Part shown: in pieces, positions 1 through 64,000 of the stretch
Layout of the letters: each line of letters opens with the position of its first letter
Numbering within the stretch: position 1 is the stretch's first letter
Source: an uncultured Planctomycetia bacterium
GTDB taxonomy: Bacteria > Omnitrophota > Gorgyraeia > Pluralincolimonadales > Pluralincolimonadaceae
Length of the DNA stretch: 64,000 nt
Direction: 5' to 3'
Assembly: GCA_964650515.1 (NCBI GenBank)
Contig: CAZYUB010000001.1
Span: 1,726 to 65,725, forward strand
Program-made: the position numbers and the translations under genes
The notes under the pieces: generated by a model
The model's database searches: none
Told to the model about the DNA's origin: nothing
The model's input: the letters and a program-made list of their open reading frames with translations, nothing else

Positions 1-129
1 CATCGCCCTTCTGACGGTCTCAACGGCTTTCTTATACTGTTTCGAACGGCCGAGGAAGTAACCCTTTGCCGCTTTAAGCACTTTCTTCCTGCGTTGTTTT
101 TTCGCAGGTAAATACTTCGACTTAGGCAT
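1..129 (-). CDS. rplT: 50S ribosomal protein L20, partial (N-terminal part; the gene continues beyond the window start)
   Basis: Reverse-strand translation from ATG at 129 gives MPKSKYLPAKKQRRKKVLKAAKGYFLGRSKQYKKAVETV, typical of L20. It sits downstream of rpmI as in the canonical infC-rpmI-rplT operon. Confidence 0.85.
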   Translation of the reverse strand, partial: MPKSKYLPAKKQRRKKVLKAAKGYFLGRSKQYKKAVETVRRAM

Positions 130-158
130 TTCTTTCTTCTCCTTCTATGTCGTCTTTA

Positions 159-356
159 TTAAGCGTAAGGTAGGAGCTTCGATATCTTTTCGTGGTCATT
201 CTTGCTGACCAGGTCAGACCTTCTCAGCGCTCTCTTCCTCTTCTTTGTTTTGCCGGTCAAGAGGTGGCCCTTGCCACCCTTTCGCCTTATTATCTTGCCG
301 GTCTTCGTCTTCCTGAACCTTTTCTTCACGCCCTTGCGTGTCTTCATTTTAGGCAT
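159..356 (-). CDS. rpmI: 50S ribosomal protein L35
   Basis: 65-aa very basic protein MPKMKTRKGVKKRFRKTKTG...LLPYA, an L35 signature, between infC and rplT. Confidence 0.9.
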   Translation of the reverse strand: MPKMKTRKGVKKRFRKTKTGKIIRRKGGKGHLLTGKTKKRKRALRRSDLVSKNDHEKISKLLPYA

Positions 357-386
357 GTCATGTCTCCTGTTTTGCCCCTGCGGTCC

Positions 387-902
387 TTATTTGGGGCCGA
401 CCACCATGATGACAAAGCGCCCTTCCCTCAGCGGGGGCTTCTCTATCTGCCCTATCTCCAAAATATCCGCCTTAAGCCGCTCTATCACTTTATTCCCGAG
501 TTCCGGATGCGCCATCTCGCGCCCGCGGAACACGAGCGTTATCTTCACTTTATCTTTTCTTTCAAGGAATTTCTTGATGAACCCTAATTTGACAAGGTAA
601 TCGTGGTCGCCGATCTTCGGCTTGAGCCTTATCTCTTTTATGTGGGTCGCATGCTGCTTCTTCCTGGATTCCTTCTCCTTCTTCTCCTGCTCGTACTTAT
701 ACTTGGAGAAGTCCATTATCCTGCAGACCGGCGGTTTCGCCATCGGCGCTATCTCTACCAGGTCCAGCCCCGACTGCTGCGCCAATTTAAGGCCTTCCTC
801 CGGGGCCATTACGCCAAGCTGCGCGCCATCCTCACCTATTACCATTACCTCGCGTATCCTTATCCTATCATTTACCCTGATAGATTTAGCTTGGAACTGG
901 AT
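387..902 (-). CDS. infC: Translation initiation factor IF-3, probably initiating at a non-AUG ATC codon
   Basis: ORF 387..845 encodes the IF3 N- and C-domains (…VIGEDGAQLGVM…). The reading frame stays open upstream to the thrS TAG (IQFQAKSIRVNDRIRIREV…). AGGAGG at 911-916 is followed 8 nt later by ATC at 902. IF3 genes classically use AUU/AUC starts. Confidence 0.8.
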   Translation of the reverse strand: MQFQAKSIRVNDRIRIREVMVIGEDGAQLGVMAPEEGLKLAQQSGLDLVEIAPMAKPPVCRIMDFSKYKYEQEKKEKESRKKQHATHIKEIRLKPKIGDHDYLVKLGFIKKFLERKDKVKITLVFRGREMAHPELGNKVIERLKADILEIGQIEKPPLREGRFVIMVVGPK

Positions 903-914
903 TTCCGAACCCTC

Positions 915-2633
915 CTATTTTTTCTTTTCTACTTCGTCGACGATCTTCTCTACGAAATCGGCGAGTTTCATCGCGCCCAGATCGCCCTTGCCCCTCTCCC
1001 TGACGGAGACGCTCTCCGACTGGGCTTCCTTGCCCCCGACGACCAGCATATACGGGACTTTCTGCACTTCCGCGTCCCTTATCTTATGCTGCATCCTGCC
1101 GCTCTTGTCGTCTATCTCGGCCCTTATGCCCTTATCGCGAAGCATCTGCGCCGCCTTGCAGGCGTAATCCTTGTGGTCGTCCGATATCGGTATTATAACA
1201 GCTTGGACCGGCGAAAGCCATACGGGAAATGCGCCGCCGTAATGCTCTATAAGGGCGCCGAGGAACCTCTCGATCGAACCGAGTATTACCCTATGCAGCA
1301 TTATGGGGGCATATTCCTTTCCGTCCTGCCCCACATACGATAATTTAAACCTCTGCGGCAGCGCGAAATCGCATTGTATAGTCGCGCACTGCCAGGCCCT
1401 TCCAAGCGCATCCTTTAATTTTATGTCTATCTTCGGGCCGTAGAACGCGCCGTCTTTTTCATTTATCTTGTACGGTATCTCCTTCGATTTCAGCGCTTCC
1501 ATAAGCGCGTTCGTAGCCAGCTCCCAATCCTCGTCGGTGCCTATATATTTATCCGGTTTGGTCGATATCTCCGTCTCGAAACCGGAGAATCCGAATACCT
1601 TCAGCGCGTCCCTGACGAAATCTATGACGCCTTTTATCTCTTCGACCGCCTGTTCGCGCAAGCAGAATATATGCGCGTCATCCTGGGTAAAACCGCGGAC
1701 CCTCAACAACCCGTGCAGCACCCCCGATTTCTCATTCCTGTATACAGAGCCGAGCTCAAAATACCTTAACGGCAGGTCCTTGTAGCTCCGTGTCTTCGAC
1801 CTGTATATAAGGATGTGCGCCGGGCAATTCATCGGCTTTACGGCATATTCCTGGCCATCTATCTGGAATATGTACATATTCTCTTTGTAATAACCGTAAT
1901 GGCCCGATTCTATCCAGATGTCGGACTTCAGGATATGCGGGCCGATGACTATCTGGTAGCCGCGCCTAAAATGCTCCCTCTTCTCCCAGTCCTCGATGAC
2001 GGTCCTCAGCATCGCACCCTTCGGCTGGTAGATCACAAGCCCTGCGCCGGCTTTCTCGTCTATGAGGAAAAGATCCAACTCCTTGCCGAGCTTCCTGTGG
2101 TCGCGCTTCCTGGCCTCCTCGAGCCTGGTGACATAGCTTTCGAGCTCCGCCTTGCTCTCGAACGCGGTCCCATATATCCTCTGGAGCATCTTGTTCTTCT
2201 CGTCGCCGCGCCAGTACGCTCCGGTAGCTGAAAGCAGCTTGAACGCCTTTACCTGGCCGGTCGACTCAATATGCGGCCCCCTGCAGAGGTCTGTGAAGTC
2301 GCCGTCCATATAGAGGGTCACCTCCGCATCGGGAAGGTCTTTGATGAGCTCCACCTTATACTGCTCGCCGATCTTCTCAAAGAACTTGATCGCCTCGTCC
2401 CTTTTCATGGACGAATGCTCGAACTTCAGGTTTTCCTTTATGATCCCGGACATCTCCGCCTCTATCCTGGCAAGGTCCTCCTCCAGGAAAGGCTGCGGGG
2501 AGTCGAAATCATAGTAAAACCCGTCCTCTATCGCCGGCCCTATAGCCAGTTTCACGCCCGGATACAGCCTTTTTACGGCCTGGGCCATAATATGTGATGT
2601 TGAATGCCTTAGGGTATCTAGTTCCATGGTCAT
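915..2633 (-). CDS. thrS: Threonyl-tRNA synthetase lacking the N-terminal TGS domain
   Basis: Class II aaRS with the ThrRS editing-domain motif LRHSTSH near the N-terminus and an anticodon-binding C-terminus. The ORF-track N-terminal extension (TTG at 2687) overlaps tRNA-Val, so the start was moved to ATG at 2633 (or 2627). Confidence 0.85.
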   Translation of the reverse strand: MTMELDTLRHSTSHIMAQAVKRLYPGVKLAIGPAIEDGFYYDFDSPQPFLEEDLARIEAEMSGIIKENLKFEHSSMKRDEAIKFFEKIGEQYKVELIKDLPDAEVTLYMDGDFTDLCRGPHIESTGQVKAFKLLSATGAYWRGDEKNKMLQRIYGTAFESKAELESYVTRLEEARKRDHRKLGKELDLFLIDEKAGAGLVIYQPKGAMLRTVIEDWEKREHFRRGYQIVIGPHILKSDIWIESGHYGYYKENMYIFQIDGQEYAVKPMNCPAHILIYRSKTRSYKDLPLRYFELGSVYRNEKSGVLHGLLRVRGFTQDDAHIFCLREQAVEEIKGVIDFVRDALKVFGFSGFETEISTKPDKYIGTDEDWELATNALMEALKSKEIPYKINEKDGAFYGPKIDIKLKDALGRAWQCATIQCDFALPQRFKLSYVGQDGKEYAPIMLHRVILGSIERFLGALIEHYGGAFPVWLSPVQAVIIPISDDHKDYACKAAQMLRDKGIRAEIDDKSGRMQHKIRDAEVQKVPYMLVVGGKEAQSESVSVRERGKGDLGAMKLADFVEKIVDEVEKKK

Positions 2634-2643
2634 AAAATTAAAT

Positions 2644-2719
2644 GGTGGGCCTAAGAGGACTCGAACCTCTGACCTCTTCCATGTCAAGGAAGCGCTCTAA
2701 CCAACTGAGCTATAAGCCC
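2644..2719 (-). tRNA. tRNA-Val (anticodon GAC), CCA encoded
   Basis: Reverse complement GGGCTTATAGCTCAGTTGGTTAGAGCGCTTCCTTGACATGGAAG…GGTTCGAGTCCTCTTAGGCCCACCA has a cloverleaf with a CTTCC/GGAAG anticodon stem and GAC anticodon. Confidence 0.9.
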
Positions 2720-2761
2720 ACAGCGAACCTAAATTATAGCGATTAAAGGGTTTTAAGTCAA

Positions 2762-2801
2762 GGCAAAAACTGCCCCGCCCTCTCTCGGGAAAGGGCGGGG
2801 C
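2762..2801 (-). terminator. Intrinsic terminator of the PEP-CTERM gene 2849..3490
   Basis: Perfect 9-bp GC stem gccccgccc/gggcggggc with loop, followed on the minus strand by a TTTTT run. Confidence 0.7.
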
Positions 2802-2802
2802 G

Positions 2803-2831
2803 CTTCCTCGGGTTAGTTGGGGTTGAGGAAG
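2803..2831 (-). ncRNA. Conserved 3' UTR stem-loop (CTTCCTC-N15-GAGGAAG), copy 1
   Basis: Minus-strand CUUCCUCaaccccaacuaacccGAGGAAG lies between the stop codon and the terminator. Near-identical copies at 4069..4100 and 12227..12255 occupy the same position behind other PEP-CTERM paralogs. Confidence 0.5.
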
Positions 2832-2848
2832 TACATCTTTATGGACGT

Positions 2849-3490
2849 TTATTTAACCGTTTTTTTCCTTAATCCGAGCAGTCCAACAAGGCCTGATCCG
2901 AGTAAAAGAAGGCTTGTCGGCTCGGGAACGGTAAACTGCGTATCGTCAAACCATACTGTGCCGGTGGCGCTTGTGCCGGTCCCGGGAGCAAGCAGGGTCA
3001 GGCGATAGTCGATATACGCCGCGTTGGCAGGCGCTGTCCTCTCGGCCTCCGACCAGGAGCTTAAACTCTGGTACTGCCAATCTCCCGAACCTGAGGTCTG
3101 GTGGACTATGCCTATGCCGCTTCCCAGCTCTTCCTGGCTCGCGTTAAGCCATTTGCACTCCAGGTAGGCCTCTATGTTGCTGAGGTTCTGCCATTTCATC
3201 CATACGCCTCCGTCAACGACATCACCCGGATTTACGGCAAAGACCTGCTTCGCTCCGACCATCTCCCATGAATCGGTCGTAGAACCAGCGGAAATCTTCA
3301 GCGCCTGGCTGCCTCCATGGACTGAATCGGCAGCGTCATAATCGATCGTCCACTGCGGTCCCCAGTTGTAATCAAGCCACGGGCCCTGTCCTGCGCCCTC
3401 AAAGCCGGGATCTCCGATAGCGTTTGCGCACGCAAAAGACGGCGTGGATATGGCCGCCAAAACCGCTAATACTGCAATTAATCCCTTCAT
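2849..3490 (-). CDS. Secreted CBM4_9-like carbohydrate-binding-module protein with PEP-CTERM sorting signal
   Basis: Signal peptide; N(x)GFE motif after the signal, typical of CBM4_9 beta-sandwich starts. C-terminal VPEPTSLLLLGSGLVGLLGLRKK is a PEP motif plus TM helix plus basic tail. Confidence 0.8.
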   Translation of the reverse strand: MKGLIAVLAVLAAISTPSFACANAIGDPGFEGAGQGPWLDYNWGPQWTIDYDAADSVHGGSQALKISAGSTTDSWEMVGAKQVFAVNPGDVVDGGVWMKWQNLSNIEAYLECKWLNASQEELGSGIGIVHQTSGSGDWQYQSLSSWSEAERTAPANAAYIDYRLTLLAPGTGTSATGTVWFDDTQFTVPEPTSLLLLGSGLVGLLGLRKKTVK

Positions 3491-3530
3491 TTGTTCACCC
3501 CCTCTCCTTTTCCTTAGTTTAAAGTCTATT

Positions 3531-3585
3531 TGTAAACGCTTACATATTTACCTAAAAAATAGGGCGCTACACGTAAGCGCTTACA
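3531..3585 (-). promoter_or_regulatory. Twin LacI/cre-type palindromic operators (TGTAAACGCTTACA at 3531..3544; CGTAAGCGCTTACA at 3572..3585)
   Basis: Both are 14-bp near-perfect palindromes with central CG, matching the LacI/CcpA-family operator consensus TGTAAGCGCTTACA. O1 overlaps the predicted TSS and O2 precedes the RBS. Centres are 41 bp apart. Confidence 0.55.
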
Positions 3586-3593
3586 TTACCAGA

Positions 3594-3622
3594 ATAATAC
3601 CACCACCTACATTGATTGTCAA
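3594..3622 (-). promoter_or_regulatory. Sigma70 promoter (TTGACA-N17-TATTAT) of the PEP-CTERM CBM gene 2849..3490
   Basis: Minus-strand TTGACA (plus 3617-3622), 17-nt spacer, TATTAT (plus 3594-3599). Preceded by the AT-rich UP-like element AAAATTAGCAAAATAATAATC shared with other promoters in the island. Confidence 0.55.
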
Positions 3623-3627
3623 GATTA

Positions 3628-3984
3628 TTATTTTGCTAATTTTGAGGAATAAATGAGAGTATTTACGATAGCTATCGCGACAAATAACGTCAATGACCCG
3701 CCGCCGAAGAAGACGATGACCATAGGGTGCGTATCGTCGCGTACCGGAATGAAAAAACACGCCACCGCCGTGACCAATACCGGGACGGACCATATTACCA
3801 TCTGTCGCCCGCCGTATGCGTTTATCTCATACCACAATTCGGGCGACTTAAACGCTTTTGGCAGCCTGAACCCGTACCAGTAATTCATCGGTATCTTGCG
3901 CTTGGCGAGAGGGACTCCCAAAACGATAAACAGCAACCCCATTACCAGGTTTATTGTGATGAATGTCACCTGCGCGTCTGTCAT
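3628..3984 (-). CDS. SdpI/YhfL-family small membrane protein
   Basis: PMNYWYGFRLPKAFKSPELW matches the SdpI-family PxNxxxGxR motif and the protein has 3-4 TM helices. Start set at the internal ATG (3984) with AAGAGG RBS; the track ORF extends to 4032. Confidence 0.5.
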   Translation of the reverse strand: MTDAQVTFITINLVMGLLFIVLGVPLAKRKIPMNYWYGFRLPKAFKSPELWYEINAYGGRQMVIWSVPVLVTAVACFFIPVRDDTHPMVIVFFGGGSLTLFVAIAIVNTLIYSSKLAK

Positions 3985-4030
3985 CTTCTGCCTCTTTTGG
4001 TTAATTATACACCACAGGGCGGCCTCAGTC

Positions 4031-4067
4031 AAAAAAAATAGGGCGAGGATCTCGGGATCCCCGCCCC
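4031..4067 (-). terminator. Intrinsic terminator of gene 4113..4739
   Basis: GC-rich hairpin (gggcgaggatc…gatccccgccc) followed on the minus strand by T8. Confidence 0.65.
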
Positions 4068-4068
4068 T

Positions 4069-4100
4069 CTTCCTCGGGTTAGTTGGGGTGTTTGAGGAAG
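4069..4100 (-). ncRNA. Conserved 3' UTR stem-loop (CTTCCTC-N18-GAGGAAG), copy 2
   Basis: Minus-strand CUUCCUCaaacaccccaacuaacccGAGGAAG sits immediately 3' of the PEP-CTERM gene stop and 5' of the terminator. Confidence 0.5.
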
Positions 4101-4112
4101 ATATTTAGCGCA

Positions 4113-4739
4113 TTATGACCTTTTCCTTAAGCCGAGGAGTCCGACAAGCCCTGAGCCGAGAAGGAGCAGGCTAGCGGGCTCGGGTACAGGCGCCGTATCA
4201 AGGTAAGCATCATCAAAATAAGCGACGCCTGTGCCGCCGTCTACGGTCTGGTTCACGAAGAAAGCCAGGGAAGCGTATGACGCGGTGACCGGTGCGGCTC
4301 CGCTTATATTAAGGGCTGTCCAGTCGTGCGTACCGGTAAGTACCGGGGACGCGCCGGCCGTGCCGACCCATCCGCCCGACGCGTTGAACCAGTCGATCTT
4401 CACGAAGGCCTCTTCGTTGACGAGAGCGTTGGTCTTCGCAAATATGGTCCCGTAATATGTCGTACCGGGCGTAACGGCCGCCATCGTATTGCTGTACATG
4501 AAATAATCGTCGCCGGTGCCGGATGCGCTGTTCGACGTTATCTTCGTCGATTGCGCGCCGGTCCTTGCGGCTTCGGTGCTGCCGTATGTGCCCGTATGCT
4601 GGCTGTTTCCCCAGAGGCCGAGCCACGGGTCCTGGGCCGTATTCTCAAAGCCCGAGTTCGTAAGCATATTAGCGGCTTCCGATATAGAAGCGCTGAACAT
4701 TACTGCTATAGCTAAGGCCAATACTGCGGTAAATTTCAT
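4113..4739 (-). CDS. Secreted CBM4_9-like protein with PEP-CTERM sorting signal
   Basis: Signal peptide, NSGFEN motif, C-terminal VPEPASLLLLGSGLVGLLGLRKRS. Confidence 0.8.
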   Translation of the reverse strand: MKFTAVLALAIAVMFSASISEAANMLTNSGFENTAQDPWLGLWGNSQHTGTYGSTEAARTGAQSTKITSNSASGTGDDYFMYSNTMAAVTPGTTYYGTIFAKTNALVNEEAFVKIDWFNASGGWVGTAGASPVLTGTHDWTALNISGAAPVTASYASLAFFVNQTVDGGTGVAYFDDAYLDTAPVPEPASLLLLGSGLVGLLGLRKRS

Positions 4740-4751
4740 CTCTCTTCTCCT

Positions 4752-5282
4752 TTAGTTTCCTTTTTCTATTGTCACGTCAAAATCGTCAAAACAGGCCTCG
4801 CCTGTTGAACCGGCTATGCCTCTTGCGTATCCGAGCACCCTTGCCTCGATCGCCCCGGCAGGCGCTTTTCCGTTGACTTCCAGCTTCTTCCAGGGTATGG
4901 CGCCTTTCACATGCTCGCTCTCTTTATGCCCCGAACTCAAAGGGCCTGCGCTGCCCCAGAACTCAAGGCGCACAAAGGCCTCGGCACCGTTAGACAGCGA
5001 CTTGGAATCCGGGCTCATCACCCACGCGCTGGCTTTGACTACCTCCCCGGGGCTGACCGGTATCTGCTGCCCATAGCAACCCTGCCCTGCACCTTCGATC
5101 TGCCTGCAAGCCGCCTTCTCCCCGCTGTATTTATACTCGGTTGTTATGATCCCGTTGGTCTCCTGGTCATTCCAGTTGTACCAGCTCTCCTCGTCGGATT
5201 CAAAACCGGGATTGATAACGGTATTGGCATAGCAAACGGAACATATCGACATAGTAATGACCGCCAGGAAAATCTTCTTCAC
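4752..5282 (-). CDS. Secreted CBM4_9-like protein without PEP-CTERM tail
   Basis: GTG start with GGGAGGTG RBS; signal peptide; NPGFESDEESWYNW motif; ends FDDFDVTIEKGN with no PEP anchor. Its stop is 12 nt upstream of the next paralog, indicating an operon. Confidence 0.7.
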   Translation of the reverse strand: MKKIFLAVITMSICSVCYANTVINPGFESDEESWYNWNDQETNGIITTEYKYSGEKAACRQIEGAGQGCYGQQIPVSPGEVVKASAWVMSPDSKSLSNGAEAFVRLEFWGSAGPLSSGHKESEHVKGAIPWKKLEVNGKAPAGAIEARVLGYARGIAGSTGEACFDDFDVTIEKGN

Positions 5283-5320
5283 TTGTTCACCTCCCTCCCT
5301 CTCCCATAAATAAGTTTATC

Positions 5321-6469
5321 TTAACTCAAATGTTTTACTTGTAAAATATACCATCCGTTGCCCATCGCCTCGTCGTCCTTCCTGAGCCATTCCCTGCAAT
5401 CCTGTATCTTCGCCTTGACGAGCCCCGCGACTATAATGTCTTTTGCGCTATATGCCCTGCCTGCGATCTCGTAACAGTTAAGCGCGACCTCCAGGTTCCT
5501 GCGGTCCCCGCTGACGAGCGGAACGCTTAAGCTCCTGACCTTGGACTTATATTCGTCGCCCATGTAAAAACAGATGCCGTAATACGACTTCCTGTCGTCA
5601 GCATCCTCGATACTTTTGATGAAGAGCAGTATCGCGTCCCTTTCGAGGTTACTATAAGGCACGAGGAAACCGGCTTTCTTCATCTGCTGGGACCTGGCCC
5701 GGTATTCGTTTATCCTCTTCTCAGCCGACAGACGTGTCTGCGGGCTTTGGGCGAAACGCGACGCCAGGTCGTAGCAGAGCGGAGCGATGCGGAAATAACC
5801 GAATTCGTCGTCCTCGAACCTTCCTATCTGCGCCCTTGCGGCATAGCAGTCCCCGAGATCTATATATCTTCTCGCGCAGGCCTCTTTCTCTTCGGCCGTC
5901 CCGAGCCCCGCTATTATCCCCGCGATAAGCTCGGAATCCTTTTTATTCGCGGGTTTTACTATCCCGCCGTTCGCGAATTCCTTTTTCATCTCGGCAAGGC
6001 CCATGGACGGGACGGAATTATCGCCATGGTCCATCTTTATTATCTTCTCCGCCCTCCTCTTTACCGTGTCTATGTACGCCATTTGGCTGGCCGCCAACTT
6101 TCCGTACGAAGGGTCTATGTCGATAGCCATCGAGAATTCCGCATCGGCGTGGTCGATCATGCTGTTCTCGAGGCAAAATATCCCAAGCTTATAATGGTCC
6201 TGGGCGCTGTTCGGGGATATCTCCTTCACCTTCCCGGCGTATACCTCCTCCGGGCCCGGCGCGGACTCGTCCTCCTTCCTCACGATCGAGGCGACGAGGC
6301 CCTTCTTTATCTTCTCCGTCGCCCCCGAAGCGCTCCTGAACTTCACGGCCGTATCCGTCTCATCCAGGACTTCTCCCTGCATTATCCCGCCGCTCCTCAA
6401 CAGGACCGTATCGGCATATGAGGGGCTTGATAAGGACAATATGACGAACACGATGATGTGCCTGTTCAT
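5321..6469 (-). CDS. Secreted hypothetical protein, 382 aa
   Basis: Signal peptide (…SSPSYA/DT). No family recognised. Translationally coupled to the GspK-like gene (1-nt overlap at 6469). Confidence 0.5.
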   Translation of the reverse strand: MNRHIIVFVILSLSSPSYADTVLLRSGGIMQGEVLDETDTAVKFRSASGATEKIKKGLVASIVRKEDESAPGPEEVYAGKVKEISPNSAQDHYKLGIFCLENSMIDHADAEFSMAIDIDPSYGKLAASQMAYIDTVKRRAEKIIKMDHGDNSVPSMGLAEMKKEFANGGIVKPANKKDSELIAGIIAGLGTAEEKEACARRYIDLGDCYAARAQIGRFEDDEFGYFRIAPLCYDLASRFAQSPQTRLSAEKRINEYRARSQQMKKAGFLVPYSNLERDAILLFIKSIEDADDRKSYYGICFYMGDEYKSKVRSLSVPLVSGDRRNLEVALNCYEIAGRAYSAKDIIVAGLVKAKIQDCREWLRKDDEAMGNGWYILQVKHLS

Positions 6470-8718
6470 CAGATATCCCCTTCCCTGTAATAGGATATAC
6501 GCACGTCGGGCAGATACGTTATCGTCACATCCTCAAGGGCGATCGTCTCGCTCAGGTACGGCTCGGTCCCGAGGCCGGAAGACGGTGTATCAAGAGTCGT
6601 AAAGTTCGCCCTGAACTGTATGCTCGGCGATGCCGGCGAAATGACCGCGCTTCCCGGAAGGATACCGGGAGACGGCAGGGTCCATGAGGCGCCTCCGTCA
6701 ACGCTTGTCTGGAAATACACGATCTCCGAAGCCGGATTCGCTCCCTGGCTGAGCGTCACGGTAGCCCCGATCGTCCCCCACCTGACATCCCCTTCCGGGC
6801 TCACGAACGGTTTTGATTCGAAATAACCTCCGTCCTGCGGGATGACCCTTATGCCGTCGGCCCAGCACATCGGCGTAGGCGTCATCATAGCGCCGTGCGC
6901 CTGCCAACCGACCTGCCCCGATGTATGGTTGCTCGTATAAGTATTATGGATATACCTCTGCAGCTCGGGCGGCCCGCCCTGCCTATAAGCGTAAAAATAG
7001 TGGTCGGTATCGGATAAGGTGACCGTTATCGAGGTGTTCGTGACATAATATCCGTTGCTGAGCCATCCGGTCATAAGGTTGCCCGGCCCGACCTGCGTCT
7101 GCATCTCCGCCCATGTCGTGTCGGCGGGAGGGTTGCCGTATTCCTGCTTCATCCTTACCGTATCGTCGCTGCCGAGCATGTGCCTGCTTAAGTTCATCAT
7201 CACGTCCCACTGCTTGTATTCATAACCCGTCACCTGCATCTTCCTGTATGGGGATATGCCGTCGGATACCGTCGCCCTGAAGGCAAACCTGTCCCAATCC
7301 AGTTCCGGCGGCAATGATGGCTGCTGCCCGAGGACCGTTATCGGGGCGTTGTAAGGCGCGACCATCTGCGGTATGAATACGAGCTCGTTCTTGCCGTCGG
7401 AATTTTCGTCCTTTATCGTGTTAGAGTCCGTCCGGGGGAACCAGAAATACGAAAGCCTGTTGCTCATCGACGCTTCCATCCAGCGCCCTTCGATATAGAA
7501 CATGGACGCGTCCCCGGAAAATGTGTCGTCCATATTGTCCCAGAAACCGTTCTTTACCGAGTCCGGGACGGTCCTGTAATCCGACCCGTGGTTCCAGCTG
7601 TTCACGGAATTTATCGTCTCGACCGGGCAGGAGTCGAGCGTGTTCGTCTTAAATGCGGCCGGGGCGGTGTCCCCGTCGCTGCCCTGAAAATGCTCTTTTG
7701 CGGTCTGGTTCAATATGCCGTAGATCCTTACGAGCGATACGGCCTTCTTTTTCGCGTTATCGGCAAGTCCTGCCGACTCTATCAGGTACCACCCTCCGGG
7801 ATGGAAGCAGAAGTCGGTCGTATAGCCCGCCGGCTTTACCCGGTTCGGGTTCGCGTTGTCTTTTATCTTCTGCCTGTCGTCGGCGTCCAGCGGAGGGGTA
7901 ACCGGTACGGTATCGATGAATCCCTCGAATTGGCGCCATCCGGTAAAAGGTGACGAGGCCCTGTACGCAAGGATCGCGCCGGCCAATGATTCGGCCTTCT
8001 CCCCGGTAATGACACCGGACAATACGGCCCTTAAGACCTGCGCGCTTGCCGTATTTATGTTAACCGGTGATTTCGGCATATAAGGTTCTCCGCGGACAGA
8101 GTCGTCGCTATTGGCGTCCACATAACCTACAACGGTTATATAATCTTTTATCGCGTCGAATTTTGTCCTGTCGATGGATGAATACACCATTATCTCTTCC
8201 GCGGTAATATATCCCGCGGCCGGGCGGTTGTCGGCTATCGACTGCCCGTCGCTCTCGGAAAGCGGCGATCCGACGGCCACGGCCAGGTTGCCCAGTATAT
8301 CCCTGATCCTCGCGTTGGGGTCGTTTATATTTATGCGGCCCGCGGAATCCGATATCCTGACCGCGAATGACGCCGGGACCCTTTCTCCGGACAGTATGCC
8401 GCTGGCCCCGTTTCCGATGACGCCGTCATATGCATCCAGTGAAGGATTGGCCGCGCCGGGATAAGCCCATTCGTCCAAAGGCATTGCATTGAAATCCGCG
8501 CCGGCGATCTCCCTCATGCGCGCTATTGCAAGCGCTATGCCGGCTTGCGCGGCATATATAGCTTTGGTATTGTCCCGGAAATTAGAGGCAAACTTGTATT
8601 CAGACACCGATAACATCGCAAATGACGTCGCTATAGCCGCCAACAGGGCCAACACGCAGACCGAAACGAGCAAGGCTGCACCGCGTTTCATCCCTTTTCT
8701 CACCAGGCCCATTTTCAT
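6469..8718 (-). CDS. Giant GspK/PilX-like minor pseudopilin (749 aa) with a large unknown C-terminal extension
   Basis: N-terminus KRGAALLVSVCVLALLAAIATSF…AAQAGIALA resembles the GspK hydrophobic segment and following helix. The internal PVNINTASAQVLRAVLSGV is the GspK helix-hairpin-helix NINTA motif. About 400 further residues have no recognisable family. Confidence 0.55.
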   Translation of the reverse strand: MKMGLVRKGMKRGAALLVSVCVLALLAAIATSFAMLSVSEYKFASNFRDNTKAIYAAQAGIALAIARMREIAGADFNAMPLDEWAYPGAANPSLDAYDGVIGNGASGILSGERVPASFAVRISDSAGRININDPNARIRDILGNLAVAVGSPLSESDGQSIADNRPAAGYITAEEIMVYSSIDRTKFDAIKDYITVVGYVDANSDDSVRGEPYMPKSPVNINTASAQVLRAVLSGVITGEKAESLAGAILAYRASSPFTGWRQFEGFIDTVPVTPPLDADDRQKIKDNANPNRVKPAGYTTDFCFHPGGWYLIESAGLADNAKKKAVSLVRIYGILNQTAKEHFQGSDGDTAPAAFKTNTLDSCPVETINSVNSWNHGSDYRTVPDSVKNGFWDNMDDTFSGDASMFYIEGRWMEASMSNRLSYFWFPRTDSNTIKDENSDGKNELVFIPQMVAPYNAPITVLGQQPSLPPELDWDRFAFRATVSDGISPYRKMQVTGYEYKQWDVMMNLSRHMLGSDDTVRMKQEYGNPPADTTWAEMQTQVGPGNLMTGWLSNGYYVTNTSITVTLSDTDHYFYAYRQGGPPELQRYIHNTYTSNHTSGQVGWQAHGAMMTPTPMCWADGIRVIPQDGGYFESKPFVSPEGDVRWGTIGATVTLSQGANPASEIVYFQTSVDGGASWTLPSPGILPGSAVISPASPSIQFRANFTTLDTPSSGLGTEPYLSETIALEDVTITYLPDVRISYYREGDI

Positions 8719-8761
8719 CGGATAAATAACTTTCGTTATTCTAAATTGTTTTATCTTTAAG

Positions 8762-8795
8762 GCAAAAACTGGGCTGCCCTAAAAAACGGGCAGCC
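8762..8795 (-). terminator. Intrinsic terminator of gene 8808..10508
   Basis: Hairpin gggctgccc…gggcagcc followed on the minus strand by AGTTTTTGCC. Confidence 0.65.
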
Positions 8796-8807
8796 GTTAT
8801 CCTCTTA

Positions 8808-10508
8808 TTACGGGGCTTTTTCTAATGTAAGCGGATTAAACTTGTTCTTGGCGAATATGTACCACGAGGCCACGGACACCGTCCCCATATCCGGCCTGCT
8901 CCAGTTATAACCGCCTTCCCTGTTTGCCGTATAAGGTATCGTACGGCCCTTCGCCCCCTTGATATTCCTGTCGACGAGGAAGGCGTCCATCTGGTTGGCG
9001 TAGAAATACCCCCTCTCCCTGTCGCCTTCGGTAATATACGCGCACGCTATATGGCCGGTGCCGTCGAGCCATATATTGTTTACGTTTATATCGGCATGGT
9101 CGAAGAAGCCCATGACTTCCTTTCCGTTCACGTTCAGCGTCTTGCGGTACCTGAGGTCATATTCCGGGATATTCAGCAGGGCCGCCGATCCCCTGCCGTA
9201 TGCGAGGACCCTCCAGGTATAGTTATCCAGCGGAAGCGTGTTGCCTTTCAGCACCGAGTCGAGCCATACGCGTATCTTATCCGCATAGGCGTCCTCCTTG
9301 CAAAGTTTCAACGCGGCATAGCAGTCGATGTTGCCTTCGGGATGCCCGCCGTCCTCGTGGAGCTTCTTGTCCCCGCTCCTCCATCCGTGCTGTATATAAC
9401 CGCCCTTCCCTCCCGGATCGTCCTTATACCATGATATCAGCAGGTCTTTCAGCATCCCCGTGATATCCCTGTATCTCTCCGCCCCGTATTCCTTCTCATA
9501 ATATTTATACGCGATAAGCAGCCATGCCATGTCGCCCATCCAGCGGTCCGCCTTGCCGGGGTTATGGTATGCAGAGAGGTTCCCCTCGTTCCTGAGGTTG
9601 ACGTACTGGAAGAAACCTCTTGCCTCGCCCTTATAAAAGAAGTTCTGGTATGACGGGCACCTGTTCTTTACGACCGTGGACTCCGCGAAGAAATCGAGTA
9701 TACGTTCGGCTCTTTCTTTTTCTCCCTTCACGATGAACGCCATTGCCACAAGGGCGTTGTTGAAAGTATGGGCCTGGTTGTCTTCGGCCGTGGGCAGAAG
9801 TTGTTTTTCCGGAGAAAAATTATCCTGGCACAATTTGAGCCATTCCAATACGAGCGGGTCCTCGGGTATAAGCTCCGCGGCCCTTCTCTGTTTGAAACCT
9901 ATGCCTTTAAGCTCCCTGTCCGGGTCGAGCACCGGGCCCACGACCGAGAATGAGGCCGGCAGCCCCGGCTTGTCCAACCCTATCTCGTCCAGGTCCACCG
10001 TGCCTTTTCCTTTTCCGGAGAAAGCGATCTCGAGGTTGGCGAGTTTATCGAACTTATCATCCCCGCCCCACCCGTATTCAAGGTTATTCCTGTATACCAC
10101 GACCTGCGTCCAATCCGTGTATTTGCCCCTCAAAGGGAATTTCCTGAAGAATACGGAACCGTCCGCGTCGACCAGCTTGATCTCCATGTCCGAAGACGAA
10201 TCGGACTTGATCAGGAACGTCAAAGGGACATCCTCCGGCATCTTCTCCGTCATCTTCCTGCGCATAAGCACCCAGCCGTAATCGCCCCTGAGCTCATATA
10301 CCGCCCGGATACCGTCGTCCGGCTTCTCCGGTATGGGGGATATCTCTATCGTGCTCTTACCGTCCATATCGGCCTTCCATTGGCTAATGTCGTCCCAGCT
10401 CGCCTTAATGGGGGGTTGGGGCTGCTGCCCGGGTTTTTGCGCTTGCTCATACTCCTTGCAGCCGGATATTAACAGCAGGAACGCCGCCAGGCAGACAACC
10501 TTTTTCAT
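8808..10508 (-). CDS. Lipoprotein: N-terminal CBM/CIA30-like beta-sandwich plus C-terminal (alpha/alpha)6 six-hairpin glycosidase-like domain
   Basis: Lipobox LLISGC. C-terminal half (…NTFNNALVAMAFIV…WYIFAKNKFNP) is homologous to the N-terminal half of the 14086..15843 protein, and its N-terminal beta-rich domain to the other's C-terminus. Fold assignment is by pattern only. Confidence 0.45.
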   Translation of the reverse strand: MKKVVCLAAFLLLISGCKEYEQAQKPGQQPQPPIKASWDDISQWKADMDGKSTIEISPIPEKPDDGIRAVYELRGDYGWVLMRRKMTEKMPEDVPLTFLIKSDSSSDMEIKLVDADGSVFFRKFPLRGKYTDWTQVVVYRNNLEYGWGGDDKFDKLANLEIAFSGKGKGTVDLDEIGLDKPGLPASFSVVGPVLDPDRELKGIGFKQRRAAELIPEDPLVLEWLKLCQDNFSPEKQLLPTAEDNQAHTFNNALVAMAFIVKGEKERAERILDFFAESTVVKNRCPSYQNFFYKGEARGFFQYVNLRNEGNLSAYHNPGKADRWMGDMAWLLIAYKYYEKEYGAERYRDITGMLKDLLISWYKDDPGGKGGYIQHGWRSGDKKLHEDGGHPEGNIDCYAALKLCKEDAYADKIRVWLDSVLKGNTLPLDNYTWRVLAYGRGSAALLNIPEYDLRYRKTLNVNGKEVMGFFDHADINVNNIWLDGTGHIACAYITEGDRERGYFYANQMDAFLVDRNIKGAKGRTIPYTANREGGYNWSRPDMGTVSVASWYIFAKNKFNPLTLEKAP

Positions 10509-10620
10509 CGATATCTCCTTCAGTATATGAGTTTCTTATTACTAAATTGTTTTACCAGTTAATAAAGATACCACCGGAATGCGCTTTTGTCAAATAAATA
10601 TTATGCGGAGGGAATAGGCA

Positions 10621-10667
10621 GGAAATAGAAAAAGAGCTTCCAATTCCTGGAGCGGAAGGTTGGAAGC
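10621..10667 (-). terminator. Intrinsic terminator after gene 10703..11335
   Basis: Hairpin gcttccaa…ttggaagc followed by a T-rich tract on the minus strand. Confidence 0.5.
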
Positions 10668-10702
10668 CCTTTTTCGTCCCCCTACTTCTTAAGCTATACT
10701 GC

Positions 10703-11335
10703 TTACTTCTTTCTCGAAAAACCTACCAAACCGATCAGGCCTGAGCCGAGAAGCAGCAGGCTGGCCGGTTCCGGAACGGCTGCGACGTCAAAGTTGAAGT
10801 TGTCGAAATCGCTCTGGCCGGGTACCTCATAAAGCGGAGCAGCACCGTAGGTGCCGAACATGACCCTTGCCTTAACAGCGTCGGTCGGCGCAACCACAAC
10901 ACCGGTATCTCCGAGGTTATACTGATCCCTTGTCAGGGCCTTCATGTCAATCGTCCTTGTGAGCGCGGTTGAGCCGTTGGCTCTGAGGAATTTCACTCCG
11001 ATATAAGATCCCCAAGCGCCGGCTACCGAACCTGAGGGGACCCACGCATAACCCGTAAGACGATACGATTCTCCGCCCGTGATGTTGACTTCCTGCTTCA
11101 AACCGCCATCGTTGTAGTTATGAAGGTTCCAGGCGCCGTTCTGAGGATTATCCTGCACGCCTGCCTGATTGCCGGCATTCCAGCCATCGGGAGCTTCGGC
11201 AGACCAGCCATACGTATGGCTTCCGTCAACCGAGATCTCAAAATCACCGTTGACCAACAGGTTCGCGCTGGCTACGCCAGGCACCAACAGCACTACCAAG
11301 CTTACCAATGCTACTAGTTTACCCATCTTTTTCAC
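10703..11335 (-). CDS. Secreted CBM4_9-like protein with PEP-CTERM sorting signal
   Basis: GTG start, signal peptide, NLLVNGDFE motif, C-terminal AAVPEPASLLLLGSGLIGLVGFSRKK. Confidence 0.8.
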   Translation of the reverse strand: MKKMGKLVALVSLVVLLVPGVASANLLVNGDFEISVDGSHTYGWSAEAPDGWNAGNQAGVQDNPQNGAWNLHNYNDGGLKQEVNITGGESYRLTGYAWVPSGSVAGAWGSYIGVKFLRANGSTALTRTIDMKALTRDQYNLGDTGVVVAPTDAVKARVMFGTYGAAPLYEVPGQSDFDNFNFDVAAVPEPASLLLLGSGLIGLVGFSRKK

Positions 11336-11349
11336 TTCACCCCTTTCTT

Positions 11350-11980
11350 TTACTTTTTCCTCTTGTTAAACAACCCTACTCCCAACAATCCACTTCCCAG
11401 CAATAACATACTGGCGGGTTCCGGAACGGGGGCGGATTCAACGATGAGGTCATCAAAGATTCCCCCTTCCGTCACCACTGCCAGTACCAACATTGTTGAC
11501 TTCCCAAACCATGGTCGCCTTGACTATGTCGGATCCGTAGCTTGACGGGGTCACCAAAGCTGTCATATCATTCCAAACATTGTCCGCAAGCTCATTGCCC
11601 GTAAGGTTTCCCGTGGTCCACGTTCCCACTATGGAATCATCCGAACGCTTGAATTCCACCCTTAATGAAGCGAATGTGCCGTTCCTGAGGGATTCATTCC
11701 CGGCAGCATCATCAAACAAATAACCGCCGACTCTATACACCGAACCGGGATCCGTTATCGTGACATCCTGCCAGCCCGATGTCGCCCACCAACCTGCGGC
11801 GGAATAGCTGCCTGAATTTCCCCATGCATTTATAGTCGCATTTGTGCCGTTCCATTGGCTCCATCCGGTAAAATCCCCGCTTTCGAACCCGGAGTTGGCC
11901 AGAAGATTGGCGTGCGCCATTGAATATGAGGATAGCATCATTGCGAGAGCGATTACTAATGCGGCTTTTCTCTTCATCAT
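11350..11980 (-). pseudogene. PEP-CTERM CBM4_9-like paralog interrupted by a +1 frameshift in a G5 run (~11460)
   Basis: ORF 11453..11980 ends …GDGRGNL*. The next frame continues GIFDDLIVESAPVPEPASMLLLGSGLLGVGLFNKRKK*, the expected PEP-CTERM tail, ending at 11350. The intact paralog 12261..12932 reads GDGRGIFDDLMV… through the same point. Confidence 0.6.
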
Positions 11981-11995
11981 TCCTCAACCCCCTTT

Positions 11996-12012
11996 ATCGA
12001 AACGTGTTTATT
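11996..12012 (-). promoter_or_regulatory. ACACGTGT-type box (ATCGAAACGTGTTTATT) just upstream of the RBS of gene 11980
   Basis: Degenerate copy of the TTCGACACGTGTTTAA box, 17 nt before the start codon. Confidence 0.4.
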
Positions 12013-12084
12013 AATCGGACATAATAAACTGTTTTTGTCATTCGGTTGATTTTGTATTTCAGAAGTTGCTGCCGTAGACCATTA

Positions 12085-12139
12085 TTCGACACGTGTTTAA
12101 GAGTGCCTATAATATACATTAAGAAAGTAAAAGTGTCAA
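12085..12139 (-). promoter_or_regulatory. Sigma70 promoter (TTGACA-N17-TATATT) with a TTAAACACGTGTCGAA operator box at +4..+20
   Basis: Minus-strand -35 is plus 12134-12139 and -10 is plus 12111-12116. The imperfect palindrome around CACGTG at 12085..12100 lies immediately downstream. It carries the same UP-like upstream element as the other island promoters. Confidence 0.5.
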
Positions 12140-12185
12140 GAGAATTAAATTGCTTATTTATAGTTCTTTATTGCTCTATATGAGA

Positions 12186-12220
12186 ACAAAAAATGCGGGA
12201 GGGCGTTCCTGCCCTCCCGC
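12186..12220 (-). terminator. Intrinsic terminator of gene 12261..12932
   Basis: Hairpin gcgggagggc…gccctcccgc followed on the minus strand by ATTTTTTGTT. Confidence 0.7.
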
Positions 12221-12226
12221 ACGCTT

Positions 12227-12255
12227 CTCCCTCGGGTTATTGGGGGTTGAGGAAG
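12227..12255 (-). ncRNA. Conserved 3' UTR stem-loop (CTTCCTC-N15-GAGGGAG), copy 3
   Basis: Minus-strand CUUCCUCaacccccaauaacccGAGGGAG occupies the same position (stop, stem-loop, terminator) as copies 1 and 2. Confidence 0.5.
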
Positions 12256-12260
12256 AATAT

Positions 12261-12887
12261 CTACTTCCTGGAGCTCTTCTTTCCTATTCCGAAAATACCG
12301 ATCAGGCCTGAGCCGAGAAGCAATAAGCTTGCCGGTTCCGGTATCGGCTGTGTATCTACCATCAGGTCGTCGAATATACCGCGGCCGTCTCCAGAACCGC
12401 TGTTATTGACTTCCCATACCAGAGTTACATGGTCGATACCGACACCATAGCTCGACGGCGTAACAATGGCTGTCTTGTCGTTCCATACGTTGTCTGTCAG
12501 GTTGGCGCCGGTCAAATTGCCGGTCGTCCAGGTCCCAACGATGTTGTTGGCGGCATTCTTGAATTCTGCCCTTATCGAGGCATACCCGCCGTTCCTGAGC
12601 GATTCGTTTCCCGCGACGTCATCATAGATGTAGCCGCCGATCCTCACCGACGCATTTGCGTCCGTGATAGCTGCGTCCTGCCATGCTGATGTCGCCCACC
12701 AACCTGCTGCGGAATAATTGCCCGTACGGCCCCAGCTGTTCATTGCCGTATTGGCGCTGTTCCACTGTCCCCAGTTACTGAAACTCCCCGTCTCAAATCC
12801 AGCGTTGCTGAGAAGATTAGCGGCATCCGCGTGAACCGGAATTACGAGAGCTGCTGCAAACAGAAGCACTGCAAACAACTTTCCCAT
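12261..12887 (-). CDS. Secreted CBM4_9-like protein with PEP-CTERM sorting signal
   Basis: Start placed at the internal ATG with AAAGGAGGA RBS (the track ORF extends to 12932). Signal peptide, NLLSNAGFETGSFSNW motif, C-terminal PIPEPASLLLLGSGLIGIFGIGKKSSRK. Confidence 0.8.
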   Translation of the reverse strand: MGKLFAVLLFAAALVIPVHADAANLLSNAGFETGSFSNWGQWNSANTAMNSWGRTGNYSAAGWWATSAWQDAAITDANASVRIGGYIYDDVAGNESLRNGGYASIRAEFKNAANNIVGTWTTGNLTGANLTDNVWNDKTAIVTPSSYGVGIDHVTLVWEVNNSGSGDGRGIFDDLMVDTQPIPEPASLLLLGSGLIGIFGIGKKSSRK

Positions 12888-12908
12888 AACTTTTCCTCCT
12901 TTCTTCAA

Positions 12909-12923
12909 TTCGACACGTGTTGA
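12909..12923 (-). promoter_or_regulatory. ACACGTGTCGAA box, RBS-proximal copy
   Basis: Minus-strand AACACGTGTCGAA about 25 nt upstream of the start codon of gene 12261..12887. Confidence 0.45.
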
Positions 12924-12977
12924 GTTATTCATTACAATAATCCCTTGCCGGAACTAATAGGGATTTATTTAGAACGA

Positions 12978-13032
12978 TTCGACACGTGTTTAATTGTTAA
13001 TTTATTATGCATTAAGTAAGTGTTCATGTCAA
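12978..13032 (-). promoter_or_regulatory. Sigma70 promoter (TTGACA-N18-ATAATA) with a TTAAACACGTGTCGAA box at +3..+18
   Basis: The -35 is plus 13027-13032, the -10 is plus 13003-13008 and the box is 12978..12993. A hairpin TCCCT…AGGGA at 12941-12970 lies between the two box copies. Confidence 0.5.
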
Positions 13033-13063
13033 GATTAATATATTGCTTTTTTTTAGGACTAAT

Positions 13064-14086
13064 TCAGGAGGGCTTGACGGACTCTCTGCGAATGTATTCC
13101 GGAGTGAAAATTACCGTATCGTTCTCTATCTTTTTTCCCGATACTATATCCAATAACATCTGCGCGGCGGTCTTGCCAATCTCGACCAGCGGAAGCCTCA
13201 TGGAACTCAATGTCGGAGATCCCGGCGGAAAAGGGAACATGTCGTTGAAACCTATTACCGAAATATGCTCGGGGACCGAAAGGCCGTCGTCACGTATCCT
13301 TCTTATCGCGGCAAGCGCCATGACGTCGTCCGAAGCCACTATGCCGGTGATCCTCGGCTCCTGCTTCAACAGGATACCGGTAGCTTCGTATGCTTTTTCG
13401 TAGATAAACAGCCCTTCGGCCACAAGGTTTTCGTCGAATCCCGCGCCCGCTTCGGATAACGCCTTTTTGTATCCCGCAAGCCTGTCCTGGTCGAGCTGGA
13501 ACCTTAACGCGCCGCTGAGGAACGCTATCCTTTTATGGCCGGTGTCGAGCAATTCCTTCGTCGCCCTGAAAAGGCCTTCCTTGTTATCTATCAGGACCTT
13601 GGGTATCTTCGCCTCCTTTATGTACCTGTTCACGAGCACTACCGGGAACTTCTTTTCGAAAAGCGTCATCACATCCTTCTCGAGGGCTTCTTCGACGAGT
13701 ATGCACATGCCGTCGACCCTTTTTTCTTCGAAGGCCTTCATGTAATACGGGGAAAGCGGTTCTTCTTTCGGCTTTATCGCACGGGTCAACTGGAAATAAT
13801 AACCGTTCTTCTCCAGCACTCCGGCAATGCCGCTGACTACGTGGCTGAAATACGAATAATATATGTCCTCGAAATCTTTTACCACTACGGCGATGTTGAA
13901 TGTCTTCCTGCTGACAAGGCTGCGGGCTATCACGTTAGGCGTGAAATCAAGGTCCGCGACCACCTTGCTGACACGCTCCTGCGTCTTCTTGCCCACCTTC
14001 TGGAGGTCCTTACCGTTTATGACCCTCGAGACGGTGCTTATGGATACTTTCGCTTTTTTGGCTATGTCTTTATATGTATATGCCAT
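13064..14086 (-). CDS. LacI-family transcriptional regulator
   Basis: N-terminal HTH (YKDIAKKAKVSISTVSRVINGK) and periplasmic-binding-fold effector domain. Its ATG overlaps the TAA of the upstream glycosidase-like gene. Confidence 0.85.
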   Translation of the reverse strand: MAYTYKDIAKKAKVSISTVSRVINGKDLQKVGKKTQERVSKVVADLDFTPNVIARSLVSRKTFNIAVVVKDFEDIYYSYFSHVVSGIAGVLEKNGYYFQLTRAIKPKEEPLSPYYMKAFEEKRVDGMCILVEEALEKDVMTLFEKKFPVVLVNRYIKEAKIPKVLIDNKEGLFRATKELLDTGHKRIAFLSGALRFQLDQDRLAGYKKALSEAGAGFDENLVAEGLFIYEKAYEATGILLKQEPRITGIVASDDVMALAAIRRIRDDGLSVPEHISVIGFNDMFPFPPGSPTLSSMRLPLVEIGKTAAQMLLDIVSGKKIENDTVIFTPEYIRRESVKPS

Positions 14087-15843
14087 TAATTAAGGTATAT
14101 CCTGTGCAGGTTGACCGCGGAATTCCCGCTGCAATCTTCCACCCTCACCTCAAACGTGATCTTCCTCACGCCTTCCCTGTCGAATAAGCCGTTCCCGTAA
14201 TTCTGCAATTCCGGGCTTCGCCTGAACCCGTCCTTCAGGTCCAGGGAAAAATGTTCGAGCTCCCCGCCATAAAGGTATATCGGTATGCTTTCAAAGGGCT
14301 CGCCTTCCCTGTCATACGCTTTAACCTTCATGGACATTTTCTGCGCGCTGCTGGAAAGCTCCAGGTTCAATTTACCGTATTTGCCCCAGTCCTGCGGACA
14401 GAGAAAAGGACGGCTGACCGTACCCCAACAGGCCTTCGCCGACTCCTCCGGCTCGATGGTTATCTTCATCGTATTTACGAGTTTGCCCGTTGATGACGCC
14501 GCAGGCGCCAATTTCCTTGATATCCTGCAGTGCCCCGCCGAGACCATCTCCGACGGATATGCCGTCTCGAACTTTATGCTGCCGTATGTGAAATCGTCTA
14601 TTACGGGGACGAACTGGAAAGCGGGCTTATAATCGATGCTGTCTACTATCTTATTCGCTCGCTCCTCATCCTGCCCCATCGAAAAGGGGTTGAAGTCCTC
14701 CTTCGCGAATATATACCAGCAGGTGCTCGATATGCAGAGCGGCCGGTCCTGCATTACCCAGCTGCCGTAGGCGGTCGTACCCTCATTCGTCGCGTACGGC
14801 AATGCCGAAGCGTTCTTATGGACCGAACTGGCCGTAAGCGCTTTGTCCAGCTCCGACAGGAAATGCGCGCTCTCCTCCTTCCTGCCGGCCCTGTCGAATG
14901 CGAGGGCCATCTGGGCCGTGCCTTCCAGCCATATGGAATCCTTGTCCGGATAATGTGACTTTTCGTAGGTGGAACCGAAATCGAAACCCTCTATCTCGAC
15001 CCCGTTGACCTTATACATCTTCTTCGTCAAACTCTTGTCTATCGCGAAATCGAGCGTGGGCCCGTAAGCGCTCCCGAGTGCCAAGACCGCCCAGCTCGAC
15101 TGGTCGGTCGCGAAATTAGGGTTGTCCCTGCCCATGTTGAACCTGTTCTGCTCTTTGTTCCAGGCGGCGTTCTCCATCCAGAATTTTATCTCTTTCGCGA
15201 CGCCGAGGCACCGCATATCGCCGGTAAGGACGCCGAGGTCCCTGAACGCGGCATAAGAGTCGAGGTTATGTTCGACCGATATCCATGTCATCGGCTCCCC
15301 GTTGCCGTAATACCCGCCGATAACGCCACCCTCTATCGACTGAAGCGACATCAGCCATTCCACGAGCGTCTCCGCGAGATCCGAATACCTCGTATCTTTC
15401 GAGACATACGTATAATGGTTGATCGCTATGAGCATCCACGCGTTCGGGCCCGCGGCCCAGGTTTCTCCCCAGCGCCCGTCCTTGCGGTAGGCGTCGCTGA
15501 ACCCTATGAATTTTCCGTATTTCTTTATCTCCTTGCGGTAAGTGCCGTCAAAGAAATCGAGCACCTGCCTTGCCTTTTTCAGGTCACCGCGGGAAGTAAA
15601 GGCGATAACGGCAAGGGCCTGGTCGTAGGTAAAACAATCCGTCCCGCCTTCATAGCTCGGAAGGAGCCCCTCAGTAAAGAAGATCAAGCGACGGTTCGAT
15701 TCCTGCTGCGCGACAAGCCACCTGTATGCCTTGTCCACGTTATCATCCCGAGCGGGGCCGCCGGGGTCCTGCCCCCATCCTGAGGGCCCGGCGCAGAGCG
15801 CGCACAGCAGCACCGACGCCAAAAATGCGCGTATCTTATTCAT
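14086..15843 (-). CDS. Secreted (alpha/alpha)6 six-hairpin glycosidase-like protein with a C-terminal CBM/CIA30-like beta-sandwich
   Basis: Signal peptide from the internal ATG (the track ORF extends to 15897). DQALAVIAFTSRGDLKKARQVLDFF… and CWYIFAKEDFNPF are shared with the 8808..10508 protein, with the domain order swapped. Confidence 0.45.
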   Translation of the reverse strand: MNKIRAFLASVLLCALCAGPSGWGQDPGGPARDDNVDKAYRWLVAQQESNRRLIFFTEGLLPSYEGGTDCFTYDQALAVIAFTSRGDLKKARQVLDFFDGTYRKEIKKYGKFIGFSDAYRKDGRWGETWAAGPNAWMLIAINHYTYVSKDTRYSDLAETLVEWLMSLQSIEGGVIGGYYGNGEPMTWISVEHNLDSYAAFRDLGVLTGDMRCLGVAKEIKFWMENAAWNKEQNRFNMGRDNPNFATDQSSWAVLALGSAYGPTLDFAIDKSLTKKMYKVNGVEIEGFDFGSTYEKSHYPDKDSIWLEGTAQMALAFDRAGRKEESAHFLSELDKALTASSVHKNASALPYATNEGTTAYGSWVMQDRPLCISSTCWYIFAKEDFNPFSMGQDEERANKIVDSIDYKPAFQFVPVIDDFTYGSIKFETAYPSEMVSAGHCRISRKLAPAASSTGKLVNTMKITIEPEESAKACWGTVSRPFLCPQDWGKYGKLNLELSSSAQKMSMKVKAYDREGEPFESIPIYLYGGELEHFSLDLKDGFRRSPELQNYGNGLFDREGVRKITFEVRVEDCSGNSAVNLHRIYLN

Positions 15844-16495
15844 TAGACAATATGAAATCATCCAGGTATACGGTCGCTCCCGGGCCGTTGCCCACATCCG
15901 CTCCGAAGGCTATGCCGATATTGTCGAGCGACTTTACGTCTATGCCTGATTTGCGCAGCTCGGCTACGGATATCGTTATCTTCTTCCATTCCTTCGTGGC
16001 CGATTCAACCGATATCTTTGCCTGCGGCATATAGCTCGGCGCATGGCTGTCCCTGAGGACTATTTCCATGTTCTCTCCGCCGTTCTCACCCTTTACCCAG
16101 AATTCTATGCTCTTGAAACCGGACACATCCTTGCTCTTGACCTTCTTCGGGACGGGGACAGCATCGGTGACCTGGCCCATGTCTATAGAAAAACTACCCC
16201 ACGTCTCCGACTTCTTGCTTCCGAGGGCGTTGACGAGGCGGAACGACTGCTTGCCGCTATGGACGTTCTTCATGTCATACCCGGGTACGTTCGGGGAATA
16301 GTACCAGCTGAACGGCGTGTTCTTGTCTTCCCAGTTGGGTTCCAGAGACCCGTATACCCCGACCTCGCCCCCGAGATTGTTCGGATGGCCTTCAAAATCC
16401 GCTATGACGGTAATGCTTTCTTCGGAAAACGATTGCCCGGGAACAAAAAATAACACGGCGGCTATTGCCGCTATAAGAAATATCTGTCCTTTCAT
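15836..16495 (-). CDS. Secreted CBM11/CIA30-like beta-sandwich protein
   Basis: Signal peptide. Residues around EFWVKGENGGENMEIVLRD and ATVYLDDFIL suggest a carbohydrate-binding-like beta-sandwich fold. No PEP-CTERM tail. Confidence 0.45.
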   Translation of the reverse strand: MKGQIFLIAAIAAVLFFVPGQSFSEESITVIADFEGHPNNLGGEVGVYGSLEPNWEDKNTPFSWYYSPNVPGYDMKNVHSGKQSFRLVNALGSKKSETWGSFSIDMGQVTDAVPVPKKVKSKDVSGFKSIEFWVKGENGGENMEIVLRDSHAPSYMPQAKISVESATKEWKKITISVAELRKSGIDVKSLDNIGIAFGADVGNGPGATVYLDDFILSNE

Positions 16496-16515
16496 GCCAG
16501 CCTCCTTTTGCCAGT

Positions 16516-16576
16516 ATTATAACTCATTGACCGTTGCGTGTAAACAACGGGGGCCCGCAATCATCCGGGCCCCCGC
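16516..16576 (-). promoter_or_regulatory. Terminator hairpin (16549..16575) overlapping a sigma70 promoter TTTACA-N17-TATAAT for the 16495 operon
   Basis: Hairpin gggggcccg…cgggccccc. On the minus strand, TTTACA (plus 16539-16544), 17-nt spacer, TATAAT (plus 16516-16521), then the AAAAGGAGG RBS. Confidence 0.5.
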
Positions 16577-16587
16577 TATGTTAACTA

Positions 16588-17241
16588 TCAGCTCTTCTTC
16601 CTTCTCCCAAGACCGATAAGCCCAACCAGCCCTGTGCCGAGCAAGAGCATGCTTGCCGGTTCGGGGACGGGCGCAAACGACATATCATCCACCCACAACG
16701 TGCTGTTAGGTGAATACGCACCGCTTGTCGTAAGTGCGACAACGGCGGATACCTTAGCCGTCCCTGCGGGGGCGGCCGCGGCCGCGACAGAAATAGGGTG
16801 CCAGGTGTCTGCTGTTGCCGAGTTGTCGAATAAGGCACTCTCATCTACGCGGATAACGTTGCCAAGCGAGTTATACCATTTTACCTGCAGCTTGGCCGAG
16901 CTGCCGTCCTTAAGCGCATCAGCGGAATTCCACAGGAAATTACCATTCAGTAAGTAGGGGGCACTGAAATCGATCCCTGTAAAGTCCTCGTTGAAATACG
17001 CATAATCGGTGCCGCTTCCGCCCCAGATGACCACCTTCGCCGCCTTGGCGCCGCTCATCGCAACCGAAGAATCATAGAATGAGTCGCCGTTAGCGCCGCC
17101 GCTCCATGTCCACGGGCCATCCTTTATAACAATAGCCGATCCGCCGTTCTCGAAACCCGGATCGCTCAGGAGGTTGGCAGATGCCTGGGATGAAAAAACA
17201 CCGAATACCGCTATCATCAGTATTACCCTGAATATCTTCAT
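16588..17241 (-). CDS. Secreted CBM4_9-like protein with PEP-CTERM sorting signal
   Basis: Start at the internal ATG with GGAGGTG RBS. Signal peptide, NLLSDPGFENGG motif, C-terminal APVPEPASMLLLGTGLVGLIGLGRRKKS. Confidence 0.8.
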   Translation of the reverse strand: MKIFRVILMIAVFGVFSSQASANLLSDPGFENGGSAIVIKDGPWTWSGGANGDSFYDSSVAMSGAKAAKVVIWGGSGTDYAYFNEDFTGIDFSAPYLLNGNFLWNSADALKDGSSAKLQVKWYNSLGNVIRVDESALFDNSATADTWHPISVAAAAAPAGTAKVSAVVALTTSGAYSPNSTLWVDDMSFAPVPEPASMLLLGTGLVGLIGLGRRKKS

Positions 17242-17380
17242 TATTTCACCTCCTTTCATTATTAAGTTAAACGTTTTCCTTTCAAACCTTAAAAAAAGGA
17301 AAACGATTTCCTTTACTTGGAAAGTCTATCATATCCCAGAATAAAGTCAAGATTATTAAATTGTTATTTTGTAGTAATAA

Positions 17381-18031
17381 TTAGAGGTAATCCGGAAGGA
17401 CCTTTACCGCTTCGCGTATGAACTTCCTGCATCTTTCGAGCGCGGCTGTCGTGTCGTTATCCGTTATGGCTGTCCATACCCTTATGGCCGACCCGCCGCT
17501 CTTGCCGCCCTTGAGCTGGTTGATGACGAAATACAACTGCTGCCTGTAGAAATTCTCCGTCATTACATCTCCGGCGGTGTACCAGTCAAGCATCAGCACC
17601 TTGTTCTTCGATATCTGGTAGATCGACTCGTTGGCCGACATTGCCTTCCCCCCTCCAAGGTCGATATCCGCCTTTCCCTGCGTGAGCATCTCGGTGCGGC
17701 CGCTCCCGAGATAGCAATATTCCGGAGGATGGAAACTCTGCCTCTTCTGGTCCGAATATACCACCTGCATCGACACCCTTTCGTTACCAGGCCCGAGGTA
17801 GGTGCGTATCAACACTTTGTCCGTCCCGAGGACCTCGTATACCTGTTTCAGGTATTCTTTGTCCTTGAACTCGACGTTCGTCCCCTTCCACCCGGAGACG
17901 TTCATCGGGAAGGACATCAGCCTTACTTCGCGCGCCGGTGCCCTTTTGATCGACGACATGAAAAATACCGCGGCCGCGCACACGGTGAGCATGGATACGG
18001 CAATTATCGTATTTAGGTCTTTTTTGTCCAC
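17381..18031 (-). CDS. epsI: EpsI-family exosortase-associated protein
   Basis: ~215-aa protein with a single N-terminal TM, overlapping and directly downstream of the exosortase gene. Matches the EpsI (methanolan-locus) family by architecture. Confidence 0.6.
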   Translation of the reverse strand: MDKKDLNTIIAVSMLTVCAAAVFFMSSIKRAPAREVRLMSFPMNVSGWKGTNVEFKDKEYLKQVYEVLGTDKVLIRTYLGPGNERVSMQVVYSDQKRQSFHPPEYCYLGSGRTEMLTQGKADIDLGGGKAMSANESIYQISKNKVLMLDWYTAGDVMTENFYRQQLYFVINQLKGGKSGGSAIRVWTAITDNDTTAALERCRKFIREAVKVLPDYL

Positions 18032-18849
18032 GACAACACTCTCCCTGCTAATATCAATCCCGCTATCGCGAATACATATACAAGGAAACCGAGAAAATCA
18101 TGCGCAAAGGTCCCCGGGGACGCCGCCTTTGCGTCATAAGCGAACGCTATGAGCAAAAGGAGCACGATCCGGATTATATTCGCCCCTAGGGCGATGGGTA
18201 TGGACAGCGCGAATATCACGATCTTCTTGACCGTTGACATCTTGATCAGATAAGCGTAAAGGGCGCCTAAGGCGGTCAGGGCTATCAGCGAACTTAGGCC
18301 GCTGCAGGGGCTGCCTATAGTCAGGAACGTATCCGGCCTCAAGTGCACGATGCTGCCGTCCCTGACGGCCGGGACCCCCATAAGGTTGATCATGAACGTC
18401 GCCGCCTGCGCGGCCATCATCTTCATCTTGAAACTTACGCTTATTATGAAGACCTGCGGCAGCGGGATCATGAACACAAGGAACAGGATCGCGAACGCTA
18501 TCTTCCTCGTTATACCCGAGCCGTAAATGTAAAGCGATAGCCCAAACAACGCAAATATAAGCGTGAACCCGGAGATGAAGTTGATCTCGAAAAAATACGC
18601 GAACAGGTGCAGCAGGAGCGCCGGCAGGAACAGCGCCAAACCGATACCGAGGGGTTTTATTTCCGTGTTCTTTAGCTCGTTCCTTTTCAGCCAGACCAGG
18701 TACGCGAAAACGAAGGGAACGAGGTAACCGTGCGAATAATAGGTGTCGGCTTCTTCAAAGCGCGCCATCATCCAGATGAAAGTCGGCCAGTAGACCGCTA
18801 TCAAAAGAGCTCCGACTATGAAAGGCCCGAACCTGGATATAGTTCTCAT
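18013..18849 (-). CDS. Exosortase (XrtA/EpsH family)
   Basis: 278-aa polytopic membrane protein with ~8 TM helices, sized and organised like exosortases, surrounded by 6 PEP-CTERM substrates and EpsI. Confidence 0.75.
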   Translation of the reverse strand: MRTISRFGPFIVGALLIAVYWPTFIWMMARFEEADTYYSHGYLVPFVFAYLVWLKRNELKNTEIKPLGIGLALFLPALLLHLFAYFFEINFISGFTLIFALFGLSLYIYGSGITRKIAFAILFLVFMIPLPQVFIISVSFKMKMMAAQAATFMINLMGVPAVRDGSIVHLRPDTFLTIGSPCSGLSSLIALTALGALYAYLIKMSTVKKIVIFALSIPIALGANIIRIVLLLLIAFAYDAKAASPGTFAHDFLGFLVYVFAIAGLILAGRVLSWTKKT

Positions 18850-19698
18850 TTATTTGCTTTTGTTTATCGCCTCGAGTTGCTTCTCGGCAAGTTTAGCGAA
18901 AGGGGTGTTGGAGTATTTTTCCGTTATGATGCGGTAGTTTTGGGCCGCCTTCTCCGGCTGGCTCGTCTTCTGTTCGTATATCGCGCCAGCGACGAAAAGC
19001 GCCTTAGGGGCAAGCAAGGTGTCGGCGTGCGCGGCGACAACCGAATCGAGGTACTCCAGCGCCTCCGCCCATTTTCCCTGGTCGGCATAGCATGTCACAA
19101 GTAGGTCTATCGTCACGAGAGCGCCGTACGTCTTGGAATTGCCGGATATATACTTCTTGTACTTGTCTATCGCGGTAACATACGCGGCTGCGGCCTCGTC
19201 GTTCTTTCCCTTCAGTTTATAATATTCGGCGATATGCACCGGGACCTGCAGCGCGGTGCCCGTATCGGGGTAATCGGACATTATCCTGTTGAGGGTCTCG
19301 ATCGCTTTCGGCGTGTCATCGGCCGCCTCATACGTTAGCGCGACCATATACAGGGCCCTCGAGCACAGGTCGGCGTTCTCCGGATGCTCCTTCAAGATCA
19401 TGAGGAACTCGTCCCGCGCCTTCGCGACGCTTCCCTGCATCGCGTATAACTGGCCGATGCTGAACTGCGCCTGGGCGCTGTTGGGCCACATCGGGTACCT
19501 TATAGTTATTTCCCTGAATTTGTCTATTATCTTCTGGTACTCCACGGGCGAGGCCTTGTCCGGGGCCTGCAAGAGCTTGTTCAGGTCCTTCGAGGCGCGC
19601 CAAAACCTCTTCTCGGCGGAATATGTCCCCGAATCACATCCGCTGATGGCGGCAGACGCCAGCAGGACCGCGCAGATGACAGATATCTTCTTAAACAT
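18850..19698 (-). CDS. TPR-repeat lipoprotein
   Basis: Lipobox AISGC and multiple TPR-like helices. Its stop abuts the exosortase start. Confidence 0.55.
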   Translation of the reverse strand: MFKKISVICAVLLASAAISGCDSGTYSAEKRFWRASKDLNKLLQAPDKASPVEYQKIIDKFREITIRYPMWPNSAQAQFSIGQLYAMQGSVAKARDEFLMILKEHPENADLCSRALYMVALTYEAADDTPKAIETLNRIMSDYPDTGTALQVPVHIAEYYKLKGKNDEAAAAYVTAIDKYKKYISGNSKTYGALVTIDLLVTCYADQGKWAEALEYLDSVVAAHADTLLAPKALFVAGAIYEQKTSQPEKAAQNYRIITEKYSNTPFAKLAEKQLEAINKSK

Positions 19699-19701
19699 AA
19701 G

Positions 19702-20544
19702 TTATTTGCTTTCTTTTTCCGCTTCCTGTTTAAGCATGAACAGGTTCGCGGTGCTCAAGAATACCAGGGAATCGGTAATGAAAGATACGATTATGCCCGC
19801 GGCAAGTATATACAACGTTATCTCCGGGAAAGTCAGGTTCATCAGCCCCTGCTGCTTCTGCTTGACCAGCATGAACAACACTTCCAGCAGCCTCGGGAGG
19901 AATACGAGCAATACGGTAGTAAAAAAGACGCGCTTTACGACGCCGAAAGACCGCGCGATCGCCCCGAACACTCCCCTGCGCTCTATCATCAACGCCGGAT
20001 ACGCATATATGAAAAGCGCTTCCACGAGGAACGCGACCGCTATGCCCGTGTACGACAATACCTGCAGCAGCATTACCGACGAAGACGTCCGCTGCATCGT
20101 GGAGGTTATTACCCAGGTCGGCGCCTTGAGTATGACAAATGACAGGATGTATATGACCGCCCATATGCCGAGCAGCGCGAAGTACCTTCTTGCCGCCCTG
20201 TTGAAGCTCCCGAACGCACGCACGCCTTCACCTTCGGAATGCGCCTGCGAGACCATCGTGACCGCCATACCGTACATTATCACGCCGAAGATGACCATGA
20301 CGACCACCTGCCCGTAATAAAAAAGGGTCGGGAGGATGTTGAAATTATACGGATAGTGCAGGTAGGCCGCGCCGAAGATATTCTTTATGGGCTGGGCAAA
20401 TATTGCCGTGAACGGAGGACGCGGGGAATAGAACAATACCGTAAGCACAATGCCTTCAAAAACCGCCTTAAGCAGGAACGGCAGCAGGACGGCCGGATAT
20501 TTCGCGATCATCCTGAAAGTTATCGCCCAAACGGTCCTAATCAT
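19702..20544 (-). CDS. Polytopic membrane protein of unknown function (first gene of the exosortase operon)
   Basis: 280 aa, ~7 TM helices, no recognised family. Lies 4 nt upstream of the TPR lipoprotein gene. Confidence 0.4.
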   Translation of the reverse strand: MIRTVWAITFRMIAKYPAVLLPFLLKAVFEGIVLTVLFYSPRPPFTAIFAQPIKNIFGAAYLHYPYNFNILPTLFYYGQVVVMVIFGVIMYGMAVTMVSQAHSEGEGVRAFGSFNRAARRYFALLGIWAVIYILSFVILKAPTWVITSTMQRTSSSVMLLQVLSYTGIAVAFLVEALFIYAYPALMIERRGVFGAIARSFGVVKRVFFTTVLLVFLPRLLEVLFMLVKQKQQGLMNLTFPEITLYILAAGIIVSFITDSLVFLSTANLFMLKQEAEKESK

Positions 20545-21046
20545 TCTCGAACGACTTCTTTATTACCAATATTTTCTTCTTGAGGTCGGCTTCCTGCTTT
20601 TCGTCGTCAACGAACGATACGCCGATATCATATTTTTCCGGTTCCTGCTCCGCCGGGGACTTGACCCAGCTGACCTTTACCAGCGTCTTTACCGGCTCTA
20701 TATCGTTGCCGGGCATTATATCCAGTGTTATATGCATCTCAGGAACCAGGTCCTTATTGAACTCTTCGCCGTTTCCGTTATCTTCCTTAAGCCTGCATTT
20801 CGAATTATGGACCCATCCGAGGCAATTCGAGCAGCTGTCGCAATGCCATGAGCGCGGCCACTCAAGCAAGGCACCCCCCTCACTTAAGTTCTTTGCTTTC
20901 AATGGGATATCGCCGGAAATATCCGTCTTCTTTTGAGGATCTACAAGCTTCCCTTTAATAGCAACATTTATTTCGACACGTTTAAACTTTCTGCGTTCCA
21001 AGTTTTTCTCCTTGTACACCAAATTTAGAAGTTCAGTATAACACAA
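20537..21046 (-). CDS. PilZ-domain c-di-GMP-binding protein
   Basis: N-terminal RRKFKRV (RxxxR) and D-x-S-x-x-G-like LSEGGALL motifs characteristic of PilZ. Confidence 0.6.
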   Translation of the reverse strand: MCYTELLNLVYKEKNLERRKFKRVEINVAIKGKLVDPQKKTDISGDIPLKAKNLSEGGALLEWPRSWHCDSCSNCLGWVHNSKCRLKEDNGNGEEFNKDLVPEMHITLDIMPGNDIEPVKTLVKVSWVKSPAEQEPEKYDIGVSFVDDEKQEADLKKKILVIKKSFEND

Positions 21047-21077
21047 AAGTAAACCGTGTCAACGGGTTTTGTTGCTT

Positions 21078-21908
21078 TTATGCCGTAATAATTTGCTTTT
21101 CCACCCCCTTTTTTAGTATGCTGCTCCTGTATTCGATCGGAGACGTCTTCATATACCTTTTAAAAACTTTACTGAAATAATTGGGGTCCTGGTACCCGAC
21201 AGCGTAAGCTATCTGGTTAACGTTAAGGTTCCTGTTCTTGAGCATCTTGGCCGCGGCCTCCATCCTTATCTTCGTCAGGTATTCGATGAAGGTTATCTTC
21301 AGCTCGTCCTTGAATATGTGGCTGAAATAATAATGGCTCAGCGCCACCTCAGAGGCGACCTTCTGCAGCGATATGTCCTTATCGTGGTAATTCTTCCTTA
21401 TGAATGTCACGGCTTTCAGGACAGCTTCCTGGTTGCGCGAGTACTGCTTATCCGATTCCGTTACGACAAGGAAATCGAACTCATGCCTGAATATGTAGTT
21501 CACCATTATGGACAGCAGGTCTGCCGCGGCCTTTACCTGTTCTTTCTTGAGGTCCTGGGAGGATCCAGGCGCCTGGGCAGGGCACATCATGACGCCGCCT
21601 ATGGCCTTGTCTTCTATCATGATCGGGATGAAGGCCATCTGTAATTTATTATATTCGCAAAGGCACGGCTTTTTCGAGCTTCCGGCCGCCGCGCAGGATT
21701 TGTTGACGAGTTCGAGGAATGCGGTATCCTTTTTCTTCGAGGAGAGGATGGACTTGCATGAATGCCCTGCAAGCTGGGGTATGATGACAGGCCTGCCCTT
21801 AAGGTCGATGAACGAGAACTCCATCCCGGTCAGCTTCAGGAAGGCGTTCTCCACGTCCTGGAGGACTTTTGTGCTTGCGATCCCTTTAATAGCCAGTGAG
21901 CATTCCAT
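21078..21908 (-). CDS. AraC-family transcriptional regulator
   Basis: C-terminal double HTH (…LSHYYFSHIFKDELKITFIEYLTKIRMEAAAKML…IAYAVGYQDPNYFSKVFKRYMKTSP). Confidence 0.8.
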   Translation of the reverse strand: MECSLAIKGIASTKVLQDVENAFLKLTGMEFSFIDLKGRPVIIPQLAGHSCKSILSSKKKDTAFLELVNKSCAAAGSSKKPCLCEYNKLQMAFIPIMIEDKAIGGVMMCPAQAPGSSQDLKKEQVKAAADLLSIMVNYIFRHEFDFLVVTESDKQYSRNQEAVLKAVTFIRKNYHDKDISLQKVASEVALSHYYFSHIFKDELKITFIEYLTKIRMEAAAKMLKNRNLNVNQIAYAVGYQDPNYFSKVFKRYMKTSPIEYRSSILKKGVEKQIITA

Positions 21909-21956
21909 ATCTTCTTAAAATTTACTACTATCGAGCAATTTTGTCAAGCAAATTAC

Positions 21957-22994
21957 CTACTTGAAATCCAGGAATCCCGAGTCCTTCATCCACCTGTATG
22001 TGACGACCACAACGATGACAAGAGCCGCGATAGCGTACAATCCTTTTATCCCCCTGAAGCTCAGGGCTATCATCCCGAAACATGTCGAAAGGAAATACAG
22101 CGAGAGGACAACCCTCCTCTGCGACTCGTCCCTGAACAGCAGTTTATGGTGTATGTGCTCCTTGTCGGCCTGGAATATATGCTTCTTCTTCGCAAGGCGG
22201 CGTACTATCGCGAGCGTCGTGTCTATTATCGGCACCCCGAGCGCGATAACGGGGACAAAAAGTGTTATTATCGTCTTGCTCTTCTGGAAACTTATGACTG
22301 ATATCGCCGCGAGCGCAAAACCCAGGAACATGCTTCCGGGGTTACCCATGAATATACGGGCCGGGTAGAAATTATACGGCAAGAAACCCGCGCAGGCGCC
22401 GACGAGCGCAAAAGCAAGGAACGCGATTACGTATTCATGCTGGTCGATCGCCGACAGGAATATGAAAAACGACGATATTGCCGACACGCCGGCGGCAAGC
22501 CCGTCAAGCCCGTCAAGGAGGTTTATCGCGTTAGTTATGCCTATTATCCATATCATCGTGAAGATCACGCCCATGAAACCGAGCGAGACCTTCCCGACGA
22601 ACGGTATGGTGAACTCCTCGACGACAAATCCGCATGCCACGAGTATCGCCGCGGCTATCACTTGAACAAAGAGTTTCGGCCTGGCCCTCATCGGTTTTAT
22701 ATCGTCGATGACGCCGAGGATGACTATCATCGCGGCGGCGACGCAAAAACCGGCGTACTTCAGGGAGAACCTGTCCATCGCTCCGGGTATCGCGTAAAAA
22801 GCCACCAGCGTCCCGGCAAAAAAAGCGACGGCAATAGCAACTCCGCCCATCGTAGGCATGTTGCCCCTGTGGACCTTCCTGCCGCCGGGTTTATCGACTA
22901 TACCGAGGCCGATAGCGACGGCCCTTACTATGGGCGTCAGGACCAGCGCAACGGCCCCGGAGACGCAGAATGTGGCCAGGTAACCCCTAAGCAT
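21957..22994 (-). CDS. Undecaprenyl-phosphate hexose/HexNAc-1-phosphate transferase (WecA/MraY-like family)
   Basis: Polytopic protein with the NAINLLDGLDGLAAG motif of the MraY/WecA family. Confidence 0.75.
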   Translation of the reverse strand: MLRGYLATFCVSGAVALVLTPIVRAVAIGLGIVDKPGGRKVHRGNMPTMGGVAIAVAFFAGTLVAFYAIPGAMDRFSLKYAGFCVAAAMIVILGVIDDIKPMRARPKLFVQVIAAAILVACGFVVEEFTIPFVGKVSLGFMGVIFTMIWIIGITNAINLLDGLDGLAAGVSAISSFFIFLSAIDQHEYVIAFLAFALVGACAGFLPYNFYPARIFMGNPGSMFLGFALAAISVISFQKSKTIITLFVPVIALGVPIIDTTLAIVRRLAKKKHIFQADKEHIHHKLLFRDESQRRVVLSLYFLSTCFGMIALSFRGIKGLYAIAALVIVVVVTYRWMKDSGFLDFK

Positions 22995-24176
22995 TTATTT
23001 TATGCCCCCTTCGAATATCTTCTCCAGGTCCCTTATGTTATTTTCCCAGTTGAAATTTTCTTCTGCATATCTTCTCGACATCAACGACAACCTTTCCCTG
23101 AGAGACCTGTCTTCCATTATCTTTACGACGTTCCCGGCAAAACCTTCGGGGGAATCCGACGTCAACACCCCGGTATCCCGCCCCGCCTGCATCCATTGGG
23201 TAGATATCATCGTAGATACCACCGGCAGTCCCATCGCCATGGCTTCCATAACTTTATTCTGCATGCCGGTAGCCGCCCTTATCGGGCAAACGAGAGCGGC
23301 GGCATCGCCCAGATGCGCCCTCGTATCTTCAACGGGTCCGGTAACAAACACATTACTGCCGTCCGCAAGCTTTTTTATCTTCTCCGGCGGATTGGACCCG
23401 ACTATATAAAAAACGGCGCCGGGCCGCGCCCTTTTTACGGCGGGAAAGATCTTATCGTGGAAATATAATACCGCATCCCTGTTCGGAAAACTATGTAAAT
23501 TGCCTATAAACGCTATCTTGTTATCGTCGTAGGCCTTCTTAGAAGGGCTGAAATACTTGAGATCTACGCCGTTCGGGATGATGGATATGCTCTTTTCCGA
23601 GGCAAGCGCTTTTTCTGACCTTAGGTCCGCATCCGAGATTAGCAGCGCCCTGTCGAAGGAGCGCACGGCTTCCGGTTCGTACCTGCGGACCTTGAGCCAC
23701 TCGACCAGGTAGAACAGGTAGAAGACGTGCTTCCTGTATTTCAGCGACCTGTATAAGCTCAGGGACAACGAGTCGGTAAGGTCGAGGACCCTTCCCGCAT
23801 CCTTGCGGCCACTGGCATATTGCGCCATCCTGAGCAGGTGGACGTAAATGCCGTCATATTTTTCGGATGACATCATGCTATCCGCCTTGTCGCGCATCCT
23901 GCTTTCCTTGTAATAGGCGACCTGGAAAGGCACGGCCGTCGGTGACAATAGCAGGCATTTGACGTAGGAATCGACGGGCTTCAAAAGCACGGTCTCTATG
24001 CGCGCGCAATACTTGCCCAGCTCGCCGAGATATTTTTTTTCTTCTTCGGATTCGATGAAAGATAACAGGTGTATGGTATGCCCGGCGGAAAGGTACTTGA
24101 TGAAATTGAACACCCTGAGCTTATCCCCGCCGTAAGGCGGATAGGGCAAGCGCGACGTCAGGAATAATATTTTCAC
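22995..24176 (-). CDS. GT4-family glycosyltransferase (possibly the PEP-CTERM/EpsH1-associated sugar transferase type)
   Basis: GT-B fold with a conserved C-terminal E-x7-E region. Confidence 0.65.
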   Translation of the reverse strand: MKILFLTSRLPYPPYGGDKLRVFNFIKYLSAGHTIHLLSFIESEEEKKYLGELGKYCARIETVLLKPVDSYVKCLLLSPTAVPFQVAYYKESRMRDKADSMMSSEKYDGIYVHLLRMAQYASGRKDAGRVLDLTDSLSLSLYRSLKYRKHVFYLFYLVEWLKVRRYEPEAVRSFDRALLISDADLRSEKALASEKSISIIPNGVDLKYFSPSKKAYDDNKIAFIGNLHSFPNRDAVLYFHDKIFPAVKRARPGAVFYIVGSNPPEKIKKLADGSNVFVTGPVEDTRAHLGDAAALVCPIRAATGMQNKVMEAMAMGLPVVSTMISTQWMQAGRDTGVLTSDSPEGFAGNVVKIMEDRSLRERLSLMSRRYAEENFNWENNIRDLEKIFEGGIK

Positions 24177-24190
24177 CGGTTCACCATATA

Positions 24191-25324
24191 TTAAGGTATC
24201 GGCATTCTGCTTGAATCCCGTATTATTTTGACTATCCTTTTGGCGGCACTGCCATCGCCATAGGGATTCGCCGCTTTTGACATTCTATCGTAGGCCTTTT
24301 TCGAATCCAACAGCATTTTTACCGATGATACTACCCTGTCCTTCTCCATACCGACAAGCATGGCATTTCCCGCCCTGATGCCTTCGGGCCGCTCCGTCAC
24401 TTCTCTCATGACCAAGACCGGCTTGCCTAGAGAAGGCGCCTCTTCCTGCACACCTCCCGAGTCTGTCAATACTATATGGCAATGCTTCATGAGATGGACG
24501 AAAAGTTCGTACTCGATAGGCTCTATGAGGTGTATATTTTTTATCCCGGTCAATATCCTGTTTACCGGAGCCTGGACGTTAGGGTTCAGGTGGACGGGAT
24601 ATACTATCTCAACATCGTAAAGTCGCGCGATTTCCTTAAGCGCATTACATATCGATTCCAGCGGCCTGCCGAAACTTTCCCTCCTGTGGGCAGTGACAAG
24701 GATTATCTTCTTGTTTTCGGAAATTATCCTCCGCAATAGGGGCTCTTTGAATACATATTTTCTTTTCGCGATATCCACAAGCGAATCTATGACGGTATTT
24801 CCCGTTATATATATCTTTGAAGGCGGTATGCCTTCCCTTACAAGGTTATTCTTGGCGTTAACGGTGGGTGCAAAATGCAGGTCCGCAATGACGCTTACGA
24901 TCCTTCTGTTCATCTCCTCCGGGAACGGCCTATATTTATCGTCCGTTCTAAGCCCGGCTTCAATGTGCCCGACCTTAATCTTCAGATAATATGCCGCAAG
25001 GCTAGCGGTAAACGCTGTCGTTGTGTCTCCCTGGACAAGCACAAGATCCGGCCTTTCTTTTTTCAATATGTCTTCGAGTTTCTTCAGGCAGCGTCCCGTA
25101 ACATCGAAAAGCGTCTGGTTCGGCCTCATTATATTAAGATCGAAATCCGCCCTAATATTAAAAAGTTCCAGGAACTGGTCGACCATCTTCCTGTGTTGCG
25201 CGCTTATTATTACTTTGGACTCTATCGAGTCCGGATGCCTTCTCAGTTCCTTTACAACCGGCGCCGACTTTATCACCTCGGGGCGCGTCCCAAATACCGA
25301 GATGACTTTTAATTTTCTGGGCAT
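24191..25324 (-). CDS. wecB: UDP-N-acetylglucosamine 2-epimerase (non-hydrolysing)
   Basis: N-terminus KVISVFGTRPEVIKSAPV and overall length typical of WecB/MnaA. Confidence 0.85.
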   Translation of the reverse strand: MPRKLKVISVFGTRPEVIKSAPVVKELRRHPDSIESKVIISAQHRKMVDQFLELFNIRADFDLNIMRPNQTLFDVTGRCLKKLEDILKKERPDLVLVQGDTTTAFTASLAAYYLKIKVGHIEAGLRTDDKYRPFPEEMNRRIVSVIADLHFAPTVNAKNNLVREGIPPSKIYITGNTVIDSLVDIAKRKYVFKEPLLRRIISENKKIILVTAHRRESFGRPLESICNALKEIARLYDVEIVYPVHLNPNVQAPVNRILTGIKNIHLIEPIEYELFVHLMKHCHIVLTDSGGVQEEAPSLGKPVLVMREVTERPEGIRAGNAMLVGMEKDRVVSSVKMLLDSKKAYDRMSKAANPYGDGSAAKRIVKIIRDSSRMPIP

Positions 25325-25342
25325 GATATTACCTCCGTATAA

Positions 25343-27007
25343 TTATCGCCAAGAAGCTTCGGCGGCATATTTTATGTTATCGAAATTCCCTTCCCAATCA
25401 TACCAGGTAGTCTCTATGATTCCCAGGCAGTTTTTTCTCCCCCTGGCTATCCCGGCCCAATCGGATATATTCCGCTTGTTTTTCCAGCCGGCCACAAGAT
25501 ACTTGAACTGTTTTGAATCAAAGAAATCCGAGCTCTTTATGCAGAAGCTCCTGTCGGGATCATATGCCGCTGTCATCAGTATTATATCATCGGGTATGTA
25601 GTCGATGGCCGCATATGCCTCTCCCGGCATGCCTTCGTATTTCGAATTGAACGCAGGATCTCCCCCGTTATAATAAGGGTTTAACATGTCGTTCCACATC
25701 AATACCTGTACTTCTTCGTCTATATTCTTTATTATACCGTATAGCCTGTTTACGTCCTCGGCGAGGATTTGCGCATTGCTCATGTTCCTGTCGCGGCAAC
25801 GTTTATCCCTGTTCATTCCTCTTATTTCATCATGGCCAATACTTATGTATTTTGGCTTCAGGATGCTCATTACGTTCTGCAGAGTTTTTGACATTATATC
25901 GTATGTCCTCTCGGATGAAGGACAATACGTCTGCGAGGAATCCGGTAAATCAAACGAAGGTTTATTCTCTATGTAAGTATACGATACCGATATGCTCTCG
26001 CCTTCACCTATCCTGCCGCTTGGAATCCTTGTAATACCGGCTGGTGAAGTACCCGCTTTGAAAGGAAAGCGCGGAATCGCGAGTTTTACTTCGTAATCAT
26101 AACCCTCAGCATACGTATTCTTACGGTCCTTGCTCTTTACCAATATTTCGTCTGAGCCGTCTCTTATAACATTCGCGAACGGCTGGCCATCAACAGGACG
26201 TGCAAAATCTCCCACAAACTGGAATTCCCTATTCTCCACCCTGATGCCTTCGGCGGAATAGGGATCTTGGGAAATAATCCCCTGAGCAGACGCAAAGCTA
26301 AGCACCTCCGGAACCGGCTCAAGATAACGTTCCCTCGCGAATCTGAAGATATCCTCCATCATGACCCTGTTTTCCCCTTGCCCTAGGTCAAAATATACTT
26401 GAGATTCTATGATCACCATATTGTACTTAAGCCTAGCGACCTTTTCTATCTGCTCCTTAACTTTTTCTGGATTTATCCCGCTAAAATGGACTGCACGAAT
26501 CCCTATCGCCGGATAATCGGTTATTTTACATAATGGTACATATACCTTGCCTTTATCCTCGCTTACCAACTGGCACAACGTCTGTATACCGTAGAAAGCT
26601 CCTCTGGGCGTATTCGAAAGTATTTCTATATTACCCGGCGAAACCTTCAATACATATCCTTCCTTTACCGACGAAGAAAGCTCTTTTACTTCAGGCTTAC
26701 CGAAACATATGCGGTGCTCTTTCCTTGCACCAGCAGCGCCGTCGAGCTTCAATACCAGGCCGAACTGATCGCTTATCCTGTCTGAAAGGTATGCGGACAA
26801 TCGACAGTTGTCTTCGTCTTTCATATCCTGTATTATACCCCAATTATCAGAGATGACCGCGCTGCCTTCGCCCGTTTCGACCTTCTGAGGGGCGGGAAAC
26901 GCCTTTATCGGGTCCGCTGCATAAGAAACCGCTGCGACTCCCAGCAGTAAAAGCGTTGATATGCAGACTATCGTACTAACTTTGCCAAAGGATCTGTTAT
27001 TTTTCAC
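25343..27007 (-). CDS. Secreted GH20-like (beta-N-acetylhexosaminidase-like) protein
   Basis: Signal peptide. N-terminal domain resembles GH20 domain 2 (…GAFYGIQTLCQL) and the central IGHDEI resembles the GH20 H-x-G-G-D-E catalytic motif. Weak assignment. Confidence 0.4.
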   Translation of the reverse strand: MKNNRSFGKVSTIVCISTLLLLGVAAVSYAADPIKAFPAPQKVETGEGSAVISDNWGIIQDMKDEDNCRLSAYLSDRISDQFGLVLKLDGAAGARKEHRICFGKPEVKELSSSVKEGYVLKVSPGNIEILSNTPRGAFYGIQTLCQLVSEDKGKVYVPLCKITDYPAIGIRAVHFSGINPEKVKEQIEKVARLKYNMVIIESQVYFDLGQGENRVMMEDIFRFARERYLEPVPEVLSFASAQGIISQDPYSAEGIRVENREFQFVGDFARPVDGQPFANVIRDGSDEILVKSKDRKNTYAEGYDYEVKLAIPRFPFKAGTSPAGITRIPSGRIGEGESISVSYTYIENKPSFDLPDSSQTYCPSSERTYDIMSKTLQNVMSILKPKYISIGHDEIRGMNRDKRCRDRNMSNAQILAEDVNRLYGIIKNIDEEVQVLMWNDMLNPYYNGGDPAFNSKYEGMPGEAYAAIDYIPDDIILMTAAYDPDRSFCIKSSDFFDSKQFKYLVAGWKNKRNISDWAGIARGRKNCLGIIETTWYDWEGNFDNIKYAAEASWR

Positions 27008-28208
27008 GATAGATACTTTCGGTTTTCAACGACACCGCTTCCCAGGAGTAGTTATCCTCCGCATATTTCCTCAGTTCTCGGGACCTTCCCGAATAATATT
27101 CTTTTTTATCAAGATATTTCAACATGCCTTTGGCCATTTCCCTAACCCCTGTCCCGGTAAAAAGCATGCCATCGTCGATCTTTCCCAGTATTTCCGGGGT
27201 TGCGCCTACCGGAGTACCGAGGACCGGTATTCCGCAGGATAGGGCCTCTATGGTAACAAGGCCGAACCATTCATCTTGTTCGCTTGGGACAACAAATATA
27301 TCGCAAGACTGGTAATAACCAGGCATTTTGGCGGCCTCGACCGCTCCTTTCAGCATTACGTTATCCTTGAGCCCCTCATCTTCTATTATACCGAGAAGCT
27401 TATCTCGCAGAAAACCGTCCCCGAGTATCATGAGAAACGCCCCTTTCTCCTTATCGACAACATGCCTGAATGCACGGATAAGGTTCTCCAGCCCCATGCG
27501 CGCCACAAGCCTTCTTGCGGTAAGAAATATTACGCCGTCTTCCGGAATAGATAGCTCCGCTCTCTTCGCCCCCTTTTCCGCGTATGGAGAGAACCTGGCC
27601 GTGTCGACACCTCCGGGAACCAACTCTATCATTTTTTCATCCTGACCGTATGTCCCCGTCAGGTATCCTTTGCTGAACATGCTCAATACAACAATAACAG
27701 AGGCGTGCTTGAGGCACTCTATCTCGATCCAACGGATCAATGATATCGCTATGCCGTCCAGGATCCTCGGGAAATACCTCCTCTTCCTTATCTGGACTTT
27801 TACGTCTTCCGACATGGACGAATGAAATGTATAGACCTTGCGCGCATTCCTGCAGGCCGGCGAACGGCTAATTCCGAATGCAGGCAATGGGTGATGAAAA
27901 TTGACCACATCGAATCCGATCTTTCTCTGGAGCACACGGAACAGCGCCCTTGAATTAAGTATGCTGGCGATCGGTCTTAAAACAAAAAGAAGCGGGCCAT
28001 GGAGCGCCGTACCATATCTAAAGACCTTTATCCCGTCGATTATCTCGTGCGATAACACGCTCTTGCCCGTCTTTATCGTAAGTACGTATACGTCATGCCC
28101 GCGTTCCGCCATATTCTTGGACAAGTTATATACGTACGTATGGGCGCCTCCGAACCCGTCGGGATAAAACCCCTCTGTTACCATAAGCACCTTCAACTTA
28201 CTGTCCAT
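26997..28208 (-). CDS. GT4-family glycosyltransferase
   Basis: GT-B fold with N-terminal glycine-rich YPDGFGGAHTY motif and conserved C-terminal region. Confidence 0.7.
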   Translation of the reverse strand: MDSKLKVLMVTEGFYPDGFGGAHTYVYNLSKNMAERGHDVYVLTIKTGKSVLSHEIIDGIKVFRYGTALHGPLLFVLRPIASILNSRALFRVLQRKIGFDVVNFHHPLPAFGISRSPACRNARKVYTFHSSMSEDVKVQIRKRRYFPRILDGIAISLIRWIEIECLKHASVIVVLSMFSKGYLTGTYGQDEKMIELVPGGVDTARFSPYAEKGAKRAELSIPEDGVIFLTARRLVARMGLENLIRAFRHVVDKEKGAFLMILGDGFLRDKLLGIIEDEGLKDNVMLKGAVEAAKMPGYYQSCDIFVVPSEQDEWFGLVTIEALSCGIPVLGTPVGATPEILGKIDDGMLFTGTGVREMAKGMLKYLDKKEYYSGRSRELRKYAEDNYSWEAVSLKTESIYREK

Positions 28209-29352
28209 TAGTTTGATTCGACCCCTTTTTGGCTATTTCGCTGTATAGATTCTCATGCTTGCGGACCATCGCGTTAAGGGAGAATATTTCTTCCACCCTC
28301 CTGCGCCCGGACAGGCCCATGCGGCGGGCTTTCTCCCTGTTCCTTATCAGCTCCATTATTGCCTGCGCGAACGATCTGCAGTCCTTCGGCGCGATTAAGA
28401 ATCCGGTCTCGCCGTTTACGACAAGCTCCGACACCCCTCCGACATCGAACGATATCACCGGCTTCTCCATTGCCATCGCTTCCATGTTCACCACAGCCAA
28501 CGCCTCCGTCAGCGAAGAAAGCGCCGAGATGTCCAGATCGGCTATTATCGCCGGGACATCGGTCCTGTAACCCGTGAATATAACCTTCGATTCGATCCCG
28601 AGGGTTTTTGCTAATTTCTGCTGCTCCTGCAGTAGGGGGCCGTCCCCCACGATCAAAAACCTTGTTTCGGGTTCTTCTTTCAGCACATCTGCAGCGGCCA
28701 TAAGCAGGTATTGATGGGACTTTTGTGCGTTTATCCTGCCAATCATCCCTACGAGCGGGGCTTCTGCCGGTATGTTGTATTCAGCCCTGATTCTCCCCCT
28801 ATCCATGCTCCTGTCGTAAAGGCGGAGGTCGAGGCCTGCATATATGACTTCCAGCTTGTTCCCGTCCGCCTTTTCATATAATACAAGATCGTCGGCGATG
28901 CTCTTTGAAGCGCATATTATCTTAGCCGCAGTGGCAATGGTTATCTTGTCGAAACGAACAAAAGCGGCTCTTTTGAGCCTGCCGATAGGGGACTCGCTTA
29001 TGGAAAGATGCCTGGTAAATATCATAGGCATGCCGGCAAGCCGGCATGCTATTGCGCCGAAAAGATCGAGCCTTGGCTGGTGTGAATGCAAGACGTCTAT
29101 CTTCTTCTCCCGTAAATAGCGCTTTATCTTCAATATTGCAGCGACATCCAGGTGCATGTGCGTGTCCAGCGGCAAAACTTCCGCACCGGCTTCTTCAAAA
29201 TCTTTCCTCATGACACCTTTAGAAGCATAAGCTATCACGAAACGGAAACTCGACCTGTCTATGCTCTTTAGCATCGCGAGGAGCAGGGTCTCGGCCCCTC
29301 CAACTCCCTTGTTCTGTTCCGTAGCCGTAATAAGATGAAGCACGTTTATCAT
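28198..29352 (-). CDS. GT4-family glycosyltransferase
   Basis: GT-B fold with GVGGAETLL motif. Confidence 0.7.
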   Translation of the reverse strand: MINVLHLITATEQNKGVGGAETLLLAMLKSIDRSSFRFVIAYASKGVMRKDFEEAGAEVLPLDTHMHLDVAAILKIKRYLREKKIDVLHSHQPRLDLFGAIACRLAGMPMIFTRHLSISESPIGRLKRAAFVRFDKITIATAAKIICASKSIADDLVLYEKADGNKLEVIYAGLDLRLYDRSMDRGRIRAEYNIPAEAPLVGMIGRINAQKSHQYLLMAAADVLKEEPETRFLIVGDGPLLQEQQKLAKTLGIESKVIFTGYRTDVPAIIADLDISALSSLTEALAVVNMEAMAMEKPVISFDVGGVSELVVNGETGFLIAPKDCRSFAQAIMELIRNREKARRMGLSGRRRVEEIFSLNAMVRKHENLYSEIAKKGSNQTNGQ

Positions 29353-30758
29353 TTCGATCCGCTTTCTTCGGGTTGCATATTCAACGAGATCCCTTTCATC
29401 GCAAGTATCATGCCCAATATAATCCAGAAGAACTTCACGTGTATGGCGGCAACGAACATCGTCGAGATCAGGAACCCGAACAGCCCGATTTCCAAAGCCT
29501 GGCAGAAAACAGTCAATATGTGCTCATTCATCCTTTCCAGTATCCTTCGTGTCTCCTGCGCGTCCCTGAAGGCCCTTACTATAAGCAGGACAAAGAAAAG
29601 CAGTCCGGCGAAACCCGTTTCGGAACCTACCTCAATAAATATATTATGCTGGACAGAGGATGTCTTCGTCCTTACAAGCGGCATTTCAAAAGCTATCGGC
29701 CAATATTCCTGCCGCCACCTGCCTGTTCCTATGCCTATTACCGGATTTTTGGCCATCATCTTGGCTCCGACCATGTATCCGTCAAGCCTCGACCATATAC
29801 TGGGGTCGAGCTCCGCCATGGTAAGGGTCTGCAGCCTTTGCCATATCTTTTGCGGGACAAAAAAGAGCCCCATCGAGAATATGACCGCCAATGCGACAAG
29901 AGCCCAGATCCTTTTAGATCTGTCGACGAATTTCCAGGTGCAAAGGACTAAGACGATCGGAAGCCCCAGGAAAATAGCCCGCGAGAAGGTCAGGCCTATG
30001 ACGAATAGAAATAGGGCAAAAAACAACAGGCAGGCGACCTTCACCGCAATTCTACGGGACCTTATTATTAGCCCCACGGTGAAAGGGATGAGCAGCAAGA
30101 GACTTAAGGCAAGGTCGTTAGGGTCATTGGAAAAGCCCGTGACCCTCAGGATGCCCTCAGACATAAGCAGCCCTATCCCGTGCCTGCTCTGGTATATGGC
30201 CAGGACGGCAGTCATCGACCCCAAGATAAGCAATATAGTCACGATTATCATTATATCTTTCCTGGTCTTGGTGAGGTTGGCTATCAAGAAATAAAGCATG
30301 AATACTTTAAGGAGGTCGAGATAGTAGAATGAGCTTTCATCCCATCTTAGCACCGAGGACAATGTTACGATAAGCGCGAATACGATGAAATACGGTATCT
30401 GCCTGCTTTTGATCAGCTTGAAATCCCTGTATATCAATACGTGAAACGCCCAAACAAGGAATATGACAAAGGCGACCGCCGTGGTGATGTTCGAGTATTT
30501 GAGTCCGGGCATGAACTGCAACGGATGCAGATAGGCCGCAGCAATGAACAGAACCGCGCCGACGAAAGGGTTGAAGAGTATGCCAATGGATATTACGATT
30601 CCGAAAAATGCCGCAAGTACGATATGATAAGGAAAAATCAGAAGGGCCAGCCCCAAACAGAAGAATATAATTACGATAAACGCCTTGACAAGGGCCGGTA
30701 GCTCAAGTAACGGCCTTTCTTCGGCCTGCATATCCTGTCTGTGCTTAGCTCCGTCCAT
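29349..30758 (-). CDS. O-antigen ligase/polymerase-like membrane protein (Wzy-like)
   Basis: 469 aa with 10-12 TM helices and a large periplasmic loop, in the O-antigen ligase family architecture. Confidence 0.55.
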   Translation of the reverse strand: MDGAKHRQDMQAEERPLLELPALVKAFIVIIFFCLGLALLIFPYHIVLAAFFGIVISIGILFNPFVGAVLFIAAAYLHPLQFMPGLKYSNITTAVAFVIFLVWAFHVLIYRDFKLIKSRQIPYFIVFALIVTLSSVLRWDESSFYYLDLLKVFMLYFLIANLTKTRKDIMIIVTILLILGSMTAVLAIYQSRHGIGLLMSEGILRVTGFSNDPNDLALSLLLLIPFTVGLIIRSRRIAVKVACLLFFALFLFVIGLTFSRAIFLGLPIVLVLCTWKFVDRSKRIWALVALAVIFSMGLFFVPQKIWQRLQTLTMAELDPSIWSRLDGYMVGAKMMAKNPVIGIGTGRWRQEYWPIAFEMPLVRTKTSSVQHNIFIEVGSETGFAGLLFFVLLIVRAFRDAQETRRILERMNEHILTVFCQALEIGLFGFLISTMFVAAIHVKFFWIILGMILAMKGISLNMQPEESGSK

Positions 30759-31944
30759 TTTTCTTTATCTCTTTTTCATATATCCGCGCAAATCTTGTGG
30801 CCGCAGTCTCGTTGGAATGGTTCTTCACGACATAATCGAAAGCTGCCGAAGTCATCCTGTCTGCAAATTCTTTACCATTAAGCAGCTTAACGATATTTTC
30901 CGCGATCTCTTCGCTCGAACGCTCCGGGACTAGTATGCCCGTAATGCCGTTATCTATCATCTCCGACAGCCCGCCGATATCCGAAGCTATAACAGGAACT
31001 CTTGCCGCCATAGCTTCTATTACTGACAGGGACGTCGCTTCTTTATATCCTTTCACGTTTATCGACGGCACGAGGACGATATCCGATATTTTGTAGAACC
31101 CGGGCATCCTGTCGTATTCGGCCCCGTCTATCAGGGTCACCGATTCGATGAGTTCCTTTTCGGAGATACAATCGAGTATATTGCCCCTTTCGGGGCCGAC
31201 GCCGACTATCAGGAAGACCAAATCCGTTCTTCCGTATTTCGTCCTGAGTATCTCGGCCGCTTTTACCGCATATATTACCCCGCATTTGAGCACGAGCCTT
31301 CTCGGCACTAGGATTACTTTCTTTGACGGAATTATGCCAAGTCCTCTCTTTACCGATTCCCTGTCCAGAAGATTGAGCTTTCTCCTGAACGATTCGACAT
31401 CGATAAAGTTCTGTATGATCTCGATCTTCCCTTTCGAAAGAGGGGCCAAATCCACGACATGGTCCCTAAGCCTGGTATCTACAGACACGACGTAGTCCGC
31501 TCCTTCGTAAGACCTCTTTTCGGTATCAAGGAAGAGTTTCTTTTCGGATTCGCGTTTAATATGCCCTGCCGATTCCATCTCCTGTGCAAGTTCGCCGTGT
31601 ACCGTGATTATAAGCGGAAGCTCTGTTTTTATGCTTTTTGCCGCCGAAAACGCGATTATATCCTCCGTATTTACGATATCAGGTCTATTTTTCCGTAAAT
31701 ACCTCCCAAGCGCACGCCCCAATATGCATCCGATGGCATTCTGCCGGTAATAGACGCCGAGCCCCAGCGGGTCCAGGATCCTGCCTATCCCGCTTATTAT
31801 CAATGCGTTCAGCGCGGTCCTTTTCGGAAATATAACGTCTACGGAATGGCCAAGACCCTCAAGGCCGCTCTTTAACATCATGATGTGAGTGAACTTGCCC
31901 CCAAGCTGGGCATAATAATCTGCAGTAAGTATAAGTATCTTCAT
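30745..31944 (-). CDS. GT4-family glycosyltransferase
   Basis: GT-B fold with conserved C-terminal EATSLSVIEAMAARVPVIASDIGG. Confidence 0.7.
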   Translation of the reverse strand: MKILILTADYYAQLGGKFTHIMMLKSGLEGLGHSVDVIFPKRTALNALIISGIGRILDPLGLGVYYRQNAIGCILGRALGRYLRKNRPDIVNTEDIIAFSAAKSIKTELPLIITVHGELAQEMESAGHIKRESEKKLFLDTEKRSYEGADYVVSVDTRLRDHVVDLAPLSKGKIEIIQNFIDVESFRRKLNLLDRESVKRGLGIIPSKKVILVPRRLVLKCGVIYAVKAAEILRTKYGRTDLVFLIVGVGPERGNILDCISEKELIESVTLIDGAEYDRMPGFYKISDIVLVPSINVKGYKEATSLSVIEAMAARVPVIASDIGGLSEMIDNGITGILVPERSSEEIAENIVKLLNGKEFADRMTSAAFDYVVKNHSNETAATRFARIYEKEIKKNGRS

Positions 31945-32134
31945 GACGTAAACTCCTCTTTCATTCTCCCGAAATTCCCTAAAATAAATCGCGATAAGCC
32001 GTCGGAAGAATTACTATTCATCACTACAACGGTACGGTTGGTGCACGTCAATGTATCGAGCGACAGCGAACACTCTCTCGTATCGTTGTAATTGCTCCGG
32101 TTAATTAATAATATATATACTTTTGGTTCCACAA

Positions 32135-33457
32135 TCAACTATCCGTTACTGCGTTATTCTTGAATACCTTAATCAGCGACTGCATATCTAGGTTGACTAT
32201 CTTGATGCCGTTCCGTTTCAGCACGATGAACATTAAGACAGTTATTGCCATATGTGTTATCAACACGGAAAACGCGGCTCCGATCGCTTCGGCCTTAAGA
32301 AAATACAACGAGAAGAGCAATAACGCGATATTCAGGATGCCGCCAAAAACATAGATTCTCGCGAAATACCTGCTGAGATTGAACGGCAGCAATGCGAGGT
32401 TCGCAAAAATGTATGATACCGGCATGATAAGAATAAGCGGTGAAAGCACGCACAGGATCGTAGAGGACTTGGAATATCCCGGACCGAGTATTACCGATAC
32501 CACGCTGTTGCTCAATAAGAACACCGCTATGAAAACCGCAAGTGAAAGTATTGCGATCATTGCGAACAGCTTCCTAAGCTTTTGAACGGCTATTTCCCTC
32601 GAAACTGAAGCCGTCTTGGAAATATGCGGGTATACCGCCGCCAGTATAGGGTTAAATGCCTTGTTTACGAACGTTATCACTTTTTCGGCCGCGGAGAAGT
32701 GTCCTACTACGGTGTTATTTGTGAAAAGGCCCAATATGAAGGTGTTGCTGCTGGTATAAAGGCTTACGGAGACCGTGGAGATAAACACATGCCAGCCGTC
32801 CCTGATCACCTTTTTACAATCTTCTGCCGACGGCAATTTGAAGACGATACCGAACATCCTCGCCGCTACTACAAGGCTTATTATGCCGGCCGTGATCGAC
32901 CCGAATGAGGTTATCAGCGGTACGTAAATGAAGTCCTCTTCCCGTTTTATAAACAGGAATATCGCAATAAGGAATATCGTCCTTGCCGTCAGGTTAAGCG
33001 CTGCTATGGTTTTCATTCTTTCCATGCCCTGGAAAAGCCATATCGGGAAAAGCAGGTTCCCGACGACCGCGCCGAAGGAAAATGCGTATATGATCCAGTC
33101 TTGCCTGAATTTCGGTATGAAATACACCAGAGAGGACATTATCACGATGCTGGCAACCATCAGAACCAATTTAACAGCCGTTATGGAATTAAACATCAGG
33201 GACATTTTATGCCTGTCGTCCCTATTCACGGAGACTTCTTTAGTCGCCGAAAGGTTAAATCCGTAATCTGTAAGGATTACAAAATAGTAGGCAAGCGCCT
33301 GAGCAAAGTTCACAAGTCCGTACTTTTCAGGGCCCAGCACCCTCACGAGATAAGGCAAGGTTATGAGCGGGAAAAGATAGTTCGCCGCTTCAACCGACGA
33401 AAGGCTGAAGAAATTCGATATTAGCTGTTTCTTTTCGGCACTGAAGCTGTTGCGCAT
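32135..33457 (-). CDS. Polysaccharide flippase (Wzx-like, MOP superfamily)
   Basis: 440 aa with 12-14 TM helices and a flippase-family N-terminus. Confidence 0.65.
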   Translation of the reverse strand: MRNSFSAEKKQLISNFFSLSSVEAANYLFPLITLPYLVRVLGPEKYGLVNFAQALAYYFVILTDYGFNLSATKEVSVNRDDRHKMSLMFNSITAVKLVLMVASIVIMSSLVYFIPKFRQDWIIYAFSFGAVVGNLLFPIWLFQGMERMKTIAALNLTARTIFLIAIFLFIKREEDFIYVPLITSFGSITAGIISLVVAARMFGIVFKLPSAEDCKKVIRDGWHVFISTVSVSLYTSSNTFILGLFTNNTVVGHFSAAEKVITFVNKAFNPILAAVYPHISKTASVSREIAVQKLRKLFAMIAILSLAVFIAVFLLSNSVVSVILGPGYSKSSTILCVLSPLILIMPVSYIFANLALLPFNLSRYFARIYVFGGILNIALLLFSLYFLKAEAIGAAFSVLITHMAITVLMFIVLKRNGIKIVNLDMQSLIKVFKNNAVTDS

Positions 33458-34171
33458 TTATCCTTCTTTTCTTATTAAGAACCTGAAGTGGCCGCAAAAC
33501 AAAAGCTTCAAAAGGTTTACGTCCTTATCTGATTTGCCTGCGAATTTGCATAAAATTGTCACGGTAAAATTATACGGAGATTCTTTCTCGAAAAAACCGG
33601 AGAGGATCCCCGACAACAGCGGGATCTTGTTTGCCATGCGGGCAAAAATAAGGGTGAAGACGTCTATGCCCGGCCTTATCTCCATGATCCTCAAAGGGGT
33701 TTTGACCATACGGCTGAATCCATAGGGGGTAAAGTTATGCATGCTGAGGGAGTGGAAGGGTTCAAGGTGAGATGTGGACCCTGCAAGGAAACCGCCGTTC
33801 TTCAGCACCCTTGCGGATTCAGAGACCAGCTTCTCCGGCCTCTCGGCGTGTTCGAGGACTTGGTTGCAATAAACAAGATCGAAAGACCCGTCCGCAAATG
33901 GGATGCTGCTTCCGTCGTAAGTCATAAACACGGCGTCTTTCCTTTTTCTTGATTCCACTTCCGGGGAGGATTGTATATCAAGACCCGTCCATTCTATGCC
34001 GGAATCAATTTTTCTGAAATAGTCTACGGAATCTCCTTTCCCGCAGCCAAGGTCCAGCACTCTCTTTACAGCTCCGTATTTCATCGCTTCGTCCAGGAAA
34101 TACGTCGAAGATACCTGGCCGGGATTCTTGTTAGGTACAAAATTCGTTATTAGTTCGTCGCCTGAATACAT
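33458..34171 (-). CDS. Class I SAM-dependent methyltransferase
   Basis: Motif I VLDLGCGKGDS and post-I acidic residue. Confidence 0.7.
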   Translation of the reverse strand: MYSGDELITNFVPNKNPGQVSSTYFLDEAMKYGAVKRVLDLGCGKGDSVDYFRKIDSGIEWTGLDIQSSPEVESRKRKDAVFMTYDGSSIPFADGSFDLVYCNQVLEHAERPEKLVSESARVLKNGGFLAGSTSHLEPFHSLSMHNFTPYGFSRMVKTPLRIMEIRPGIDVFTLIFARMANKIPLLSGILSGFFEKESPYNFTVTILCKFAGKSDKDVNLLKLLFCGHFRFLIRKEG

Positions 34172-34256
34172 GCCTCTCCTCTAAAAAACAAAAAACCAAA
34201 ATCCATTAGCGCGGATCTTGGCTGCCTGATTCACCGAATATCCTCCTGGGCCCGGG

Positions 34257-35114
34257 TTAAAGGTGCCGGTGAATATACTCGGGAATATGGTATTCTATGC
34301 CTGTAAGGACATATCCTAGGATATTCGCACCGACACTTTTTAGCACGCTTTCCGCGCGCGCCACGACTTCCCTGCGGGTCCTTCCCGCCCTTATGACCAG
34401 CACCGTCCCATCCGCGATATGGCTTAATATACGGGCGTCGGAATACGGTATGACTGCCGGCGTATCCAGAATTATCCTGTCGTACTTGCCTTTGAGCTCG
34501 AACAGAACGTCTTTCATCTTCTGAGAGCTGAGCAATTCATTCGGGTTGCCGTGAATATGCCCGGCGGGGATGACAAAAAGATTCTTAGTGTCGCATGCCA
34601 CTAATACGCCGGAGATGTCCGACGAGCCGGACAATAATTCACCGAGCCCCTTTTCCGAGGATATGCCCATCAGGCCTCCGATAGAAGGCCTCCTGAGGTT
34701 GCAATCGATAAGAAGCGTGGGTTTCCCGGAATTTTGCGCCGTGACAACGGCCAGGTTGGCCGCTGCAACACTTTTCCCTTCTCCGGTTGACGCGCTCGTG
34801 ATGATAACAGACCTAAGTTTGCTTTCCCTTTCGGGGCAGAATATATGCGTATATATCGTATGGAACTGCTCGGCTACGGGACTGCCGGGATTATGGTATG
34901 CTACTATCTTCTTGTTTACTCCCGACGACAGAACGGCCTCCGCGCGGACCTGCGACGGCGCATCAACTGCAGGGCGCTGCGCTACAGGCGGGTTGCCAGC
35001 GGACGGAGCGGCCTGCGGAGTCGCCGGGCCGGACTGGAAGGCCTTGCCTTTTTCCTCCGCTGCCCTTTTTATGGCTTCGTTTATCTTGTTTATCCCGTTG
35101 CCGTTATCTTGCAT
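34257..35114 (-). CDS. Polysaccharide co-polymerase tyrosine autokinase (BY-kinase/CpsD-like ATPase domain)
   Basis: Walker A SASTGEGKS, Walker A' LLIDCNLRRP and Walker B RIILDTPA. Confidence 0.7.
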   Translation of the reverse strand: MQDNGNGINKINEAIKRAAEEKGKAFQSGPATPQAAPSAGNPPVAQRPAVDAPSQVRAEAVLSSGVNKKIVAYHNPGSPVAEQFHTIYTHIFCPERESKLRSVIITSASTGEGKSVAAANLAVVTAQNSGKPTLLIDCNLRRPSIGGLMGISSEKGLGELLSGSSDISGVLVACDTKNLFVIPAGHIHGNPNELLSSQKMKDVLFELKGKYDRIILDTPAVIPYSDARILSHIADGTVLVIRAGRTRREVVARAESVLKSVGANILGYVLTGIEYHIPEYIHRHL

Positions 35115-36735
35115 TCTTCTGCACCCCTGCTGCCTTTTCTTTGTTTGCGACCTCGATCACTTTTCTCCTGACCTCATCCTGGCTTACGTTATAGCTGATG
35201 GCGGCTATGGTAAAGAGTGTCACGTACAGGACTATCAAAAATATGGCGAGACCGCGCTGCTTGGCCGCTTTTGCGGCCGCCTCATTCTTGTCTACGATAG
35301 CGGAGATCCCGCCGAATATTTCATGTTTAAGGAAGGGCCTTGCGTCCTCCACACCCCTGAAGGAATGGTCCGCGAACTCCGCCAGGAAGACACATCCGAA
35401 GCCGGAGATGACGCCGAGTAGGAAAGCGACTATCCCTATTATCAGGACTTCAGGTTTTGAGGGTTTGAGCGGCAGCCTCGGCTCGTCGATTACCGTATAT
35501 TTAGTGCTCTTCTCCTGCGCTTCGGCGGATGCAAGCCTGTTCTCTTCGATCTTCAGCATAAGCATCTTGTACACGTTCTCGTTGACCTCGGTATCCCTGG
35601 TCAAAAGCGCGAGCTCCCTCTCCTGCTCGGGCAATGTCTGTATCTTCGATTCGTATTCCTTGACAAGCTTCAGGAGCTGCTCCCTTCTCTTCTTGAGGTC
35701 ATTGACCTCCTTCTCAGCGTCTTTTACTTTCTGGCTTAGGCGCTGGAAGAATAACGGGGCCGTCGTCGACGTGTCGCTGTCGACCATCTTCTCCGTCTCC
35801 AGCCGAAGATTCTCCCTTACATCCTCCATCTGGACCTGGAGGGAAGCGAGATCCGATGATTCCGGCTTTTCCGCCATCATTTGGTCGTACTGTGATTGCA
35901 GGCTCTGCAATTGGGAATTAAGGCGTGAAACCGCGGGATTGAGCTCCATGAGCTCTTCGGATATGATAACCGGGTCCCTTCCCGACATTTGCCTTTTCAG
36001 CAGGTCGAGTTTGCGTTCGGATTCCTTGAGGTTCATCTCGACAGCGGTAAGCGACGTCTGGTAGCTTGTCAGCATTGAGACGTTATAGTCGAGTTCTTTG
36101 CCGGGCAGCTGCATCGGGTATTGCGCGCGGAAATCGAAAAGTTTCTTTTCGGATTCCTCGAGCTTCTTCTTGTATACTTTCGCCTGCTCTTCCGCGAATT
36201 TTATAGCCGTCGCCGCCTGCGTGGTCTTCTTTGTCTTATTCTCGTCGATGAATATCTCGATTATCGTTTTTGTGACGTTCCTTGCCGCGATGGGATCCTT
36301 GTCCTCATAGGATACCTGGAAGACCTCGGGGGACCTCATCTTTACCTCGGAGCGTTTCCTTATGCCCATGAGCATCTTTTCGTACATGACCTGGTCGGTC
36401 ACGCCCTTGTCGAGGCCGAGGGTCCTGACGAGGGTCAGCAGGTGCGGATAACTCAATATTTTTTCTGTCAGTGTCTTCAGCTGTTCGGCAAGCGTCGGGG
36501 GCTGGCCGGTAGCGGAGGTATATACGGGCTCTTTCGTGGCTAACGGATTGACCGGCTTCTCTTCCTCCACCAGGATGAGGACCGAGGACCTGTAATACTT
36601 GGGCAGGAAGAAGCTTCCAATAGATGCGGTAAAGAATACGATGACAAAGGGCAGCATGAAAAACCATTTGCGGTGGAATATGATCTGGAGATAATCCCTG
36701 ATAGAACCCTGCCCCTGCCCAGGCGCCGTAGTCAT
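35104..36735 (-). CDS. Polysaccharide chain-length determinant (Wzz/PCP-like, PEP-CTERM locus type)
   Basis: N-terminal TM, long coiled-coil periplasmic domain and C-terminal TM. Adjacent to the autokinase. Confidence 0.65.
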   Translation of the reverse strand: MTTAPGQGQGSIRDYLQIIFHRKWFFMLPFVIVFFTASIGSFFLPKYYRSSVLILVEEEKPVNPLATKEPVYTSATGQPPTLAEQLKTLTEKILSYPHLLTLVRTLGLDKGVTDQVMYEKMLMGIRKRSEVKMRSPEVFQVSYEDKDPIAARNVTKTIIEIFIDENKTKKTTQAATAIKFAEEQAKVYKKKLEESEKKLFDFRAQYPMQLPGKELDYNVSMLTSYQTSLTAVEMNLKESERKLDLLKRQMSGRDPVIISEELMELNPAVSRLNSQLQSLQSQYDQMMAEKPESSDLASLQVQMEDVRENLRLETEKMVDSDTSTTAPLFFQRLSQKVKDAEKEVNDLKKRREQLLKLVKEYESKIQTLPEQERELALLTRDTEVNENVYKMLMLKIEENRLASAEAQEKSTKYTVIDEPRLPLKPSKPEVLIIGIVAFLLGVISGFGCVFLAEFADHSFRGVEDARPFLKHEIFGGISAIVDKNEAAAKAAKQRGLAIFLIVLYVTLFTIAAISYNVSQDEVRRKVIEVANKEKAAGVQKNAR

Positions 36736-36738
36736 GGA

Positions 36739-38358
36739 TTACTCTTCCTTGATGTCCAGGATTCTCATAAGGTCCTTCTGCATCGCCTTGGACCGCTTCT
36801 CTTCTATCGGAGGGGTAAGCTCTACGCCGCCGGACTTCTCTATTTCATGCTCCAGGATCGGGTCGATCTTCTTTGTCCTGTCAATGCTCTCCTGGTATTT
36901 CTGCCTTGATATGTTCTGGCGGTTATCGCTTGTAAGTATATGGGGAGTTATAAAAACCAGCACCTCTTTTTTCACGTCCTGGTACGACTTGTTCTGGAAC
37001 AACAGCCCTATTATAGGGATGTCGCCGATCAGGGGCACTTTGTTTATCGTGCTCTTCTTGTCGTTCTTTATGAGCCCGCCGAGTATTATCGTCTCGCCGT
37101 CCTTTACCATCATCGTCGTATCCGCCTGCGTCGTGTCCTTCGCGACAACATTATCGACCTCGGCCACCCTCCTGGCCGTACTTACCTCAGGGTGTATCTT
37201 CATCGTAACGAAATTATCTTCCCCGATCTGCGGGGTCACTTCCAGCTTAATGCCTACGTCGACATACTTGATGTCCTGGACCAGCAGTTTCGTGACCGGG
37301 TCCGTCGTGGCGACCGCATAGGGCTCGCTGCTTCCTACGAGGATGTTCGCCGCTTCGCCGTCGATGACCACGATACGCGGGCTCGAGAGCACTTCCGTAT
37401 TCGCGTCGCTCTTCAACGCCTCGAGAGTGACCGTATATTCGTCGGGGGTCAGGCCGCCTATCTTATATATGCCTCCCGTGCCGCCGGTAGCTAGATTGAT
37501 GCCGAAATCCGTAAGCAGGTCGAGCGCGCCGGGATTGTGGTGCGAGTCTTCCCCTGTCCTGTCATACGCATGCTCCCATTCGATGCCGAATTTCATCGTG
37601 TCATCAAGAGTGATCTCGACTATCATCGCCTCTATCATGACCTGCTTATGCTGGGAGTCCCAGCCCTCGATGAAATTATCTATGTTCTTGAGGATGACCG
37701 GCGTCGCCCTCACCACTATACTGTTTGTCCGGTCATCTATGTATACGTCGCCTTTTTCCTTCGGTATGAGCTGGGTCAGCTTCTCTTCCATGTCCGCTGC
37801 CTTGGAATAAAGCAGCTTGTATTTCTTTATCTCCGTCTGCTGGTCGAGCTGCATCAGCGCCTCCTCGACCTCCTTGACCTTCTCCGGCGTGTCGGTTATT
37901 ATGACCTGGTTGCTCTTCTCGTTCGTCTCAATCCTTCCGCGCGCGGTCTTCATGGAAAGCAGTATCCGCTTAAGGTCCGCGACATCGGTGTAATTCAGCG
38001 TTATGACCTTCGTTTGCAGGTTGACGAACCTCTCCTGCTGCTGGGTATCCTGGTAGGAATAAACCGTTATGATCCCGTCATTCACGGAATAGAGGTAGTT
38101 GTTCGCTTTCAGGACCGAATCGAGCGCCTGGACGACCGTGACCTTGTCGAGTTTCACGGTGACGTTGCCTGTGACGTTCGTGCTAAGCACGACGCTCATC
38201 CCGCTCTGGTCCGCGATCATTTTTAGCACTTCTTCTATGCTTATGTTCTGGACATCGAGCGTGACTTCACCGTCTTCCGCGAACAGGGCCGCGTTCGAGG
38301 ACGCCAAGAGGAAAGCCGAGAACAGGAGGCAAAACAACAGTTGCTTACTGGATCTCAT
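36739..38358 (-). CDS. Secretin (GspD/PilQ family) with N-terminal periplasmic domains
   Basis: Signal peptide and the C-terminal secretin-domain signature …IILGGLIKNDKKSTINKVPLIGDIPIIGLLFQNKSYQDVKKEVLVFITPHIL. Confidence 0.75.
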   Translation of the reverse strand: MRSSKQLLFCLLFSAFLLASSNAALFAEDGEVTLDVQNISIEEVLKMIADQSGMSVVLSTNVTGNVTVKLDKVTVVQALDSVLKANNYLYSVNDGIITVYSYQDTQQQERFVNLQTKVITLNYTDVADLKRILLSMKTARGRIETNEKSNQVIITDTPEKVKEVEEALMQLDQQTEIKKYKLLYSKAADMEEKLTQLIPKEKGDVYIDDRTNSIVVRATPVILKNIDNFIEGWDSQHKQVMIEAMIVEITLDDTMKFGIEWEHAYDRTGEDSHHNPGALDLLTDFGINLATGGTGGIYKIGGLTPDEYTVTLEALKSDANTEVLSSPRIVVIDGEAANILVGSSEPYAVATTDPVTKLLVQDIKYVDVGIKLEVTPQIGEDNFVTMKIHPEVSTARRVAEVDNVVAKDTTQADTTMMVKDGETIILGGLIKNDKKSTINKVPLIGDIPIIGLLFQNKSYQDVKKEVLVFITPHILTSDNRQNISRQKYQESIDRTKKIDPILEHEIEKSGGVELTPPIEEKRSKAMQKDLMRILDIKEE

Positions 38359-40387
38359 TCGTGATCTCCTTTGTGGCGCGGACGGTCTTGTTCTTGCCTT
38401 CCGCCTTTGCCCTGTACAGCGCCCTGTCGACGTACTTTATAAGGTCGGTCTTATCAAGAGCGATATCCGGATAGCTCGCGACGCCGAAACTTGCCGTAAG
38501 GTTTATGACATTATCCTTGTTGCCGAACGCGTAATTCTTTATTACCATCCTTATCCTGTCCGCCAGGATATAAGCGCCCTCGAGGTCGGTCTCCGGCAGG
38601 ATGACAGCGAACTCTTCGCCGCCGTACCTCGCCACGACGTCGACTTCCCTGCATATCTTCCTCAGTATCTGGGCGATCTCTTTCAGGACCTCGTCTCCCA
38701 TCGGATGTCCGTAGCTGTCGTTGACCTTCTTGAACCCGTCAAGGTCCATCATTATTAGGCCGAACGGCTGCCTGTACCTCGCCGAGCGCAGTATCTCCTT
38801 ATCCATCGCCTCGCTGAAATACCTGTAGACATAAAGCCCCGTGAGCCCGTCGGTAATCGACAGTTCCGTGATCTTTTTATGCAATAGCGTATTATTGATG
38901 GCTATGCTGGAATGGCGCGAGATTATCGAGAATATCCTTAGGTCTTCACCGCTGAAAGCATTAGGGAAGGAGTTGGTCACCGCGAGCATGCCGATCGGCC
39001 TGTCGCCGGCCGTAAGAAGGTGGGCCTGGAACGAACTGAGTATGTTCCTGTTTTCAGAAAACGAATCGCTCAGGTTGCTGTTATCAGCCTGATCGACCGA
39101 AACTTGTTCCGGCAACAGTCTCCCCCCTGTTAACCTATTGAACGTTTCTATGATCTTAAGCTTAAAACCGTCGACCTCCTTCTGCGAAGCGGGGTATTTC
39201 ACTTCCACTATCACGCCCGTCTTCTTGGCCTCGTCGACAAATAACAAACCGCACAGATGGCAATCCAAAGAGCGTTCTATTATCTCAAGTATCGCATCTA
39301 TGATCTCTTTATAATCGAGCCTTGCGTATATTATATTACTAACTTCCTGGGATATTGTCAACTCATATAATTCGTCATCGAGCGAACGGGCGATATCGGC
39401 GAAAATCTTCTTGCCGGTCTTGAGTTTTTCTATCTGCGTGTTCGCTTCTTCGAGGCGTTTTTGCCAGTGCGACGATTCTATTGCTATCGATATCTCGTTC
39501 GTCAGGATCGTAAGCAGCGACAGGTCGTATTCTGTAAACTGTTCCTTCGAAACCTTGTTATTTACGTTAATGACGCCGATGACCTTGTCCTTTACCCGTA
39601 TCGGCGCGCTCAACAGGGACGAATTATAGTACCTGTTCGAATTCTGCCTCGAGAAACGCTCGTCCGCCTCGACGTCCTTTATAAGCAGCGGGCTGCCCGA
39701 CTTCGCGACCCATCCGGATATCCCCCTGCCGACCTTGATCCTCGTCTTGTTCGCGAGGTCTTCGCTCAATCCCCTCGATGCCCTTATTACGAGCTCCTGC
39801 GAATCGTCTTCCACGAGCATGAGCGACCCGAGTTCCGAGTCGAGCATGTTGGTTATCTTGTCGAGCACTTCGCCGAGGATATCCCTCGCGTGCGCCGAAT
39901 GAAGGCTCTGGGCGGCCTGGTACGCGTCCACGAGCCTGGCCATGAGCTTCTTGAACTGCTCGCTCTGTGACTGGAACTTATTCGTATCCACGCGGCCTTT
40001 TAATTTCTCGATAGCGCCGTCTATGTTAGCTTCAAAATCACTCCTGCCGGTAAACCTTATTATGCTTTGCCCTCGCTGGGGTTTCATGCCGAGGGACCTG
40101 TATGCCTCTTTCTCGTTGGTTATGCAGATCAGCAGGGGGATATCGGAGGTACGTGGGTCGTCTTTCAGCAGTTTATATACACAGAAACCGTTTATGTCGG
40201 TGACGGCGGGGTTCAGCAGGATAAGGTCCGGCATCTCTTCGCAGATAAGCTCTATCCCGTCGAGGCCGTTCGAGGCACGCAGAACAGTGTAGTCCCTGGC
40301 CGAGAGAACAGACGATATCTCCTGCGCTATGCCCTGGCTTTGCTCTATTATTACGGCTTTCTTCCTGTCCAACCCCTGCCTCCACAC
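38345..40387 (-). CDS. Response-regulator receiver – GAF – GAF – GGDEF diguanylate cyclase
   Basis: N-terminal receiver (phospho-acceptor Asp in DLILLNP), two GAF-like regions and C-terminal GGDEF with active-site RYGGEEF. Confidence 0.75.
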   Translation of the reverse strand: MWRQGLDRKKAVIIEQSQGIAQEISSVLSARDYTVLRASNGLDGIELICEEMPDLILLNPAVTDINGFCVYKLLKDDPRTSDIPLLICITNEKEAYRSLGMKPQRGQSIIRFTGRSDFEANIDGAIEKLKGRVDTNKFQSQSEQFKKLMARLVDAYQAAQSLHSAHARDILGEVLDKITNMLDSELGSLMLVEDDSQELVIRASRGLSEDLANKTRIKVGRGISGWVAKSGSPLLIKDVEADERFSRQNSNRYYNSSLLSAPIRVKDKVIGVINVNNKVSKEQFTEYDLSLLTILTNEISIAIESSHWQKRLEEANTQIEKLKTGKKIFADIARSLDDELYELTISQEVSNIIYARLDYKEIIDAILEIIERSLDCHLCGLLFVDEAKKTGVIVEVKYPASQKEVDGFKLKIIETFNRLTGGRLLPEQVSVDQADNSNLSDSFSENRNILSSFQAHLLTAGDRPIGMLAVTNSFPNAFSGEDLRIFSIISRHSSIAINNTLLHKKITELSITDGLTGLYVYRYFSEAMDKEILRSARYRQPFGLIMMDLDGFKKVNDSYGHPMGDEVLKEIAQILRKICREVDVVARYGGEEFAVILPETDLEGAYILADRIRMVIKNYAFGNKDNVINLTASFGVASYPDIALDKTDLIKYVDRALYRAKAEGKNKTVRATKEITNEIQ

Positions 40388-40449
40388 AGCAAAAAGGAGC
40401 CCATGATTTCCGGCTCCGGTTTTGATTGTTATATTAACAATACCATAAT

Positions 40450-40478
40450 AAAATACCCTAATTCGGGGTTTGTGTCAA
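40450..40478 (-). promoter_or_regulatory. Sigma70 promoter (TTGACA-N17-TATTTT) of the GGDEF regulator gene
   Basis: Minus-strand -35 is plus 40473-40478 and -10 is plus 40450-40455. Upstream is the same AT-rich UP-like element (AAATAACAATATAATTTCC) as the PEP-CTERM gene promoters. Confidence 0.45.
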
Positions 40479-40517
40479 GGAAATTATATTGTTATTTAGT
40501 AGTAATTTGTTGGGGTA

Positions 40518-40604
40518 TGGTGCCGGGAGAGGGGGTCGAACCCTCATAACCTTGCGGTCGCGAGATTTTAAGTCTCGTGCGTCTGCCAGTTCCGCCATCC
40601 CGGC
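40518..40604 (-). tRNA. tRNA-Leu (anticodon TAA), type II with long variable arm, CCA encoded
   Basis: Reverse complement GCCGGGATGGCGGAACTGGCAGACGCACGAGACTTAAAATCTCG…GGTTCGACCCCCTCTCCCGGCACCA, 87 nt. Confidence 0.85.
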
Positions 40605-40618
40605 GGTCTTCGGAAATT

Positions 40619-40693
40619 TGGAGGCGACGATCGGAATCGAACCGATGCATCGCGGTTTTGCAGACCGCTCCCTTACCACTTGGGTACGTCGCC
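40619..40693 (-). tRNA. tRNA-Cys (anticodon GCA), CCA encoded
   Basis: Reverse complement GGCGACGTACCCAAGTGGTAAGGGAGCGGTCTGCAAAACCGC…GGTTCGATTCCGATCGTCGCCTCCA, 75 nt. Confidence 0.85.
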
Positions 40694-40761
40694 TTAAACT
40701 AAGGGCGCTTAAGTTTTGGCTTAAGCGCCCCACAACCTGCCGTGAAACACTGCCTGTGCCC

Positions 40762-41172
40762 TTATCTGATCTTTACGTGCCCGCCCTTGTAAAGGTAGAC
40801 ACCGCCGCTGCCGTGGTTAGGGCATGTGATGATAACCACCGTAGAAGCCGTGCTTCCCGTGGGCTGCGCAGCATACGTATAGGCGGTCGTTCCGCTCGGG
40901 CATGTGAACACCGACTGATCGTCTATATACGTAGGAGCGCTCGTCAACCTGGTATTAAGTACGGCTATCGTGGCCGCCGGGTACTGCTCGTTGTTATCGG
41001 CGGTATACATCATGATCGCCGTGCCTATCTGCTTCAGGTTGTTGGCGCACGTCGTCTTCCTAGCCTGTTCCCTCGCCCTGCCGAGTGCCGGCATAAGTAA
41101 ACCTGCTAGTATAATTATGATGGCCATAACGACCAGCAGCTCGATAAGGGTGAAACCTTTTGTTTTACGCAT
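40762..41172 (-). CDS. Type II secretion/type IV pilin-like pseudopilin (prepilin N-terminal methylation domain plus DUF1559-like), copy 1
   Basis: [22 protein letters not shown] prepilin signal and hydrophobic helix, then …CANNLKQIG…Y, characteristic of DUF1559-type pseudopilins. Confidence 0.75.
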
Positions 41173-41634
41173 CTTTTTTCACCTCCTTTCCTGTGAAATT
41201 TGCCGCCCCAGGCGTACAGCCGGGGGCGGCATTAAAACCTACCTGATCTTTACGTGCCCGCCCTTGTAAAGGTAGACACCGCCGCTGCCGTGGTTAGGGC
41301 ATGTGATGATAACCACCGTAGAAGCCGTGCTTCCCGTGGGCTGCGCAGCATACGTATAGGCGGTCGTTCCGCTCGGGCATGTGAACACCGACTGATCGTC
41401 TATATACGTAGGAGCGCTCGTCAACCTGGTATTAAGTACGGCTATCGTGGCCGCCGGGTACTGCTCGTTGTTATCGGCGGTATACATCATGATCGCCGTG
41501 CCTATCTGCTTCAGGTTGTTGGCGCACGTCGTCTTCCTAGCCTGTTCCCTCGCCCTGCCGAGTGCCGGCATAAGTAAACCTGCTAGTATAATTATGATGG
41601 CCATAACGACCAGCAGCTCGATAAGGGTGAAACC
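40766..41634 (-). repeat. Tandem direct repeat: two 392-bp 100%-identical copies (40766..41157 and 41243..41634), period 477 bp
   Basis: Direct comparison of the two pseudopilin genes shows nucleotide identity from the stop codons through codon ~8. Only the first ~7 codons and the upstream regions differ. Confidence 0.85.
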
Positions 41635-41649
41635 CCTCTTCCTGTTCAT
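41239..41649 (-). CDS. Pseudopilin (prepilin N-terminal domain plus DUF1559-like), copy 2, identical to copy 1 after residue 7
   Basis: [15 protein letters not shown]…, 136 aa. Confidence 0.75.
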
Positions 41650-41664
41650 GTCCCCTCCTCTTTT

Positions 41665-42069
41665 TTAACGTATCCTTACGTTAGTGCCCTTGTACAGATA
41701 CACGCCGCCCGCCCCGTGGTTAGGGCATGTAACTATGACCCTCGTGGAAGGCCATGTAGGCATCGGCTGCGCGGCATAAAGGTAATTTGCCCCTCCCGAA
41801 GGGCAGACAAAGATATCGGTATCGTCGATATAGGTCGGCGCCGAGGTCAAGGCCGTTTGCAACTGGCCCGCGGCCGGATAGCGCCATGAATTGGCCATAG
41901 TGTACATCTCGAGCGCCATCCCTATCTGCTTCAGGTTGTTGGCGCACGTCGTCTTCCTGGCCCTTTCTCTCGCGCTGCTTAGAGAAGGCATTATCAGTCC
42001 GGCAAGAATGATTATGATTGCCATGACGACCAAAAGCTCTATAAGAGTGAAACCCATCTTACCCCTCAT
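41665..42069 (-). CDS. Pseudopilin (prepilin N-terminal domain plus DUF1559-like), diverged copy 3
   Basis: [50 protein letters not shown]…, 134 aa, about 60% identical to copies 1 and 2. Confidence 0.75.
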
Positions 42070-42118
42070 CTCTCATCCCCTCTTAAGTATGTTATGTATT
42101 ATTCCTAATTAAAGGATA

Positions 42119-42742
42119 CTATCCGTTCTCCGCCTTGTCAAGGACAAATCTGGCTATTTTATCTTTCGTTGAAAACAATCTTTCCGGCTTTCCCGCGTCT
42201 TTAAGGCATATTACGCGGATCTTCCTGTCCCCGAACGGGCCGGCGCCGTTACCCATCCCGATAGCGAACAGCAGGTCGGCATTTTTCGCCTTCAGTTTCT
42301 TAAGCGCGTTCTTTGCGGTATCCTCCGTTTCGAGCGCGAAACCGATCACCTTTCGCTTGCCTTTGTTCCTTCCCGCCCAGGATAGTATATCCGGATTAAG
42401 GCGCATCTTTACGTTCAGCGCCTCCCCGCGTTTCTTGATCTTGGAATTACTAAACCGCACGGGCCTGTAATCGGCGACAGCGGCTGTCATTATAAGGCAG
42501 TCGGCTTTGAAAAAATGTTTTTTAACGGCTTTTTCCATCTCAAGCGCGGATACGACAGGTATGAATTTGGCGCCTGCGGGAGGACCTATCGTTACCGGGC
42601 CGCTGATCAAAACTACTTCATGCCCGCGGCGGATGGCCTCTTCGGCGATCCTGTATCCGAAATAGCCCGTCGAGGAATTTGATATATAACGGATGGGATC
42701 GAGGAATTCTCTGGTTGGGCCTGCGGTTACAAGGATCCGCAT
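42119..42742 (-). CDS. coaB: Phosphopantothenate–cysteine ligase (CoaB, stand-alone)
   Basis: ILVTAGPTREFLDPIRYISNSSTGYFG matches the CoaB domain of CoaBC. Encoded separately and directly downstream of coaC. Confidence 0.8.
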   Translation of the reverse strand: MRILVTAGPTREFLDPIRYISNSSTGYFGYRIAEEAIRRGHEVVLISGPVTIGPPAGAKFIPVVSALEMEKAVKKHFFKADCLIMTAAVADYRPVRFSNSKIKKRGEALNVKMRLNPDILSWAGRNKGKRKVIGFALETEDTAKNALKKLKAKNADLLFAIGMGNGAGPFGDRKIRVICLKDAGKPERLFSTKDKIARFVLDKAENG

Positions 42743-42743
42743 C

Positions 42744-43286
42744 TTAACCCTTAAGGGATCTTTTTACTTCTGATATTATCGCATCATACCCGGCTATATG
42801 CCCGATACCTTCGTGCCCGCACGCGAGGGGGCCTTTTACCGGACCTACCATCCTGATCCCGCGCTTTTTAAGCTTGCCGATATTCTCCTGCACCGCGGGG
42901 TTTGCGTACATCTTCTCGTTCATCGCCGGCGCGATAAGGACTTTCGCCGACGAGGCCATGACTACGCATGTCAGGAGGTCGTCGCATATGCCGTTCGCAA
43001 GCTTTCCTATTATATTGGCGCACGCCGGCGCTATCAGGATTAGGCCGGCTTTGTCGGCAAGCGATGTATGGACGGGATTCCATTCTGAAGGTGTCTCGAA
43101 CATCTCGGAATATACCCTGTTGCGCGAAAGCGTCTGGAATGTAAGCGGCAGGACGAACTCCTTCGCCTCTTTCGTCATTATGACCGTGACGTTAAATCCC
43201 GCTTTCCTGAGGCCGTTCACTATATCGCAGGCCCTGTAGGCGGCTATCGACCCGGTGACCCCGAGTATGATCTCTCTCTTCGGCAT
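42744..43286 (-). CDS. coaC: Phosphopantothenoylcysteine decarboxylase (CoaC flavoprotein, stand-alone)
   Basis: ILGVTGSIAAYRACDIV…PAMN motifs of the CoaC/Dfp flavoprotein family. Confidence 0.8.
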   Translation of the reverse strand: MPKREIILGVTGSIAAYRACDIVNGLRKAGFNVTVIMTKEAKEFVLPLTFQTLSRNRVYSEMFETPSEWNPVHTSLADKAGLILIAPACANIIGKLANGICDDLLTCVVMASSAKVLIAPAMNEKMYANPAVQENIGKLKKRGIRMVGPVKGPLACGHEGIGHIAGYDAIISEVKRSLKG

Positions 43287-43493
43287 TTATTTCTTCTTTT
43301 CCTTCATGCTGATCTTGCCTGACTTTATCTCCTCGAGCGCGACCGTCGAGGCCTTCTTGCTCTCGGTCTCGACGAGCTTCGGGCTTCCCTCGTTCAGTTC
43401 AAGGGCGCGTTTCGAGGCAAGTATCACAAGCTTGTATATCGAGTTCGTCTTATCGAGGAGCTCTTCTGCGGATACGGGGGTCTTGCCTTTCAC
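43287..43493 (-). CDS. rpoZ: DNA-directed RNA polymerase subunit omega
   Basis: 68 aa with SIYKLVILASKRALEL, matching the RpoZ core motif, in the conserved gmk-rpoZ arrangement. Confidence 0.75.
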   Translation of the reverse strand: MKGKTPVSAEELLDKTNSIYKLVILASKRALELNEGSPKLVETESKKASTVALEEIKSGKISMKEKKK

Positions 43494-43497
43494 TTAT

Positions 43498-44073
43498 TCA
43501 CCTCACTCTGAGCCTTTCGGCGATTATTATCGATTTTAGTTTTGCGACGGCTTCCGCGAAATCGTCGTTTACAACAGCATAGTCGTATTTCTTCAGGTTC
43601 GCAATATCTTTCTTGGCGCAGCTCAACCTTTTCTTTATCTCTGAGGACTTGTCCGTAGACCTTCCTACGAGCCTCTTCCTCAATGCCCCGATCGACGGCG
43701 GAAGCAGGTATATAAGCGTGGACGTCCCGAACTTTTTCTTTATGAAGAACGCCCCCCTGACGTCCAGGCTCAATATGACGTCCATGCCCCTGCTGATGCC
43801 GGCGAGTATCCCCTTTTTCGAGGTGGCGTAATATTTGCCGTACGGCTTGGACCATTCGAGGAAGTCCCCGCTCTTCTGCCGGCGGGCGAACTCTTTTTCC
43901 GAGATGAAATGATAGTCCCTGCCGTCCTTCTCTCCCGCCCTCGGCCTTCTCGTCGTGAAAGAGGCGGGATGCGCAAGGTGCCTGTCTTTCTTCAGCAGCG
44001 CCCTCACGAGCGAGGTCTTACCGCACCCGGACGGGGCCGAGACCACGAATATGCGGCCCTTTGATCGCGCCAT
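43498..44073 (-). CDS. gmk: Guanylate kinase
   Basis: P-loop SAPSGCGKTSL and a GMP-binding region. Confidence 0.85.
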   Translation of the reverse strand: MARSKGRIFVVSAPSGCGKTSLVRALLKKDRHLAHPASFTTRRPRAGEKDGRDYHFISEKEFARRQKSGDFLEWSKPYGKYYATSKKGILAGISRGMDVILSLDVRGAFFIKKKFGTSTLIYLLPPSIGALRKRLVGRSTDKSSEIKKRLSCAKKDIANLKKYDYAVVNDDFAEAVAKLKSIIIAERLRVR

Positions 44074-44075
44074 CT

Positions 44076-44957
44076 TTACTCCACGTTCTGTATCTGTTCG
44101 CGTATCTTTTCGACTTCGCCCTTTATCGATATCGCAAGCTGGGCGATCTTGTAATCGCTTGTCTTCTGCCCCACCGTATTTATCTCCCTGTGCAGTTCCT
44201 GGGAGATGAAATCAAGTTTCCTGCCGACCTCATCCTGCCGGGCTATTGTCTCCCCGAAGCTTTTCAGGTGGGCCTTAAGCCTCGTAAGCTCTTCGGAGAT
44301 ATCCGAGCTCTTGGCGAACAGGGCGACTTCGAGCTCTATCCTGCCTTTGTCGAGGTTTATCTTTCCGGAGGAGAGCTCCTTTATCTTCCTTAAAAGGTGG
44401 AGGCGGTATTCCTTAAGCGCCAGTTTCGAGCGCCGTTCGATCGCCGTCAGACATTTCAGTATCGTCTTCCTCCTGCCGGCTATATCCGCGATAAGCCTCG
44501 CGCCTTCCTTTTCTCTCATTTCTATGAGGCCGTCGATCGCGCGGCCGAGGGCGGACCTTATGTACGGCCACATCTCCGCCTCTTTCCTCGGGCTTTCCTC
44601 GGCATAGATCACTCCCGGGAAAGCTATTATCTGCGAGAAATTTATTTCATCCGTAAGGCGGAGCGAGCGCCTGAGGTCTATCAAAAGGCCTTTGTACTTA
44701 TTCGCGAGGGGCTTGTTTATCGCCAGCTTCGGGTCTGATCTTGCGGGGTTTTCGTAGGTTAGGGAGAGGTTTACTTTACCGCGTTTTACTTTCTTTGCCA
44801 CCTCCGCCCTTATCTTGTCCTCAAATATGTTGAGGTTTTCGGGCATCCTGCTGGATATCTCAAAAAACCGGTGGTTGACCGTCCTTATCTCCACCTGGAT
44901 CTTTCCGCGCGCCGTGGTTGCGTCCGCGCGCCCGAATCCCGTCATGCTCCTGACCAA
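44076..44957 (-). CDS. yicC: YicC-family protein (DUF1732)
   Basis: N-terminal MTGFGRA…RTVNHRF signature of YicC. Located next to gmk as in many bacteria. Confidence 0.75.
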   Translation of the reverse strand: MVRSMTGFGRADATTARGKIQVEIRTVNHRFFEISSRMPENLNIFEDKIRAEVAKKVKRGKVNLSLTYENPARSDPKLAINKPLANKYKGLLIDLRRSLRLTDEINFSQIIAFPGVIYAEESPRKEAEMWPYIRSALGRAIDGLIEMREKEGARLIADIAGRRKTILKCLTAIERRSKLALKEYRLHLLRKIKELSSGKINLDKGRIELEVALFAKSSDISEELTRLKAHLKSFGETIARQDEVGRKLDFISQELHREINTVGQKTSDYKIAQLAISIKGEVEKIREQIQNVE

Positions 44958-44972
44958 TTTAGACTCCGATAT

Positions 44973-45476
44973 TTATCCCCAGACCCGCTTCGTGACGCTG
45001 GATAAGGTCGCGAATTTGGTGGGATACAGGTCCACTATGATCTCGTCCGGCTCAAACCAGAGCTTGATCTCCCTCTCGGCCTCTGATTCGTTCGATGAGG
45101 CGTGTATTACGTTCTCGTAAAGGCCCTTCGTCGTTATGCGGCCGTATGAACCGCGTATCGTGGTCGGGTCGGCCTCTTCCGGGTTCGTCGACCCGGCAAG
45201 TTTCCTCACTTTGTCTATAGCGCCGTCGCCCCAGTATACCATCGCCATCACCTTGCGCCTCTCATGGAGCTCGCCCTGAAGGTACTTTATGAGCTCGTCG
45301 AAGAAGGGCTTGTCTTTCATGTGCTTGTAATGTTCCGCGGCAAGCTCCCTGCTTACGCGAACTATCTTCGCGGCCACAATCTCAAGCTTTGACTCGGAAA
45401 GGCGGGTCAATATATTGCCAGTGAGGGATTTCTTTAGGCCGTCCGGTTTTATTACGACTAGCGTCTTTTGGTCCAT
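44973..45476 (-). CDS. ndk: Nucleoside diphosphate kinase
   Basis: …NVIHASSNESEAEREIKLWF including the active-site His. Confidence 0.85.
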   Translation of the reverse strand: MDQKTLVVIKPDGLKKSLTGNILTRLSESKLEIVAAKIVRVSRELAAEHYKHMKDKPFFDELIKYLQGELHERRKVMAMVYWGDGAIDKVRKLAGSTNPEEADPTTIRGSYGRITTKGLYENVIHASSNESEAEREIKLWFEPDEIIVDLYPTKFATLSSVTKRVWG

Positions 45477-45522
45477 ATGGGGTTTCCTTATTTGTTTAAA
45501 CCTAAATTCTATTATAACCCGG

Positions 45523-47400
45523 CTACTTTGTCAACAGTTCCTTCGCCCGGTCGGAGAAGTACTTCGCCTGCTCGTGCGCGCCCATCCTCGAACAGACCTC
45601 TGAGACGCGCGTATATATCTCAGGGATGTCCGGCGCTATCTGGAGGGCCACCTTATATTCATCAAGCGCAGCAACGAGGTCGCCTTTTCTCGCGTATATG
45701 CCTCCGAGGTTCACCCTTGAATCGAGCAGGTACGGGTAGATCGCAATGGCTTTCCTGTAGGCCTCCCCGGCTTCGCGGTCCATCTTGCCGGCGAGGTAGG
45801 CGTTGCCGAGGCTGTTCCAGTACGCGGCATTGCCCGGGGCTATCTCAAGGGCTCTTTTGAACATCGATACGGAATCCTTGTATTTGCCTTTCCTGTAATA
45901 TATGTCGCCGAGGTTTGCGTATGTCACCGGTACGAGCGGATCGGCTGCGATCGCCTTCTTATACGCATTGAACGCCTCGTCCTCCCTGCCCTGCTGGTAA
46001 TACAGGGCCGCGAGGTTCAGGAGGTGATATACGGTATTCTTCCCGTCCGGCTCAAGCCTCAACGATTCCATGTATTCGTTTTCGGCTTTTTCGAAAAGCC
46101 CGCGGTTGAAATACTCTATCCCGAGGTTGGTATGCAGCCTGGTGCTTTCCGGGGAAAAGGCCAGCGTGTATTTGTAGAACGATACGGGATCTCCCCAGAT
46201 ATGGTTCTGTTTTATCGTCAGGGCCGACAGCATAAGGACGAGGACCACGATAAACGCCTTAACGCATAATCTTATCGACCTGAACCGGGTAAGGCGGGCC
46301 AATAGAACCGAAACGGCGATGAAAAAACCTATGGACGGGAAATAGAGCCAGTGCTCGGCCACAAATGCGTTTATCGGTATTATATTAAGGAAGGGCAGCA
46401 GGCCTATGAAGAACCATGCCGCCCCGAAAAAGAACATCTTCTGCCTGTTGCGCCGGAAGGCGAGTGCCAGGGCCGACGATACGAGCAATACCGCCGGGGC
46501 CAGGAACCGCGGGTCCTTAACGGACGTGATGACGTTATTAATGAAATCCATCCTCTCCATGTGCAGGCCCACCGGCACCATTAATATTTTGATATATTCG
46601 ATGATCACGGCGGGCGCTGTAAGCAGCCTGTAGGACAGCGGAATTGTGCTTATATACGAGCCGTCGTCGCCTATGCCGGCAAGGGCAAGGTGCCTTATAT
46701 ATAGGAAGAGCGCGATCACGGCTAAAAACGGTATATAGGGAACGGCGGAGGAAAGGCGCGGCTTACTCTCTGTGAAACATGACGAATACAGGGCAAAGAA
46801 AGCGGGCAGGGCCAGCGCGGATTCCTTCGTGAAAGCCGCCATCGCAAAAAAAACCACGGATACGGCGTAGAAGGCCGCTTTCCTTGCGCCTTCCTGGCCG
46901 GTGAACTTGATAAAACACAGCAGAGAGAGCAGGCTAAAGAATGCAGCGAGCGGGTCCCCCCGCCCCGATATATAAGTGACCGCCTCTGTATGCACCGGAT
47001 GCACCGCGAATAACAACGCCGCGAGGAAAGGGACGGTCTTTTTCTTTGACAGCAGCCACACAAGGCAATAGACAAGCAGCGCGTTGCTCAGGTGCAGGAA
47101 AAGGTTGAACAGGTGGTAACCGAACGGCTCAAGGCCCCAATAACGGAAATCCAGCGCGAAAGAGGCCATCAGTAAGGGCCTGTAAAAATTGCCCGTTATA
47201 TCCTGGTGATAGCTCCCCTCGAGGAAGAGCCTCGGGACATAACCGAGGTCGCCGATATGGAAATTCCTCACGACCAGCGCTATATCGTCCCATATAAAAG
47301 GGTTCAGCAGCGAATTGACATATGCCGCGGCGCCTGTTAAGAGGATCACTGCGACCGCGATCAATCCTGAGATGTCACGGGACCTGTCCTGATGGGCCAT
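45523..47400 (-). CDS. TMTC-like membrane protein: N-terminal PMT_2/GT-C-type glycosyltransferase domain plus C-terminal TPR repeats
   Basis: Hallmark …AYVNSLLNPFIWDDIALV… N-terminus of TMTC/PMT_2-type proteins, ~11 TM helices, then 6-7 TPR units (…AYWNSLGNAYLAGKMDREAGEAYRKAIAIYP…). Confidence 0.6.
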   Translation of the reverse strand: MAHQDRSRDISGLIAVAVILLTGAAAYVNSLLNPFIWDDIALVVRNFHIGDLGYVPRLFLEGSYHQDITGNFYRPLLMASFALDFRYWGLEPFGYHLFNLFLHLSNALLVYCLVWLLSKKKTVPFLAALLFAVHPVHTEAVTYISGRGDPLAAFFSLLSLLCFIKFTGQEGARKAAFYAVSVVFFAMAAFTKESALALPAFFALYSSCFTESKPRLSSAVPYIPFLAVIALFLYIRHLALAGIGDDGSYISTIPLSYRLLTAPAVIIEYIKILMVPVGLHMERMDFINNVITSVKDPRFLAPAVLLVSSALALAFRRNRQKMFFFGAAWFFIGLLPFLNIIPINAFVAEHWLYFPSIGFFIAVSVLLARLTRFRSIRLCVKAFIVVLVLMLSALTIKQNHIWGDPVSFYKYTLAFSPESTRLHTNLGIEYFNRGLFEKAENEYMESLRLEPDGKNTVYHLLNLAALYYQQGREDEAFNAYKKAIAADPLVPVTYANLGDIYYRKGKYKDSVSMFKRALEIAPGNAAYWNSLGNAYLAGKMDREAGEAYRKAIAIYPYLLDSRVNLGGIYARKGDLVAALDEYKVALQIAPDIPEIYTRVSEVCSRMGAHEQAKYFSDRAKELLTK

Positions 47401-47463
47401 ACCGGGATTATATCAAAACACGGCACCCGTGTATACGGCATACTCGCGGGCATTCTTATTGGG

Positions 47464-47492
47464 TTGACTTTGTAAAATATCAGCAATATAAT
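47464..47492 (+). promoter_or_regulatory. Consensus sigma70 promoter TTGACT-N17-TATAAT giving a near-leaderless transcript for gene 47503
   Basis: The -35 is 47464-47469 and the -10 is 47487-47492. ATG at 47503 is only ~4-5 nt from the predicted TSS and there is no Shine-Dalgarno sequence. Confidence 0.5.
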
Positions 47493-47502
47493 TATCCTGC
47501 AT

Positions 47503-49080
47503 ATGAAAAATTCGGCCTGGGTAATATCCTCGATAGCCCTTTTAGCGGCAGTCCTTTTGTTGGTAATAGTAAACCTCCCGCGGTTCCCTTTATTCCTGGA
47601 CATATACTACCATCTCAACGTAATGCGCGGGTTCGATACGGCCGGCGGCGTCGTCACTACGGCTTTCTGGGAACTTGCCCCGTCGGGCCAGCCGTTGTTT
47701 TACCCCCCGCTGTTCCATATCCTGCTGCTCGGGCTGTATAAGGCAGGGATGGGAATCATGGCCGTAGCGCGTATATCATCGATCCTGCCCGTTATCCTGC
47801 TTTTTACAGCGGTCTTTTCAGTGGCCAAAGGCCTGCATTCGCCCAAACGGGCGTTTTTTACCGCCCTCGCCGTCTGCATCCCTTACTCGTTCTTCCTTAA
47901 AATGACTATAACGGTGCCCGCAGCCATCTCCCTTATATTCATTATCCTGGCGTTTTACGCGCTGGAAAGGCGAAGGGCCGCGGCCTGCGCCATTTTTTTG
48001 GCGCTGGTCTTCTATACGCACCCGGCGCTGCCGTGGATGGCCTGCCTGGCGTTCTTCTTTTACGGGTTTTTCGAGGCAAGGGCGCGCAGGGACGCTTTTA
48101 TCTGCGTCCTGTCCGCCATTTGCCTTTCGCTGCCGCAAATAATCCACACGGTATCAAATATGGGCCGGCTTGCCGGCCCGCTCGGGATACCGATGCCCGA
48201 AGGGAAGATGTTCGAGATATACCCCCTCATATACATCTTTGCCCTGATAGGGCTCATAAGGCGCGAGGATGCGACCGGCAGGAAAATAAAACTGTTCGCC
48301 CTCTGCCTGCTGGCGGCCTTCGTCCCTATGGCGGTCAATTACAGGTTCCGGTTCCTGAGCGCGGAAGGCATGCTGCCGGTCCTGCTCCTTGCCGGCGCCG
48401 GCATTGAGTCGGTTCACGACCGCATGGCAGGCATGCTTAAACGGAAAAATGCGGGCTTGGCCGTTTACTGGCCTTTTACGGCGGTTTTCGCCGCGGCTTT
48501 ATTGTTTATCTGCCCGACGTTCTCCATGTACATCCCGCTCGATCCCCCTTACGACAGGCATGAATTTTCTTTCCACCTCATGGATTCCACGGCGGTAAAC
48601 CTCCTGCCGGATTATAAAACACACAGGAGGCCGTTCGAGATAACATTGGCCGATACCTTTGCGGAAAAATGGGTAAAAATAATAGAAGAGAGGACTTCCG
48701 CCGACGACCTGATATGTTCCAATGACGCTTTCATCGGCGGGATGCTTTCCGCCCTGAGCGGCAGGTCCAATTCGGCGCGGCTGTTCCTAGAGATCGAAGA
48801 ACCCGATATTCCCATATCGGAGTTCGGGTCTGCCAGGCTTGCGCTGTGGATGAGGGAGCCCAACGGGAAGTTCTCGTCCGAGATCAACGAGTGTATAACG
48901 AGGTTCGGTTATACGGTGATCCATATGGACGGAAGGGCCGCGGTATTATTAAAACCCGGCGGAGCTAAGGCGCACCCGGTAAAACCTTTATTGAGGGCCC
49001 CGTTCGCGTTCCTCGCGTTGGCGGCGGCGCTCTATGCCGCTTTTTCGGGCCTTTCGGCGCGTGAAAAAAATGCAAAATAA
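47503..49080 (+). CDS. Polytopic membrane protein, probable GT-C-fold glycosyltransferase (family uncertain)
   Basis: 525 aa with 12 or more TM helices in the N-terminal two-thirds and a soluble C-terminal domain, beside an ArnT-like paralog. Confidence 0.4.
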   Translation: MKNSAWVISSIALLAAVLLLVIVNLPRFPLFLDIYYHLNVMRGFDTAGGVVTTAFWELAPSGQPLFYPPLFHILLLGLYKAGMGIMAVARISSILPVILLFTAVFSVAKGLHSPKRAFFTALAVCIPYSFFLKMTITVPAAISLIFIILAFYALERRRAAACAIFLALVFYTHPALPWMACLAFFFYGFFEARARRDAFICVLSAICLSLPQIIHTVSNMGRLAGPLGIPMPEGKMFEIYPLIYIFALIGLIRREDATGRKIKLFALCLLAAFVPMAVNYRFRFLSAEGMLPVLLLAGAGIESVHDRMAGMLKRKNAGLAVYWPFTAVFAAALLFICPTFSMYIPLDPPYDRHEFSFHLMDSTAVNLLPDYKTHRRPFEITLADTFAEKWVKIIEERTSADDLICSNDAFIGGMLSALSGRSNSARLFLEIEEPDIPISEFGSARLALWMREPNGKFSSEINECITRFGYTVIHMDGRAAVLLKPGGAKAHPVKPLLRAPFAFLALAAALYAAFSGLSAREKNAK

Positions 49081-50431
49081 GCTTATCTTATATTCCGTAT
49101 TCGCGGCGGCGGTATTACTGGCGGCGGTGATGGGATATCGCGGGTTCATGCATTCGCATGATACGACATGGGACGAGAATATCTATATGTATTTGGGCGG
49201 GAAGCTCGCGGCCGGCCCTTTTTCGTACAATCCGTCGTCGATCGCCGATTCTTTCCGCGAGAATAAAGCGCCCGTCCCTGCGTATCTTAACGAGCCGCTG
49301 TTCAAGCACCCCCCGCTCTTCCCGTACCTTATAGCGGCTGTTTCTCATTTAACGGGATCCGCGCTGTTGGCCGCTTTTTACGTCTCGTTGGCATCCGGGA
49401 TCTGCATTGTCATAGCCGTATTCTTTATAGGCAAGGAGGTCTTCGACTCCCGGGCCGGCGCGCTTGCGGCGCTGCTGGCGGCCGTCGATCCGATACGCCT
49501 CACGTGTTCGGTCAAGATGTGGCCGGATTCAACTCTTGCCGCCCTTATGCTTGCGTCCCTATTGTATATAATAAAGGCCGTCAAGCGTGACAGCGCGCGC
49601 TTATACGTTATCGCCGGGATCTTTGCCGGGCTCGCGATGCTTTCCAAATATACGGCCCTGCTGCTTTTCCCTTCGGGCATCCTGATGCTGCTCGTCTTCA
49701 ACCCCCCGTCGATACGCGGAGGGAGGTTCCTGCTGTGGCCGGCGGCGGCTTTCGCCGTCTTCCTGCCGTGGCTTATACTTAATCTTCAGGTATACGGCGC
49801 CGGTTTCGTCCCTAATATGGCGCGCCTGCACGGTATCAGGCCGTTCTTCATATACAATTTCACGGCCGCGGCAGCCGTGGTCGCGGCGGCTTGTTTCGCT
49901 GCGTCCAGGCTGCCTGAAAAGATCCGTTATCTGCTGGTTGCGGCCGCCCTTATCTGGGTCTTCCGCCTGCCGTACGTCTCCAAGTCGCTCGCGGGAATGT
50001 TCAACGTCTCTTTTATCCCGTCGCACGGGTGGATCTCCGGCATGTTCTCTTACGAGCCGCGCCTCTTCTATGCGAGAAGGCTTATAGAGCTGTCGCCTTT
50101 TTTCTTCGTCTCGTTCCTCGGGATCCTGTTCATCGCAAAACCGAAACACCGCTCACTTTTCATCCTGATACCCGCGCTTCTGACACTCGTCTTCTATATA
50201 TTCTGGGGCAGTTACCAGTCCAGGTACCTTCTCTTTGCGTCCCCGCTGTTGATGATAATGGCTTCTTACGTTATAATCTCATTGCGGGACGGGATAGCCG
50301 GGGCGGTTATCCCGCATTACGCGAGGACAGCCCTTTATGCTGCCTTGGCGGCGGCGGCAATCTTCTTCTTCGTCAAAACGATATACGTGGATATCGGCAT
50401 GGCGCTTGTGAACGACCTGGCATACTTTTAG
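49070..50431 (+). CDS. ArnT/PMT-family (GT83/GT39-like) membrane glycosyltransferase
   Basis: N-terminal YMYLGGKLAAGPFSYN…PLFKHPPLFPYLIA resembles the ArnT/PMT_2 signature region. Start taken at ATG 49070 (the track ORF begins at 49034 inside the upstream gene). Confidence 0.55.
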   Translation: MQNKLILYSVFAAAVLLAAVMGYRGFMHSHDTTWDENIYMYLGGKLAAGPFSYNPSSIADSFRENKAPVPAYLNEPLFKHPPLFPYLIAAVSHLTGSALLAAFYVSLASGICIVIAVFFIGKEVFDSRAGALAALLAAVDPIRLTCSVKMWPDSTLAALMLASLLYIIKAVKRDSARLYVIAGIFAGLAMLSKYTALLLFPSGILMLLVFNPPSIRGGRFLLWPAAAFAVFLPWLILNLQVYGAGFVPNMARLHGIRPFFIYNFTAAAAVVAAACFAASRLPEKIRYLLVAAALIWVFRLPYVSKSLAGMFNVSFIPSHGWISGMFSYEPRLFYARRLIELSPFFFVSFLGILFIAKPKHRSLFILIPALLTLVFYIFWGSYQSRYLLFASPLLMIMASYVIISLRDGIAGAVIPHYARTALYAALAAAAIFFFVKTIYVDIGMALVNDLAYF

Positions 50432-50444
50432 GGATACCCCTGGC

Positions 50445-51395
50445 ATGAAAGTCATAATACAGATACCTTGCCTTAACGAGAGCGGGACGCTTCCGGCGGT
50501 CATCAGGGGCATACCGCGGAAGATCGACAGGGTCGATACGGTAGAGGTCCTTGTAATCGACGACGGAAGCTCCGACGGAACGTCCGATGTCGCGAGGGCA
50601 GGCGGCGCGGACCATATCATAAGGTTCAACAGGACCGTTGGGCTTGCGCGGGCGTTCAAGGCAGGGATAGAAAAGTCCGCGGAACTCGGCGCCGACATAA
50701 CGGTGAACACCGACGGGGATAACCAGTACGATTCTTCCTGTATCCCCGATATCATCAGGCCGATCCTCGACGGAAGAGCCGATATAGCAATAGGCGCCAG
50801 GCGCGTATCCGAACAGGGGCCGGTAAAGGCATTCCTGCAGTGGCTGGGAAGCGCCCTCGTCTCGAAACTCTCCGGCATGAGGATAACCGACGCGACAAGC
50901 GGGTTCAGGGCTTTCTCTCGCAATGCGGTAGCGCAGCTGAACATCATGAGCGACTTCTCCTATACCCTCGAAAGCATAATACAGGCCGGCGCAAAAGGCC
51001 TCGTGGTCATGAACGTCCCGGTAAAGACGAACCGGCCGTCAAGGGAATCGCGGCTTTACAGGAACAACCTGCATTACATAAAAAGGTCCCTCGGGACCAT
51101 TGTAAAAGTATACGTCTCCTATGAGGGGTTCAGGGTCTTCTTTGCGTCGGGGGCCTTCTTTGTGCTCGCCGGGATAGCGTTGATCTGCAGGTACCTGTAT
51201 TTCTATATCCTCGGGGTAAATCCTTCGGGCCACATCCAGTCGCTCATAGCCGCCGCGATACTGGTCATCACCGGATTCCTCGCCGTAGCGCTCGGCATCA
51301 TCACGGAACTCGCCTGCGGCACGCGCAGGATCGCGGAAGAGACACTCGCGCGCATGAAGAAACTTGAGAGTGAAAAAAATAGCGGAAATAAATAA
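50445..51395 (+). CDS. GT2 polyprenyl-phosphate sugar synthase (DPM1/ArnC-like)
   Basis: IQIPCLNE…VLVIDDGSSDGT…DGDNQ DXD-type GT2 motifs plus two C-terminal TM helices, as in ArnC/GtrB. Confidence 0.75.
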   Translation: MKVIIQIPCLNESGTLPAVIRGIPRKIDRVDTVEVLVIDDGSSDGTSDVARAGGADHIIRFNRTVGLARAFKAGIEKSAELGADITVNTDGDNQYDSSCIPDIIRPILDGRADIAIGARRVSEQGPVKAFLQWLGSALVSKLSGMRITDATSGFRAFSRNAVAQLNIMSDFSYTLESIIQAGAKGLVVMNVPVKTNRPSRESRLYRNNLHYIKRSLGTIVKVYVSYEGFRVFFASGAFFVLAGIALICRYLYFYILGVNPSGHIQSLIAAAILVITGFLAVALGIITELACGTRRIAEETLARMKKLESEKNSGNK

Positions 51396-52356
51396 TCCGG
51401 GTAAGGTGCTTGTGCTGGCGGTATCCGGCATCGGCGAGAATATCATGCTGCTTCCTTTCCTTCTCCGCCTGAGGAAAGGGCTTCCCGGATCATACATCGC
51501 GGTCGCCGTCAGGTCGGAAGCGGCGGCGCGGCTCATGAAAAAGGCCTCTCCCGCCGACGAGATCATAACCTGCGATTACGGCATCCAGAATACTTTCATG
51601 AAAAAATTATCCTTTATCCGTGAATTGCGCGGGCGGAAATTCGACGTTGCAATAAATACGTTCCCTTCCTCCAGGCCCGACAAAGCCGCTCTCTGCCTGC
51701 TTTCCGGGGCCGGTATGATTATATCGCATGGCGGCGGCCCTGCCCTTACGCGGATACTGTCCGCGCCCTTTGGCCGCAGGATCCCCGTCGACAAAGGGTT
51801 GCATGATATTGAGCAGAACATGCGCCTCCTTTCGCCTCTCGGGATAATACCGGACGAAACGGACGGCCGCGACATACCCGATATACCGGTAAGCGGCCGC
51901 CGGGATGTTTCCGGGAAATTAACGGCCGGCATACACCCCGGGTCGAGCAGGCAATTCGGGATGCTGCGCAAAAGATGGCCTCGTGATAAATTCGCCGCTC
52001 TCGCGGTGAAATTAGCGGACGATAAGGGCGCGAAGGTCCTCGTTTTTATAGGGCCGGATGATGAGGATGCCGTTTTTCCGGTCGAAGATAAATACGCCGG
52101 CAGCATAGTATTCGTGAGGAAACCTGTCGAGGAGATCCCCGCAGAGATAAATAATTGCGGTTTATTCGTCGGCAACGATTCCGCCCTGGTCCATATATCA
52201 GCGGCTTTGGGAGTGCCGACCGTCGCGATATTCGGGCCGTCGGACCCTTCCAGGACGAGGCCAAGGGGCAGGAACGTATCGGTGGTAAGGAGCGCGGACT
52301 TAAATTCTCTCAGCGTCTCCGAAATATTTGAAGCAGCCTGTCGAGGTCTTCGTTAG
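51364..52356 (+). CDS. GT9-family glycosyltransferase (heptosyltransferase-like)
   Basis: KVLVLAVSGIGENIM…LPGSYIAV… and a C-terminal GNDSALVHISAALGVPTVAIFGP motif typical of RfaF/WaaC-like GT9. Confidence 0.7.
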   Translation: MRVKKIAEINNPGKVLVLAVSGIGENIMLLPFLLRLRKGLPGSYIAVAVRSEAAARLMKKASPADEIITCDYGIQNTFMKKLSFIRELRGRKFDVAINTFPSSRPDKAALCLLSGAGMIISHGGGPALTRILSAPFGRRIPVDKGLHDIEQNMRLLSPLGIIPDETDGRDIPDIPVSGRRDVSGKLTAGIHPGSSRQFGMLRKRWPRDKFAALAVKLADDKGAKVLVFIGPDDEDAVFPVEDKYAGSIVFVRKPVEEIPAEINNCGLFVGNDSALVHISAALGVPTVAIFGPSDPSRTRPRGRNVSVVRSADLNSLSVSEIFEAACRGLR

Positions 52357-53158
52357 AATAATACTCTATGAGAATCTTGCCGCGTTTCGCCTGGTGCAAT
52401 AACGTGACTTTCGTCCCGAGTATCCTCTGCAATTCCTCTTCGACGGCCCTTATCTCTGTCGCGTGTTTGCGCGGCCTTGCCGGACGGGCCTTCCCGGTGA
52501 TCTTGCGCCTTACATAATATTCCGCTTCACGGACCGAGAGCCCGCGCCTTATTATCTTAAGGCAAAGGTCGAGCTGCGATTGTTGCGAGTCGAGCATAAG
52601 TATGGCCTTCGCGTGGCCGGCTGATATCCTGCCGAGGTATATCTCTTCTTTTATCTTATCGGGAAGCCTCAGCAACCTGACCGCGTTCGAGACAGAAGCG
52701 CGGTCCCTTCCCACTTTTTCAGATATCTGTTCCTGCGTAAGCGAGAATTCGTCCGACAGCCTCTGGTACGCCTTCGCTTCCTCGAGCGGGTTGAGGTCGT
52801 CCCTTTGTATATTCTCTATTAGCGCTATCTCGAGCGCCTCATCGTCCTTCACGTCCTTTATTATTGCCGGGACCTGCGTTATCCCGAGCTCCTTCGCGGC
52901 CCTGAACCTTCTCTCTCCGGCTATCAGCTCGTACCCGTCGCCTCTCGGCCGGACGATCACGGGCTGTATGAGACCTTTTTCTTTTATCGATTGGACGAGT
53001 TCCCTCAGTTTATCGGGATCGAATACTTCCCTCGGCTGGAACCTGCCGGGCGTTATGTCCGTGATATTTATCTGGACCGTCCCCCTGCTCTCCGAGCTTT
53101 GCGGGACATCGTCGGGGATAAGCGCCTTAAGCCCCTTGCCTAATACTCTCTTCTCCAT
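52310..53158 (-). CDS. parB: Chromosome partitioning protein ParB
   Basis: GKGLKALI…, ParB box (VIVRPRGDGYELIAGERRFRAAK) and HTH. Confidence 0.9.
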   Translation of the reverse strand: MEKRVLGKGLKALIPDDVPQSSESRGTVQINITDITPGRFQPREVFDPDKLRELVQSIKEKGLIQPVIVRPRGDGYELIAGERRFRAAKELGITQVPAIIKDVKDDEALEIALIENIQRDDLNPLEEAKAYQRLSDEFSLTQEQISEKVGRDRASVSNAVRLLRLPDKIKEEIYLGRISAGHAKAILMLDSQQSQLDLCLKIIRRGLSVREAEYYVRRKITGKARPARPRKHATEIRAVEEELQRILGTKVTLLHQAKRGKILIEYYSNEDLDRLLQIFRRR

Positions 53159-53960
53159 CGGGGATCTCCTTTTCTTGCTTCGCGTTCAGCTCCAGCGGAA
53201 AATCTGTCTTAAGGAATTCCTTTGCGAACTCATAATAACTGCGCGCGCCCTGCGAGTGCTTATCATACATGACGACCGGCATCCCGAACCCCGGGGCTTC
53301 GCCGAGCTTAACGGAACGGGGTATCACGGTATTATATACTTTTTCCCCGAAATAACTCCTCGCTTCCTTTATTACCTCGTCCGTAAGCTTAGTCCTGAAA
53401 TCGGCCATCGTCAATAATATGCCTTCTATCTCCAGCGCCGGATTCAGGTTCTGCCTTACGAGGTTTATCGTGCTGAGCAATTGCGACAATCCCTCAAGCG
53501 CGTAGTATTCGCATTGCAGTGGTATGAGCGCGGACTTCGAGGCGGTCAACGCATTAATCGTCAACAGGCCTAAGCTGGGGGGAGCATCCAATATTATATA
53601 GTCGAACGAAGGGCGTATGTGCTCAAGGGCCTGCTTCATGTGGTATTCGCGGCTCTGGGCGTTGACAAGCTCAACTTCCATTCCGGTAAGGTGGACGTTC
53701 GAAGGGATTATATATAAGTTTGTAAGATTTGTGCTAACAATTACTTGTGATATTTCTTTTCCATTGATTAAGACATCATAGATCGACTCTTTTACCTGTT
53801 TCTTATCTATTCCGAGACCTGAGGTCGCGTTGGCCTGCGGGTCGCAATCTACGACCAATACATTGCGCCCTGCCAGCGCGATATATGAAGCGAGGTTTAT
53901 CGCTGTGGTAGTCTTGCCTACTCCGCCCTTCTGGTTACATACAGAAATTATCTTAGCCAT
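53127..53960 (-). CDS. parA: Chromosome partitioning ATPase ParA/Soj
   Basis: Deviant Walker A KGGVGKTTT. Confidence 0.9.
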   Translation of the reverse strand: MAKIISVCNQKGGVGKTTTAINLASYIALAGRNVLVVDCDPQANATSGLGIDKKQVKESIYDVLINGKEISQVIVSTNLTNLYIIPSNVHLTGMEVELVNAQSREYHMKQALEHIRPSFDYIILDAPPSLGLLTINALTASKSALIPLQCEYYALEGLSQLLSTINLVRQNLNPALEIEGILLTMADFRTKLTDEVIKEARSYFGEKVYNTVIPRSVKLGEAPGFGMPVVMYDKHSQGARSYYEFAKEFLKTDFPLELNAKQEKEIPDGEESIRQGA

Positions 53961-53976
53961 TGTTCCACGTGGAACA
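53961..53976. promoter_or_regulatory. parS centromere-like site (TGTTCCACGTGGAACA), abutting the parA start codon
   Basis: Perfect 16-bp palindrome differing from the parS consensus TGTTTCACGTGAAACA only by a symmetric C/G pair. ParAB are encoded adjacent. Confidence 0.7.
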
Positions 53977-54000
53977 TTCTAAACGCAGTCCCTTTTTTTG

Positions 54001-55671
54001 TCAAGATTTTCTTTCCCGGAGTGATTCAACATAAAGATAAAGCAGGGAGGCGTCGCAGGGGGATATGCCTGATATCCTCGATGCCTGGCCTATCGATAGC
54101 GGCCTTATCTTGTCGAGCTTCTCTTGGGCTTCTTTGCGCAACCCACGGACAGATCTGAAATCAAGGCCGTCTGGTATCTTCACGGCCTCCAGTTTCTTCA
54201 TACGCCCGGCTTCTTTAACCTGCCGACGTATATATCCTTCATATTTCGCTTCTATCATTATGCGGCGTTTGATCTCCTCGGGATAATCTGATATCCCTTC
54301 CGGGCGTTTACGTTTTAATGACTCGACGCCTTTATCGATCGATCCTTTCCTTGCGAGCATGCCATCATATTCTTCCTTGGAAATGAGCCCCAACTCATAA
54401 CCGTATCCCATAAGCCTTATATCCGCGTTGTCGTGGCGCAGCAGTAACCTGTATTCCGCCCTCGACGTAAACATGCGGTATGGTTCGTTCGTTCCTTTTG
54501 TTACAAGGTCATCAATAAGGACCCCTATATATGCTTCATCGCGGCCGAGAATGATCGGCGCTTTGCCTTTTATCTCCAGTGACGCGTTTACTCCTGCGAT
54601 GAGCCCTTGCGCGGCCGCTTCTTCATAACCGGATGTCCCGTTTATCTGGCCGGCGAAGTAAAGCCCACGGATAAGTTTTGTCTCGAGGGTCGGCTTTAAT
54701 TGTGTAGGCGGACAAAAATCATATTCTATGGCATAGCCATAACGCGTAACCTCACAGCATTCTAACCCTTTGATAGACCTTAGTATACACAACTGTATAT
54801 CCTCGGGTAAACTTGTTGATATCCCGTTAGGATATATCTCATCAGAGTCGAGGCCTTCGGGTTCCAGGAATATTTGGTGTCGCTCCCGGTCCTTAAACCT
54901 GACTACCTTGTCTTCTATAGATGGGCAATACCGCGGGCCTACGCCCTTTATCTTTCCGCTGTAGAGAGGCGAGCGGTCGAGGTTATCAAGGATTATCCTA
55001 TGAGTATCTTTATTTGTGTATGTTATATGGCAAGGCACCTGCGGGCGATCGATCCGTACGGTAGAAAATGAGAACGCCGTAGGCACGGGATCGCCGGGCT
55101 GGATCTCTGTCTTTGAAAAATCGACGGACTTCTTAAGTATTCTCGCCGGCGTTCCCGTTTTAAGGCGTTTTACTTCGAATCCAAGCGATATTAATGAGTT
55201 AGATAGGTTTGTGCTTGGGGGTTCACCGAATCTTCCGGCTGGACAGGTATTGAATCCTATATGAGTCAGCCCATTCAAGAATGTACCTGTAGCAACGACT
55301 ACTGCCGAGGCATTATAACCGGCGCCGCTTTCGCACAGGACGCCGCATATCCTGCCCGATGACACAAGCAACTCCGATGCGGCTTCCCGGATAATATCGA
55401 GCCCTTCCTGGTTATCGAGCGACTTCCTCATTTCCCGGCAGTAAAGCTTCTTGTCGGATTGGGCGCGAGGCGCCTGGACGGCGGGGCCTTTCTTTGTGTT
55501 GAGAAGTCGGAATTGGATGCCTGTCCTGTCTGCGATCTTCGCCATCTCGCCGCCAAGCGCGTCTACCTCGCGGACTATGTGGCCTTTCGCCAACCCGCCA
55601 ATGGCAGGGTTACACGACATCTGTGCAATATTGTCCGGGCTCATGGTCAAAAGAAGGCATTTTAGGCCCAT
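54001..55671 (-). CDS. mnmG: tRNA uridine-5-carboxymethylaminomethyl modification enzyme MnmG (GidA)
   Basis: Strong MnmG similarity (…MSCNPAIGG…). The frame stays open upstream of the listed ATG and encodes the FAD motif KTYDLIVIGGGHAGCEAALCAARMG. There is no ATG/GTG/TTG before an in-frame TGA, so the true start (CTG or ATA/ATC near 55690-55740?) is unresolved. Confidence 0.8.
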   Translation of the reverse strand: MGLKCLLLTMSPDNIAQMSCNPAIGGLAKGHIVREVDALGGEMAKIADRTGIQFRLLNTKKGPAVQAPRAQSDKKLYCREMRKSLDNQEGLDIIREAASELLVSSGRICGVLCESGAGYNASAVVVATGTFLNGLTHIGFNTCPAGRFGEPPSTNLSNSLISLGFEVKRLKTGTPARILKKSVDFSKTEIQPGDPVPTAFSFSTVRIDRPQVPCHITYTNKDTHRIILDNLDRSPLYSGKIKGVGPRYCPSIEDKVVRFKDRERHQIFLEPEGLDSDEIYPNGISTSLPEDIQLCILRSIKGLECCEVTRYGYAIEYDFCPPTQLKPTLETKLIRGLYFAGQINGTSGYEEAAAQGLIAGVNASLEIKGKAPIILGRDEAYIGVLIDDLVTKGTNEPYRMFTSRAEYRLLLRHDNADIRLMGYGYELGLISKEEYDGMLARKGSIDKGVESLKRKRPEGISDYPEEIKRRIMIEAKYEGYIRRQVKEAGRMKKLEAVKIPDGLDFRSVRGLRKEAQEKLDKIRPLSIGQASRISGISPCDASLLYLYVESLRERKS

Positions 55672-55744
55672 CCTGGCCGCGCAGAGGGCAGCTTCGCATC
55701 CGGCATGACCTCCGCCTATGACTATCAGGTCATAGGTCTTAAAA

Positions 55745-55948
55745 TCAGGATTTGTGGTGTTGATGGTGGGAGTCTTCTTTGAGGATCACTTTTACTTTTG
55801 CCAGCTTCAGGCCGGTCATCCCAAATAATCCGTGATGGCCTTCCGAGAGCACTTTTACGTGGACCTTGTCCCTGGTAACGCCCAGCTTTGACAGGGCTGT
55901 ATGGATAGCTTCTTTTGTCGTCTTGCCTTCAGCTTCTATGGATTTCAT
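55745..55948 (-). CDS. Jag_N-domain-only small protein (KhpB/Jag N-terminal homolog without KH/R3H domains)
   Basis: MKSIEAEGKTTKEAIHTALSKLGVTRDKVHVKVLSEGHHGLFG matches the Jag N-terminal domain. The ORF stops after 67 aa and overlaps the mnmG upstream region. Confidence 0.55.
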   Translation of the reverse strand: MKSIEAEGKTTKEAIHTALSKLGVTRDKVHVKVLSEGHHGLFGMTGLKLAKVKVILKEDSHHQHHKS

Positions 55949-55965
55949 CCTAATGCCTTCGCCTG

Positions 55966-57630
55966 TTACTCCGAATGTTCCACGTGGAACATTTCCTTCT
56001 TGAGGAACAACTCCTGCTCGACAACGGTCAATATGGTGTTCGTCAACCAGTACATTACCAGGCCCGAGGGGAGATTATAGAACAGGAACCCGAACAGGAC
56101 CGGCATCATTACGCCCATCATCTTTTGCTGTTGGGCCATCTGGTCGTTTTGCGATGATGCAGGCGGAGCAGATAGCTTCTGTTGGAAGAACATTGCTACC
56201 GCCATTAACAATGGTAATATATTCAAATCATTGCCTACGAATGGGATAGATGCTTTAAATGTTATGAGCCTATCGGGCTGGGAGAGGTCTTTCATCCACA
56301 GGAAAGGCGCTCCCCTGAGCTCCGGAGATCTCATGAGCACCTGGTATAGCGCGAAGAAGACGGGCATCTGCAGCAGCATCGGAAGGCACCCGCCCATGGG
56401 ATTTATCTTATATTTCTTGTACATCTCCATGATCTCTTTGTTCATCTTCTGGGGATTATCTTTATTCGCCTTACGCAGTGCTTCTATCCTTGGCTGGAGG
56501 GCCTGCATCTGCTTCATGGCTTTTATCCCTTTAAAGGTAAGGGGGAAGAGCAGGATGTTTATGAAGACCGTCAGCGCTATTATCGCGAGGCCCCAGTTGT
56601 TCACGACTCCGTTAAAGAACTTCAGGACAACAAACAGGAGCTTTCCGATGCTTCCGGTAAATCCGAGATAGAGCGAGTTTTCCATGCCCATCTTGAGCGA
56701 GGCAACTGCGTCATAATCGTTGGGCCCCGCATAAAGGATAAAATTATTCGTCGCCGAGGCATTCGGACCTACGGTGAACTCGGCTGATCCTATCTTTGTT
56801 TGTATGTTATTGTCCTGCAACTTGTTAGAAACTATTTTGACAAAAGCCGCGGGCGGCTTTGTGATGACGGAGAAGTAGCGGTTCTTTAGCGAAACCCAGT
56901 TTACCTGCCTGCCTTCCCAGACCGTCTCGGAGTTCGCTTTTATACCCTTTTTATTGGTATTGGCGACCTTTCCGTCTATGTCCCGGACGACCTCGACATA
57001 CATCTCATCCTGTTTTGAGAGAGGGTCGATGCCGCTGCTGGTTATAATGGAATATTTGAATGGGTGCGAGCGGTTTGAGCCGTTTGTTATCGTCTGTTTC
57101 AGTTCGATAGTATACTTGCCAGGACGGAATATATACTCTTTCTCAAGCAGCATGCCGTCGGGTGACTTTGCGGTAAAAACAGCCCTGTCCTTGCCGGCGG
57201 AATAGGCGAACTTCGCTCTGTCCAGCTCTCCGGAGAGGCCTGAGGTATAAAAGATAGAGTCCGACGCGCCGGGAGTGTCGGCCAGAATTATCGGGGAACC
57301 CTTTGAATCATGGAATTTTTTAAGCGTTATCCTCTTTATGGCGCCGAACGCTTCCGCGAATGCGATCTTATATTCGTCCGTCTCAAAAATAACGGTCTTC
57401 TCGTCGACAAATTGGGCTGCGACATCAGCGACAACGGTCTTCTCTGCCGTTGTGGCCTCCTCTTTTACGGCCCCTTTTGGCGCCGGCGCGACGGCCGCAG
57501 GCGCGACAACGGGCTGCTGTTTCGGTTGTGGTTTCAGCCCCGGAAAAAATTTGCCCAGGATCATAGGAGTGAAGATGACAATGAACATCGATATTACTAT
57601 TGCGAACAGGGCTCTCTTTTCAGTATTCAT
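55966..57630 (-). CDS. yidC: Membrane protein insertase YidC
   Basis: Large periplasmic domain plus the conserved C-terminal 5-TM region (…KINPMGGCLPMLLQMPVFFALY…). Confidence 0.9.
   Translation of the reverse strand: MNTEKRALFAIVISMFIVIFTPMILGKFFPGLKPQPKQQPVVAPAAVAPAPKGAVKEEATTAEKTVVADVAAQFVDEKTVIFETDEYKIAFAEAFGAIKRITLKKFHDSKGSPIILADTPGASDSIFYTSGLSGELDRAKFAYSAGKDRAVFTAKSPDGMLLEKEYIFRPGKYTIELKQTITNGSNRSHPFKYSIITSSGIDPLSKQDEMYVEVVRDIDGKVANTNKKGIKANSETVWEGRQVNWVSLKNRYFSVITKPPAAFVKIVSNKLQDNNIQTKIGSAEFTVGPNASATNNFILYAGPNDYDAVASLKMGMENSLYLGFTGSIGKLLFVVLKFFNGVVNNWGLAIIALTVFINILLFPLTFKGIKAMKQMQALQPRIEALRKANKDNPQKMNKEIMEMYKKYKINPMGGCLPMLLQMPVFFALYQVLMRSPELRGAPFLWMKDLSQPDRLITFKASIPFVGNDLNILPLLMAVAMFFQQKLSAPPASSQNDQMAQQQKMMGVMMPVLFGFLFYNLPSGLVMYWLTNTILTVVEQELFLKKEMFHVEHSE
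55974..55993. promoter_or_regulatory. parS site (20-bp perfect palindrome AATGTTCCACGTGGAACATT) inside the yidC 3' end
   Basis: Contains the same TGTTCCACGTGGAACA core as the site at 53961. It encodes the YidC C-terminal residues MFHVEH and lies ~25 nt upstream of the jag_N start. Confidence 0.7.
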
Positions 57631-57633
57631 ATT

Positions 57634-57846
57634 TTATTTTACCGGATCATATCCGCCTTTTGAAAATGGGTTACACCTGATTATCCTGAAGAGCGAGAGG
57701 AGCAGGCCTTTTGCCGCGCCTTTCTTCCCGATAGCTTCCACAGCATATTCCGAACAGGATGGATAGAACCTGCAACAACGTAACTTATATCCTGACAAAT
57801 AGTTACGATATATATTTATTATAAAGATGATGGTTTTTCTGGCCAT
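57634..57846 (-). CDS. yidD: Membrane protein insertion efficiency factor YidD
   Basis: CRFYPSCSEYA…RCNPFSKGGYDPV signature. Start at the internal ATG (the track ORF extends to 57885). Confidence 0.8.
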   Translation of the reverse strand: MARKTIIFIINIYRNYLSGYKLRCCRFYPSCSEYAVEAIGKKGAAKGLLLSLFRIIRCNPFSKGGYDPVK

Positions 57847-57848
57847 TA

Positions 57849-58205
57849 TCAACCTGAAAGTATGCCGGCCTTGCCTGCCGCGCAAATAAAATCCTCGCAG
57901 AACCTCTTATAGTCAAGGCCGGCTGCCTGGGCTCGCGGCATTACTATTATGTCGTAACCCCCGGAGATTCTCTCTTTGTTCAACCTGAAGGACTCCTTTA
58001 CATAGCGGCGCAGCTTGTTTCTTGTAACGGCGAGCTTGAAATTCTCACGCCTCATCGAGACCCCGATCCTGGATATGCCGAGGTTGTTCCTGGATACGCC
58101 TATTTTTATCGATTTTCCGACGTAAAATGCGCTTTTACCAAGCGATAACCTGAATTCCTGCGTGCTGGTTATCCGTTCGCGCCTTGAGAGGGAGAACCTC
58201 TTCAT
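57849..58205 (-). CDS. rnpA: Ribonuclease P protein component
   Basis: 118 aa, basic, typical rnpA position between rpmH and yidD. Confidence 0.8.
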   Translation of the reverse strand: MKRFSLSRRERITSTQEFRLSLGKSAFYVGKSIKIGVSRNNLGISRIGVSMRRENFKLAVTRNKLRRYVKESFRLNKERISGGYDIIVMPRAQAAGLDYKRFCEDFICAAGKAGILSG

Positions 58206-58216
58206 AATGCGGGATT

Positions 58217-58354
58217 CTAGACGGAAAGGCGTTTTCTTCCTTTTTGACGCCTTCTTTTTAGGACCGCCCGGCCTTCCTGGGTCTTCATCCTTTTCCTGAA
58301 ACCGTGGACGCGTTTCCTCTTTAAGTTCGATTTTAATGTAATATTTTTCTTCAT
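58217..58354 (-). CDS. rpmH: 50S ribosomal protein L34
   Basis: Not in the ORF track (below 60 aa). Reverse translation is [45 protein letters not shown], a classic L34. Confidence 0.85.
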
Positions 58355-58420
58355 CTTTTCTCCTTTTAAGTTAAAGCAGGATTATACCACGATTGGCGGC
58401 TTAGTCAAGGCAAAAAGTTC

Positions 58421-58506
58421 TTGCAAACTACCCCTGCCTTTGATATAATCTATGCAGGTAAGTAGCCTTTCGGCGTAATCGGGCCCTGTGAATAAATTGT
58501 GAATAA
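58421..58506 (+). promoter_or_regulatory. dnaA promoter (TTGCAA-N17-TATAAT at 58421..58449) with two DnaA-box-like sites (TGTGAATAA) in the leader at 58487..58506
   Basis: Hexamers and spacing read directly. The two boxes differ from TGTGGATAA by one base each and sit between the -10 and the dnaA start, consistent with autoregulation. Confidence 0.5.
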
Positions 58507-58523
58507 CTTTTCAGTGGTTTTTC

Positions 58524-59885
58524 ATGGAAAATCTTAAGAACGCGACAGAGGTCTGGGACAAGACCAAGGACCTGATCAGGGAAAAAGTAAATCCCCAGAC
58601 CTTCGAGACGTGGTTCAGGCCTACCAAAGGGATAAGCATAACGGACAACGCGCTTATACTGGAGGTGCCGAACAGCTTTTTCAAGGACTGGCTACTCGAA
58701 CACCACCTGGATTTGATAAGGGCCACTCTCAAGGACATATCCGGGCAGGGCCTTGCCCTCGATTTTTCCTATTCCGCGAATGAGCCCGAGAAACGCGCCT
58801 CCGGCGCGGCCGCGCAACGCCAGCCGGTCAAGCCCTCCGACAGAAAACAGGACGCGAACAACAACCTCGGCCTGAACCCCGCGTATACCTTCGACGATTT
58901 CGTCATAGGCCCGAGCAACAAGATGGCCCATGCCGCCGCCATGGCCGTTGCCGAGTCCCCGGCAAAAGCGTACAACCCCCTTTTTATTTACGGCAAGGCC
59001 GGTATGGGCAAGACGCATCTCATGAACGCCATCGGACATTGCGTGGCGGCAAAGAACCCGAACATGAGGGTTGTCTACATAACGAGTGAGCAGTTCACGA
59101 ACCAGCTTATCCAGGCGATACAGAACCGTTCGACGGAAAAGTTCAGGGCGAAATACAGAAGCGTCGACGTGCTGCTTATCGACGACGTGCATTTCATCGC
59201 CGGGAAGGAATCGACACAGGAGGAGTTTTTCCACACCTTCAATACACTGCACGACGCGCATAAACAGATCGTCCTTTCAAGCGACAAACCGCCTAAAGAT
59301 ATAGACGGCCTCGAAGAGAGGCTTGTATCCAGGTTCGAGTGGGGTCTCATCGTGTCGATATCCCAGCCCGATTTCGAGACGAGGGTCGCTATCCTCCGGC
59401 AGAAACTTAAAAGGGAGAATATCGAGGTCCCGGATGACGTGATCTTCTATATAGGCGAAAAGATAAAATCGAACATACGGGAGCTTGAGGGCGCGCTGAA
59501 GAGGGTCGTAGCGAACGCCGTCCTGCTGAAACAAAGCGTCAATATAGAACTCGCGCGCTCTGTGCTTAAGGACATGGTGAAAGAAAAGGAGTCGCGGATA
59601 ACCGCGGAATCTATATTTGAAGAGGTCGCCGCTTATTTCAATGTCCGGGTCTCCGACATAAAAGGCAGGCGAAGGACAAAGCAGATGGTCGTGCCGCGTC
59701 AGCTTTCGATGTACCTTATCAGGAAATTGACGGACCACTCGCTTCCCGAGATAGGGGAATTGTGCGGCGGGCGCGACCATACGACTGTCATGCACGCGTG
59801 CGAGAGCATAGAAAGCGATATGAAAAAGGACCAGAAGGTCAGGGATATGGCCGTGAAACTTACGGCCATGATAAGCGGTGAATAG
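58524..59885 (+). CDS. dnaA: Chromosomal replication initiator DnaA
   Basis: AAA+ Walker [11 protein letters not shown] and the C-terminal DnaA-box-binding domain. Confidence 0.95.
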
Positions 59886-60116
59886 GCTGTTATTTTCTTA
59901 TGGTTTTATTGTGCATAACCTGTTGAGGATTGTGGGTAATCCGGCCCGGATCTGGTTTTGACGCGCGTATAAAAAGATAATGGTATCAACCTGTGTATAA
60001 TTTACCGGCAGGTTTTTGGCGTAACAATAATAATTTAAAAGGTTTTTAGATATATACACAAATCAACACCCGTTACTACTACTGCTATTAATTAAATTAA
60101 TAAAGAAGGAGAAGAG
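59886..60116. other. Probable oriC: DnaA-box cluster and AT-rich unwinding region between dnaA and dnaN
   Basis: Four box-like nonamers (TTGTGCATAA ~59909, TGTGGGTAA ~59931, TGTGTATAA ~59992, TTGTGTATA on the reverse strand ~60053), and AT-rich tracts at 60024..60105. Gene orientation switches at rpmH/dnaA. Confidence 0.55.
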
Positions 60117-61217
60117 ATGGAGGCCAAATTAATGCGCGACTTGCTCCAAAAAGGGATACAAACGGTCCAGAACGCCGTATCCCAAAAAAGCGGGCTACCC
60201 ATACTATCTAATATATTGTTCGAGGCCTCCAAAGATAAGATAAAACTAGTAGCAACAGACCTTGAAATAGGGGTTATCTGCAAGATCGGCGGGATAGACA
60301 TACAGGAAGATGGGAGCATATCCGTCCCGGCCAAGAAAATGAGCGATATAGTAAAGGAATTACCGAACAGCGAGATCCACCTGTCAGCAAAAAAGAACAA
60401 CCAGGTGGTAATAAAGTGCGAAAAATCCACATTCAAGATAATGGGGCTTCCTAAGGACGAATTTCCTAAGGTTCCGGAACTTTCGGATAAGGACTCTATA
60501 ACCATACCGCAAAAACAACTTAAAGCGATCCTGAATTCCACCGCGTTCGCGATATCAAAGGACGAGACGAGGTATGTCCTGAACGGCGTGCTGTTCGCCG
60601 TCGGCGACAAGAGATTAAAGGTCGTGGCTACCGACGGCCGGAGGCTGGCTATGGTCGAGAAAGACCTGCCGAAGCAGGCCGGGTTCTCGAGGAAAGCCAT
60701 TGTGCCGGCGAAAGCCGTCGCGGAGATAATGAGGATATTGAAAGAAGACGGCGACGTGAAGATATCGTTCAGTGAGAACCAGGCGGCTTTCGAGCTGGAC
60801 GATTCCACCCTCATAACAAGGCTCATTGAAGGCGAGTACCCGAATTATGAACAGGTGATCCCGAAGCAGGGGCAGGACAAGATGAAGCTCAGGAAAGACG
60901 GTTTTTACGCCGCGGTGAAGAGGGCGAGCCTGCTCACGACACCGGACTCGCAATCCATAAAGCTGGACATAAGCAGGAATAAGGTTGTGATATCCAAGGC
61001 CTCCCAGGATGGCAGCGAATCGCGCGAAGATGTCGATTGTGAATACGCTGGCGAGGAGTTGACGATAGGGTTCAACCCCGGGTACCTTATGGACCCGCTT
61101 AAGAATGTTAATGAAGAGGAGATAGTATTTGAATTTGCCGGACAGGACAAGAGGGGCGTCCTGAGGGCGGAAGGCGGCGACTATATCTATATAGTCCTGC
61201 CGGTCAGGATGGACTAA
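60117..61217 (+). CDS. dnaN: DNA polymerase III beta sliding clamp
   Basis: 366 aa with three-domain clamp architecture and a conserved N-terminus. Confidence 0.9.
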   Translation: MEAKLMRDLLQKGIQTVQNAVSQKSGLPILSNILFEASKDKIKLVATDLEIGVICKIGGIDIQEDGSISVPAKKMSDIVKELPNSEIHLSAKKNNQVVIKCEKSTFKIMGLPKDEFPKVPELSDKDSITIPQKQLKAILNSTAFAISKDETRYVLNGVLFAVGDKRLKVVATDGRRLAMVEKDLPKQAGFSRKAIVPAKAVAEIMRILKEDGDVKISFSENQAAFELDDSTLITRLIEGEYPNYEQVIPKQGQDKMKLRKDGFYAAVKRASLLTTPDSQSIKLDISRNKVVISKASQDGSESREDVDCEYAGEELTIGFNPGYLMDPLKNVNEEEIVFEFAGQDKRGVLRAEGGDYIYIVLPVRMD

Positions 61218-61220
61218 GCG

Positions 61221-63991
<2,771 letters not shown>

Positions 63992-64000
63992 AAGGAGGAT

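Follow-up and report, generated by a model that had tools for sequence, protein, structure and literature searches.

A conserved stem-loop ahead of the terminator in one family of PEP-CTERM genes from Candidatus Omnitrophota

PEP-CTERM genes and the hairpin behind them

The 64-kb window, by which we mean the whole stretch of DNA that was analyzed, carries three related surface-protein genes on its minus strand. Gene c1 (2849..3490, minus) encodes a 213-aa secreted CBM-like protein with a PEP-CTERM anchor. Gene c2 (4113..4739, minus), the second gene after a CBM-like gene at 4752-5282, encodes a 208-aa CBM_4_9-like PEP-CTERM protein, and c3 (12261..12887, minus) encodes a further PEP-CTERM protein that likely starts at the ATG at 12887 after a GGAGGA Shine-Dalgarno (SD) sequence, the longest ORF extending to 12932. 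PF07589 (PEP-CTERM) scored above its gathering score in all three proteins, which are mutually only 23-35% identical in their core, and the profile of the host family matched solved CBM domains (2zex, E = 8e-6), with a CBM_4_9 match in 10 of 29 members. The PEP-CTERM-coding 3' ends resemble one another at the DNA level. Machinery for sorting PEP-CTERM proteins is encoded at 17381..18849 (minus), where an EpsH exosortase (18013-18849, 201 bits) and an EpsI-family DUF3485 protein (17381-18031) adjoin an EPS biosynthesis cluster; this pair is context and not part of the RNA element, and its EpsH, with PF07589 on c1-c3, places the host genes in the PEP-CTERM/exosortase system. The host genes are carbohydrate-related and under a LacI-type operator. 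Near-consensus promoter-like sites were found for c1 and c3, both of which have strong, purine-rich SD sequences (GGAGAGGGGG and AGGAGGAA, respectively), the c2 leader is free of G-runs, and all three genes possess terminators. Because the operator motifs in the c1 and c3 leaders differ, the hairpin described below is the feature that these genes have in common.

A sequence-only reading of this DNA had proposed a sequence-conserved stem-loop in the 3' untranslated region of the three genes, between stop codon and terminator, and folding, position and orthologue conservation all agree with that proposal. The genes and their RNA occupy the minus strand, and CUUCCUC...GAGGAAG is read in the gene-sense direction. 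Copy 1 (2803..2831, minus) consists of a 7-bp stem with the 5' arm CUUCCUC at 2831-2825, the loop AACCCCAACUAACCC at 2824-2810 and the 3' arm GAGGAAG at 2809-2803, and scored 54.1 bits with a covariance model. Copy 2 (4069..4100, minus; 55.6 bits) has an 18-nt loop, AAACACCCCAACUAACCC, and a stem extendable to 8 bp. Copy 3 (12227..12255, minus; 53.4 bits) has the 3' arm GAGGGAG, which introduces one U.G pair, and the loop AACCCCCAAUAACCC; its stem can be extended to 9 bp, spanning 12225-12257. All three copies thus lie where the sequence-only reading had located them, and their consensus is CUUCCUC-[AA..CCCAA(C)UAACCC]-GAGGAAG over 29-32 bases (n = 3). The pyrimidine/purine stem of 7-9 bp encloses a loop devoid of G that contains two (A/U)CCC units in the arrangement AACCC-N4-5-AACCC. 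Across all copies the loop measures 15-18 nt with the variation confined to its 5' side, and the block of highest conservation comprises the 3' half of the loop and the 3' arm, not the 5' arm that resembles an anti-SD sequence.

Copies 1, 2 and 3 begin 17, 12 and 5 nt downstream of their respective stop codons, which corrects the earlier estimate of 15-20 nt. The spacer behind the c1 stop (2832..2848, minus) is A/U-rich and 17 nt long. That each copy is directly followed by its own GC-rich intrinsic terminator was borne out by both terminator scan and folding, which placed the minus-strand terminators at 2762..2801 for copy 1 (scan 2801-2772; a 13-bp GC-rich stem followed by a U tract), 4030..4067 for copy 2 (scan 4067-4040) and 12185..12222 for copy 3 (scan 12222-12193), with a hairpin-to-terminator gap of 0-2 nt. 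In RNA folding, the minimum free energy (MFE) structure contained hairpin and terminator together (z = -4.1 to -6.4), at an ensemble frequency of 0.34-0.69. The pattern CCUC-N8-25-CCCGAGGAAG matched twice versus 0 in 100 shuffles, and the covariance model returned the three copies at 53-56 bits (E ~1e-13), with the next best match in the 64 kb at 17.6 bits.

Distribution and conservation

Pattern scans covered 185,579 species genomes and JGI metagenomes, in two unbiased collection-wide scans, and true copies were found only in relatives belonging to Candidatus Omnitrophota. We collected 27 distinct copies, 25 of them by pattern (from the window and from scan-retrieved and homology-retrieved loci) and two from the gene table of locus L027 together with the covariance model. 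Every one (27/27) lies downstream of a PEP-CTERM gene and immediately ahead of a terminator, and the orientation relative to the gene is constant. The hairpin begins 5-26 nt past the stop codon in 26 of the 27; the exception, in locus L026, begins at ~118 nt, behind an extra terminator-like hairpin. The distance to the terminator is 0-3 nt in all copies, L026 included, and it is therefore from the terminator, not from the stop codon, that the element keeps a fixed distance. Species-representative genomes contained one or two pattern matches and one metagenome contig, equal in length to the L007 genome contig, up to three, all behind PEP-CTERM genes, with redundant copies numbering 3-5 per genome. 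Viral contigs yielded 0 pattern matches.

A genome-wide motif search had been suggested as a check, and neither the pattern scans nor the covariance-model searches of the window and loci found any copy inside a CDS or in an unrelated context. Four scan matches outside Omnitrophota (L002-L005) were dismissed as chance, as they showed no extended stem and no stop-hairpin-terminator layout; roughly ten chance matches are predicted for the scan pattern. Part of the sequence is fixed in the pattern by which most loci were retrieved, and some divergent copies may have escaped detection. The homologues found by protein identity, independently of the pattern (L021, L025, L026 and L027), have the same stem, and when the covariance model was run over the window and 21 loci in search of diverged copies, every true copy reached 38.8 bits or more and noise did not exceed 17.6 bits, with nothing between. 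The proposed link to PEP-CTERM genes holds in one direction, in that all copies follow such genes, but it is not general: in the window, the PEP-CTERM genes at 10703-11335, 11350-11980 and 16588-17259 are not followed by the hairpin. The hairpin is confined to one paralogous family of ~210-aa CBM-like proteins in a narrow Omnitrophota clade, and the limit of its occurrence falls at close to 55% identity of the c1 protein.

Conservation in related genomes, which had also been proposed as a check, proved strong. Among orthologues the hairpin is 96-100% identical, whereas third codon positions fall to 45% and terminators are replaced wholesale. In the c1 group, identity was 0.98 for the hairpin versus 0.45 at third codon positions, 0.70 for the spacer (minimum 0.44) and 0.56 for the terminator, and in the c2 group it was 1.00 for the hairpin versus 0.51 at third positions. 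Copy 1 is identical at 29/29 positions in L006, L007, L008, L010, L012, L025 and L027, and copy 2 is 100% identical in six orthologues. Terminator identity was 0.56-0.86 versus 0.96-1.00 for the hairpin, and copy 1 orthologues have unrelated terminators. In comparisons of the window with ~70%-identical relatives, the hairpin was the longest or third-longest exact match, comparable with tRNA-Val. The sequences of stem and loop are under strong purifying selection.

The covariation analysis that had been envisaged gave no signal because the stem sequence is invariant: for 17 distinct hairpins the score was 0.080 versus a shuffled mean of 0.084, and no compensatory change was seen in the core pairs. 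Stem substitutions are of three kinds, A>G in the 3' arm (in the c3 type and in L026) and C>U in the 5' arm (in the c3 copy of L007), and in each case a wobble pair survives in the sense RNA only. This sense-only retention of wobble pairs, together with the invariant stem, points to a sense-strand RNA element that forms a unit with the terminator and has one shared trans-acting partner. The remaining variation concerns non-pairing flanks outside the 7-bp core and the L016 copy, whose 5' arm has lost one base and retains a bulged A.

Paralogue-specific loops, such as the AAACA insert of c2 and CCCCCAAU of c3, are stable across species; two further paralogue types, labeled d and e, were found in related loci only. 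The c1 copy of L021 has a d-type loop and terminator, and the c1 copies of L006 and L007 have a c2-like terminator. Such exchange of loops and terminators between paralogues indicates that gene conversion contributes to uniformity within genomes. In L027 the c2 hairpin is deleted and the gene kept, which shows that at least one gene can do without the tag.

Comparison with described RNA elements

At gathering thresholds, Rfam 15 recognized only three tRNAs in the window, and at permissive E-values the region 2700-4200 gave two chance-level matches, L20_leader (18.8 vs 58.7 bits) and snoR9 (12 vs 90). Literature searches on PEP-CTERM with RNA motif or hairpin, UTR or Omnitrophota returned nothing relevant, and we found no description of RNA-level regulation of the PEP-CTERM/exosortase system. 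We regard the element as a new motif within a familiar general class of RNA, confined to a narrow clade and of putative function.

In metazoans, histone mRNAs end in a stem-loop with conserved stem and loop that is common to the whole gene family and is bound by one dedicated protein, SLBP, which affords family-wide post-transcriptional control. That eukaryotic system replaces polyadenylation and has no homology to the hairpin, so any likeness is one of functional analogy only. REP elements and BIMEs of Enterobacteria and Pseudomonas are conserved palindromes, often located between stop codon and terminator, that can stabilize the upstream mRNA. REPs number in the hundreds per genome, lie behind unrelated genes and are accompanied by RAYT transposases, whereas the hairpin is present in at most 3-5 copies per genome behind one gene family, without the dispersal that marks REP/RAYT elements. 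Nor does it resemble attC sites, as no GTTRRRY or RYYYAAC core occurs in register, c1 and c3 have promoter-like sites of their own, all three genes have terminators and no integrase was found among the scanned ORFs. It also differs from RAT elements of the BglG-SacY type, since it adjoins the 5' arm of the terminator without overlap and the two structures co-exist.

Bacterial parallels are also provided by the CcsR1-4 'cuckoo' RNAs of Rhodobacter sphaeroides and other Alphaproteobacteria, which are bound by the small RNA-binding protein CcaF1 (PMC8034643). They share with the hairpin several copies per genome, a C-rich anti-SD-like loop and a location in the 3' UTR of a protein gene (PMC8034643). 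CcsR copies, however, stand in tandem behind one gene and carry the motif CCUCCUCCC in two loops per RNA, whereas here one copy with two ACCC units in a single hairpin follows each paralogous gene; CcsR stems are variable and these are invariant, there is no sequence similarity between the two, and processing of the hairpin is hypothetical. The 3' UTR of Staphylococcus aureus icaR likewise combines a C-rich motif, an exopolysaccharide/surface-linked gene and a pyrimidine tract complementary to an SD-like sequence (PMC3868564; PMC7821165), but it spans ~390 nt and serves a single gene, in contrast to a 29-nt hairpin that abuts the terminator and is common to a gene family. Proteins that bind stem-loops and control decay include apo-AcnB on the acnB 3' UTR and ProQ on cspE and other 3' ends (PMC7821165). 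The likeness lies in a stem-loop at or near the 3' end, with proposed protection by protein from RNase E, RNase II or PNPase (PMC7821165). In contrast to ProQ, which reads shape and not sequence, and to the single-gene acnB element, an invariant sequence is found here on 3-5 genes, with a hypothetical partner.

Candidate roles and their alternatives

With a conservation close to that of a tRNA gene and no match among described RNA families, the hairpin probably serves one shared regulator as its docking site. An invariant stem beside fully turned-over terminators is as expected from one partner common to many sites, and an invariant stem and loop on paralogues only 23-35% identical implies that the partner is dedicated. 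Our tentative best guess is that the element serves as a 3'-end recognition and stability tag. The sense-strand hairpin and the intrinsic terminator would then act as one unit at the 3' ends of the mRNAs for a few paralogous CBM-like surface proteins that are regulated by sugar and sorted by the exosortase. One trans-acting factor common to all copies, most likely a protein that binds RNA, would dock on the hairpin sequence-specifically, and when bound beside the terminator helix it would determine how long the 3' end lasts or how it is processed. In this way the family would gain common post-transcriptional control in addition to its differing transcriptional operators. The partner, its protein nature and the effect on 3'-end stability are our inference. 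Counting against docking, covariation lends the helix no support, the c2 copy could be lost in L027, gene conversion accounts for part of the uniformity within genomes, and a protein that reads an A-form stem sequence-specifically is unusual. Among the scanned ORFs of the 64-kb window we found no candidate gene for an RNA-binding protein, and the Jag homologue encoded there comprises the 67-aa N-terminal domain only, with neither a KH nor an R3H domain. A more specific and decidedly less probable form of this proposal, drawn by analogy, is a gene-family 3'-end tag that would be the bacterial counterpart of the histone stem-loop and SLBP, with one dedicated RNA-binding factor coordinating the stability of exosortase-substrate mRNAs or keeping the transcripts close to the membrane. 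Such a location could be relevant in that the PEP-CTERM anchor has yet to leave the ribosome tunnel at the end of translation, so that these proteins are in effect tail-anchored.

The main rival, appreciable though on balance unlikely, is that hairpin and terminator together (~65-80 nt) constitute a trans-acting, multicopy 3'UTR-derived sRNA, cleaved out in the A/U-rich spacer or transcribed separately. Its seed would run from the C-rich loop into the 3' arm (CCCAACUAACCCGAGG) and pair with G-rich, GGGUUAGUUGGG-like target sites elsewhere in the genome, and the need to pair with the constrained 3' arm would be the sole reason for the invariance of the 5' arm. The conservation profile, with a fixed block immediately 5' of a terminator that is free to change, is typical of 3'UTR-derived sRNAs of the CpxQ, SroC and CcsR type, for which there is a close precedent, and constant spacing to the terminator rather than to the stop codon, as well as 3-5 redundant copies per genome of which one is dispensable (L027), also agree with an sRNA. 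Moreover, the L026 unit has been kept behind another terminator, an arrangement that an independent RNA fits better than an mRNA tag. No sigma-70-like promoter was predicted upstream of this unit, however, and targets failed to emerge: complements of GGGUUAGUUGGGG with up to three mismatches numbered 10 in the window versus 15 expected, and duplex prediction of the loops against 57 gene start regions gave a best energy of -16.1 kcal/mol, compared with -15.3 on average and -19.7 at the lowest for shuffled loops. Neither the loop complement search nor duplex prediction thus found a complementary partner for the hairpin in the window, which is weak negative evidence given a target search that spanned 64 kb and flanking loci.

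The other readings fare less well. Extra 3' hairpins are known to stabilize mRNAs, as in REP elements and the Bacillus thuringiensis cry retroregulator, and the hairpin could be a generic 3' structure that blocks 3' exonucleases or aids termination and owes its uniformity to common descent and gene conversion. The exchange of terminator and loop modules among paralogues (L021, L006, L007) and the DNA-level similarity of the PEP-CTERM-coding 3' ends would accord with this, but gene conversion within a genome cannot preserve 29 identical nt between species that are nearly saturated at synonymous sites, paralogue-specific loop variants are stable across species, and a purely structural hairpin should show compensatory changes like those of the adjacent terminators, all of which makes a generic structure improbable. 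We consider it quite improbable that the 5' arm or the CCCC of the loop acts in cis as an anti-SD sequence on the gene's own ribosome-binding site, with the 3' arm GAGGAAG as an internal mimic that masks it. CUUCCUC is indeed complementary to SD-like GAGGAAG, c1 and c3 have the strong purine-rich SDs noted above, and UCCCC of the icaR 3' UTR pairs with its own ribosome-binding site (PMC3868564; PMC7821165). Against such pairing, the order of C-run and arm is not collinear with the c1 leader, the c2 leader offers no G-run, the c2 loop pairs with the non-cognate c1 leader at -14.3 kcal/mol, within the range of shuffled loops, and conservation peaks in the 3' half of the loop and the 3' arm rather than in the anti-SD-like arm. 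Regulated termination, in which a bound factor or alternative pairing with the terminator tunes read-through as in RAT/BglG-type or NusA-dependent elements, would suit a hairpin that abuts the terminator in every copy and carbohydrate-related genes under a LacI-type operator. It is very improbable, in that hairpin and terminator stem are non-overlapping and co-formed in the MFE fold, and each downstream gene has a near-consensus promoter of its own, which leaves read-through without obvious use; the G-rich arm, moreover, is the 5' one in some terminators and the 3' one in others, so no uniform alternative pairing is available. A DNA-level element, whether an inverted-repeat site of a dimeric protein, an attC-like recombination site or a REP/MITE-type mobile palindrome, is scarcely credible. 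The 7-bp inverted repeat is perfect in most copies and the L026 hairpin-terminator module is placed differently relative to its gene, but the spacer between the arms varies from 15 to 18 nt while its sequence is conserved, and length variation restricted to the 5' side of the loop argues against a dimeric DNA-binding site. Stem substitutions, furthermore, break DNA symmetry and retain RNA wobble pairs, the one to three pattern matches per species genome share one context and a constant orientation, the GTTRRRY core is absent, and the window ORFs that were scanned include no integrase, RAYT or transposase.

Several other candidates were rejected. A role for the loop UAA in recoding or as a back-up stop fails because this triplet shares the reading frame of the ORF in c1 and c3 and is out of frame in c2 and the d-type copies. 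Ribosome-termination coupling is at odds with a stop distance that varies over 5-26 nt and reaches 118 nt in L026, and a small ORF served by the SD-like 3' arm lacks a start codon ahead of the terminator. A pseudoknot or antiterminator formed by the loop CCCC and terminator G-runs conflicts with the changing side of the G-rich terminator arm. A DGR, integron or transposon context was set aside, since no reverse transcriptase, integrase or transposase occurs among the scanned window ORFs.

Regulation by bacterial 3' UTRs has been described in a few dozen cases, almost all of them in cultured Proteobacteria and Firmicutes (PMC7821165). In Omnitrophota, a phylum represented here by metagenome assemblies only, the hairpin would add a well-delimited 3'-UTR element under strong selection; with so narrow a distribution and no culturable host, its immediate impact is limited. 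The element is tied to the PEP-CTERM/exosortase surface-protein system, and the dedicated partner that it implies is a concrete object for a search. Should it instead prove to be a multicopy sRNA, it would link the expression of sugar-induced surface lectins to another set of targets.

Hairpins behind three PEP-CTERM genes

The sequence-only reading had placed a stem-loop between the stop codon and terminator of three PEP-CTERM genes, and all three copies lie exactly where it put them, on the minus strand at 2803-2831 (copy 1; loop AACCCCAACUAACCC, 7-bp stem), 4069-4100 (copy 2; loop AAACACCCCAACUAACCC, stem extending to 8 bp) and 12227-12255 (copy 3; loop AACCCCCAAUAACCC, stem extending to 9 bp). 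Their host genes, here c1, c2 and c3, are also on the minus strand, and the sense RNA reads 5'-CUUCCUC-loop-GAGGAAG-3', copy 3 having GAGGGAG as its 3' arm with one U.G pair. The hairpins begin 17 nt past the stop codon of ORF 2849-3490, 12 nt past that of 4113-4739 and 5 nt past that of 12261-12887, and a GC-rich stem with a U tract begins 0-2 nt 3' of each; a terminator scan located these terminators at 2801-2772, 4067-4040 and 12222-12193 (minus strand). RNA folding returned hairpin plus terminator as the MFE structure of each 3' UTR (z = -4.1 to -6.4), with the hairpins alone at -7.8 to -10.2 kcal/mol. A search pattern that covered some of the loop matched twice in the window versus never in 100 shuffles, and a covariance model scored the three copies at 53-56 bits versus 17.6 bits for the next-best match (36557-36614, plus strand, opposite ORF 35104-36735); a chance origin of the hairpins is thereby excluded.

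Each host gene encodes a protein of ~210 aa that starts with a signal peptide and ends in a PEP-CTERM domain exceeding the Pfam cut-off. The middle domain is carbohydrate-binding module (CBM)-like by profile comparison: the family profile matches solved CBMs across almost the entire domain (2zex, E = 8e-6), and CBM_4_9 is matched by 10 of the 29 family members. Pairwise identity among the three middle domains is only 23-35%. The same window encodes the sorting machinery together with its customary companions: exosortase EpsH (18013-18849), EpsI/DUF3485 (17381-18031) and an EPS biosynthesis cluster at about 19 to 36 kb. The hairpin is not general to PEP-CTERM genes, since three others in the window (10703-11335, 11350-11980 and 16588-17259) lack it and are followed directly by a terminator or the next gene.

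Several neighboring features were recorded. The 3' UTR of the hairpin-less gene 10703-11335 is conserved in its own right (10620-10702, minus strand); there, a G-rich block, GAAGUAGGGGGACGAAA, precedes a terminator that is also sequence-conserved (GGCUUCCAACCUUCCGCUCCAGGAAUUGGAAGCC). Almost identical in six related loci from other genomes and metagenomes (L006, L007, L010, L011, L017 and L018), it is a candidate second 3'-UTR element of this gene neighborhood. The paralogue at 11350-11980 (minus strand), the nearest relative of c3, has one G more than its L010 orthologue, which is intact, and is thereby broken into two ORFs; it is either a pseudogene with a frameshift or misassembled at a G run. 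Between c2 and c1 lies a gene for an SdpI/YfhL-family small membrane protein (3628-3985, minus strand) with its own near-consensus promoter at 4032-4004; promoter and start also occur in L006 and L007, and the gene is missing from L027. Three type IV pilin-like genes in tandem (40762-42069, minus strand), encoding an N-terminal methylation motif and DUF1559 and with 97% DNA identity between the first two, lie immediately upstream of tRNA-Cys and tRNA-Leu genes (40518-40693). Finally, 52310-63991 resembles a replication-origin neighborhood, with rpmH (58217-58354), rnpA, yidD, yidC, mnmG/gidA, parA and parB on the minus strand, dnaA (58524-59885), dnaN and gyrB on the plus strand, and gene orientation flipping at ~58.4 kb; a 67-aa ORF here (55745-55948, minus strand) comprises the Jag N-terminal domain only, without a KH or R3H domain.

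Distribution and conservation among relatives

Scanning one genome per species (185,579 species) yielded seven loci, four of them chance matches without the extended stem or the stop-hairpin-terminator layout and three from Candidatus Omnitrophota MAGs (L006-L008). A looser pattern applied to JGI metagenome contigs gave ten loci with 18 matches, and the scan of viral contigs gave none. With duplicates dropped, there are 25 distinct pattern-matching copies, and two detected by routes other than the pattern (those of L026 and of L027 c1) bring the total to 27. The expectation that copies always follow PEP-CTERM genes held for every one: all lie downstream of a family PEP-CTERM gene and immediately before a terminator, with the hairpin beginning 5-26 nt past the stop codon in 26 of the 27 (L026, at about 118 nt, is the exception). 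The related loci are syntenic with the window at 70-88% DNA identity, indicating a narrow clade at about the genus-to-family level.

Homologues of c1 were also sampled by protein identity, independently of any pattern. The hairpin is present in L026 (55% c1 identity) and in L021 and L025 (56-69%), and absent from L019, L022, L023 and L029 (47-54%); L027, fetched via the c2-like protein P0030, carries it as well. The covariance model detected no intermediate or degenerate copies in the window and related loci. Locus L019, whose c1 homologue lacks the PEP-CTERM domain as well as the hairpin, contains a Y1 (IS200/IS605-type) transposase gene (6050-6715), and no link between this gene and the hairpin was found. 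Because most loci came from patterns with some of the sequence fixed, the invariance in part reflects ascertainment; we argue from the homology-retrieved loci and from neighboring copies in multi-copy loci that this bias is small.

Conservation in relatives, a test set by the sequence-only reading, is evident from mean pairwise identities of 0.96-1.00 for the hairpin within orthologous groups. The signal is clearest for c1 (hairpin 0.98, third codon positions 0.45, spacer 0.70, next 45 nt with the terminator 0.56) and c2 (1.00, 0.51, 0.64 and 0.86, respectively); c3 (0.96, 0.89, 0.92 and 0.78) and d, a fourth paralogue type found in related loci only (0.96, 0.71, 0.81 and 0.78), are less diverged. 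Among c1 orthologues, at least four unrelated terminator sequences follow the identical 29 nt. Among the relatives most distant from the window, the hairpin is the longest stretch identical between the window and L012, L016, L021 or L025, joint-longest for L015, and third-longest for L008, behind tRNA-Val and part of thrS.

Paralogue-specific loop variants, the AAACA insert of c2 and CCCCCAAU of c3, are constant across species, so the paralogous copies have long been separate. In L021, loop and terminator of the c1 copy are those of that genome's d-type copy, and the c1 terminators of L006 and L007 are similar to those of c2. Recombination between 3'-UTR modules seems to have occurred, probably seeded by the identical hairpin. 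Such exchange accounts for part of the within-genome uniformity but is unable to explain cross-species identity, and purifying selection is therefore required. Terminators common to different paralogues (c1, c2 and d-type) within a genome were observed in L021, L006, L007, L018 and L025.

Constraints on the stem-loop and natural variants

Across the 17 distinct hairpins that were aligned, the core stem (CUUCCUC/GAGGAAG) shows essentially no change, and the 3'-terminal two-thirds of the loop, CCCAA(C)UAACCC, is invariant; its 5' part differs in both length and sequence (AA, AAA, AAAA, AAAAA, AAAAU, AAACA). The loop is G-free and interpretable as a pair of (A/U)CCC units ~9-10 nt apart. Stem covariation, proposed earlier as a check, was nil across these 17. 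The substitutions that do occur, A>G in the 3' arm (c3 type and, separately, L026) and, in the c3 copy of L007, C>U in the 5' arm, all produce U.G in the sense RNA and would produce a C/A mismatch in antisense RNA or a DNA cruciform, and the L016 copy lacks one U of the 5' arm and has extra outer CCC/GGG pairs. The stem evidence therefore favors a sense-strand RNA helix. The alignment also favors a role for helix sequence beyond pairing alone. Spacing from hairpin to terminator is constant and that from stop codon to hairpin variable; the predicted functional unit is hairpin plus terminator.

Two loci represent natural variants. In L027 (4255-4300), a deletion joins the c2 coding end to the hairpin loop, removing the 5' arm, and an in-loop UAA now acts as the stop codon, with gene and terminator intact; a single copy is thus expendable. 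In L026 (1586-1775), the hairpin and its own terminator lie 118 nt past the stop codon, preceded by a further, long hairpin that resembles a terminator and carries a U tract. No sigma-70-type promoter was predicted in the interval, and the hairpin-terminator unit has been retained though perhaps now absent from most of the mRNA.

Regulation and candidate function

The c1 leader contains two LacI-type palindromes (3531-3544 and 3572-3585, minus strand; TGTAAACGCTTACA and CGTAAGCGCTTACA), versus 0.05 expected. Three exact copies of AACACGTGTCGAAT (12084-12097, 12908-12921 and 12977-12990, minus strand; 0.28 expected) include two in the c3 leader and one in the leader of the next transcription unit (11980-10703), and this motif is probably the operator of a regulator other than that of c1. 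With operator motifs differing between c1 and c3, the hairpin would add a shared post-transcriptional layer. The window also encodes a LacI-family protein (13064-14086), and one of the c1 palindromes is overlapped by a small hairpin resembling a terminator, complete with a U run (3564-3580, minus strand); similar LacI-type sites occur in L025 and L027, the latter with a comparable leader hairpin.

Position after the stop codon and before the terminator, together with conservation, supports the positional and evolutionary parts of the original proposal. We robustly infer from the comparative data a sense-strand RNA element acting jointly with the terminator and read by something common to all copies, because stem and loop are frozen in otherwise freely diverging paralogues. 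Our leading, though tentative, proposal is that the hairpin would serve as a docking site for a putative RNA-binding factor that acts on the 3' end of the mRNA, setting decay or processing, for which apo-AcnB on the acnB 3'UTR and ProQ on cspE are the nearest known cases (PMC7821165). The main rival, to which we give somewhat less weight, supposes a multicopy small RNA derived from the 3' UTR, whose seed would be the C-rich loop, much as in the CcsR 'cuckoo' RNAs (PMC8034643). The conservation profile, redundancy and L026 arrangement all fit it well, and a seed including the 3' arm would freeze the 5' arm as well. No target was found in the 64-kb window. We rate lower a generic exonuclease barrier kept uniform through gene conversion, a DNA-level site, pairing of the icaR type to the ribosome-binding site of the same gene, and regulated termination.

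Rfam 15 holds no matching family, and the searchable literature yielded no RNA elements of PEP-CTERM genes. The hairpin does not match a REP element in copy number and context, an attC site in core sites and cassette structure, or a RAT antiterminator in overlap with its terminator. By sequence comparison, the hairpin is a new motif in a known class, the bacterial 3'-UTR regulatory hairpins and 3'UTR-derived RNAs, unusual within it in that one invariant stem-loop is common to an entire small gene family; in this respect the metazoan histone 3' stem-loop is the best functional analogy. Overall, this is a genuine 3'-UTR RNA motif, strongly selected, narrowly distributed and not described before.

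Follow-up and report, generated by a model that had tools for sequence, protein, structure and literature searches.

The window, a 64-kb stretch of DNA, contains seven minus-strand genes (P1–P7) for small secreted proteins which, judging from profile comparisons and a structural model, each comprise a single β-sandwich module of the CBM4/9/16/22 (PF02018-type) superfamily. Six of them encode a PEP-CTERM sorting tail, an exosortase gene adjoins the cluster, the genes are under purifying selection, and four of their promoters carry conserved operator-like palindrome pairs. We tentatively read P1–P7 as sugar-inducible, exosortase-sorted surface lectins of differing specificity that would capture substrate glycans, and give this reading slightly less than an even chance. 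Carbohydrate binding, exposure at the cell surface and the identity of the repressors are predicted parts of it. Coordinates are collected in Table 1.

Table 1. Genes and operator-like sites of the P1–P7 cluster (positions in the window).
Feature	Position	Strand	Description
P1	2849..3490	-	213 aa; signal peptide, CBM4/16/22-like β-sandwich, PEP-CTERM tail
Operator-like pair B	3531-3544 + 3572-3585	-	TGTAAGCGCTTACA type; between promoter-like site 3622-3594 and P1 RBS
P2	4113..4739	-	208 aa; architecture as P1; member used for structure model
P3	4752..5282	-	176 aa; same domain and signal peptide, without PEP-CTERM tail; 12 nt upstream of P2
Conserved lipoprotein	8808..10508	-	566 aa; lipobox LISGC; no family match
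P4	10703..11335	-	210 aa; architecture as P1; 14 nt downstream of P5
P5	11350..11980	-	architecture as P1, but frameshifted; ORF as read ends at 11453
Operator-like pair A	11996-12008 + 12085-12097	-	AACACGTGTCGAA type; downstream of P5-P4 promoter-like site 12139-12111
P6	12261..12887	-	208 aa; architecture as P1; 63% identity to P5
Operator-like pair A	12909-12921 + 12978-12990	-	downstream of P6 promoter-like site 13032-13004
LacI-family regulator	13064..14086	-	PF00356, PF13377, PF00532; last gene of unit CBM30-like / 584-603-aa protein / LacI
Paralogue of 566-aa protein	14086..15897	-	26% identical across 351 aa; 584 aa from the probable start, which is also the one called in L001
Eighth small secreted β-sandwich protein	15836..16495	-	CBM30/CBM11-like; PF21582 29.9 bits (cut-off 27); no PEP-CTERM tail
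P7	16588..17241	-	217 aa; architecture as P1; adjoins EpsI and exosortase
Operator-like pair C	17266-17279 + 17298-17311	-	GGAAAACGTTTTCC type; downstream of P7 promoter-like site 17350-17323
EpsI (DUF3485), exosortase-associated	17381..18031	-	PF11984 102.6 bits; TIGR02914 80.5 bits (cut-off 42.8)
Exosortase	18013..18849	-	8-TM EpsH type, nearest XrtA; PF09721 201 bits; TIGR02602 148.5 bits (cut-off 105.55)

All seven proteins (176–217 aa) share one layout, in which a signal peptide is followed by N-x-x-x-(N/D)-x-(G/D)-FE and then by the β-sandwich, with FDD at its end. When all six frames of the window were searched by regular expression, the N-terminal motif N..(N/D/S).(G/D)FE turned up seven times and a C-terminal tail of PEP, hydrophobic and basic segments six times, without exception within P1–P7. 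A domain-only HMM, from which signal peptide and tail had been cut off, likewise matched only P1–P7 in the window (E = 1e-21 to 1e-52; 5.9e-46 for P1). The opening strand, given in the initial annotation as N-L-L-x-N-(G/P)-GFE, is present in every member, albeit in a more variable form (NAIGDPGFE in P1, NTVINPGFE in P3, NLLVNGDFE in P4). Pairwise identity among the paralogues is merely 25–36%, with the exception of the P5/P6 pair, and they are therefore old copies, not recent ones. Relative to L001, a 94%-related contig, dN/dS is 0.08–0.15 for the seven genes (0.10 for P1), as expected under purifying selection. All seven reading frames were found on the minus strand where they had been placed, except that P5 is not an intact ORF: it terminates after 175 aa, at 11453, while the tail VPEPASMLLLGSGLLGVGLFNKRKK is encoded in a different frame. 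The source is one surplus G in the G-run at ∼11462–11466 (GGAAGGGGGAATC, versus GGAAGGGGAATC in the L001 orthologue, which is intact and 210 aa long); after frame repair the dN/dS of P5 is 0.13. P4, given its start so close downstream of P5, is probably co-transcribed with it. The tail-less form of P3 is kept in L001 and in a further contig, L003, both times immediately upstream of the P2 orthologue.

The tails of P1, P2, P4, P6 and P7 pass both PEP-CTERM models (PF07589, 25.3–31.2 bits, cut-off 20.7; TIGR02595, 18.3–25.1 bits, cut-off 16), with P1 scoring 28.8 and 24.2 bits, respectively. Five of the six tails claimed initially are thus intact, and the sixth, that of P5, is reached only after the one-nucleotide repair. 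An exosortase/EpsI pair does adjoin P7. The initial annotation erred, however, in naming EpsI and a TPR lipoprotein as the sole other exosortase-related products, as the window also encodes the exosortase itself and, at 35104–36735, a chain-length determinant of the type found in XrtA systems. XrtA (TIGR03109) is the top subtype for the exosortase at 173 bits, under the cut-off of 208, and the chain-length determinant scores 275.1 bits with TIGR03007, just under 278.85; because both fall below their cut-offs, we call the system XrtA-like and not a certified XrtA member. The exosortase is presumably the processing enzyme for the six tails. Seven models of named PEP-CTERM families were also scored (NF033554, NF038120, NF038125, NF038126, NF038129, NF041538 and NF041927; NCBIfam cut-offs 50–125 bits). 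Assignment of P1–P7 to PepA or to another named family could be discarded, every score being far too low: the best were PepA (NF033554) with 35.1 bits (cut-off 80), THxN 32.8 (85), QFxxD 31.1 (80) and FxDxF 25.8 (50), and the matches lay mostly in the tail.

The proteins would be exported by Sec, with the signal peptide probably removed at A-x-A just before the N-L-L-x-N-x-G-F-E strand. By analogy with other exosortase systems, the PEP-CTERM helix (residues 188–207 in the AlphaFold2 model of P2) may hold six of the seven proteins in the inner membrane until exosortase/EpsI cuts at the PEP motif and transfers the module to the envelope or to the matrix; P3, having no tail, would be released. 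The last strand is followed by the PEP motif after only ∼4 residues, which suggests that the module is attached directly to its acceptor; so short a linker suits a far-reaching surface lectin poorly and was counted against that role. We know of no system in which the route of PEP-CTERM proteins across the outer membrane has been established.

The promoters of P1, P5, P6 and P7 contain CG-centred palindrome pairs of the LacI-operator type, which fall into three sequence classes; they lie upstream of the genes, about 20–111 nt from the start codon. The genes are predicted to make up at least four transcription units, with four promoter-like sites (P1; P5 with P4 downstream; P6; P7), each followed by a palindrome pair. 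Motifs B and C are 14–18-nt palindromes with a central CG, whereas motif A is an imperfect palindrome with 7 matches in the window versus 0.99 expected; the background rate for such 14-mers is 0.55 per kb. The footprint of pair B is kept in L001 and in contig L007, as is pair A at P5, and a motif-B pair stands immediately beside a LacI gene in five unrelated contigs. Pair C is kept in L001 and also upstream of a P7-like gene in L009, a Candidatus Auribacterota MAG from another phylum, and a weaker third copy of motif C (16424–16437) lies near the start of the operon to which the LacI gene of the window itself belongs. P6 has an alternative ATG at 12932, and an RBS and an operator-like site are located between it and the 12887 start. 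Relatives in three other contigs (L004, L005 and L006) have a further palindrome class (TGCCCACGTGGGCA) and themselves adjoin LacI genes, and the 14-mer TGAAACCGTTTTCA occurs upstream of a family member in Mariniblastus. P3-P2 and the 566-aa lipoprotein have a fourth motif (D) in common, present also at the P3-P2 promoter of L001. The pairs thus display the sequence features of LacI-family operators, and repressor binding is predicted. The window contains no cognate regulator for motif A, B or D; this and the imperfection of motif A were counted against the lectin reading. Paired LacI-type palindromes at four paralogue promoters, conserved across genomes that include one from another phylum, are a new observation, and it is because of their three classes, together with the fourth motif at P3-P2, that we regard the proteins as sugar-inducible lectins of differing specificity. 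Different carbohydrates would switch different modules on, and through the modules the cell surface would retain polysaccharide for co-regulated secreted proteins.

The LacI gene is the most conserved gene of the locus (98% identity in L001), and an orthologue of the 566-aa lipoprotein is again linked to the P3-P2 pair in L003, where there is no exosortase within 10 kb. This lipoprotein and its paralogue had been described as glycosidase-like, a description that found no support, as neither matched any Pfam, NCBIfam or PDB family even when searched as a profile; the failure to place these partner 'enzymes' in any catalytic family was weighed against a lectin role. The eighth small secreted protein has no detectable homology to the seven (hhalign probability against the family, 1.9%). 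The LacI regulator and an EPS toolkit are both present as annotated, the latter with glycosyltransferases, Wzx, Wzy, Wzz, a UDP-GlcNAc 2-epimerase and a GH20-like protein. In the window no transporter for captured sugars was identified, another point counted against the lectin reading.

The toolkit raises the alternative that the exosortase joins the modules to the polysaccharide produced by the neighbouring Wzx/Wzy EPS cluster, or that they bind this polymer themselves, and that the EPS is thereby kept on the cell or within a floc matrix. P1–P7 border on a complete locus for exosortase and EPS, to which, besides exosortase, EpsI, Wzx, Wzy, glycosyltransferases and the XrtA-type chain-length determinant, belong the TPR lipoprotein, a secretin, a GGDEF protein and a PilZ-like ORF, and the ∼4-residue linker suits direct joining to a polymer. 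Such a role would match that of PepA-type PEP-CTERM proteins in Zoogloea and Aquincola, where overexpression of PepA turns soluble EPS into bound EPS by a mechanism that is not known (PMC9850573). It would equally match the apparent role of exosortase substrates in Nostoc, a cyanoexosortase mutant of which makes polysaccharide without retaining it near the filaments (PMC12188702). The weak floc_PepA matches of P4 (35 bits) and P2 (23.5 bits) do reach past the tail, but remain far under the 80-bit cut-off, and the known control of PepA is exerted through RpoN and PrsK/PrsR (PMC9850573), not through LacI. Moreover, a comparison of contigs carrying relatives revealed that the exosortase linkage is not kept outside close relatives; more distant family members have as neighbours not exosortase/EPS genes but LacI genes, further CBM-like proteins, members of the 566-aa family or giant secreted proteins. 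Seven specificities at 25–36% identity behind differing sugar-type operators are also hard to justify for a single self-made polymer. We therefore consider retention of the cell's own EPS unlikely, though by no means far-fetched, and favour glycan capture as the role of the putative lectins.

In the CBM_4_9 search proposed initially no paralogue reached the cut-off of 25.9 bits (P1 16.0, P2 19.2, P3 24.8; no match for P4–P7). Structure prediction and comparison, in contrast, bore out a CBM-like fold: the AlphaFold2 model of P2 (pLDDT 90.2) is a β-sandwich (jelly-roll), and the family profile is homologous over the entire domain to CBM16, CBM22 and CBM4 modules of the PDB. The best match was to CBM16-1 (2zex; E = 3.2e-11, profile positions 24–179), followed by CBM22 (4xup; 1.7e-10), 2w5f (2.7e-9) and CBM4 (1gui; 3.2e-5), with CBM70 and CBM61 also matched. 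PF02018 itself is matched at E ≤ 0.01 by 25 of 67 family relatives, the top value being 3.7e-9. A Trp occupies the column of CBM16-1 Trp-20 in P3, P5 and P6 and lies within two residues of it in P7, P2 and P1; P4 has a Glu there, its closest Trp being four residues off. An aromatic residue is found near the Trp-125 position in P2–P6 and is absent in P1 and P7, and equivalents of the cleft residues Gln-81 and Gln-121 vary among the paralogues. We take the residue roles in CBM16-1, with Trp-20 as ligand platform, to be those given by Bae et al. 2008, the numbering being anchored on the PDB title 'Q121E'. The missed CBM_4_9 cut-off, the lack of conservation at Gln-81/Gln-121 and the missing second aromatic of P1 and P7 were all entered against the lectin reading.

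These variable cleft positions would also be expected if the β-sandwich were merely the scaffold of an abundant exosortase-sorted layer, structural, protective or protein-binding, its CBM likeness reflecting ancestry. The invariant residues (F31, E32, W39 and D176 in P2 numbering) all map to the opening and closing strands, where one would look for positions serving the fold or a structural metal and not for a ligand cleft; CBM4/22 modules have calcium sites of this structural kind. The genes have strong RBSs and terminators and promoters of their own, which points to abundant products. Such a coat is nevertheless improbable: the conserved LacI-type operators and repeated adjacency to LacI genes point to carbohydrate signals, the closest structural neighbours are all true glycan binders, and in most paralogues a Trp exposed to solvent persists where CBM16 has its platform residue, or close by.

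A role as adhesins for the glycans of another cell, be it host, prey or syntrophic partner, with different paralogues for different partners, is likewise improbable. In its favour, receptor-binding regions of phage fibres and tailspikes have the same fold (8zdo gp20, E = 1e-10; CBA120 TSP4, K2-2 TSP, phi812 baseplate), the best-scoring relatives are adhesin-typical giants in which the domain is repeated in tandem up to 18 times, pseudopilin-like neighbours recur, and many Omnitrophota are thought to be small, partner-dependent cells. Against it, the window bears no sign of a host-dependent lifestyle and nothing partner-specific, the short linker gives an adhesin little reach, and LacI-type sugar control with linkage to conserved secreted proteins fits nutrition better than adhesion.

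Within the preferred reading of inducible glycan-capturing lectins a more far-reaching version can be formulated, namely a programmable coat in which each module has its own glycan specificity and its own LacI-type switch, so that the surface is re-tooled to the polysaccharides or partner-cell glycans that are sensed. We regard this version as rather doubtful. If it is true, P1–P7 would be the first cargo of a PEP-CTERM system whose molecular activity can be deduced, and would offer a direct, non-covalent account of the way in which polysaccharide is tied to cells by exosortase substrates, the step left open by the work on Zoogloea, Aquincola and Nostoc.

Among known systems, the PEP-CTERM/exosortase (EpsH, XrtA-type) EPS loci, including those of PepA in Zoogloea and Aquincola, have the same sorting signal, the same association of exosortase, EpsI, TPR lipoprotein, chain-length determinant and glycosyltransferases in one neighbourhood, and small proteins of ∼200 aa in multiple paralogues. 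The cargo described here differs in its recognisable lectin-type fold and in its apparent control by LacI-type operators instead of RpoN/PrsKR. The surface glycan-binding proteins of Bacteroidota (SusE/F, SGBP-B) provide a functional analogy only: they are non-catalytic, CBM-like, envelope-anchored and present in several diverged copies, and in polysaccharide utilization loci (PULs) are encoded and co-regulated, in response to sugars, with secreted carbohydrate-active proteins. They are held by an N-terminal lipid anchor, whereas P1–P7 are single-domain proteins with a C-terminal PEP-CTERM/exosortase tail, are associated with LacI-type regulators and belong to another phylum (Omnitrophota, PVC group). 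P1–P7 can be ruled out as a SGBP/PUL system of the Bacteroidota type, as there is no lipobox Cys at their cleavage sites and no SusC or SusD, hence no adjacent pair, among the window proteins scanned. The CBM16/CBM22/CBM4 modules (PF02018), such as CBM16-1 of Caldanaerobius polysaccharolyticus ManA (PDB 2ZEX), have in common with P1–P7 the β-sandwich fold, the strand signatures (N-terminal N-x-x-x-N-P-G-F-E and C-terminal x-x-(F/V)-D-D) and, in most paralogues, the Trp at or near the ligand platform of CBM16-1. Identity to these modules is 23–25%, P1–P7 score under the PF02018 cut-off, their polar cleft residues are not conserved, and their binding is a prediction; furthermore, the known modules are appendages of glycoside hydrolases, whereas P1–P7 stand alone and end in a sorting tail. 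Finally, the domain is widespread (14,722 representative proteins at E ≤ 1e-10), and its top-scoring relatives in a library of 1.8 billion proteins are giant proteins with 4–18 tandem copies. These belong to the same domain family, but in P1–P7 the repeats are replaced by one domain per gene, with a promoter for each gene and a sorting tail for each protein.

All seven open reading frames of the initial annotation (P1–P7, paralogous small secreted proteins) were found on the minus strand, six of them intact. A six-frame regular-expression scan of the whole 64-kb window yielded exactly seven N-terminal motifs of the form N..(N/D/S).(G/D)FE and exactly six C-terminal tails (PEP, hydrophobic stretch, basic residues), all within P1–P7. 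The same genes were the sole matches in the window (E = 1e-21 to 1e-52) to a hidden Markov model of the central domain only, built from a 67-sequence family alignment. P1 to P7 are 213, 208, 176, 210, 209 (after repair of P5), 208 and 217 aa long, respectively, and share 25–36% identity in pairwise comparisons, with the exception of P5 and P6 (63%); F31, E32 and D176 (P2 numbering) are invariant. The N-termini are basic, then hydrophobic, and close with A-x-A immediately ahead of the conserved strand; in the structural model of P2 this segment forms a helix (residues 3–16).

P5 is interrupted by a stop at 11453, one surplus G (GGAAGGGGGAATC) placing its PEP-CTERM tail in another frame. In L001, a contig with 94% relatedness, the orthologue reads GGAAGGGGAATC and is intact (210 aa), and the repaired gene displays a dN/dS of 0.13; the frameshift therefore appears to be either an assembly error or a very recent event. 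A decaying pseudogene was ruled out by the same ratio and by the intact downstream frame.

The tails of P1, P2, P4, P6 and P7 pass the curated cut-offs of the PEP-CTERM models PF07589 and TIGR02595, so that five of the six tails initially proposed stand as they are, and the sixth, that of P5, is recovered only by the one-nucleotide repair. None of the seven reached a named NCBIfam PEP-CTERM protein family (best floc_PepA, 35 bits against a cut-off of 80). Judged by their tails, proteins of the P1/P2/P4/P6/P7 type are bona fide PEP-CTERM proteins outside every named family. The linker between the last strand and the PEP motif is short, at about four residues. P3 stops directly after the last strand, without a tail, and its orthologues in two other genomes are likewise tail-less and likewise lie immediately upstream of a P2 orthologue. 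EpsI and a TPR lipoprotein had been taken for the only further exosortase-related products in the window; this proved wrong, since the gene overlapping EpsI encodes an exosortase (PF09721, 201 bits; TIGR02602 above cut-off). Its nearest subtype is XrtA (173 bits against a cut-off of 208), and the system is accordingly classed by profile score as XrtA-like, below the subtype cut-offs.

All seven proteins fail the Pfam CBM_4_9 model, the check proposed with the initial annotation: three score 16.0, 19.2 and 24.8 bits against a threshold of 25.9, and four give no match. Despite this failure, profile comparison indicates that the homology to carbohydrate-binding modules is real. A profile of the 67 family members matched the solved CBM16-1 of ManA (2zex) with E = 3.2e-11 over positions 24–179, and further matched CBM22 (4xup, 2w5f), CBM70 (4d0q), CBM61 (2xom) and CBM4 (1gui); 25 of the 67 members matched PF02018 at E <= 0.01. 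The AlphaFold model of P2 computed from the 67-member alignment (pLDDT 90.2, pTM 0.80) comprises a beta-sandwich (39–181) and a C-terminal helix (188–207), and Foldseek ranked CBM16 first (E = 3.6e-9). This model was used in place of a single-sequence one of mature P2, which was discarded (pLDDT 46.6). By predicted fold and profile homology, the module thus belongs to the CBM4/9/16/22 superfamily, albeit below the Pfam cut-off. The window also encodes a tail-less small secreted beta-sandwich protein of 219 aa, CBM30/CBM11-like, and such proteins accompany the family elsewhere (see the table); no homology of this neighbour to the seven was detectable (hhalign probability 1.9%).

The roles of the ligand residues of CBM16, including the ligand-platform Trp-20, were reportedly described by Bae et al. 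in 2008. In the HMM alignment to CBM16-1, numbered by anchoring on the PDB title 'Q121E', the Trp-20 column holds Trp in P3, P5 and P6 and Glu in P4, and P7, P2 and P1 have a Trp no more than two residues away; an aromatic residue near Trp-125 is present in P2–P6 and absent in P1 and P7. Polar cleft positions vary among the paralogues. Glycan binding is therefore plausible, and the specificities would probably differ.

Relatives of P2 number 92 in a set of 5.8 billion proteins, and nearly all are 190–230 aa long with a PEP-CTERM tail. Those with names derive mostly from Candidatus Omnitrophota metagenome-assembled genomes (MAGs) and are annotated solely as 'PEP-CTERM sorting domain-containing protein'; some relatives already carry automatic PF02018 and PF07589 annotation. 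Near-full-length relatives are also present in Mariniblastus (Planctomycetota) and Candidatus Auribacterota MAGs. An 83%-identical relative (protein P0004) is deposited under a Dehalococcoidales MAG, probably through a binning error for an Omnitrophota contig. A genome-contig scan returned 36 loci, most matching only the tail or C-terminal part because the scan was keyed on the PEP-CTERM peptide; only six (L006–L010 and L015; Omnitrophota, Mariniblastus, Auribacterota and UBP3 MAGs) hold near-full-length relatives. The domain itself is abundant, with 92,445 representatives at E <= 1e-3 and 14,722 at E <= 1e-10, and the top matches are giant proteins in which it is repeated in tandem up to 18 times. 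Compared with L001, all seven genes are under purifying selection (dN/dS 0.08–0.15), somewhat more relaxed than their neighbours (0.04–0.08). Single paralogues can be matched to separate orthologues in other genomes (P1 and P5 in locus L007, 85% and 77% identity; P2 and P3 in locus L003, 65% and 44%; a P7-like gene in Auribacterota, 36%), which argues that the duplications are old and the copies separately maintained.

Features of the locus and of related loci; genes of the window are listed first, in their order on the minus strand
Feature	Sequence	Coordinates	Strand
Membrane protein	window		minus
TPR lipoprotein	window		minus
Exosortase	window	18013-18849	minus
EpsI	window	17381-18031	minus
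P7	window	16588-17241	minus
CBM30-like 219-aa protein	window	15836-16495	minus
584/603-aa protein	window	14086-15897	minus
LacI	window	13064-14086	minus
P6	window	12261-12887	minus
P5	window	11350-11980	minus
P4	window	10703-11335	minus
566-aa lipoprotein	window	8808-10508	minus
749-aa GspK/PilX-like (minor-pseudopilin-like) protein	window	within 5321-8718	minus
382-aa protein	window	within 5321-8718	minus
P3	window	4752-5282	minus
P2	window	4113-4739	minus
SdpI-like protein	window		minus
P1	window	2849-3490	minus
tRNA-Val(GAC)	window	2643-2719	minus
thrS (long ORF)	window	915-2687	minus
infC	window		minus
PilZ-like ORF (RRKFKRV...NLSEGG)	window	~20537-21002	minus
GH20-like protein	window	25343-27007	minus
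REC-GAF-GGDEF protein	window	38345-40387	minus
Tandem ~555-aa genes	window	54001-55671; 55966-57630	minus
Palindrome GTTCCACGTGGAAC	window	53962-53975; 55977-55990	
Motif B TGTAAGCGCTTACA, P1	window	3572-3585 + 3531-3544	
Motif C GGAAAACGTTTTCC, P7	window	17298-17311 + 17266-17279	
Motif A AACACGTGTCGAA, P5	window	12085-12097 + 11996-12008	
Motif A AACACGTGTCGAA, P6	window	12978-12990 + 12909-12921	
Motif D	window	8735-8753; 10536-10554	
Motif D	L001	7598-7609; 9404-9415	
Motif D	L003	9365-9376	
Tail-less beta-sandwich companion	L004	8522-9802	
Tail-less beta-sandwich companion	L005	8556-9779	
Tail-less beta-sandwich companions	L006	7817-9061; 9250-9852	

The exopolysaccharide (EPS) toolkit and the LacI regulator of the initial annotation are both present, the latter as the only LacI gene in the window. 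The Wzx/Wzy cluster lies at higher coordinates and is transcribed before the exosortase operon; it encodes a WecA-like glycosyltransferase, several GT1/GT4 enzymes, UDP-GlcNAc 2-epimerase, Wzy, Wzx, an XrtA-type chain-length determinant (275.1 bits), a P-loop protein, a secretin and, at its far end, the REC-GAF-GGDEF protein. Among its glycosyltransferases is a GH20-like protein with a GH20b domain and a partial catalytic-domain match. A PilZ-like ORF directly precedes the membrane protein, TPR, exosortase and EpsI genes and, together with the GGDEF protein, hints that the EPS/exosortase genes may be controlled by c-di-GMP. At the other end, the long ThrRS ORF runs at its 5' end into tRNA-Val; the true thrS start must therefore be internal, consistent with the 565–578 aa called in L001 and L002.

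L001 and L002 (an Omnitrophota MAG, 166-kb contig) share the gene order of the window without the 749-aa and 382-aa genes, which are present in L060, a contig of the same sample as L001; the stretch with these two genes, between the 566-aa gene and P3, is thus an insertion or deletion at strain level. Its presence cuts P3–P2 off from motif D and the promoter found ahead of this pair in L001. Contigs almost identical to the window occur in JGI sample 3300029288. In distant genomes, family members do not adjoin an exosortase. L003 has the P3–P2 pair followed by a pseudopilin, a 59%-identical 566-aa orthologue and giant secreted proteins, and L004, L005 and L006 each combine a single PEP-CTERM member, a two-domain tail-less relative (408–427 aa, matching the family HMM) and a LacI gene.

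The 566-aa protein, a lipoprotein with the lipobox LISGC, and the 603-aa protein are paralogues (26% identity over 351 aa). Their 'glycosidase-like' label found no support in Pfam, NCBIfam, PDB phmmer or PDB profile searches, or in Pfam searches with 25 relatives; their core of ~350 aa has no Pfam, NCBIfam or PDB relative, profile level included, the sole trace being a marginal CBM11 match to the N-terminal part (E = 0.15). The 566-aa family shows 50–60% identity among members from Omnitrophota, Verrucomicrobiota, Planctomycetota, Elusimicrobiota, KSB1, Bacteroidota and a Vibrio; those of Bacteroidota and KSB1 carry fused T9SS sorting domains. It is an uncharacterised family of secreted proteins with a wide distribution, possibly enzymes, and a candidate partner of the modules.

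In a consensus scan, strong promoter-like sites were located upstream of P1, P5, P6 and P7, while P1, P2, P6 and the 566-aa gene are each followed by a strong hairpin resembling a terminator. Between each of the four promoters and the ribosome-binding site lies a pair of CG-centred palindromes (motifs A–C in the table), the first starting 9–14 nt past the -10 box and the second just ahead of the ribosome-binding site. In L001 and L007 the pairs have been retained while the spacers between the sites have diverged, and in the Auribacterota MAG a motif-C pair lies ahead of the P7-like gene. Motif A has seven matches in the window (0.99 expected); one of those outside the two pairs, at 20972–20984, was rejected as an operator, being inside the PilZ-like coding sequence (RRKFKRVE). 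A weaker third copy of motif C (16424–16437) falls within the CBM30-like gene, near its start. The non-palindromic motif D (TAAAACAATTTAGTAATAA; TAAAACAATTTAG(T/A)AATAA) precedes the 566-aa and 749-aa genes in the window (two matches, 0.04 expected), the 566-aa gene and P3 in L001, and the P3-like gene in L003. Relatives in L004, L005 and L006 have pairs of TGCCCACGTGGGCA-type sites and the Mariniblastus gene a TGAAACCGTTTTCA site, the background frequency of such 14-mers in these sequences being 0.55 per kb. When metagenomes were scanned for the motif-B pair, 43 loci were retrieved, only two of them, both from the sample holding L001, with family members; the pair was thus ruled out as the mark of a family-specific regulon. 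In five unrelated loci it lies immediately beside a LacI gene. Elsewhere in the window, the perfect 14-nt palindrome GTTCCACGTGGAAC occurs near the starts of two tandem genes of ~555 aa.

The analysis establishes that all seven genes are maintained, that tails of exosortase type occur close to an exosortase gene, that the fold is of the CBM4/16/22 type and that the operator-like pairs are separate and conserved. The modules would be exported and their signal peptides cleaved, the exosortase would cut at PEP and transfer them to the envelope or matrix, where they may bind glycans, and repression of their genes would be relieved by sugar. We tentatively favour, at somewhat under even odds, a role as inducible lectins of the cell surface, which would keep substrate polysaccharide at hand for secreted proteins under shared regulation, because LacI-type control and linkage to the 566-aa gene recur where linkage to an exosortase does not, and because the P3–P2–566-aa module is conserved. 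The main rival, that the modules retain the cell's own EPS, is appreciably less probable. It gains from the adjoining EPS and exosortase cluster, the short linker before the PEP motif, the demonstration that PepA converts EPS from the soluble to the bound form (PMC9850573) and the failure of a Nostoc cyanoexosortase mutant to hold polysaccharide near the filament (PMC12188702); however, seven old specificities behind different switches fit a single self-made polymer poorly, which again favours substrate-holding lectins. That the modules form a non-lectin coat is improbable, and adhesion to partner cells about equally so.

PEP-CTERM/exosortase systems are common among bacteria that produce EPS or form biofilms or flocs, and to our knowledge almost nothing has been learnt of what their cargo does biochemically. 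How PepA-type proteins link to bound EPS is, according to the PepA papers, still to be investigated (PMC9850573). In the literature we found no description of CBM- or lectin-type PEP-CTERM cargo, or of PEP-CTERM proteins in Omnitrophota. The components described here are ordinary; their combination, a cargo family with a confidently predicted lectin fold and conserved operator-like sites of the sugar-repressor type, gives an otherwise opaque class of exosortase substrates a concrete, testable activity, and the vague association of PEP-CTERM with EPS becomes specific and experimentally addressable. Being small and single-domain, the proteins should express easily. They may offer a first glimpse of surface polysaccharide handling in uncultured Omnitrophota and related PVC bacteria. 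The nearest functional analogues of the seven are the surface glycan-binding proteins (SGBPs) of Bacteroidota polysaccharide utilization loci; P1–P7 have neither a lipid anchor nor a SusC/D pair and hence are not members of that class, their anchoring route differing from that of the lipoprotein SGBPs.

Follow-up and report, generated by a model that had tools for sequence, protein, structure and literature searches.

The promoter-leader analysed here heads a gene coding a 213 amino acid-long product (2849..3490) on the minus strand of a 64-kb stretch of Omnitrophota DNA (the window). Omnitrophota are uncultivated, mostly small-genome bacteria; to our knowledge, almost nothing is known of their gene regulation and of the role of their many PEP-CTERM proteins. 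The elements of the leader are all found in the minus strand. A σ70-type promoter (3594..3622) is composed of a TTGACA −35 hexamer (3622..3617) and of an extended −10 region (TGgTATTAT) whose TATTAT hexamer (3599..3594) is spaced by 17 nt from the −35. Eleven of the 12 consensus positions agree, and the TG extension comes as an extra. The first-pass annotation of this DNA had reported the TTGACA-N17-TATTAT arrangement, followed by two palindromic operators; the promoter was confirmed on the minus strand and the sequences and positions of both palindromes are correct when read on that strand. The first palindrome, O1 (TGTAAGCGCTTACG; 3585..3572), begins 8 nt past the −10 hexamer and therefore spans the predicted transcription start. 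The second, O2 (TGTAAGCGTTTACA; 3544..3531), lies 41 bp downstream of O1, a distance that is the same from start to start and from centre to centre. We name this type of operator class A. The RNA transcribed across the right half of O1 can form a hairpin (H1; 3580..3564) in which GCGCU pairs with an AGCGC found 7 nt downstream. A T6 tract (3559..3554) is positioned approximately midway between O1 and O2. The Shine-Dalgarno region GGAGAGGGGG (3507..3498) is followed by TGAACAA and by the AUG initiation codon at 3490. The end of O1 is 81 nt upstream from the initiation codon. The location of O2 "near the RBS" was a loose description: O2 ends 40 nt from the initiation codon and ~23 nt from the Shine-Dalgarno sequence, and it belongs therefore to the leader and not to the ribosome binding site.

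The 213-aa product has a signal-peptide-like N-terminus, a CBM-type β-sandwich and a PEP-CTERM tail (Pfam). Its AlphaFold model (pLDDT of 84.6) features a confident β-sandwich whose best fold matches in the PDB are CBM61, CBM16, CBM22 and CBM4 (E values from 1e-8 to 1e-5). Homologues are annotated as PEP-CTERM proteins in Candidatus Omnitrophota MAGs. The CBM-fold matches, together with the tail and the N-terminus, support the initial proposal that the gene codes a surface CBM protein. Genes for exosortases EpsH and EpsI (17381..18849) are present in the window. The window has a single LacI-family gene (13064..14086, minus strand), whose product carries the Pfam LacI HTH and Peripla_BP_1/3 domains, as had been reported. 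The two proteins encoded with it (603 and 219 aa), which had been called glycosidase-like, have no match in Pfam, NCBIfam or PDB sequences, and that description is not confirmed for the window itself. Orthologous clusters have weak CBM30, CBM_11 and GH2/GH127-like matches, plus GH94 genes, and the genes found alongside the LacI orthologues are of GH94, GH2-like and GH35/42 type. At locus L009 a homologue of the 213-aa product without the PEP-CTERM tail is encoded with a GH94 phosphorylase gene on one side and a gene for a sugar ABC transporter on the other. This gene context points to β-linked oligosaccharides as candidate signals for the system.

O1 and O2 are even palindromes of 14 bp with a central CG and one asymmetric position each. 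Both are within one mismatch of TGTAAGCGCTTACA, which their original description gave as the ideal operator of the LacI/CcpA family. The half-site TGTAAGC, which has a G at NT-6, is the conserved right half in 20 of the 20 sites from ten leaders. It is the most conserved class A half-site and carries TA at NT5-4, while some other class A half-sites (TGAAAGC, AGAAAGC) have AA at the same positions. Operators of the LacI family are characterized by an even palindrome of 14–22 bp centred on CG (PMC4052901), and the G at half-site position 6 pairs with Arg20 of the TVSR recognition helix (PMC2978694). O1 and O2 were assigned to the LacI/GalR-family form because they combine the even palindrome, the central CG and the G at position 6. 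The positions of both sites also fall within the distribution reported for operators of this family (PMC4052901). These features support the identification of O1 and O2 as a putative operator pair for a LacI/GalR-family repressor. The kind of element was read correctly from the start, and the type of mechanism is itself a textbook one. Operators of the GalR/GalS and CcpA type are 14–16 bp even palindromes (TGTAAnCGnTTACA) with a central CG, G6 and TA at positions 5-4, located at the promoter or immediately downstream of it; O1 and O2 are alike in all these aspects. The differences are in the host, which is here a member of the Omnitrophota, in the target, an exosortase-sorted surface CBM protein and not a catabolic operon, and in the recognition class of the sole local LacI protein, which is not the Ala16-TVSR class of GalR, GalS and CcpA (see below).

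The occurrence of the pair is not random. O1 and O2 are the only matches to TGTAAGCGCTTACA with one mismatch or less in the 64 kb, where 0.01 are expected, and none of 100 shuffled sequences gave two such sites. When three mismatches were allowed a single additional match was found in the window, within a coding region. When public metagenomes were searched for paired TGTAAGCGCTTACA sites, at least 120 loci matched. The matches listed come from many unrelated bacteria, and the paired-operator architecture is therefore a common one. No clean helical periodicity was observed in the spacing of the pairs among the matches listed, a distribution confounded by redundancy and by double counting of the palindromes.

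Ten distinct orthologous leaders from Omnitrophota metagenomes were compared (the window, L002, L099, L124, L004, L012, L006, L073, L008 and L011), with an identity between the encoded products that goes from 96% down to 56–63%. All ten retain the promoter, O1 and O2. Pairwise identity is 1.0 in the −35 region (cTTGACA is invariant), 0.47 in the promoter spacer, 0.70 in the −10 region, 0.49 between the −10 and O1, 0.89 in O1, 0.54 in the inter-operator segment, 0.87 in O2, 0.46 between O2 and the Shine-Dalgarno sequence, and 0.91 from there to the initiation codon. The start of O1 is found 6–9 nt from the −10 hexamer in every leader. Operator centres lie 41 bp apart in half of the ten leaders and 42 bp apart in the other half (3.9–4.0 helical turns), which bears out the ~41 bp and about four turns originally given for the window. 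An integral number of turns is thus kept though the sequence of the spacer diverges. Conserved operators in diverged surroundings, at a constrained spacing, have the clear appearance of a phylogenetic footprint left by two protein-sized sites. The window and all related loci (~150 kb for the latter) were searched with a position weight matrix (PWM) built from 14 orthologous class A sites. Only the O1/O2 pair scored above the typical maximum of shuffled sequences; the next best scores, of 10–14 bits, do not exceed the typical best of shuffled DNA.

The LacI-family protein encoded at 13064..14086 had been proposed as the regulator of O1/O2. Its recognition helix (VS-IS-TVSR) has Ile15-Ser16 at the specificity positions. 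The register of the HTH was oriented with CcpA, GalR and RbsR sequences, which served no other use. In TVSR-type regulators residues 15 and 16 specify operator positions 5 and 4 (Camas et al. 2010, PMC2978694), according to a recognition code that is statistical and has exceptions. In Table S1 of that work the I-S pair corresponds to AA (16 sites) or CA (8 sites) and I-T to AA, while TA is read by the Ala16 classes (V-A, 67; I-A, 32; T-A, 29). The I-S pair of the local LacI protein does not fit the TA of O1/O2. The comparison comprised 36 orthologues; among the 35 with a readable HTH, 33 have I-S or I-T, one has I-A and one P-T. The I-A orthologue (P0049) indicates that position 16 can flip between Ser and Ala inside this orthogroup.

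A different operator is associated with this LacI orthogroup. The class C palindrome (AGGAAAACGTTTTCCT / GGAAAnCGnTTTCC) has the half-site GGAAAAC, with G at position 6 and AA at NT5-4. In the window a class C pair (AGGAAATCGTTTTCCT, 17312..17297, and AGGAAAACGTTTAACT, 17280..17265, minus strand) is found downstream of a promoter (17350..17323) and precedes the PEP-CTERM gene 16588..17259, which is the head of the gene series ending in the LacI gene. Class C sites accompany the LacI orthogroup in six lineages: the window, L013, L015, L141, L142 and L143. The motif is present in L013 (LacI 98% identical); in L015 (60%) a pair precedes a PEP-CTERM gene and one further site separates the LacI promoter from the initiation codon; in L141, from Candidatus Kappaea (59%), there is a pair, and another site is located 15 nt ahead of the initiation codon of LacI; in L142 (51%) a single site heads a CBM30-GH2-like-LacI operon; and L143 (62%) has a pair. 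No class A site was found near the LacI gene of L013, L015, L141, L142 or L143, and none that could serve autoregulation was found around the LacI operon of the window. In MAG GCA_030695925.1 the class A operators are in contig 24 (L006) and the LacI gene with class C sites is in contig 3 (L143); class A and the LacI gene are therefore unlinked in this assembly. LacI regulators usually act locally and on their own genes (72% are autoregulated; PMC4052901). The AA at NT5-4 of GGAAAAC is what the Camas code predicts for an I-S protein, and the presence of class C sites at the LacI gene itself makes their assignment to this protein the most parsimonious one. The LacI protein encoded at 13064..14086 is thus probably a binder of class C operators and not of O1/O2. 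On the basis of the residue mismatch, of the class C association and of the lack of linkage, it is quite probable that the first-pass annotation was wrong on the identity of the regulator.

The expected reader of the TA half-site is an Ala16 protein. Among the metagenome matches listed, nine distinct LacI-family genes from unrelated contigs are found within 400 bp of paired class A sites and eight of them code for Ala16 (VA, VA, IA, IA, TA, TA, LA and NA); the exception is at a poor site. No LacI-family gene with Ala16 is present in the 64 kb, and a search for homologues with more than 50% identity returned only the I-S/I-T orthogroup. The second LacI paralogues encoded in L015 and L142 were considered and rejected, as they have P-A with an AVSK helix and no class A site nearby. 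We consider it fairly probable that the O1/O2 pair serves an unlinked LacI-family repressor with Ala16, which would bind cooperatively at the promoter of the CBM gene and be released by a sugar.

It is unlikely that the LacI protein encoded at 13064..14086 binds O1/O2, with or without class C sites, in a local regulon that includes the CBM gene. Such a regulon would account for the proximity of the LacI gene to its target, 6–10 kb away in the same PEP-CTERM/CBM cluster (in the window, in L002/L013 and in the P0006 contig, a synteny kept in the closest relatives), and for the absence of another LacI-family gene in the 64 kb. The class A half-sites of AA type are in principle readable by an I-S protein, and the genome of L006 has a LacI orthologue, so that co-occurrence of the gene and the operators is unbroken. 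Against it, the half-site most conserved across the 20 operators is of TA type, and NT-2 is G in class A but A in class C. The class C sites follow the orthogroup even at autoregulatory positions, while class A sites near the LacI gene number zero in the six lineages; L014 also has the LacI gene and its adjacent region is devoid of class A sites. The Ala16 regulators adjacent to class A pairs elsewhere speak likewise against recognition by the I-S protein.

The leader also has features that could operate in the RNA. Eight of the ten leaders carry the T run, of 5–7 nt, whose centre falls no more than ~2 bp away from the middle of the O1-O2 interval; in L099 and L124 the run is degenerate. H1 is a predicted structure of every one of the ten leaders (−4.5 to −10 kcal/mol, stem of 5–7 bp), followed by the U-run in eight of them, and its stem variants still pair (GCGCTTT/AAAGCGC in L124, ACGCT/AGCGT in L006). 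In the DNA, the T6 tract could bend the apex of a small loop; in the RNA, it could be the U-run of a terminator in the leader. It is quite unlikely that the leader acts mainly as RNA, with H1 and the U-run forming an attenuator or a 5′ stabilising hairpin and with an alternative pairing between the O1 and O2 transcripts. The terminator-like prediction does overlap O1, and the pairing preserved in the few compensatory H1 variants is in favour of this reading. A second small hairpin before the Shine-Dalgarno sequence switches from CCUU/AAGG to CCGA/UCGG, the class C leaders of L015 and L143 have a clearer GGGCUUU/AAAGCCC hairpin with a U-run between their operators, and the O1:O2 pairing reaches ~−25 kcal/mol in the window clade. 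The last value is trivial, however, because two similar palindromes pair automatically. RNAalifold gives a weak consensus fold (−5.95 kcal/mol) that pairs solely O1 with O2, by base pairs that are invariant, and the Rfam search of the leader gave no match better than E = 7. The U-run is interrupted in two of the ten leaders, and the H1 stem is short and of weak energy. Moreover, the palindromes are a well-known protein-binding motif, and the same pairs adjoin Ala16 LacI genes elsewhere. A tract of at least five A/T is present in 33 of 82 (40%) non-redundant spacers between class A pairs of unrelated contigs, among the matches listed, whereas the windows that flank the pairs gave 17% and shuffled spacers 18% (p ~1e-6). 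This enrichment between paired sites favours a structural role in the DNA, as a bend between cooperating dimers, and such bending also accounts for the tracts. An attenuator or a 5′ stabilising hairpin that adds to operator control at this leader is possible.

A very improbable assignment is that of cre-like sites for a global CcpA-type regulator exerting carbon catabolite control: it fits the cre-type ideal palindrome TGTAAGCGCTTACA, the unlinked regulator, which is usual for global regulators, and the autoregulation of less than half of the global LacI regulators (PMC4052901), but nothing further rises above chance in the 64 kb or across the related loci (~150 kb), the host is not a Firmicute, the sole LacI protein seen scores 196 bits against the CcpA equivalog TIGR01481 (cut-off of 442) and is under every NCBIfam equivalog cut-off, and the strict pairing at a fixed spacing speaks for dedicated, tight repression.

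The geometry of O1/O2 bears on how an Ala16 repressor might occupy the two sites. Some 20% of the operons under LacI-family control carry two or more sites, with spacings that peak at multiples of the helical repeat (Ravcheev et al. 2014). In the tandem sites of that study (e.g. the RafR and ScrR double sites) those multiples were read as cooperativity between two dimers. O1/O2 likewise are two sites at one promoter, spaced by a multiple of the repeat; the peaks reported were of 13, 22 and 32 bp, whereas the O1/O2 pair is spaced by 41–42 bp and has a T-tract at its midpoint. Operator pairs of Bacillus subtilis AraR that are in phase and spaced by 42/43 bp lead to cooperative binding and a small loop (PMC3592433). 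These pairs (ORA1-ORA2 and ORE1-ORE2), which confer tight repression, have a spacing similar to the one of O1/O2. The effector domain of AraR is of LacI/GalR type, like the one expected for the repressor of O1/O2, while its DNA-binding domain is GntR-type and its operator (ATTTGTACGTACAAAT) differs from O1/O2. In the lac system the auxiliary operators of the O1-O3/O2 loops raise the local repressor concentration, an idea that could hold also for the pair studied here. The lac loops require a tetrameric repressor, and the shortest spacings measured in vivo were 49.5–59.5 bp. The 41 bp of O1/O2 are fewer than that, which makes a classical loop doubtful. By analogy, side-by-side cooperativity of AraR type, on the same DNA face, is more likely at O1/O2 than a classical loop. 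A-tract bends engineered between lac operators have been used in LacI loop studies (PMC3378866).

Control by an unlinked Ala16 repressor would proceed as follows. The promoter, of a strong constitutive type, would be overlapped at its transcription start by O1, and O2 would present itself four helical turns downstream (~+42) on the same helix face as O1. Two repressor dimers or one tetramer would bind the two operators cooperatively, possibly aided by a bend of the T-tract at the midpoint. Bound repressor would block initiation or early elongation of transcription of the gene for the PEP-CTERM-anchored carbohydrate-binding protein. A sugar effector would release the repressor and the CBM lectin would then be displayed through the exosortase pathway. 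The repressor of O1/O2 would be an Ala16 LacI-family protein encoded outside the 64-kb window, and the LacI protein encoded at 13064..14086 would bind the separate AGGAAAACGTTTTCCT operators that head its own cluster.

This kind of switch is an ordinary one. The interest of the locus lies in its annotation and in the correction of a plausible but probably wrong assignment of a regulator to its target. It is a clean and conserved cis-regulatory unit that carries a specific prediction, namely that its reader is an Ala16 LacI-family protein and not the neighbouring I-S protein. It would also link exosortase-sorted surface CBM proteins to sugar-type repressors, which suggests that such PEP-CTERM CBM proteins are glycan-responsive adhesins or capture proteins.

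The same organization is repeated in the cluster with a third operator. Class B sites (TAAACACGTGTCGAA) form two pairs in the minus strand (12992..12978 with 12923..12909, and 12099..12085 with 12010..11996), located downstream of promoters 13032..13004 and 12139..12111, respectively, and ahead of two more cluster genes. They are conserved in L002, L006, L014, L063 and L124. The three operator classes (A, B and C) share the layout promoter-O1-T-tract-O2, and the cluster promoters have in common an A-rich AGCAA upstream, a tcTTGACA-17-TAnAnT core, O1 at ~+1, a T-run and O2. Judging from its sequence, the cluster resembles a series of paralogous promoter-leader cassettes that differ in their operators. 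A tentative idea, which we regard as rather improbable at present, is that of a switchboard in which class A, B and C cassettes would couple different glycan signals to different exosortase-sorted surface lectins, with the hairpin and T-tract perhaps adding an attenuator. If true, operator repression would here be joined to a leader attenuator, a combination that is not known to have been described for control by the LacI family. The window also holds several paralogous PEP-CTERM/CBM_4_9-like genes, as well as thrS-infC and a dnaA/parAB origin region.

The second operator class, AGGAAAnCGnTTTCCT (class C), accompanies the LacI orthogroup in every case, being found in the window at 17265-17312 and in the related loci L013 (6778-6826), L015 (1333-1407 and 3640-3656), L141 (4344-4402 and 9971-9986), L142 (a single site, 5336-5351) and L143 (4520-4594). 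The I-S/I-T recognition residues of the orthogroup (positions 15/16) agree with this motif. The only local LacI-family protein, encoded at 13064..14086, probably has class C as its actual operator. One orthologue, P0049 (75% identical, encoded on a 1.8-kb contig), is alone in the orthogroup in carrying I-A at these positions, which may shift its specificity to TA half-sites. Two lineages, L015 (13362-14408) and L142 (11225-12286), encode a divergent second LacI paralogue (29% identity; recognition helix SPAAVSK) close to the LacI orthologue. The palindrome AGTAAAACATTTTACT lies upstream of this paralogue in L142.

A third paired motif, TAAACACGTGTCGAA (class B), is conserved, including its asymmetry, and lacks the G at half-site position 6. 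Its sites are located at 11996-12010, 12085-12099, 12909-12923 and 12978-12992 of the window, within the leaders of two further genes of the PEP-CTERM/CBM cluster, and at 5862-5911 and 1560-1662 of the related loci L006 and L014, respectively. The motif is probably recognized by a binder other than a TVSR-type LacI. The mechanically called ORF 12261..12932 already includes the second class B site (12909-12923) downstream of its start; its real start codon is probably situated ~45 nt further downstream because the orthologue in the related locus L002 is called at 208 aa.

Promoters of the cluster have in common an A-rich stretch containing AGCAA, positioned 10–20 nt upstream of tcTTGACA (minus strand; 3623-3645, 13033-13060, 12140-12165 and 17351-17375, upstream of each −35). 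They precede the PEP-CTERM genes and their neighbours, and the same stretch is found upstream of promoters in L006, L015 and L141. It has the appearance of a shared UP-element or of a duplicated promoter cassette.

In the leader of the PEP-CTERM/CBM-fold surface protein gene (2849..3490), and in orthologous leaders, a small hairpin is found between operator O2 and the Shine-Dalgarno sequence (window 3512-3525). Its stem is CCUU...AAGG in some clades and CCGA...UCGG in others; the window's own version pairs over just 3 bp. A homologue of the surface protein (53%) devoid of the PEP-CTERM tail is found in L009 (GCA_964460615.1; 7511-14464), where its gene is flanked by a GH94 phosphorylase gene on one side and a sugar ABC transporter gene on the other; these neighbours hint that the family binds ligands of the beta-glucan or cellodextrin type.

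Among the matches listed for metagenome loci L021-L140, A/T tracts of at least 5 nt are enriched in the spacers between paired TGTAAGCGCTTACA sites of unrelated bacteria (33/82, versus about 17–18% in controls). This suggests that paired TGTAAGCGCTTACA operators commonly involve sequence-directed bending. The low-GC, phage-like contig L043 (Ga0265295_1080623, 1727 bp) bears several consensus promoters, each with TGTAAGCGCTTACA triplets upstream, and codes for an HNH endonuclease and for a stand-alone 64-aa LacI-type HTH protein (I-A, TVSR) without effector domain.

The window contains two copies of TGTTCCACGTGGAACA, a perfect 16-bp palindrome (53961-53976 and 55976-55991). The two copies flank gidA and have parA/parB, yidC, rnpA and dnaA/dnaN as neighbours. 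They look like parS sites and, if so, the window would span the chromosomal origin region.
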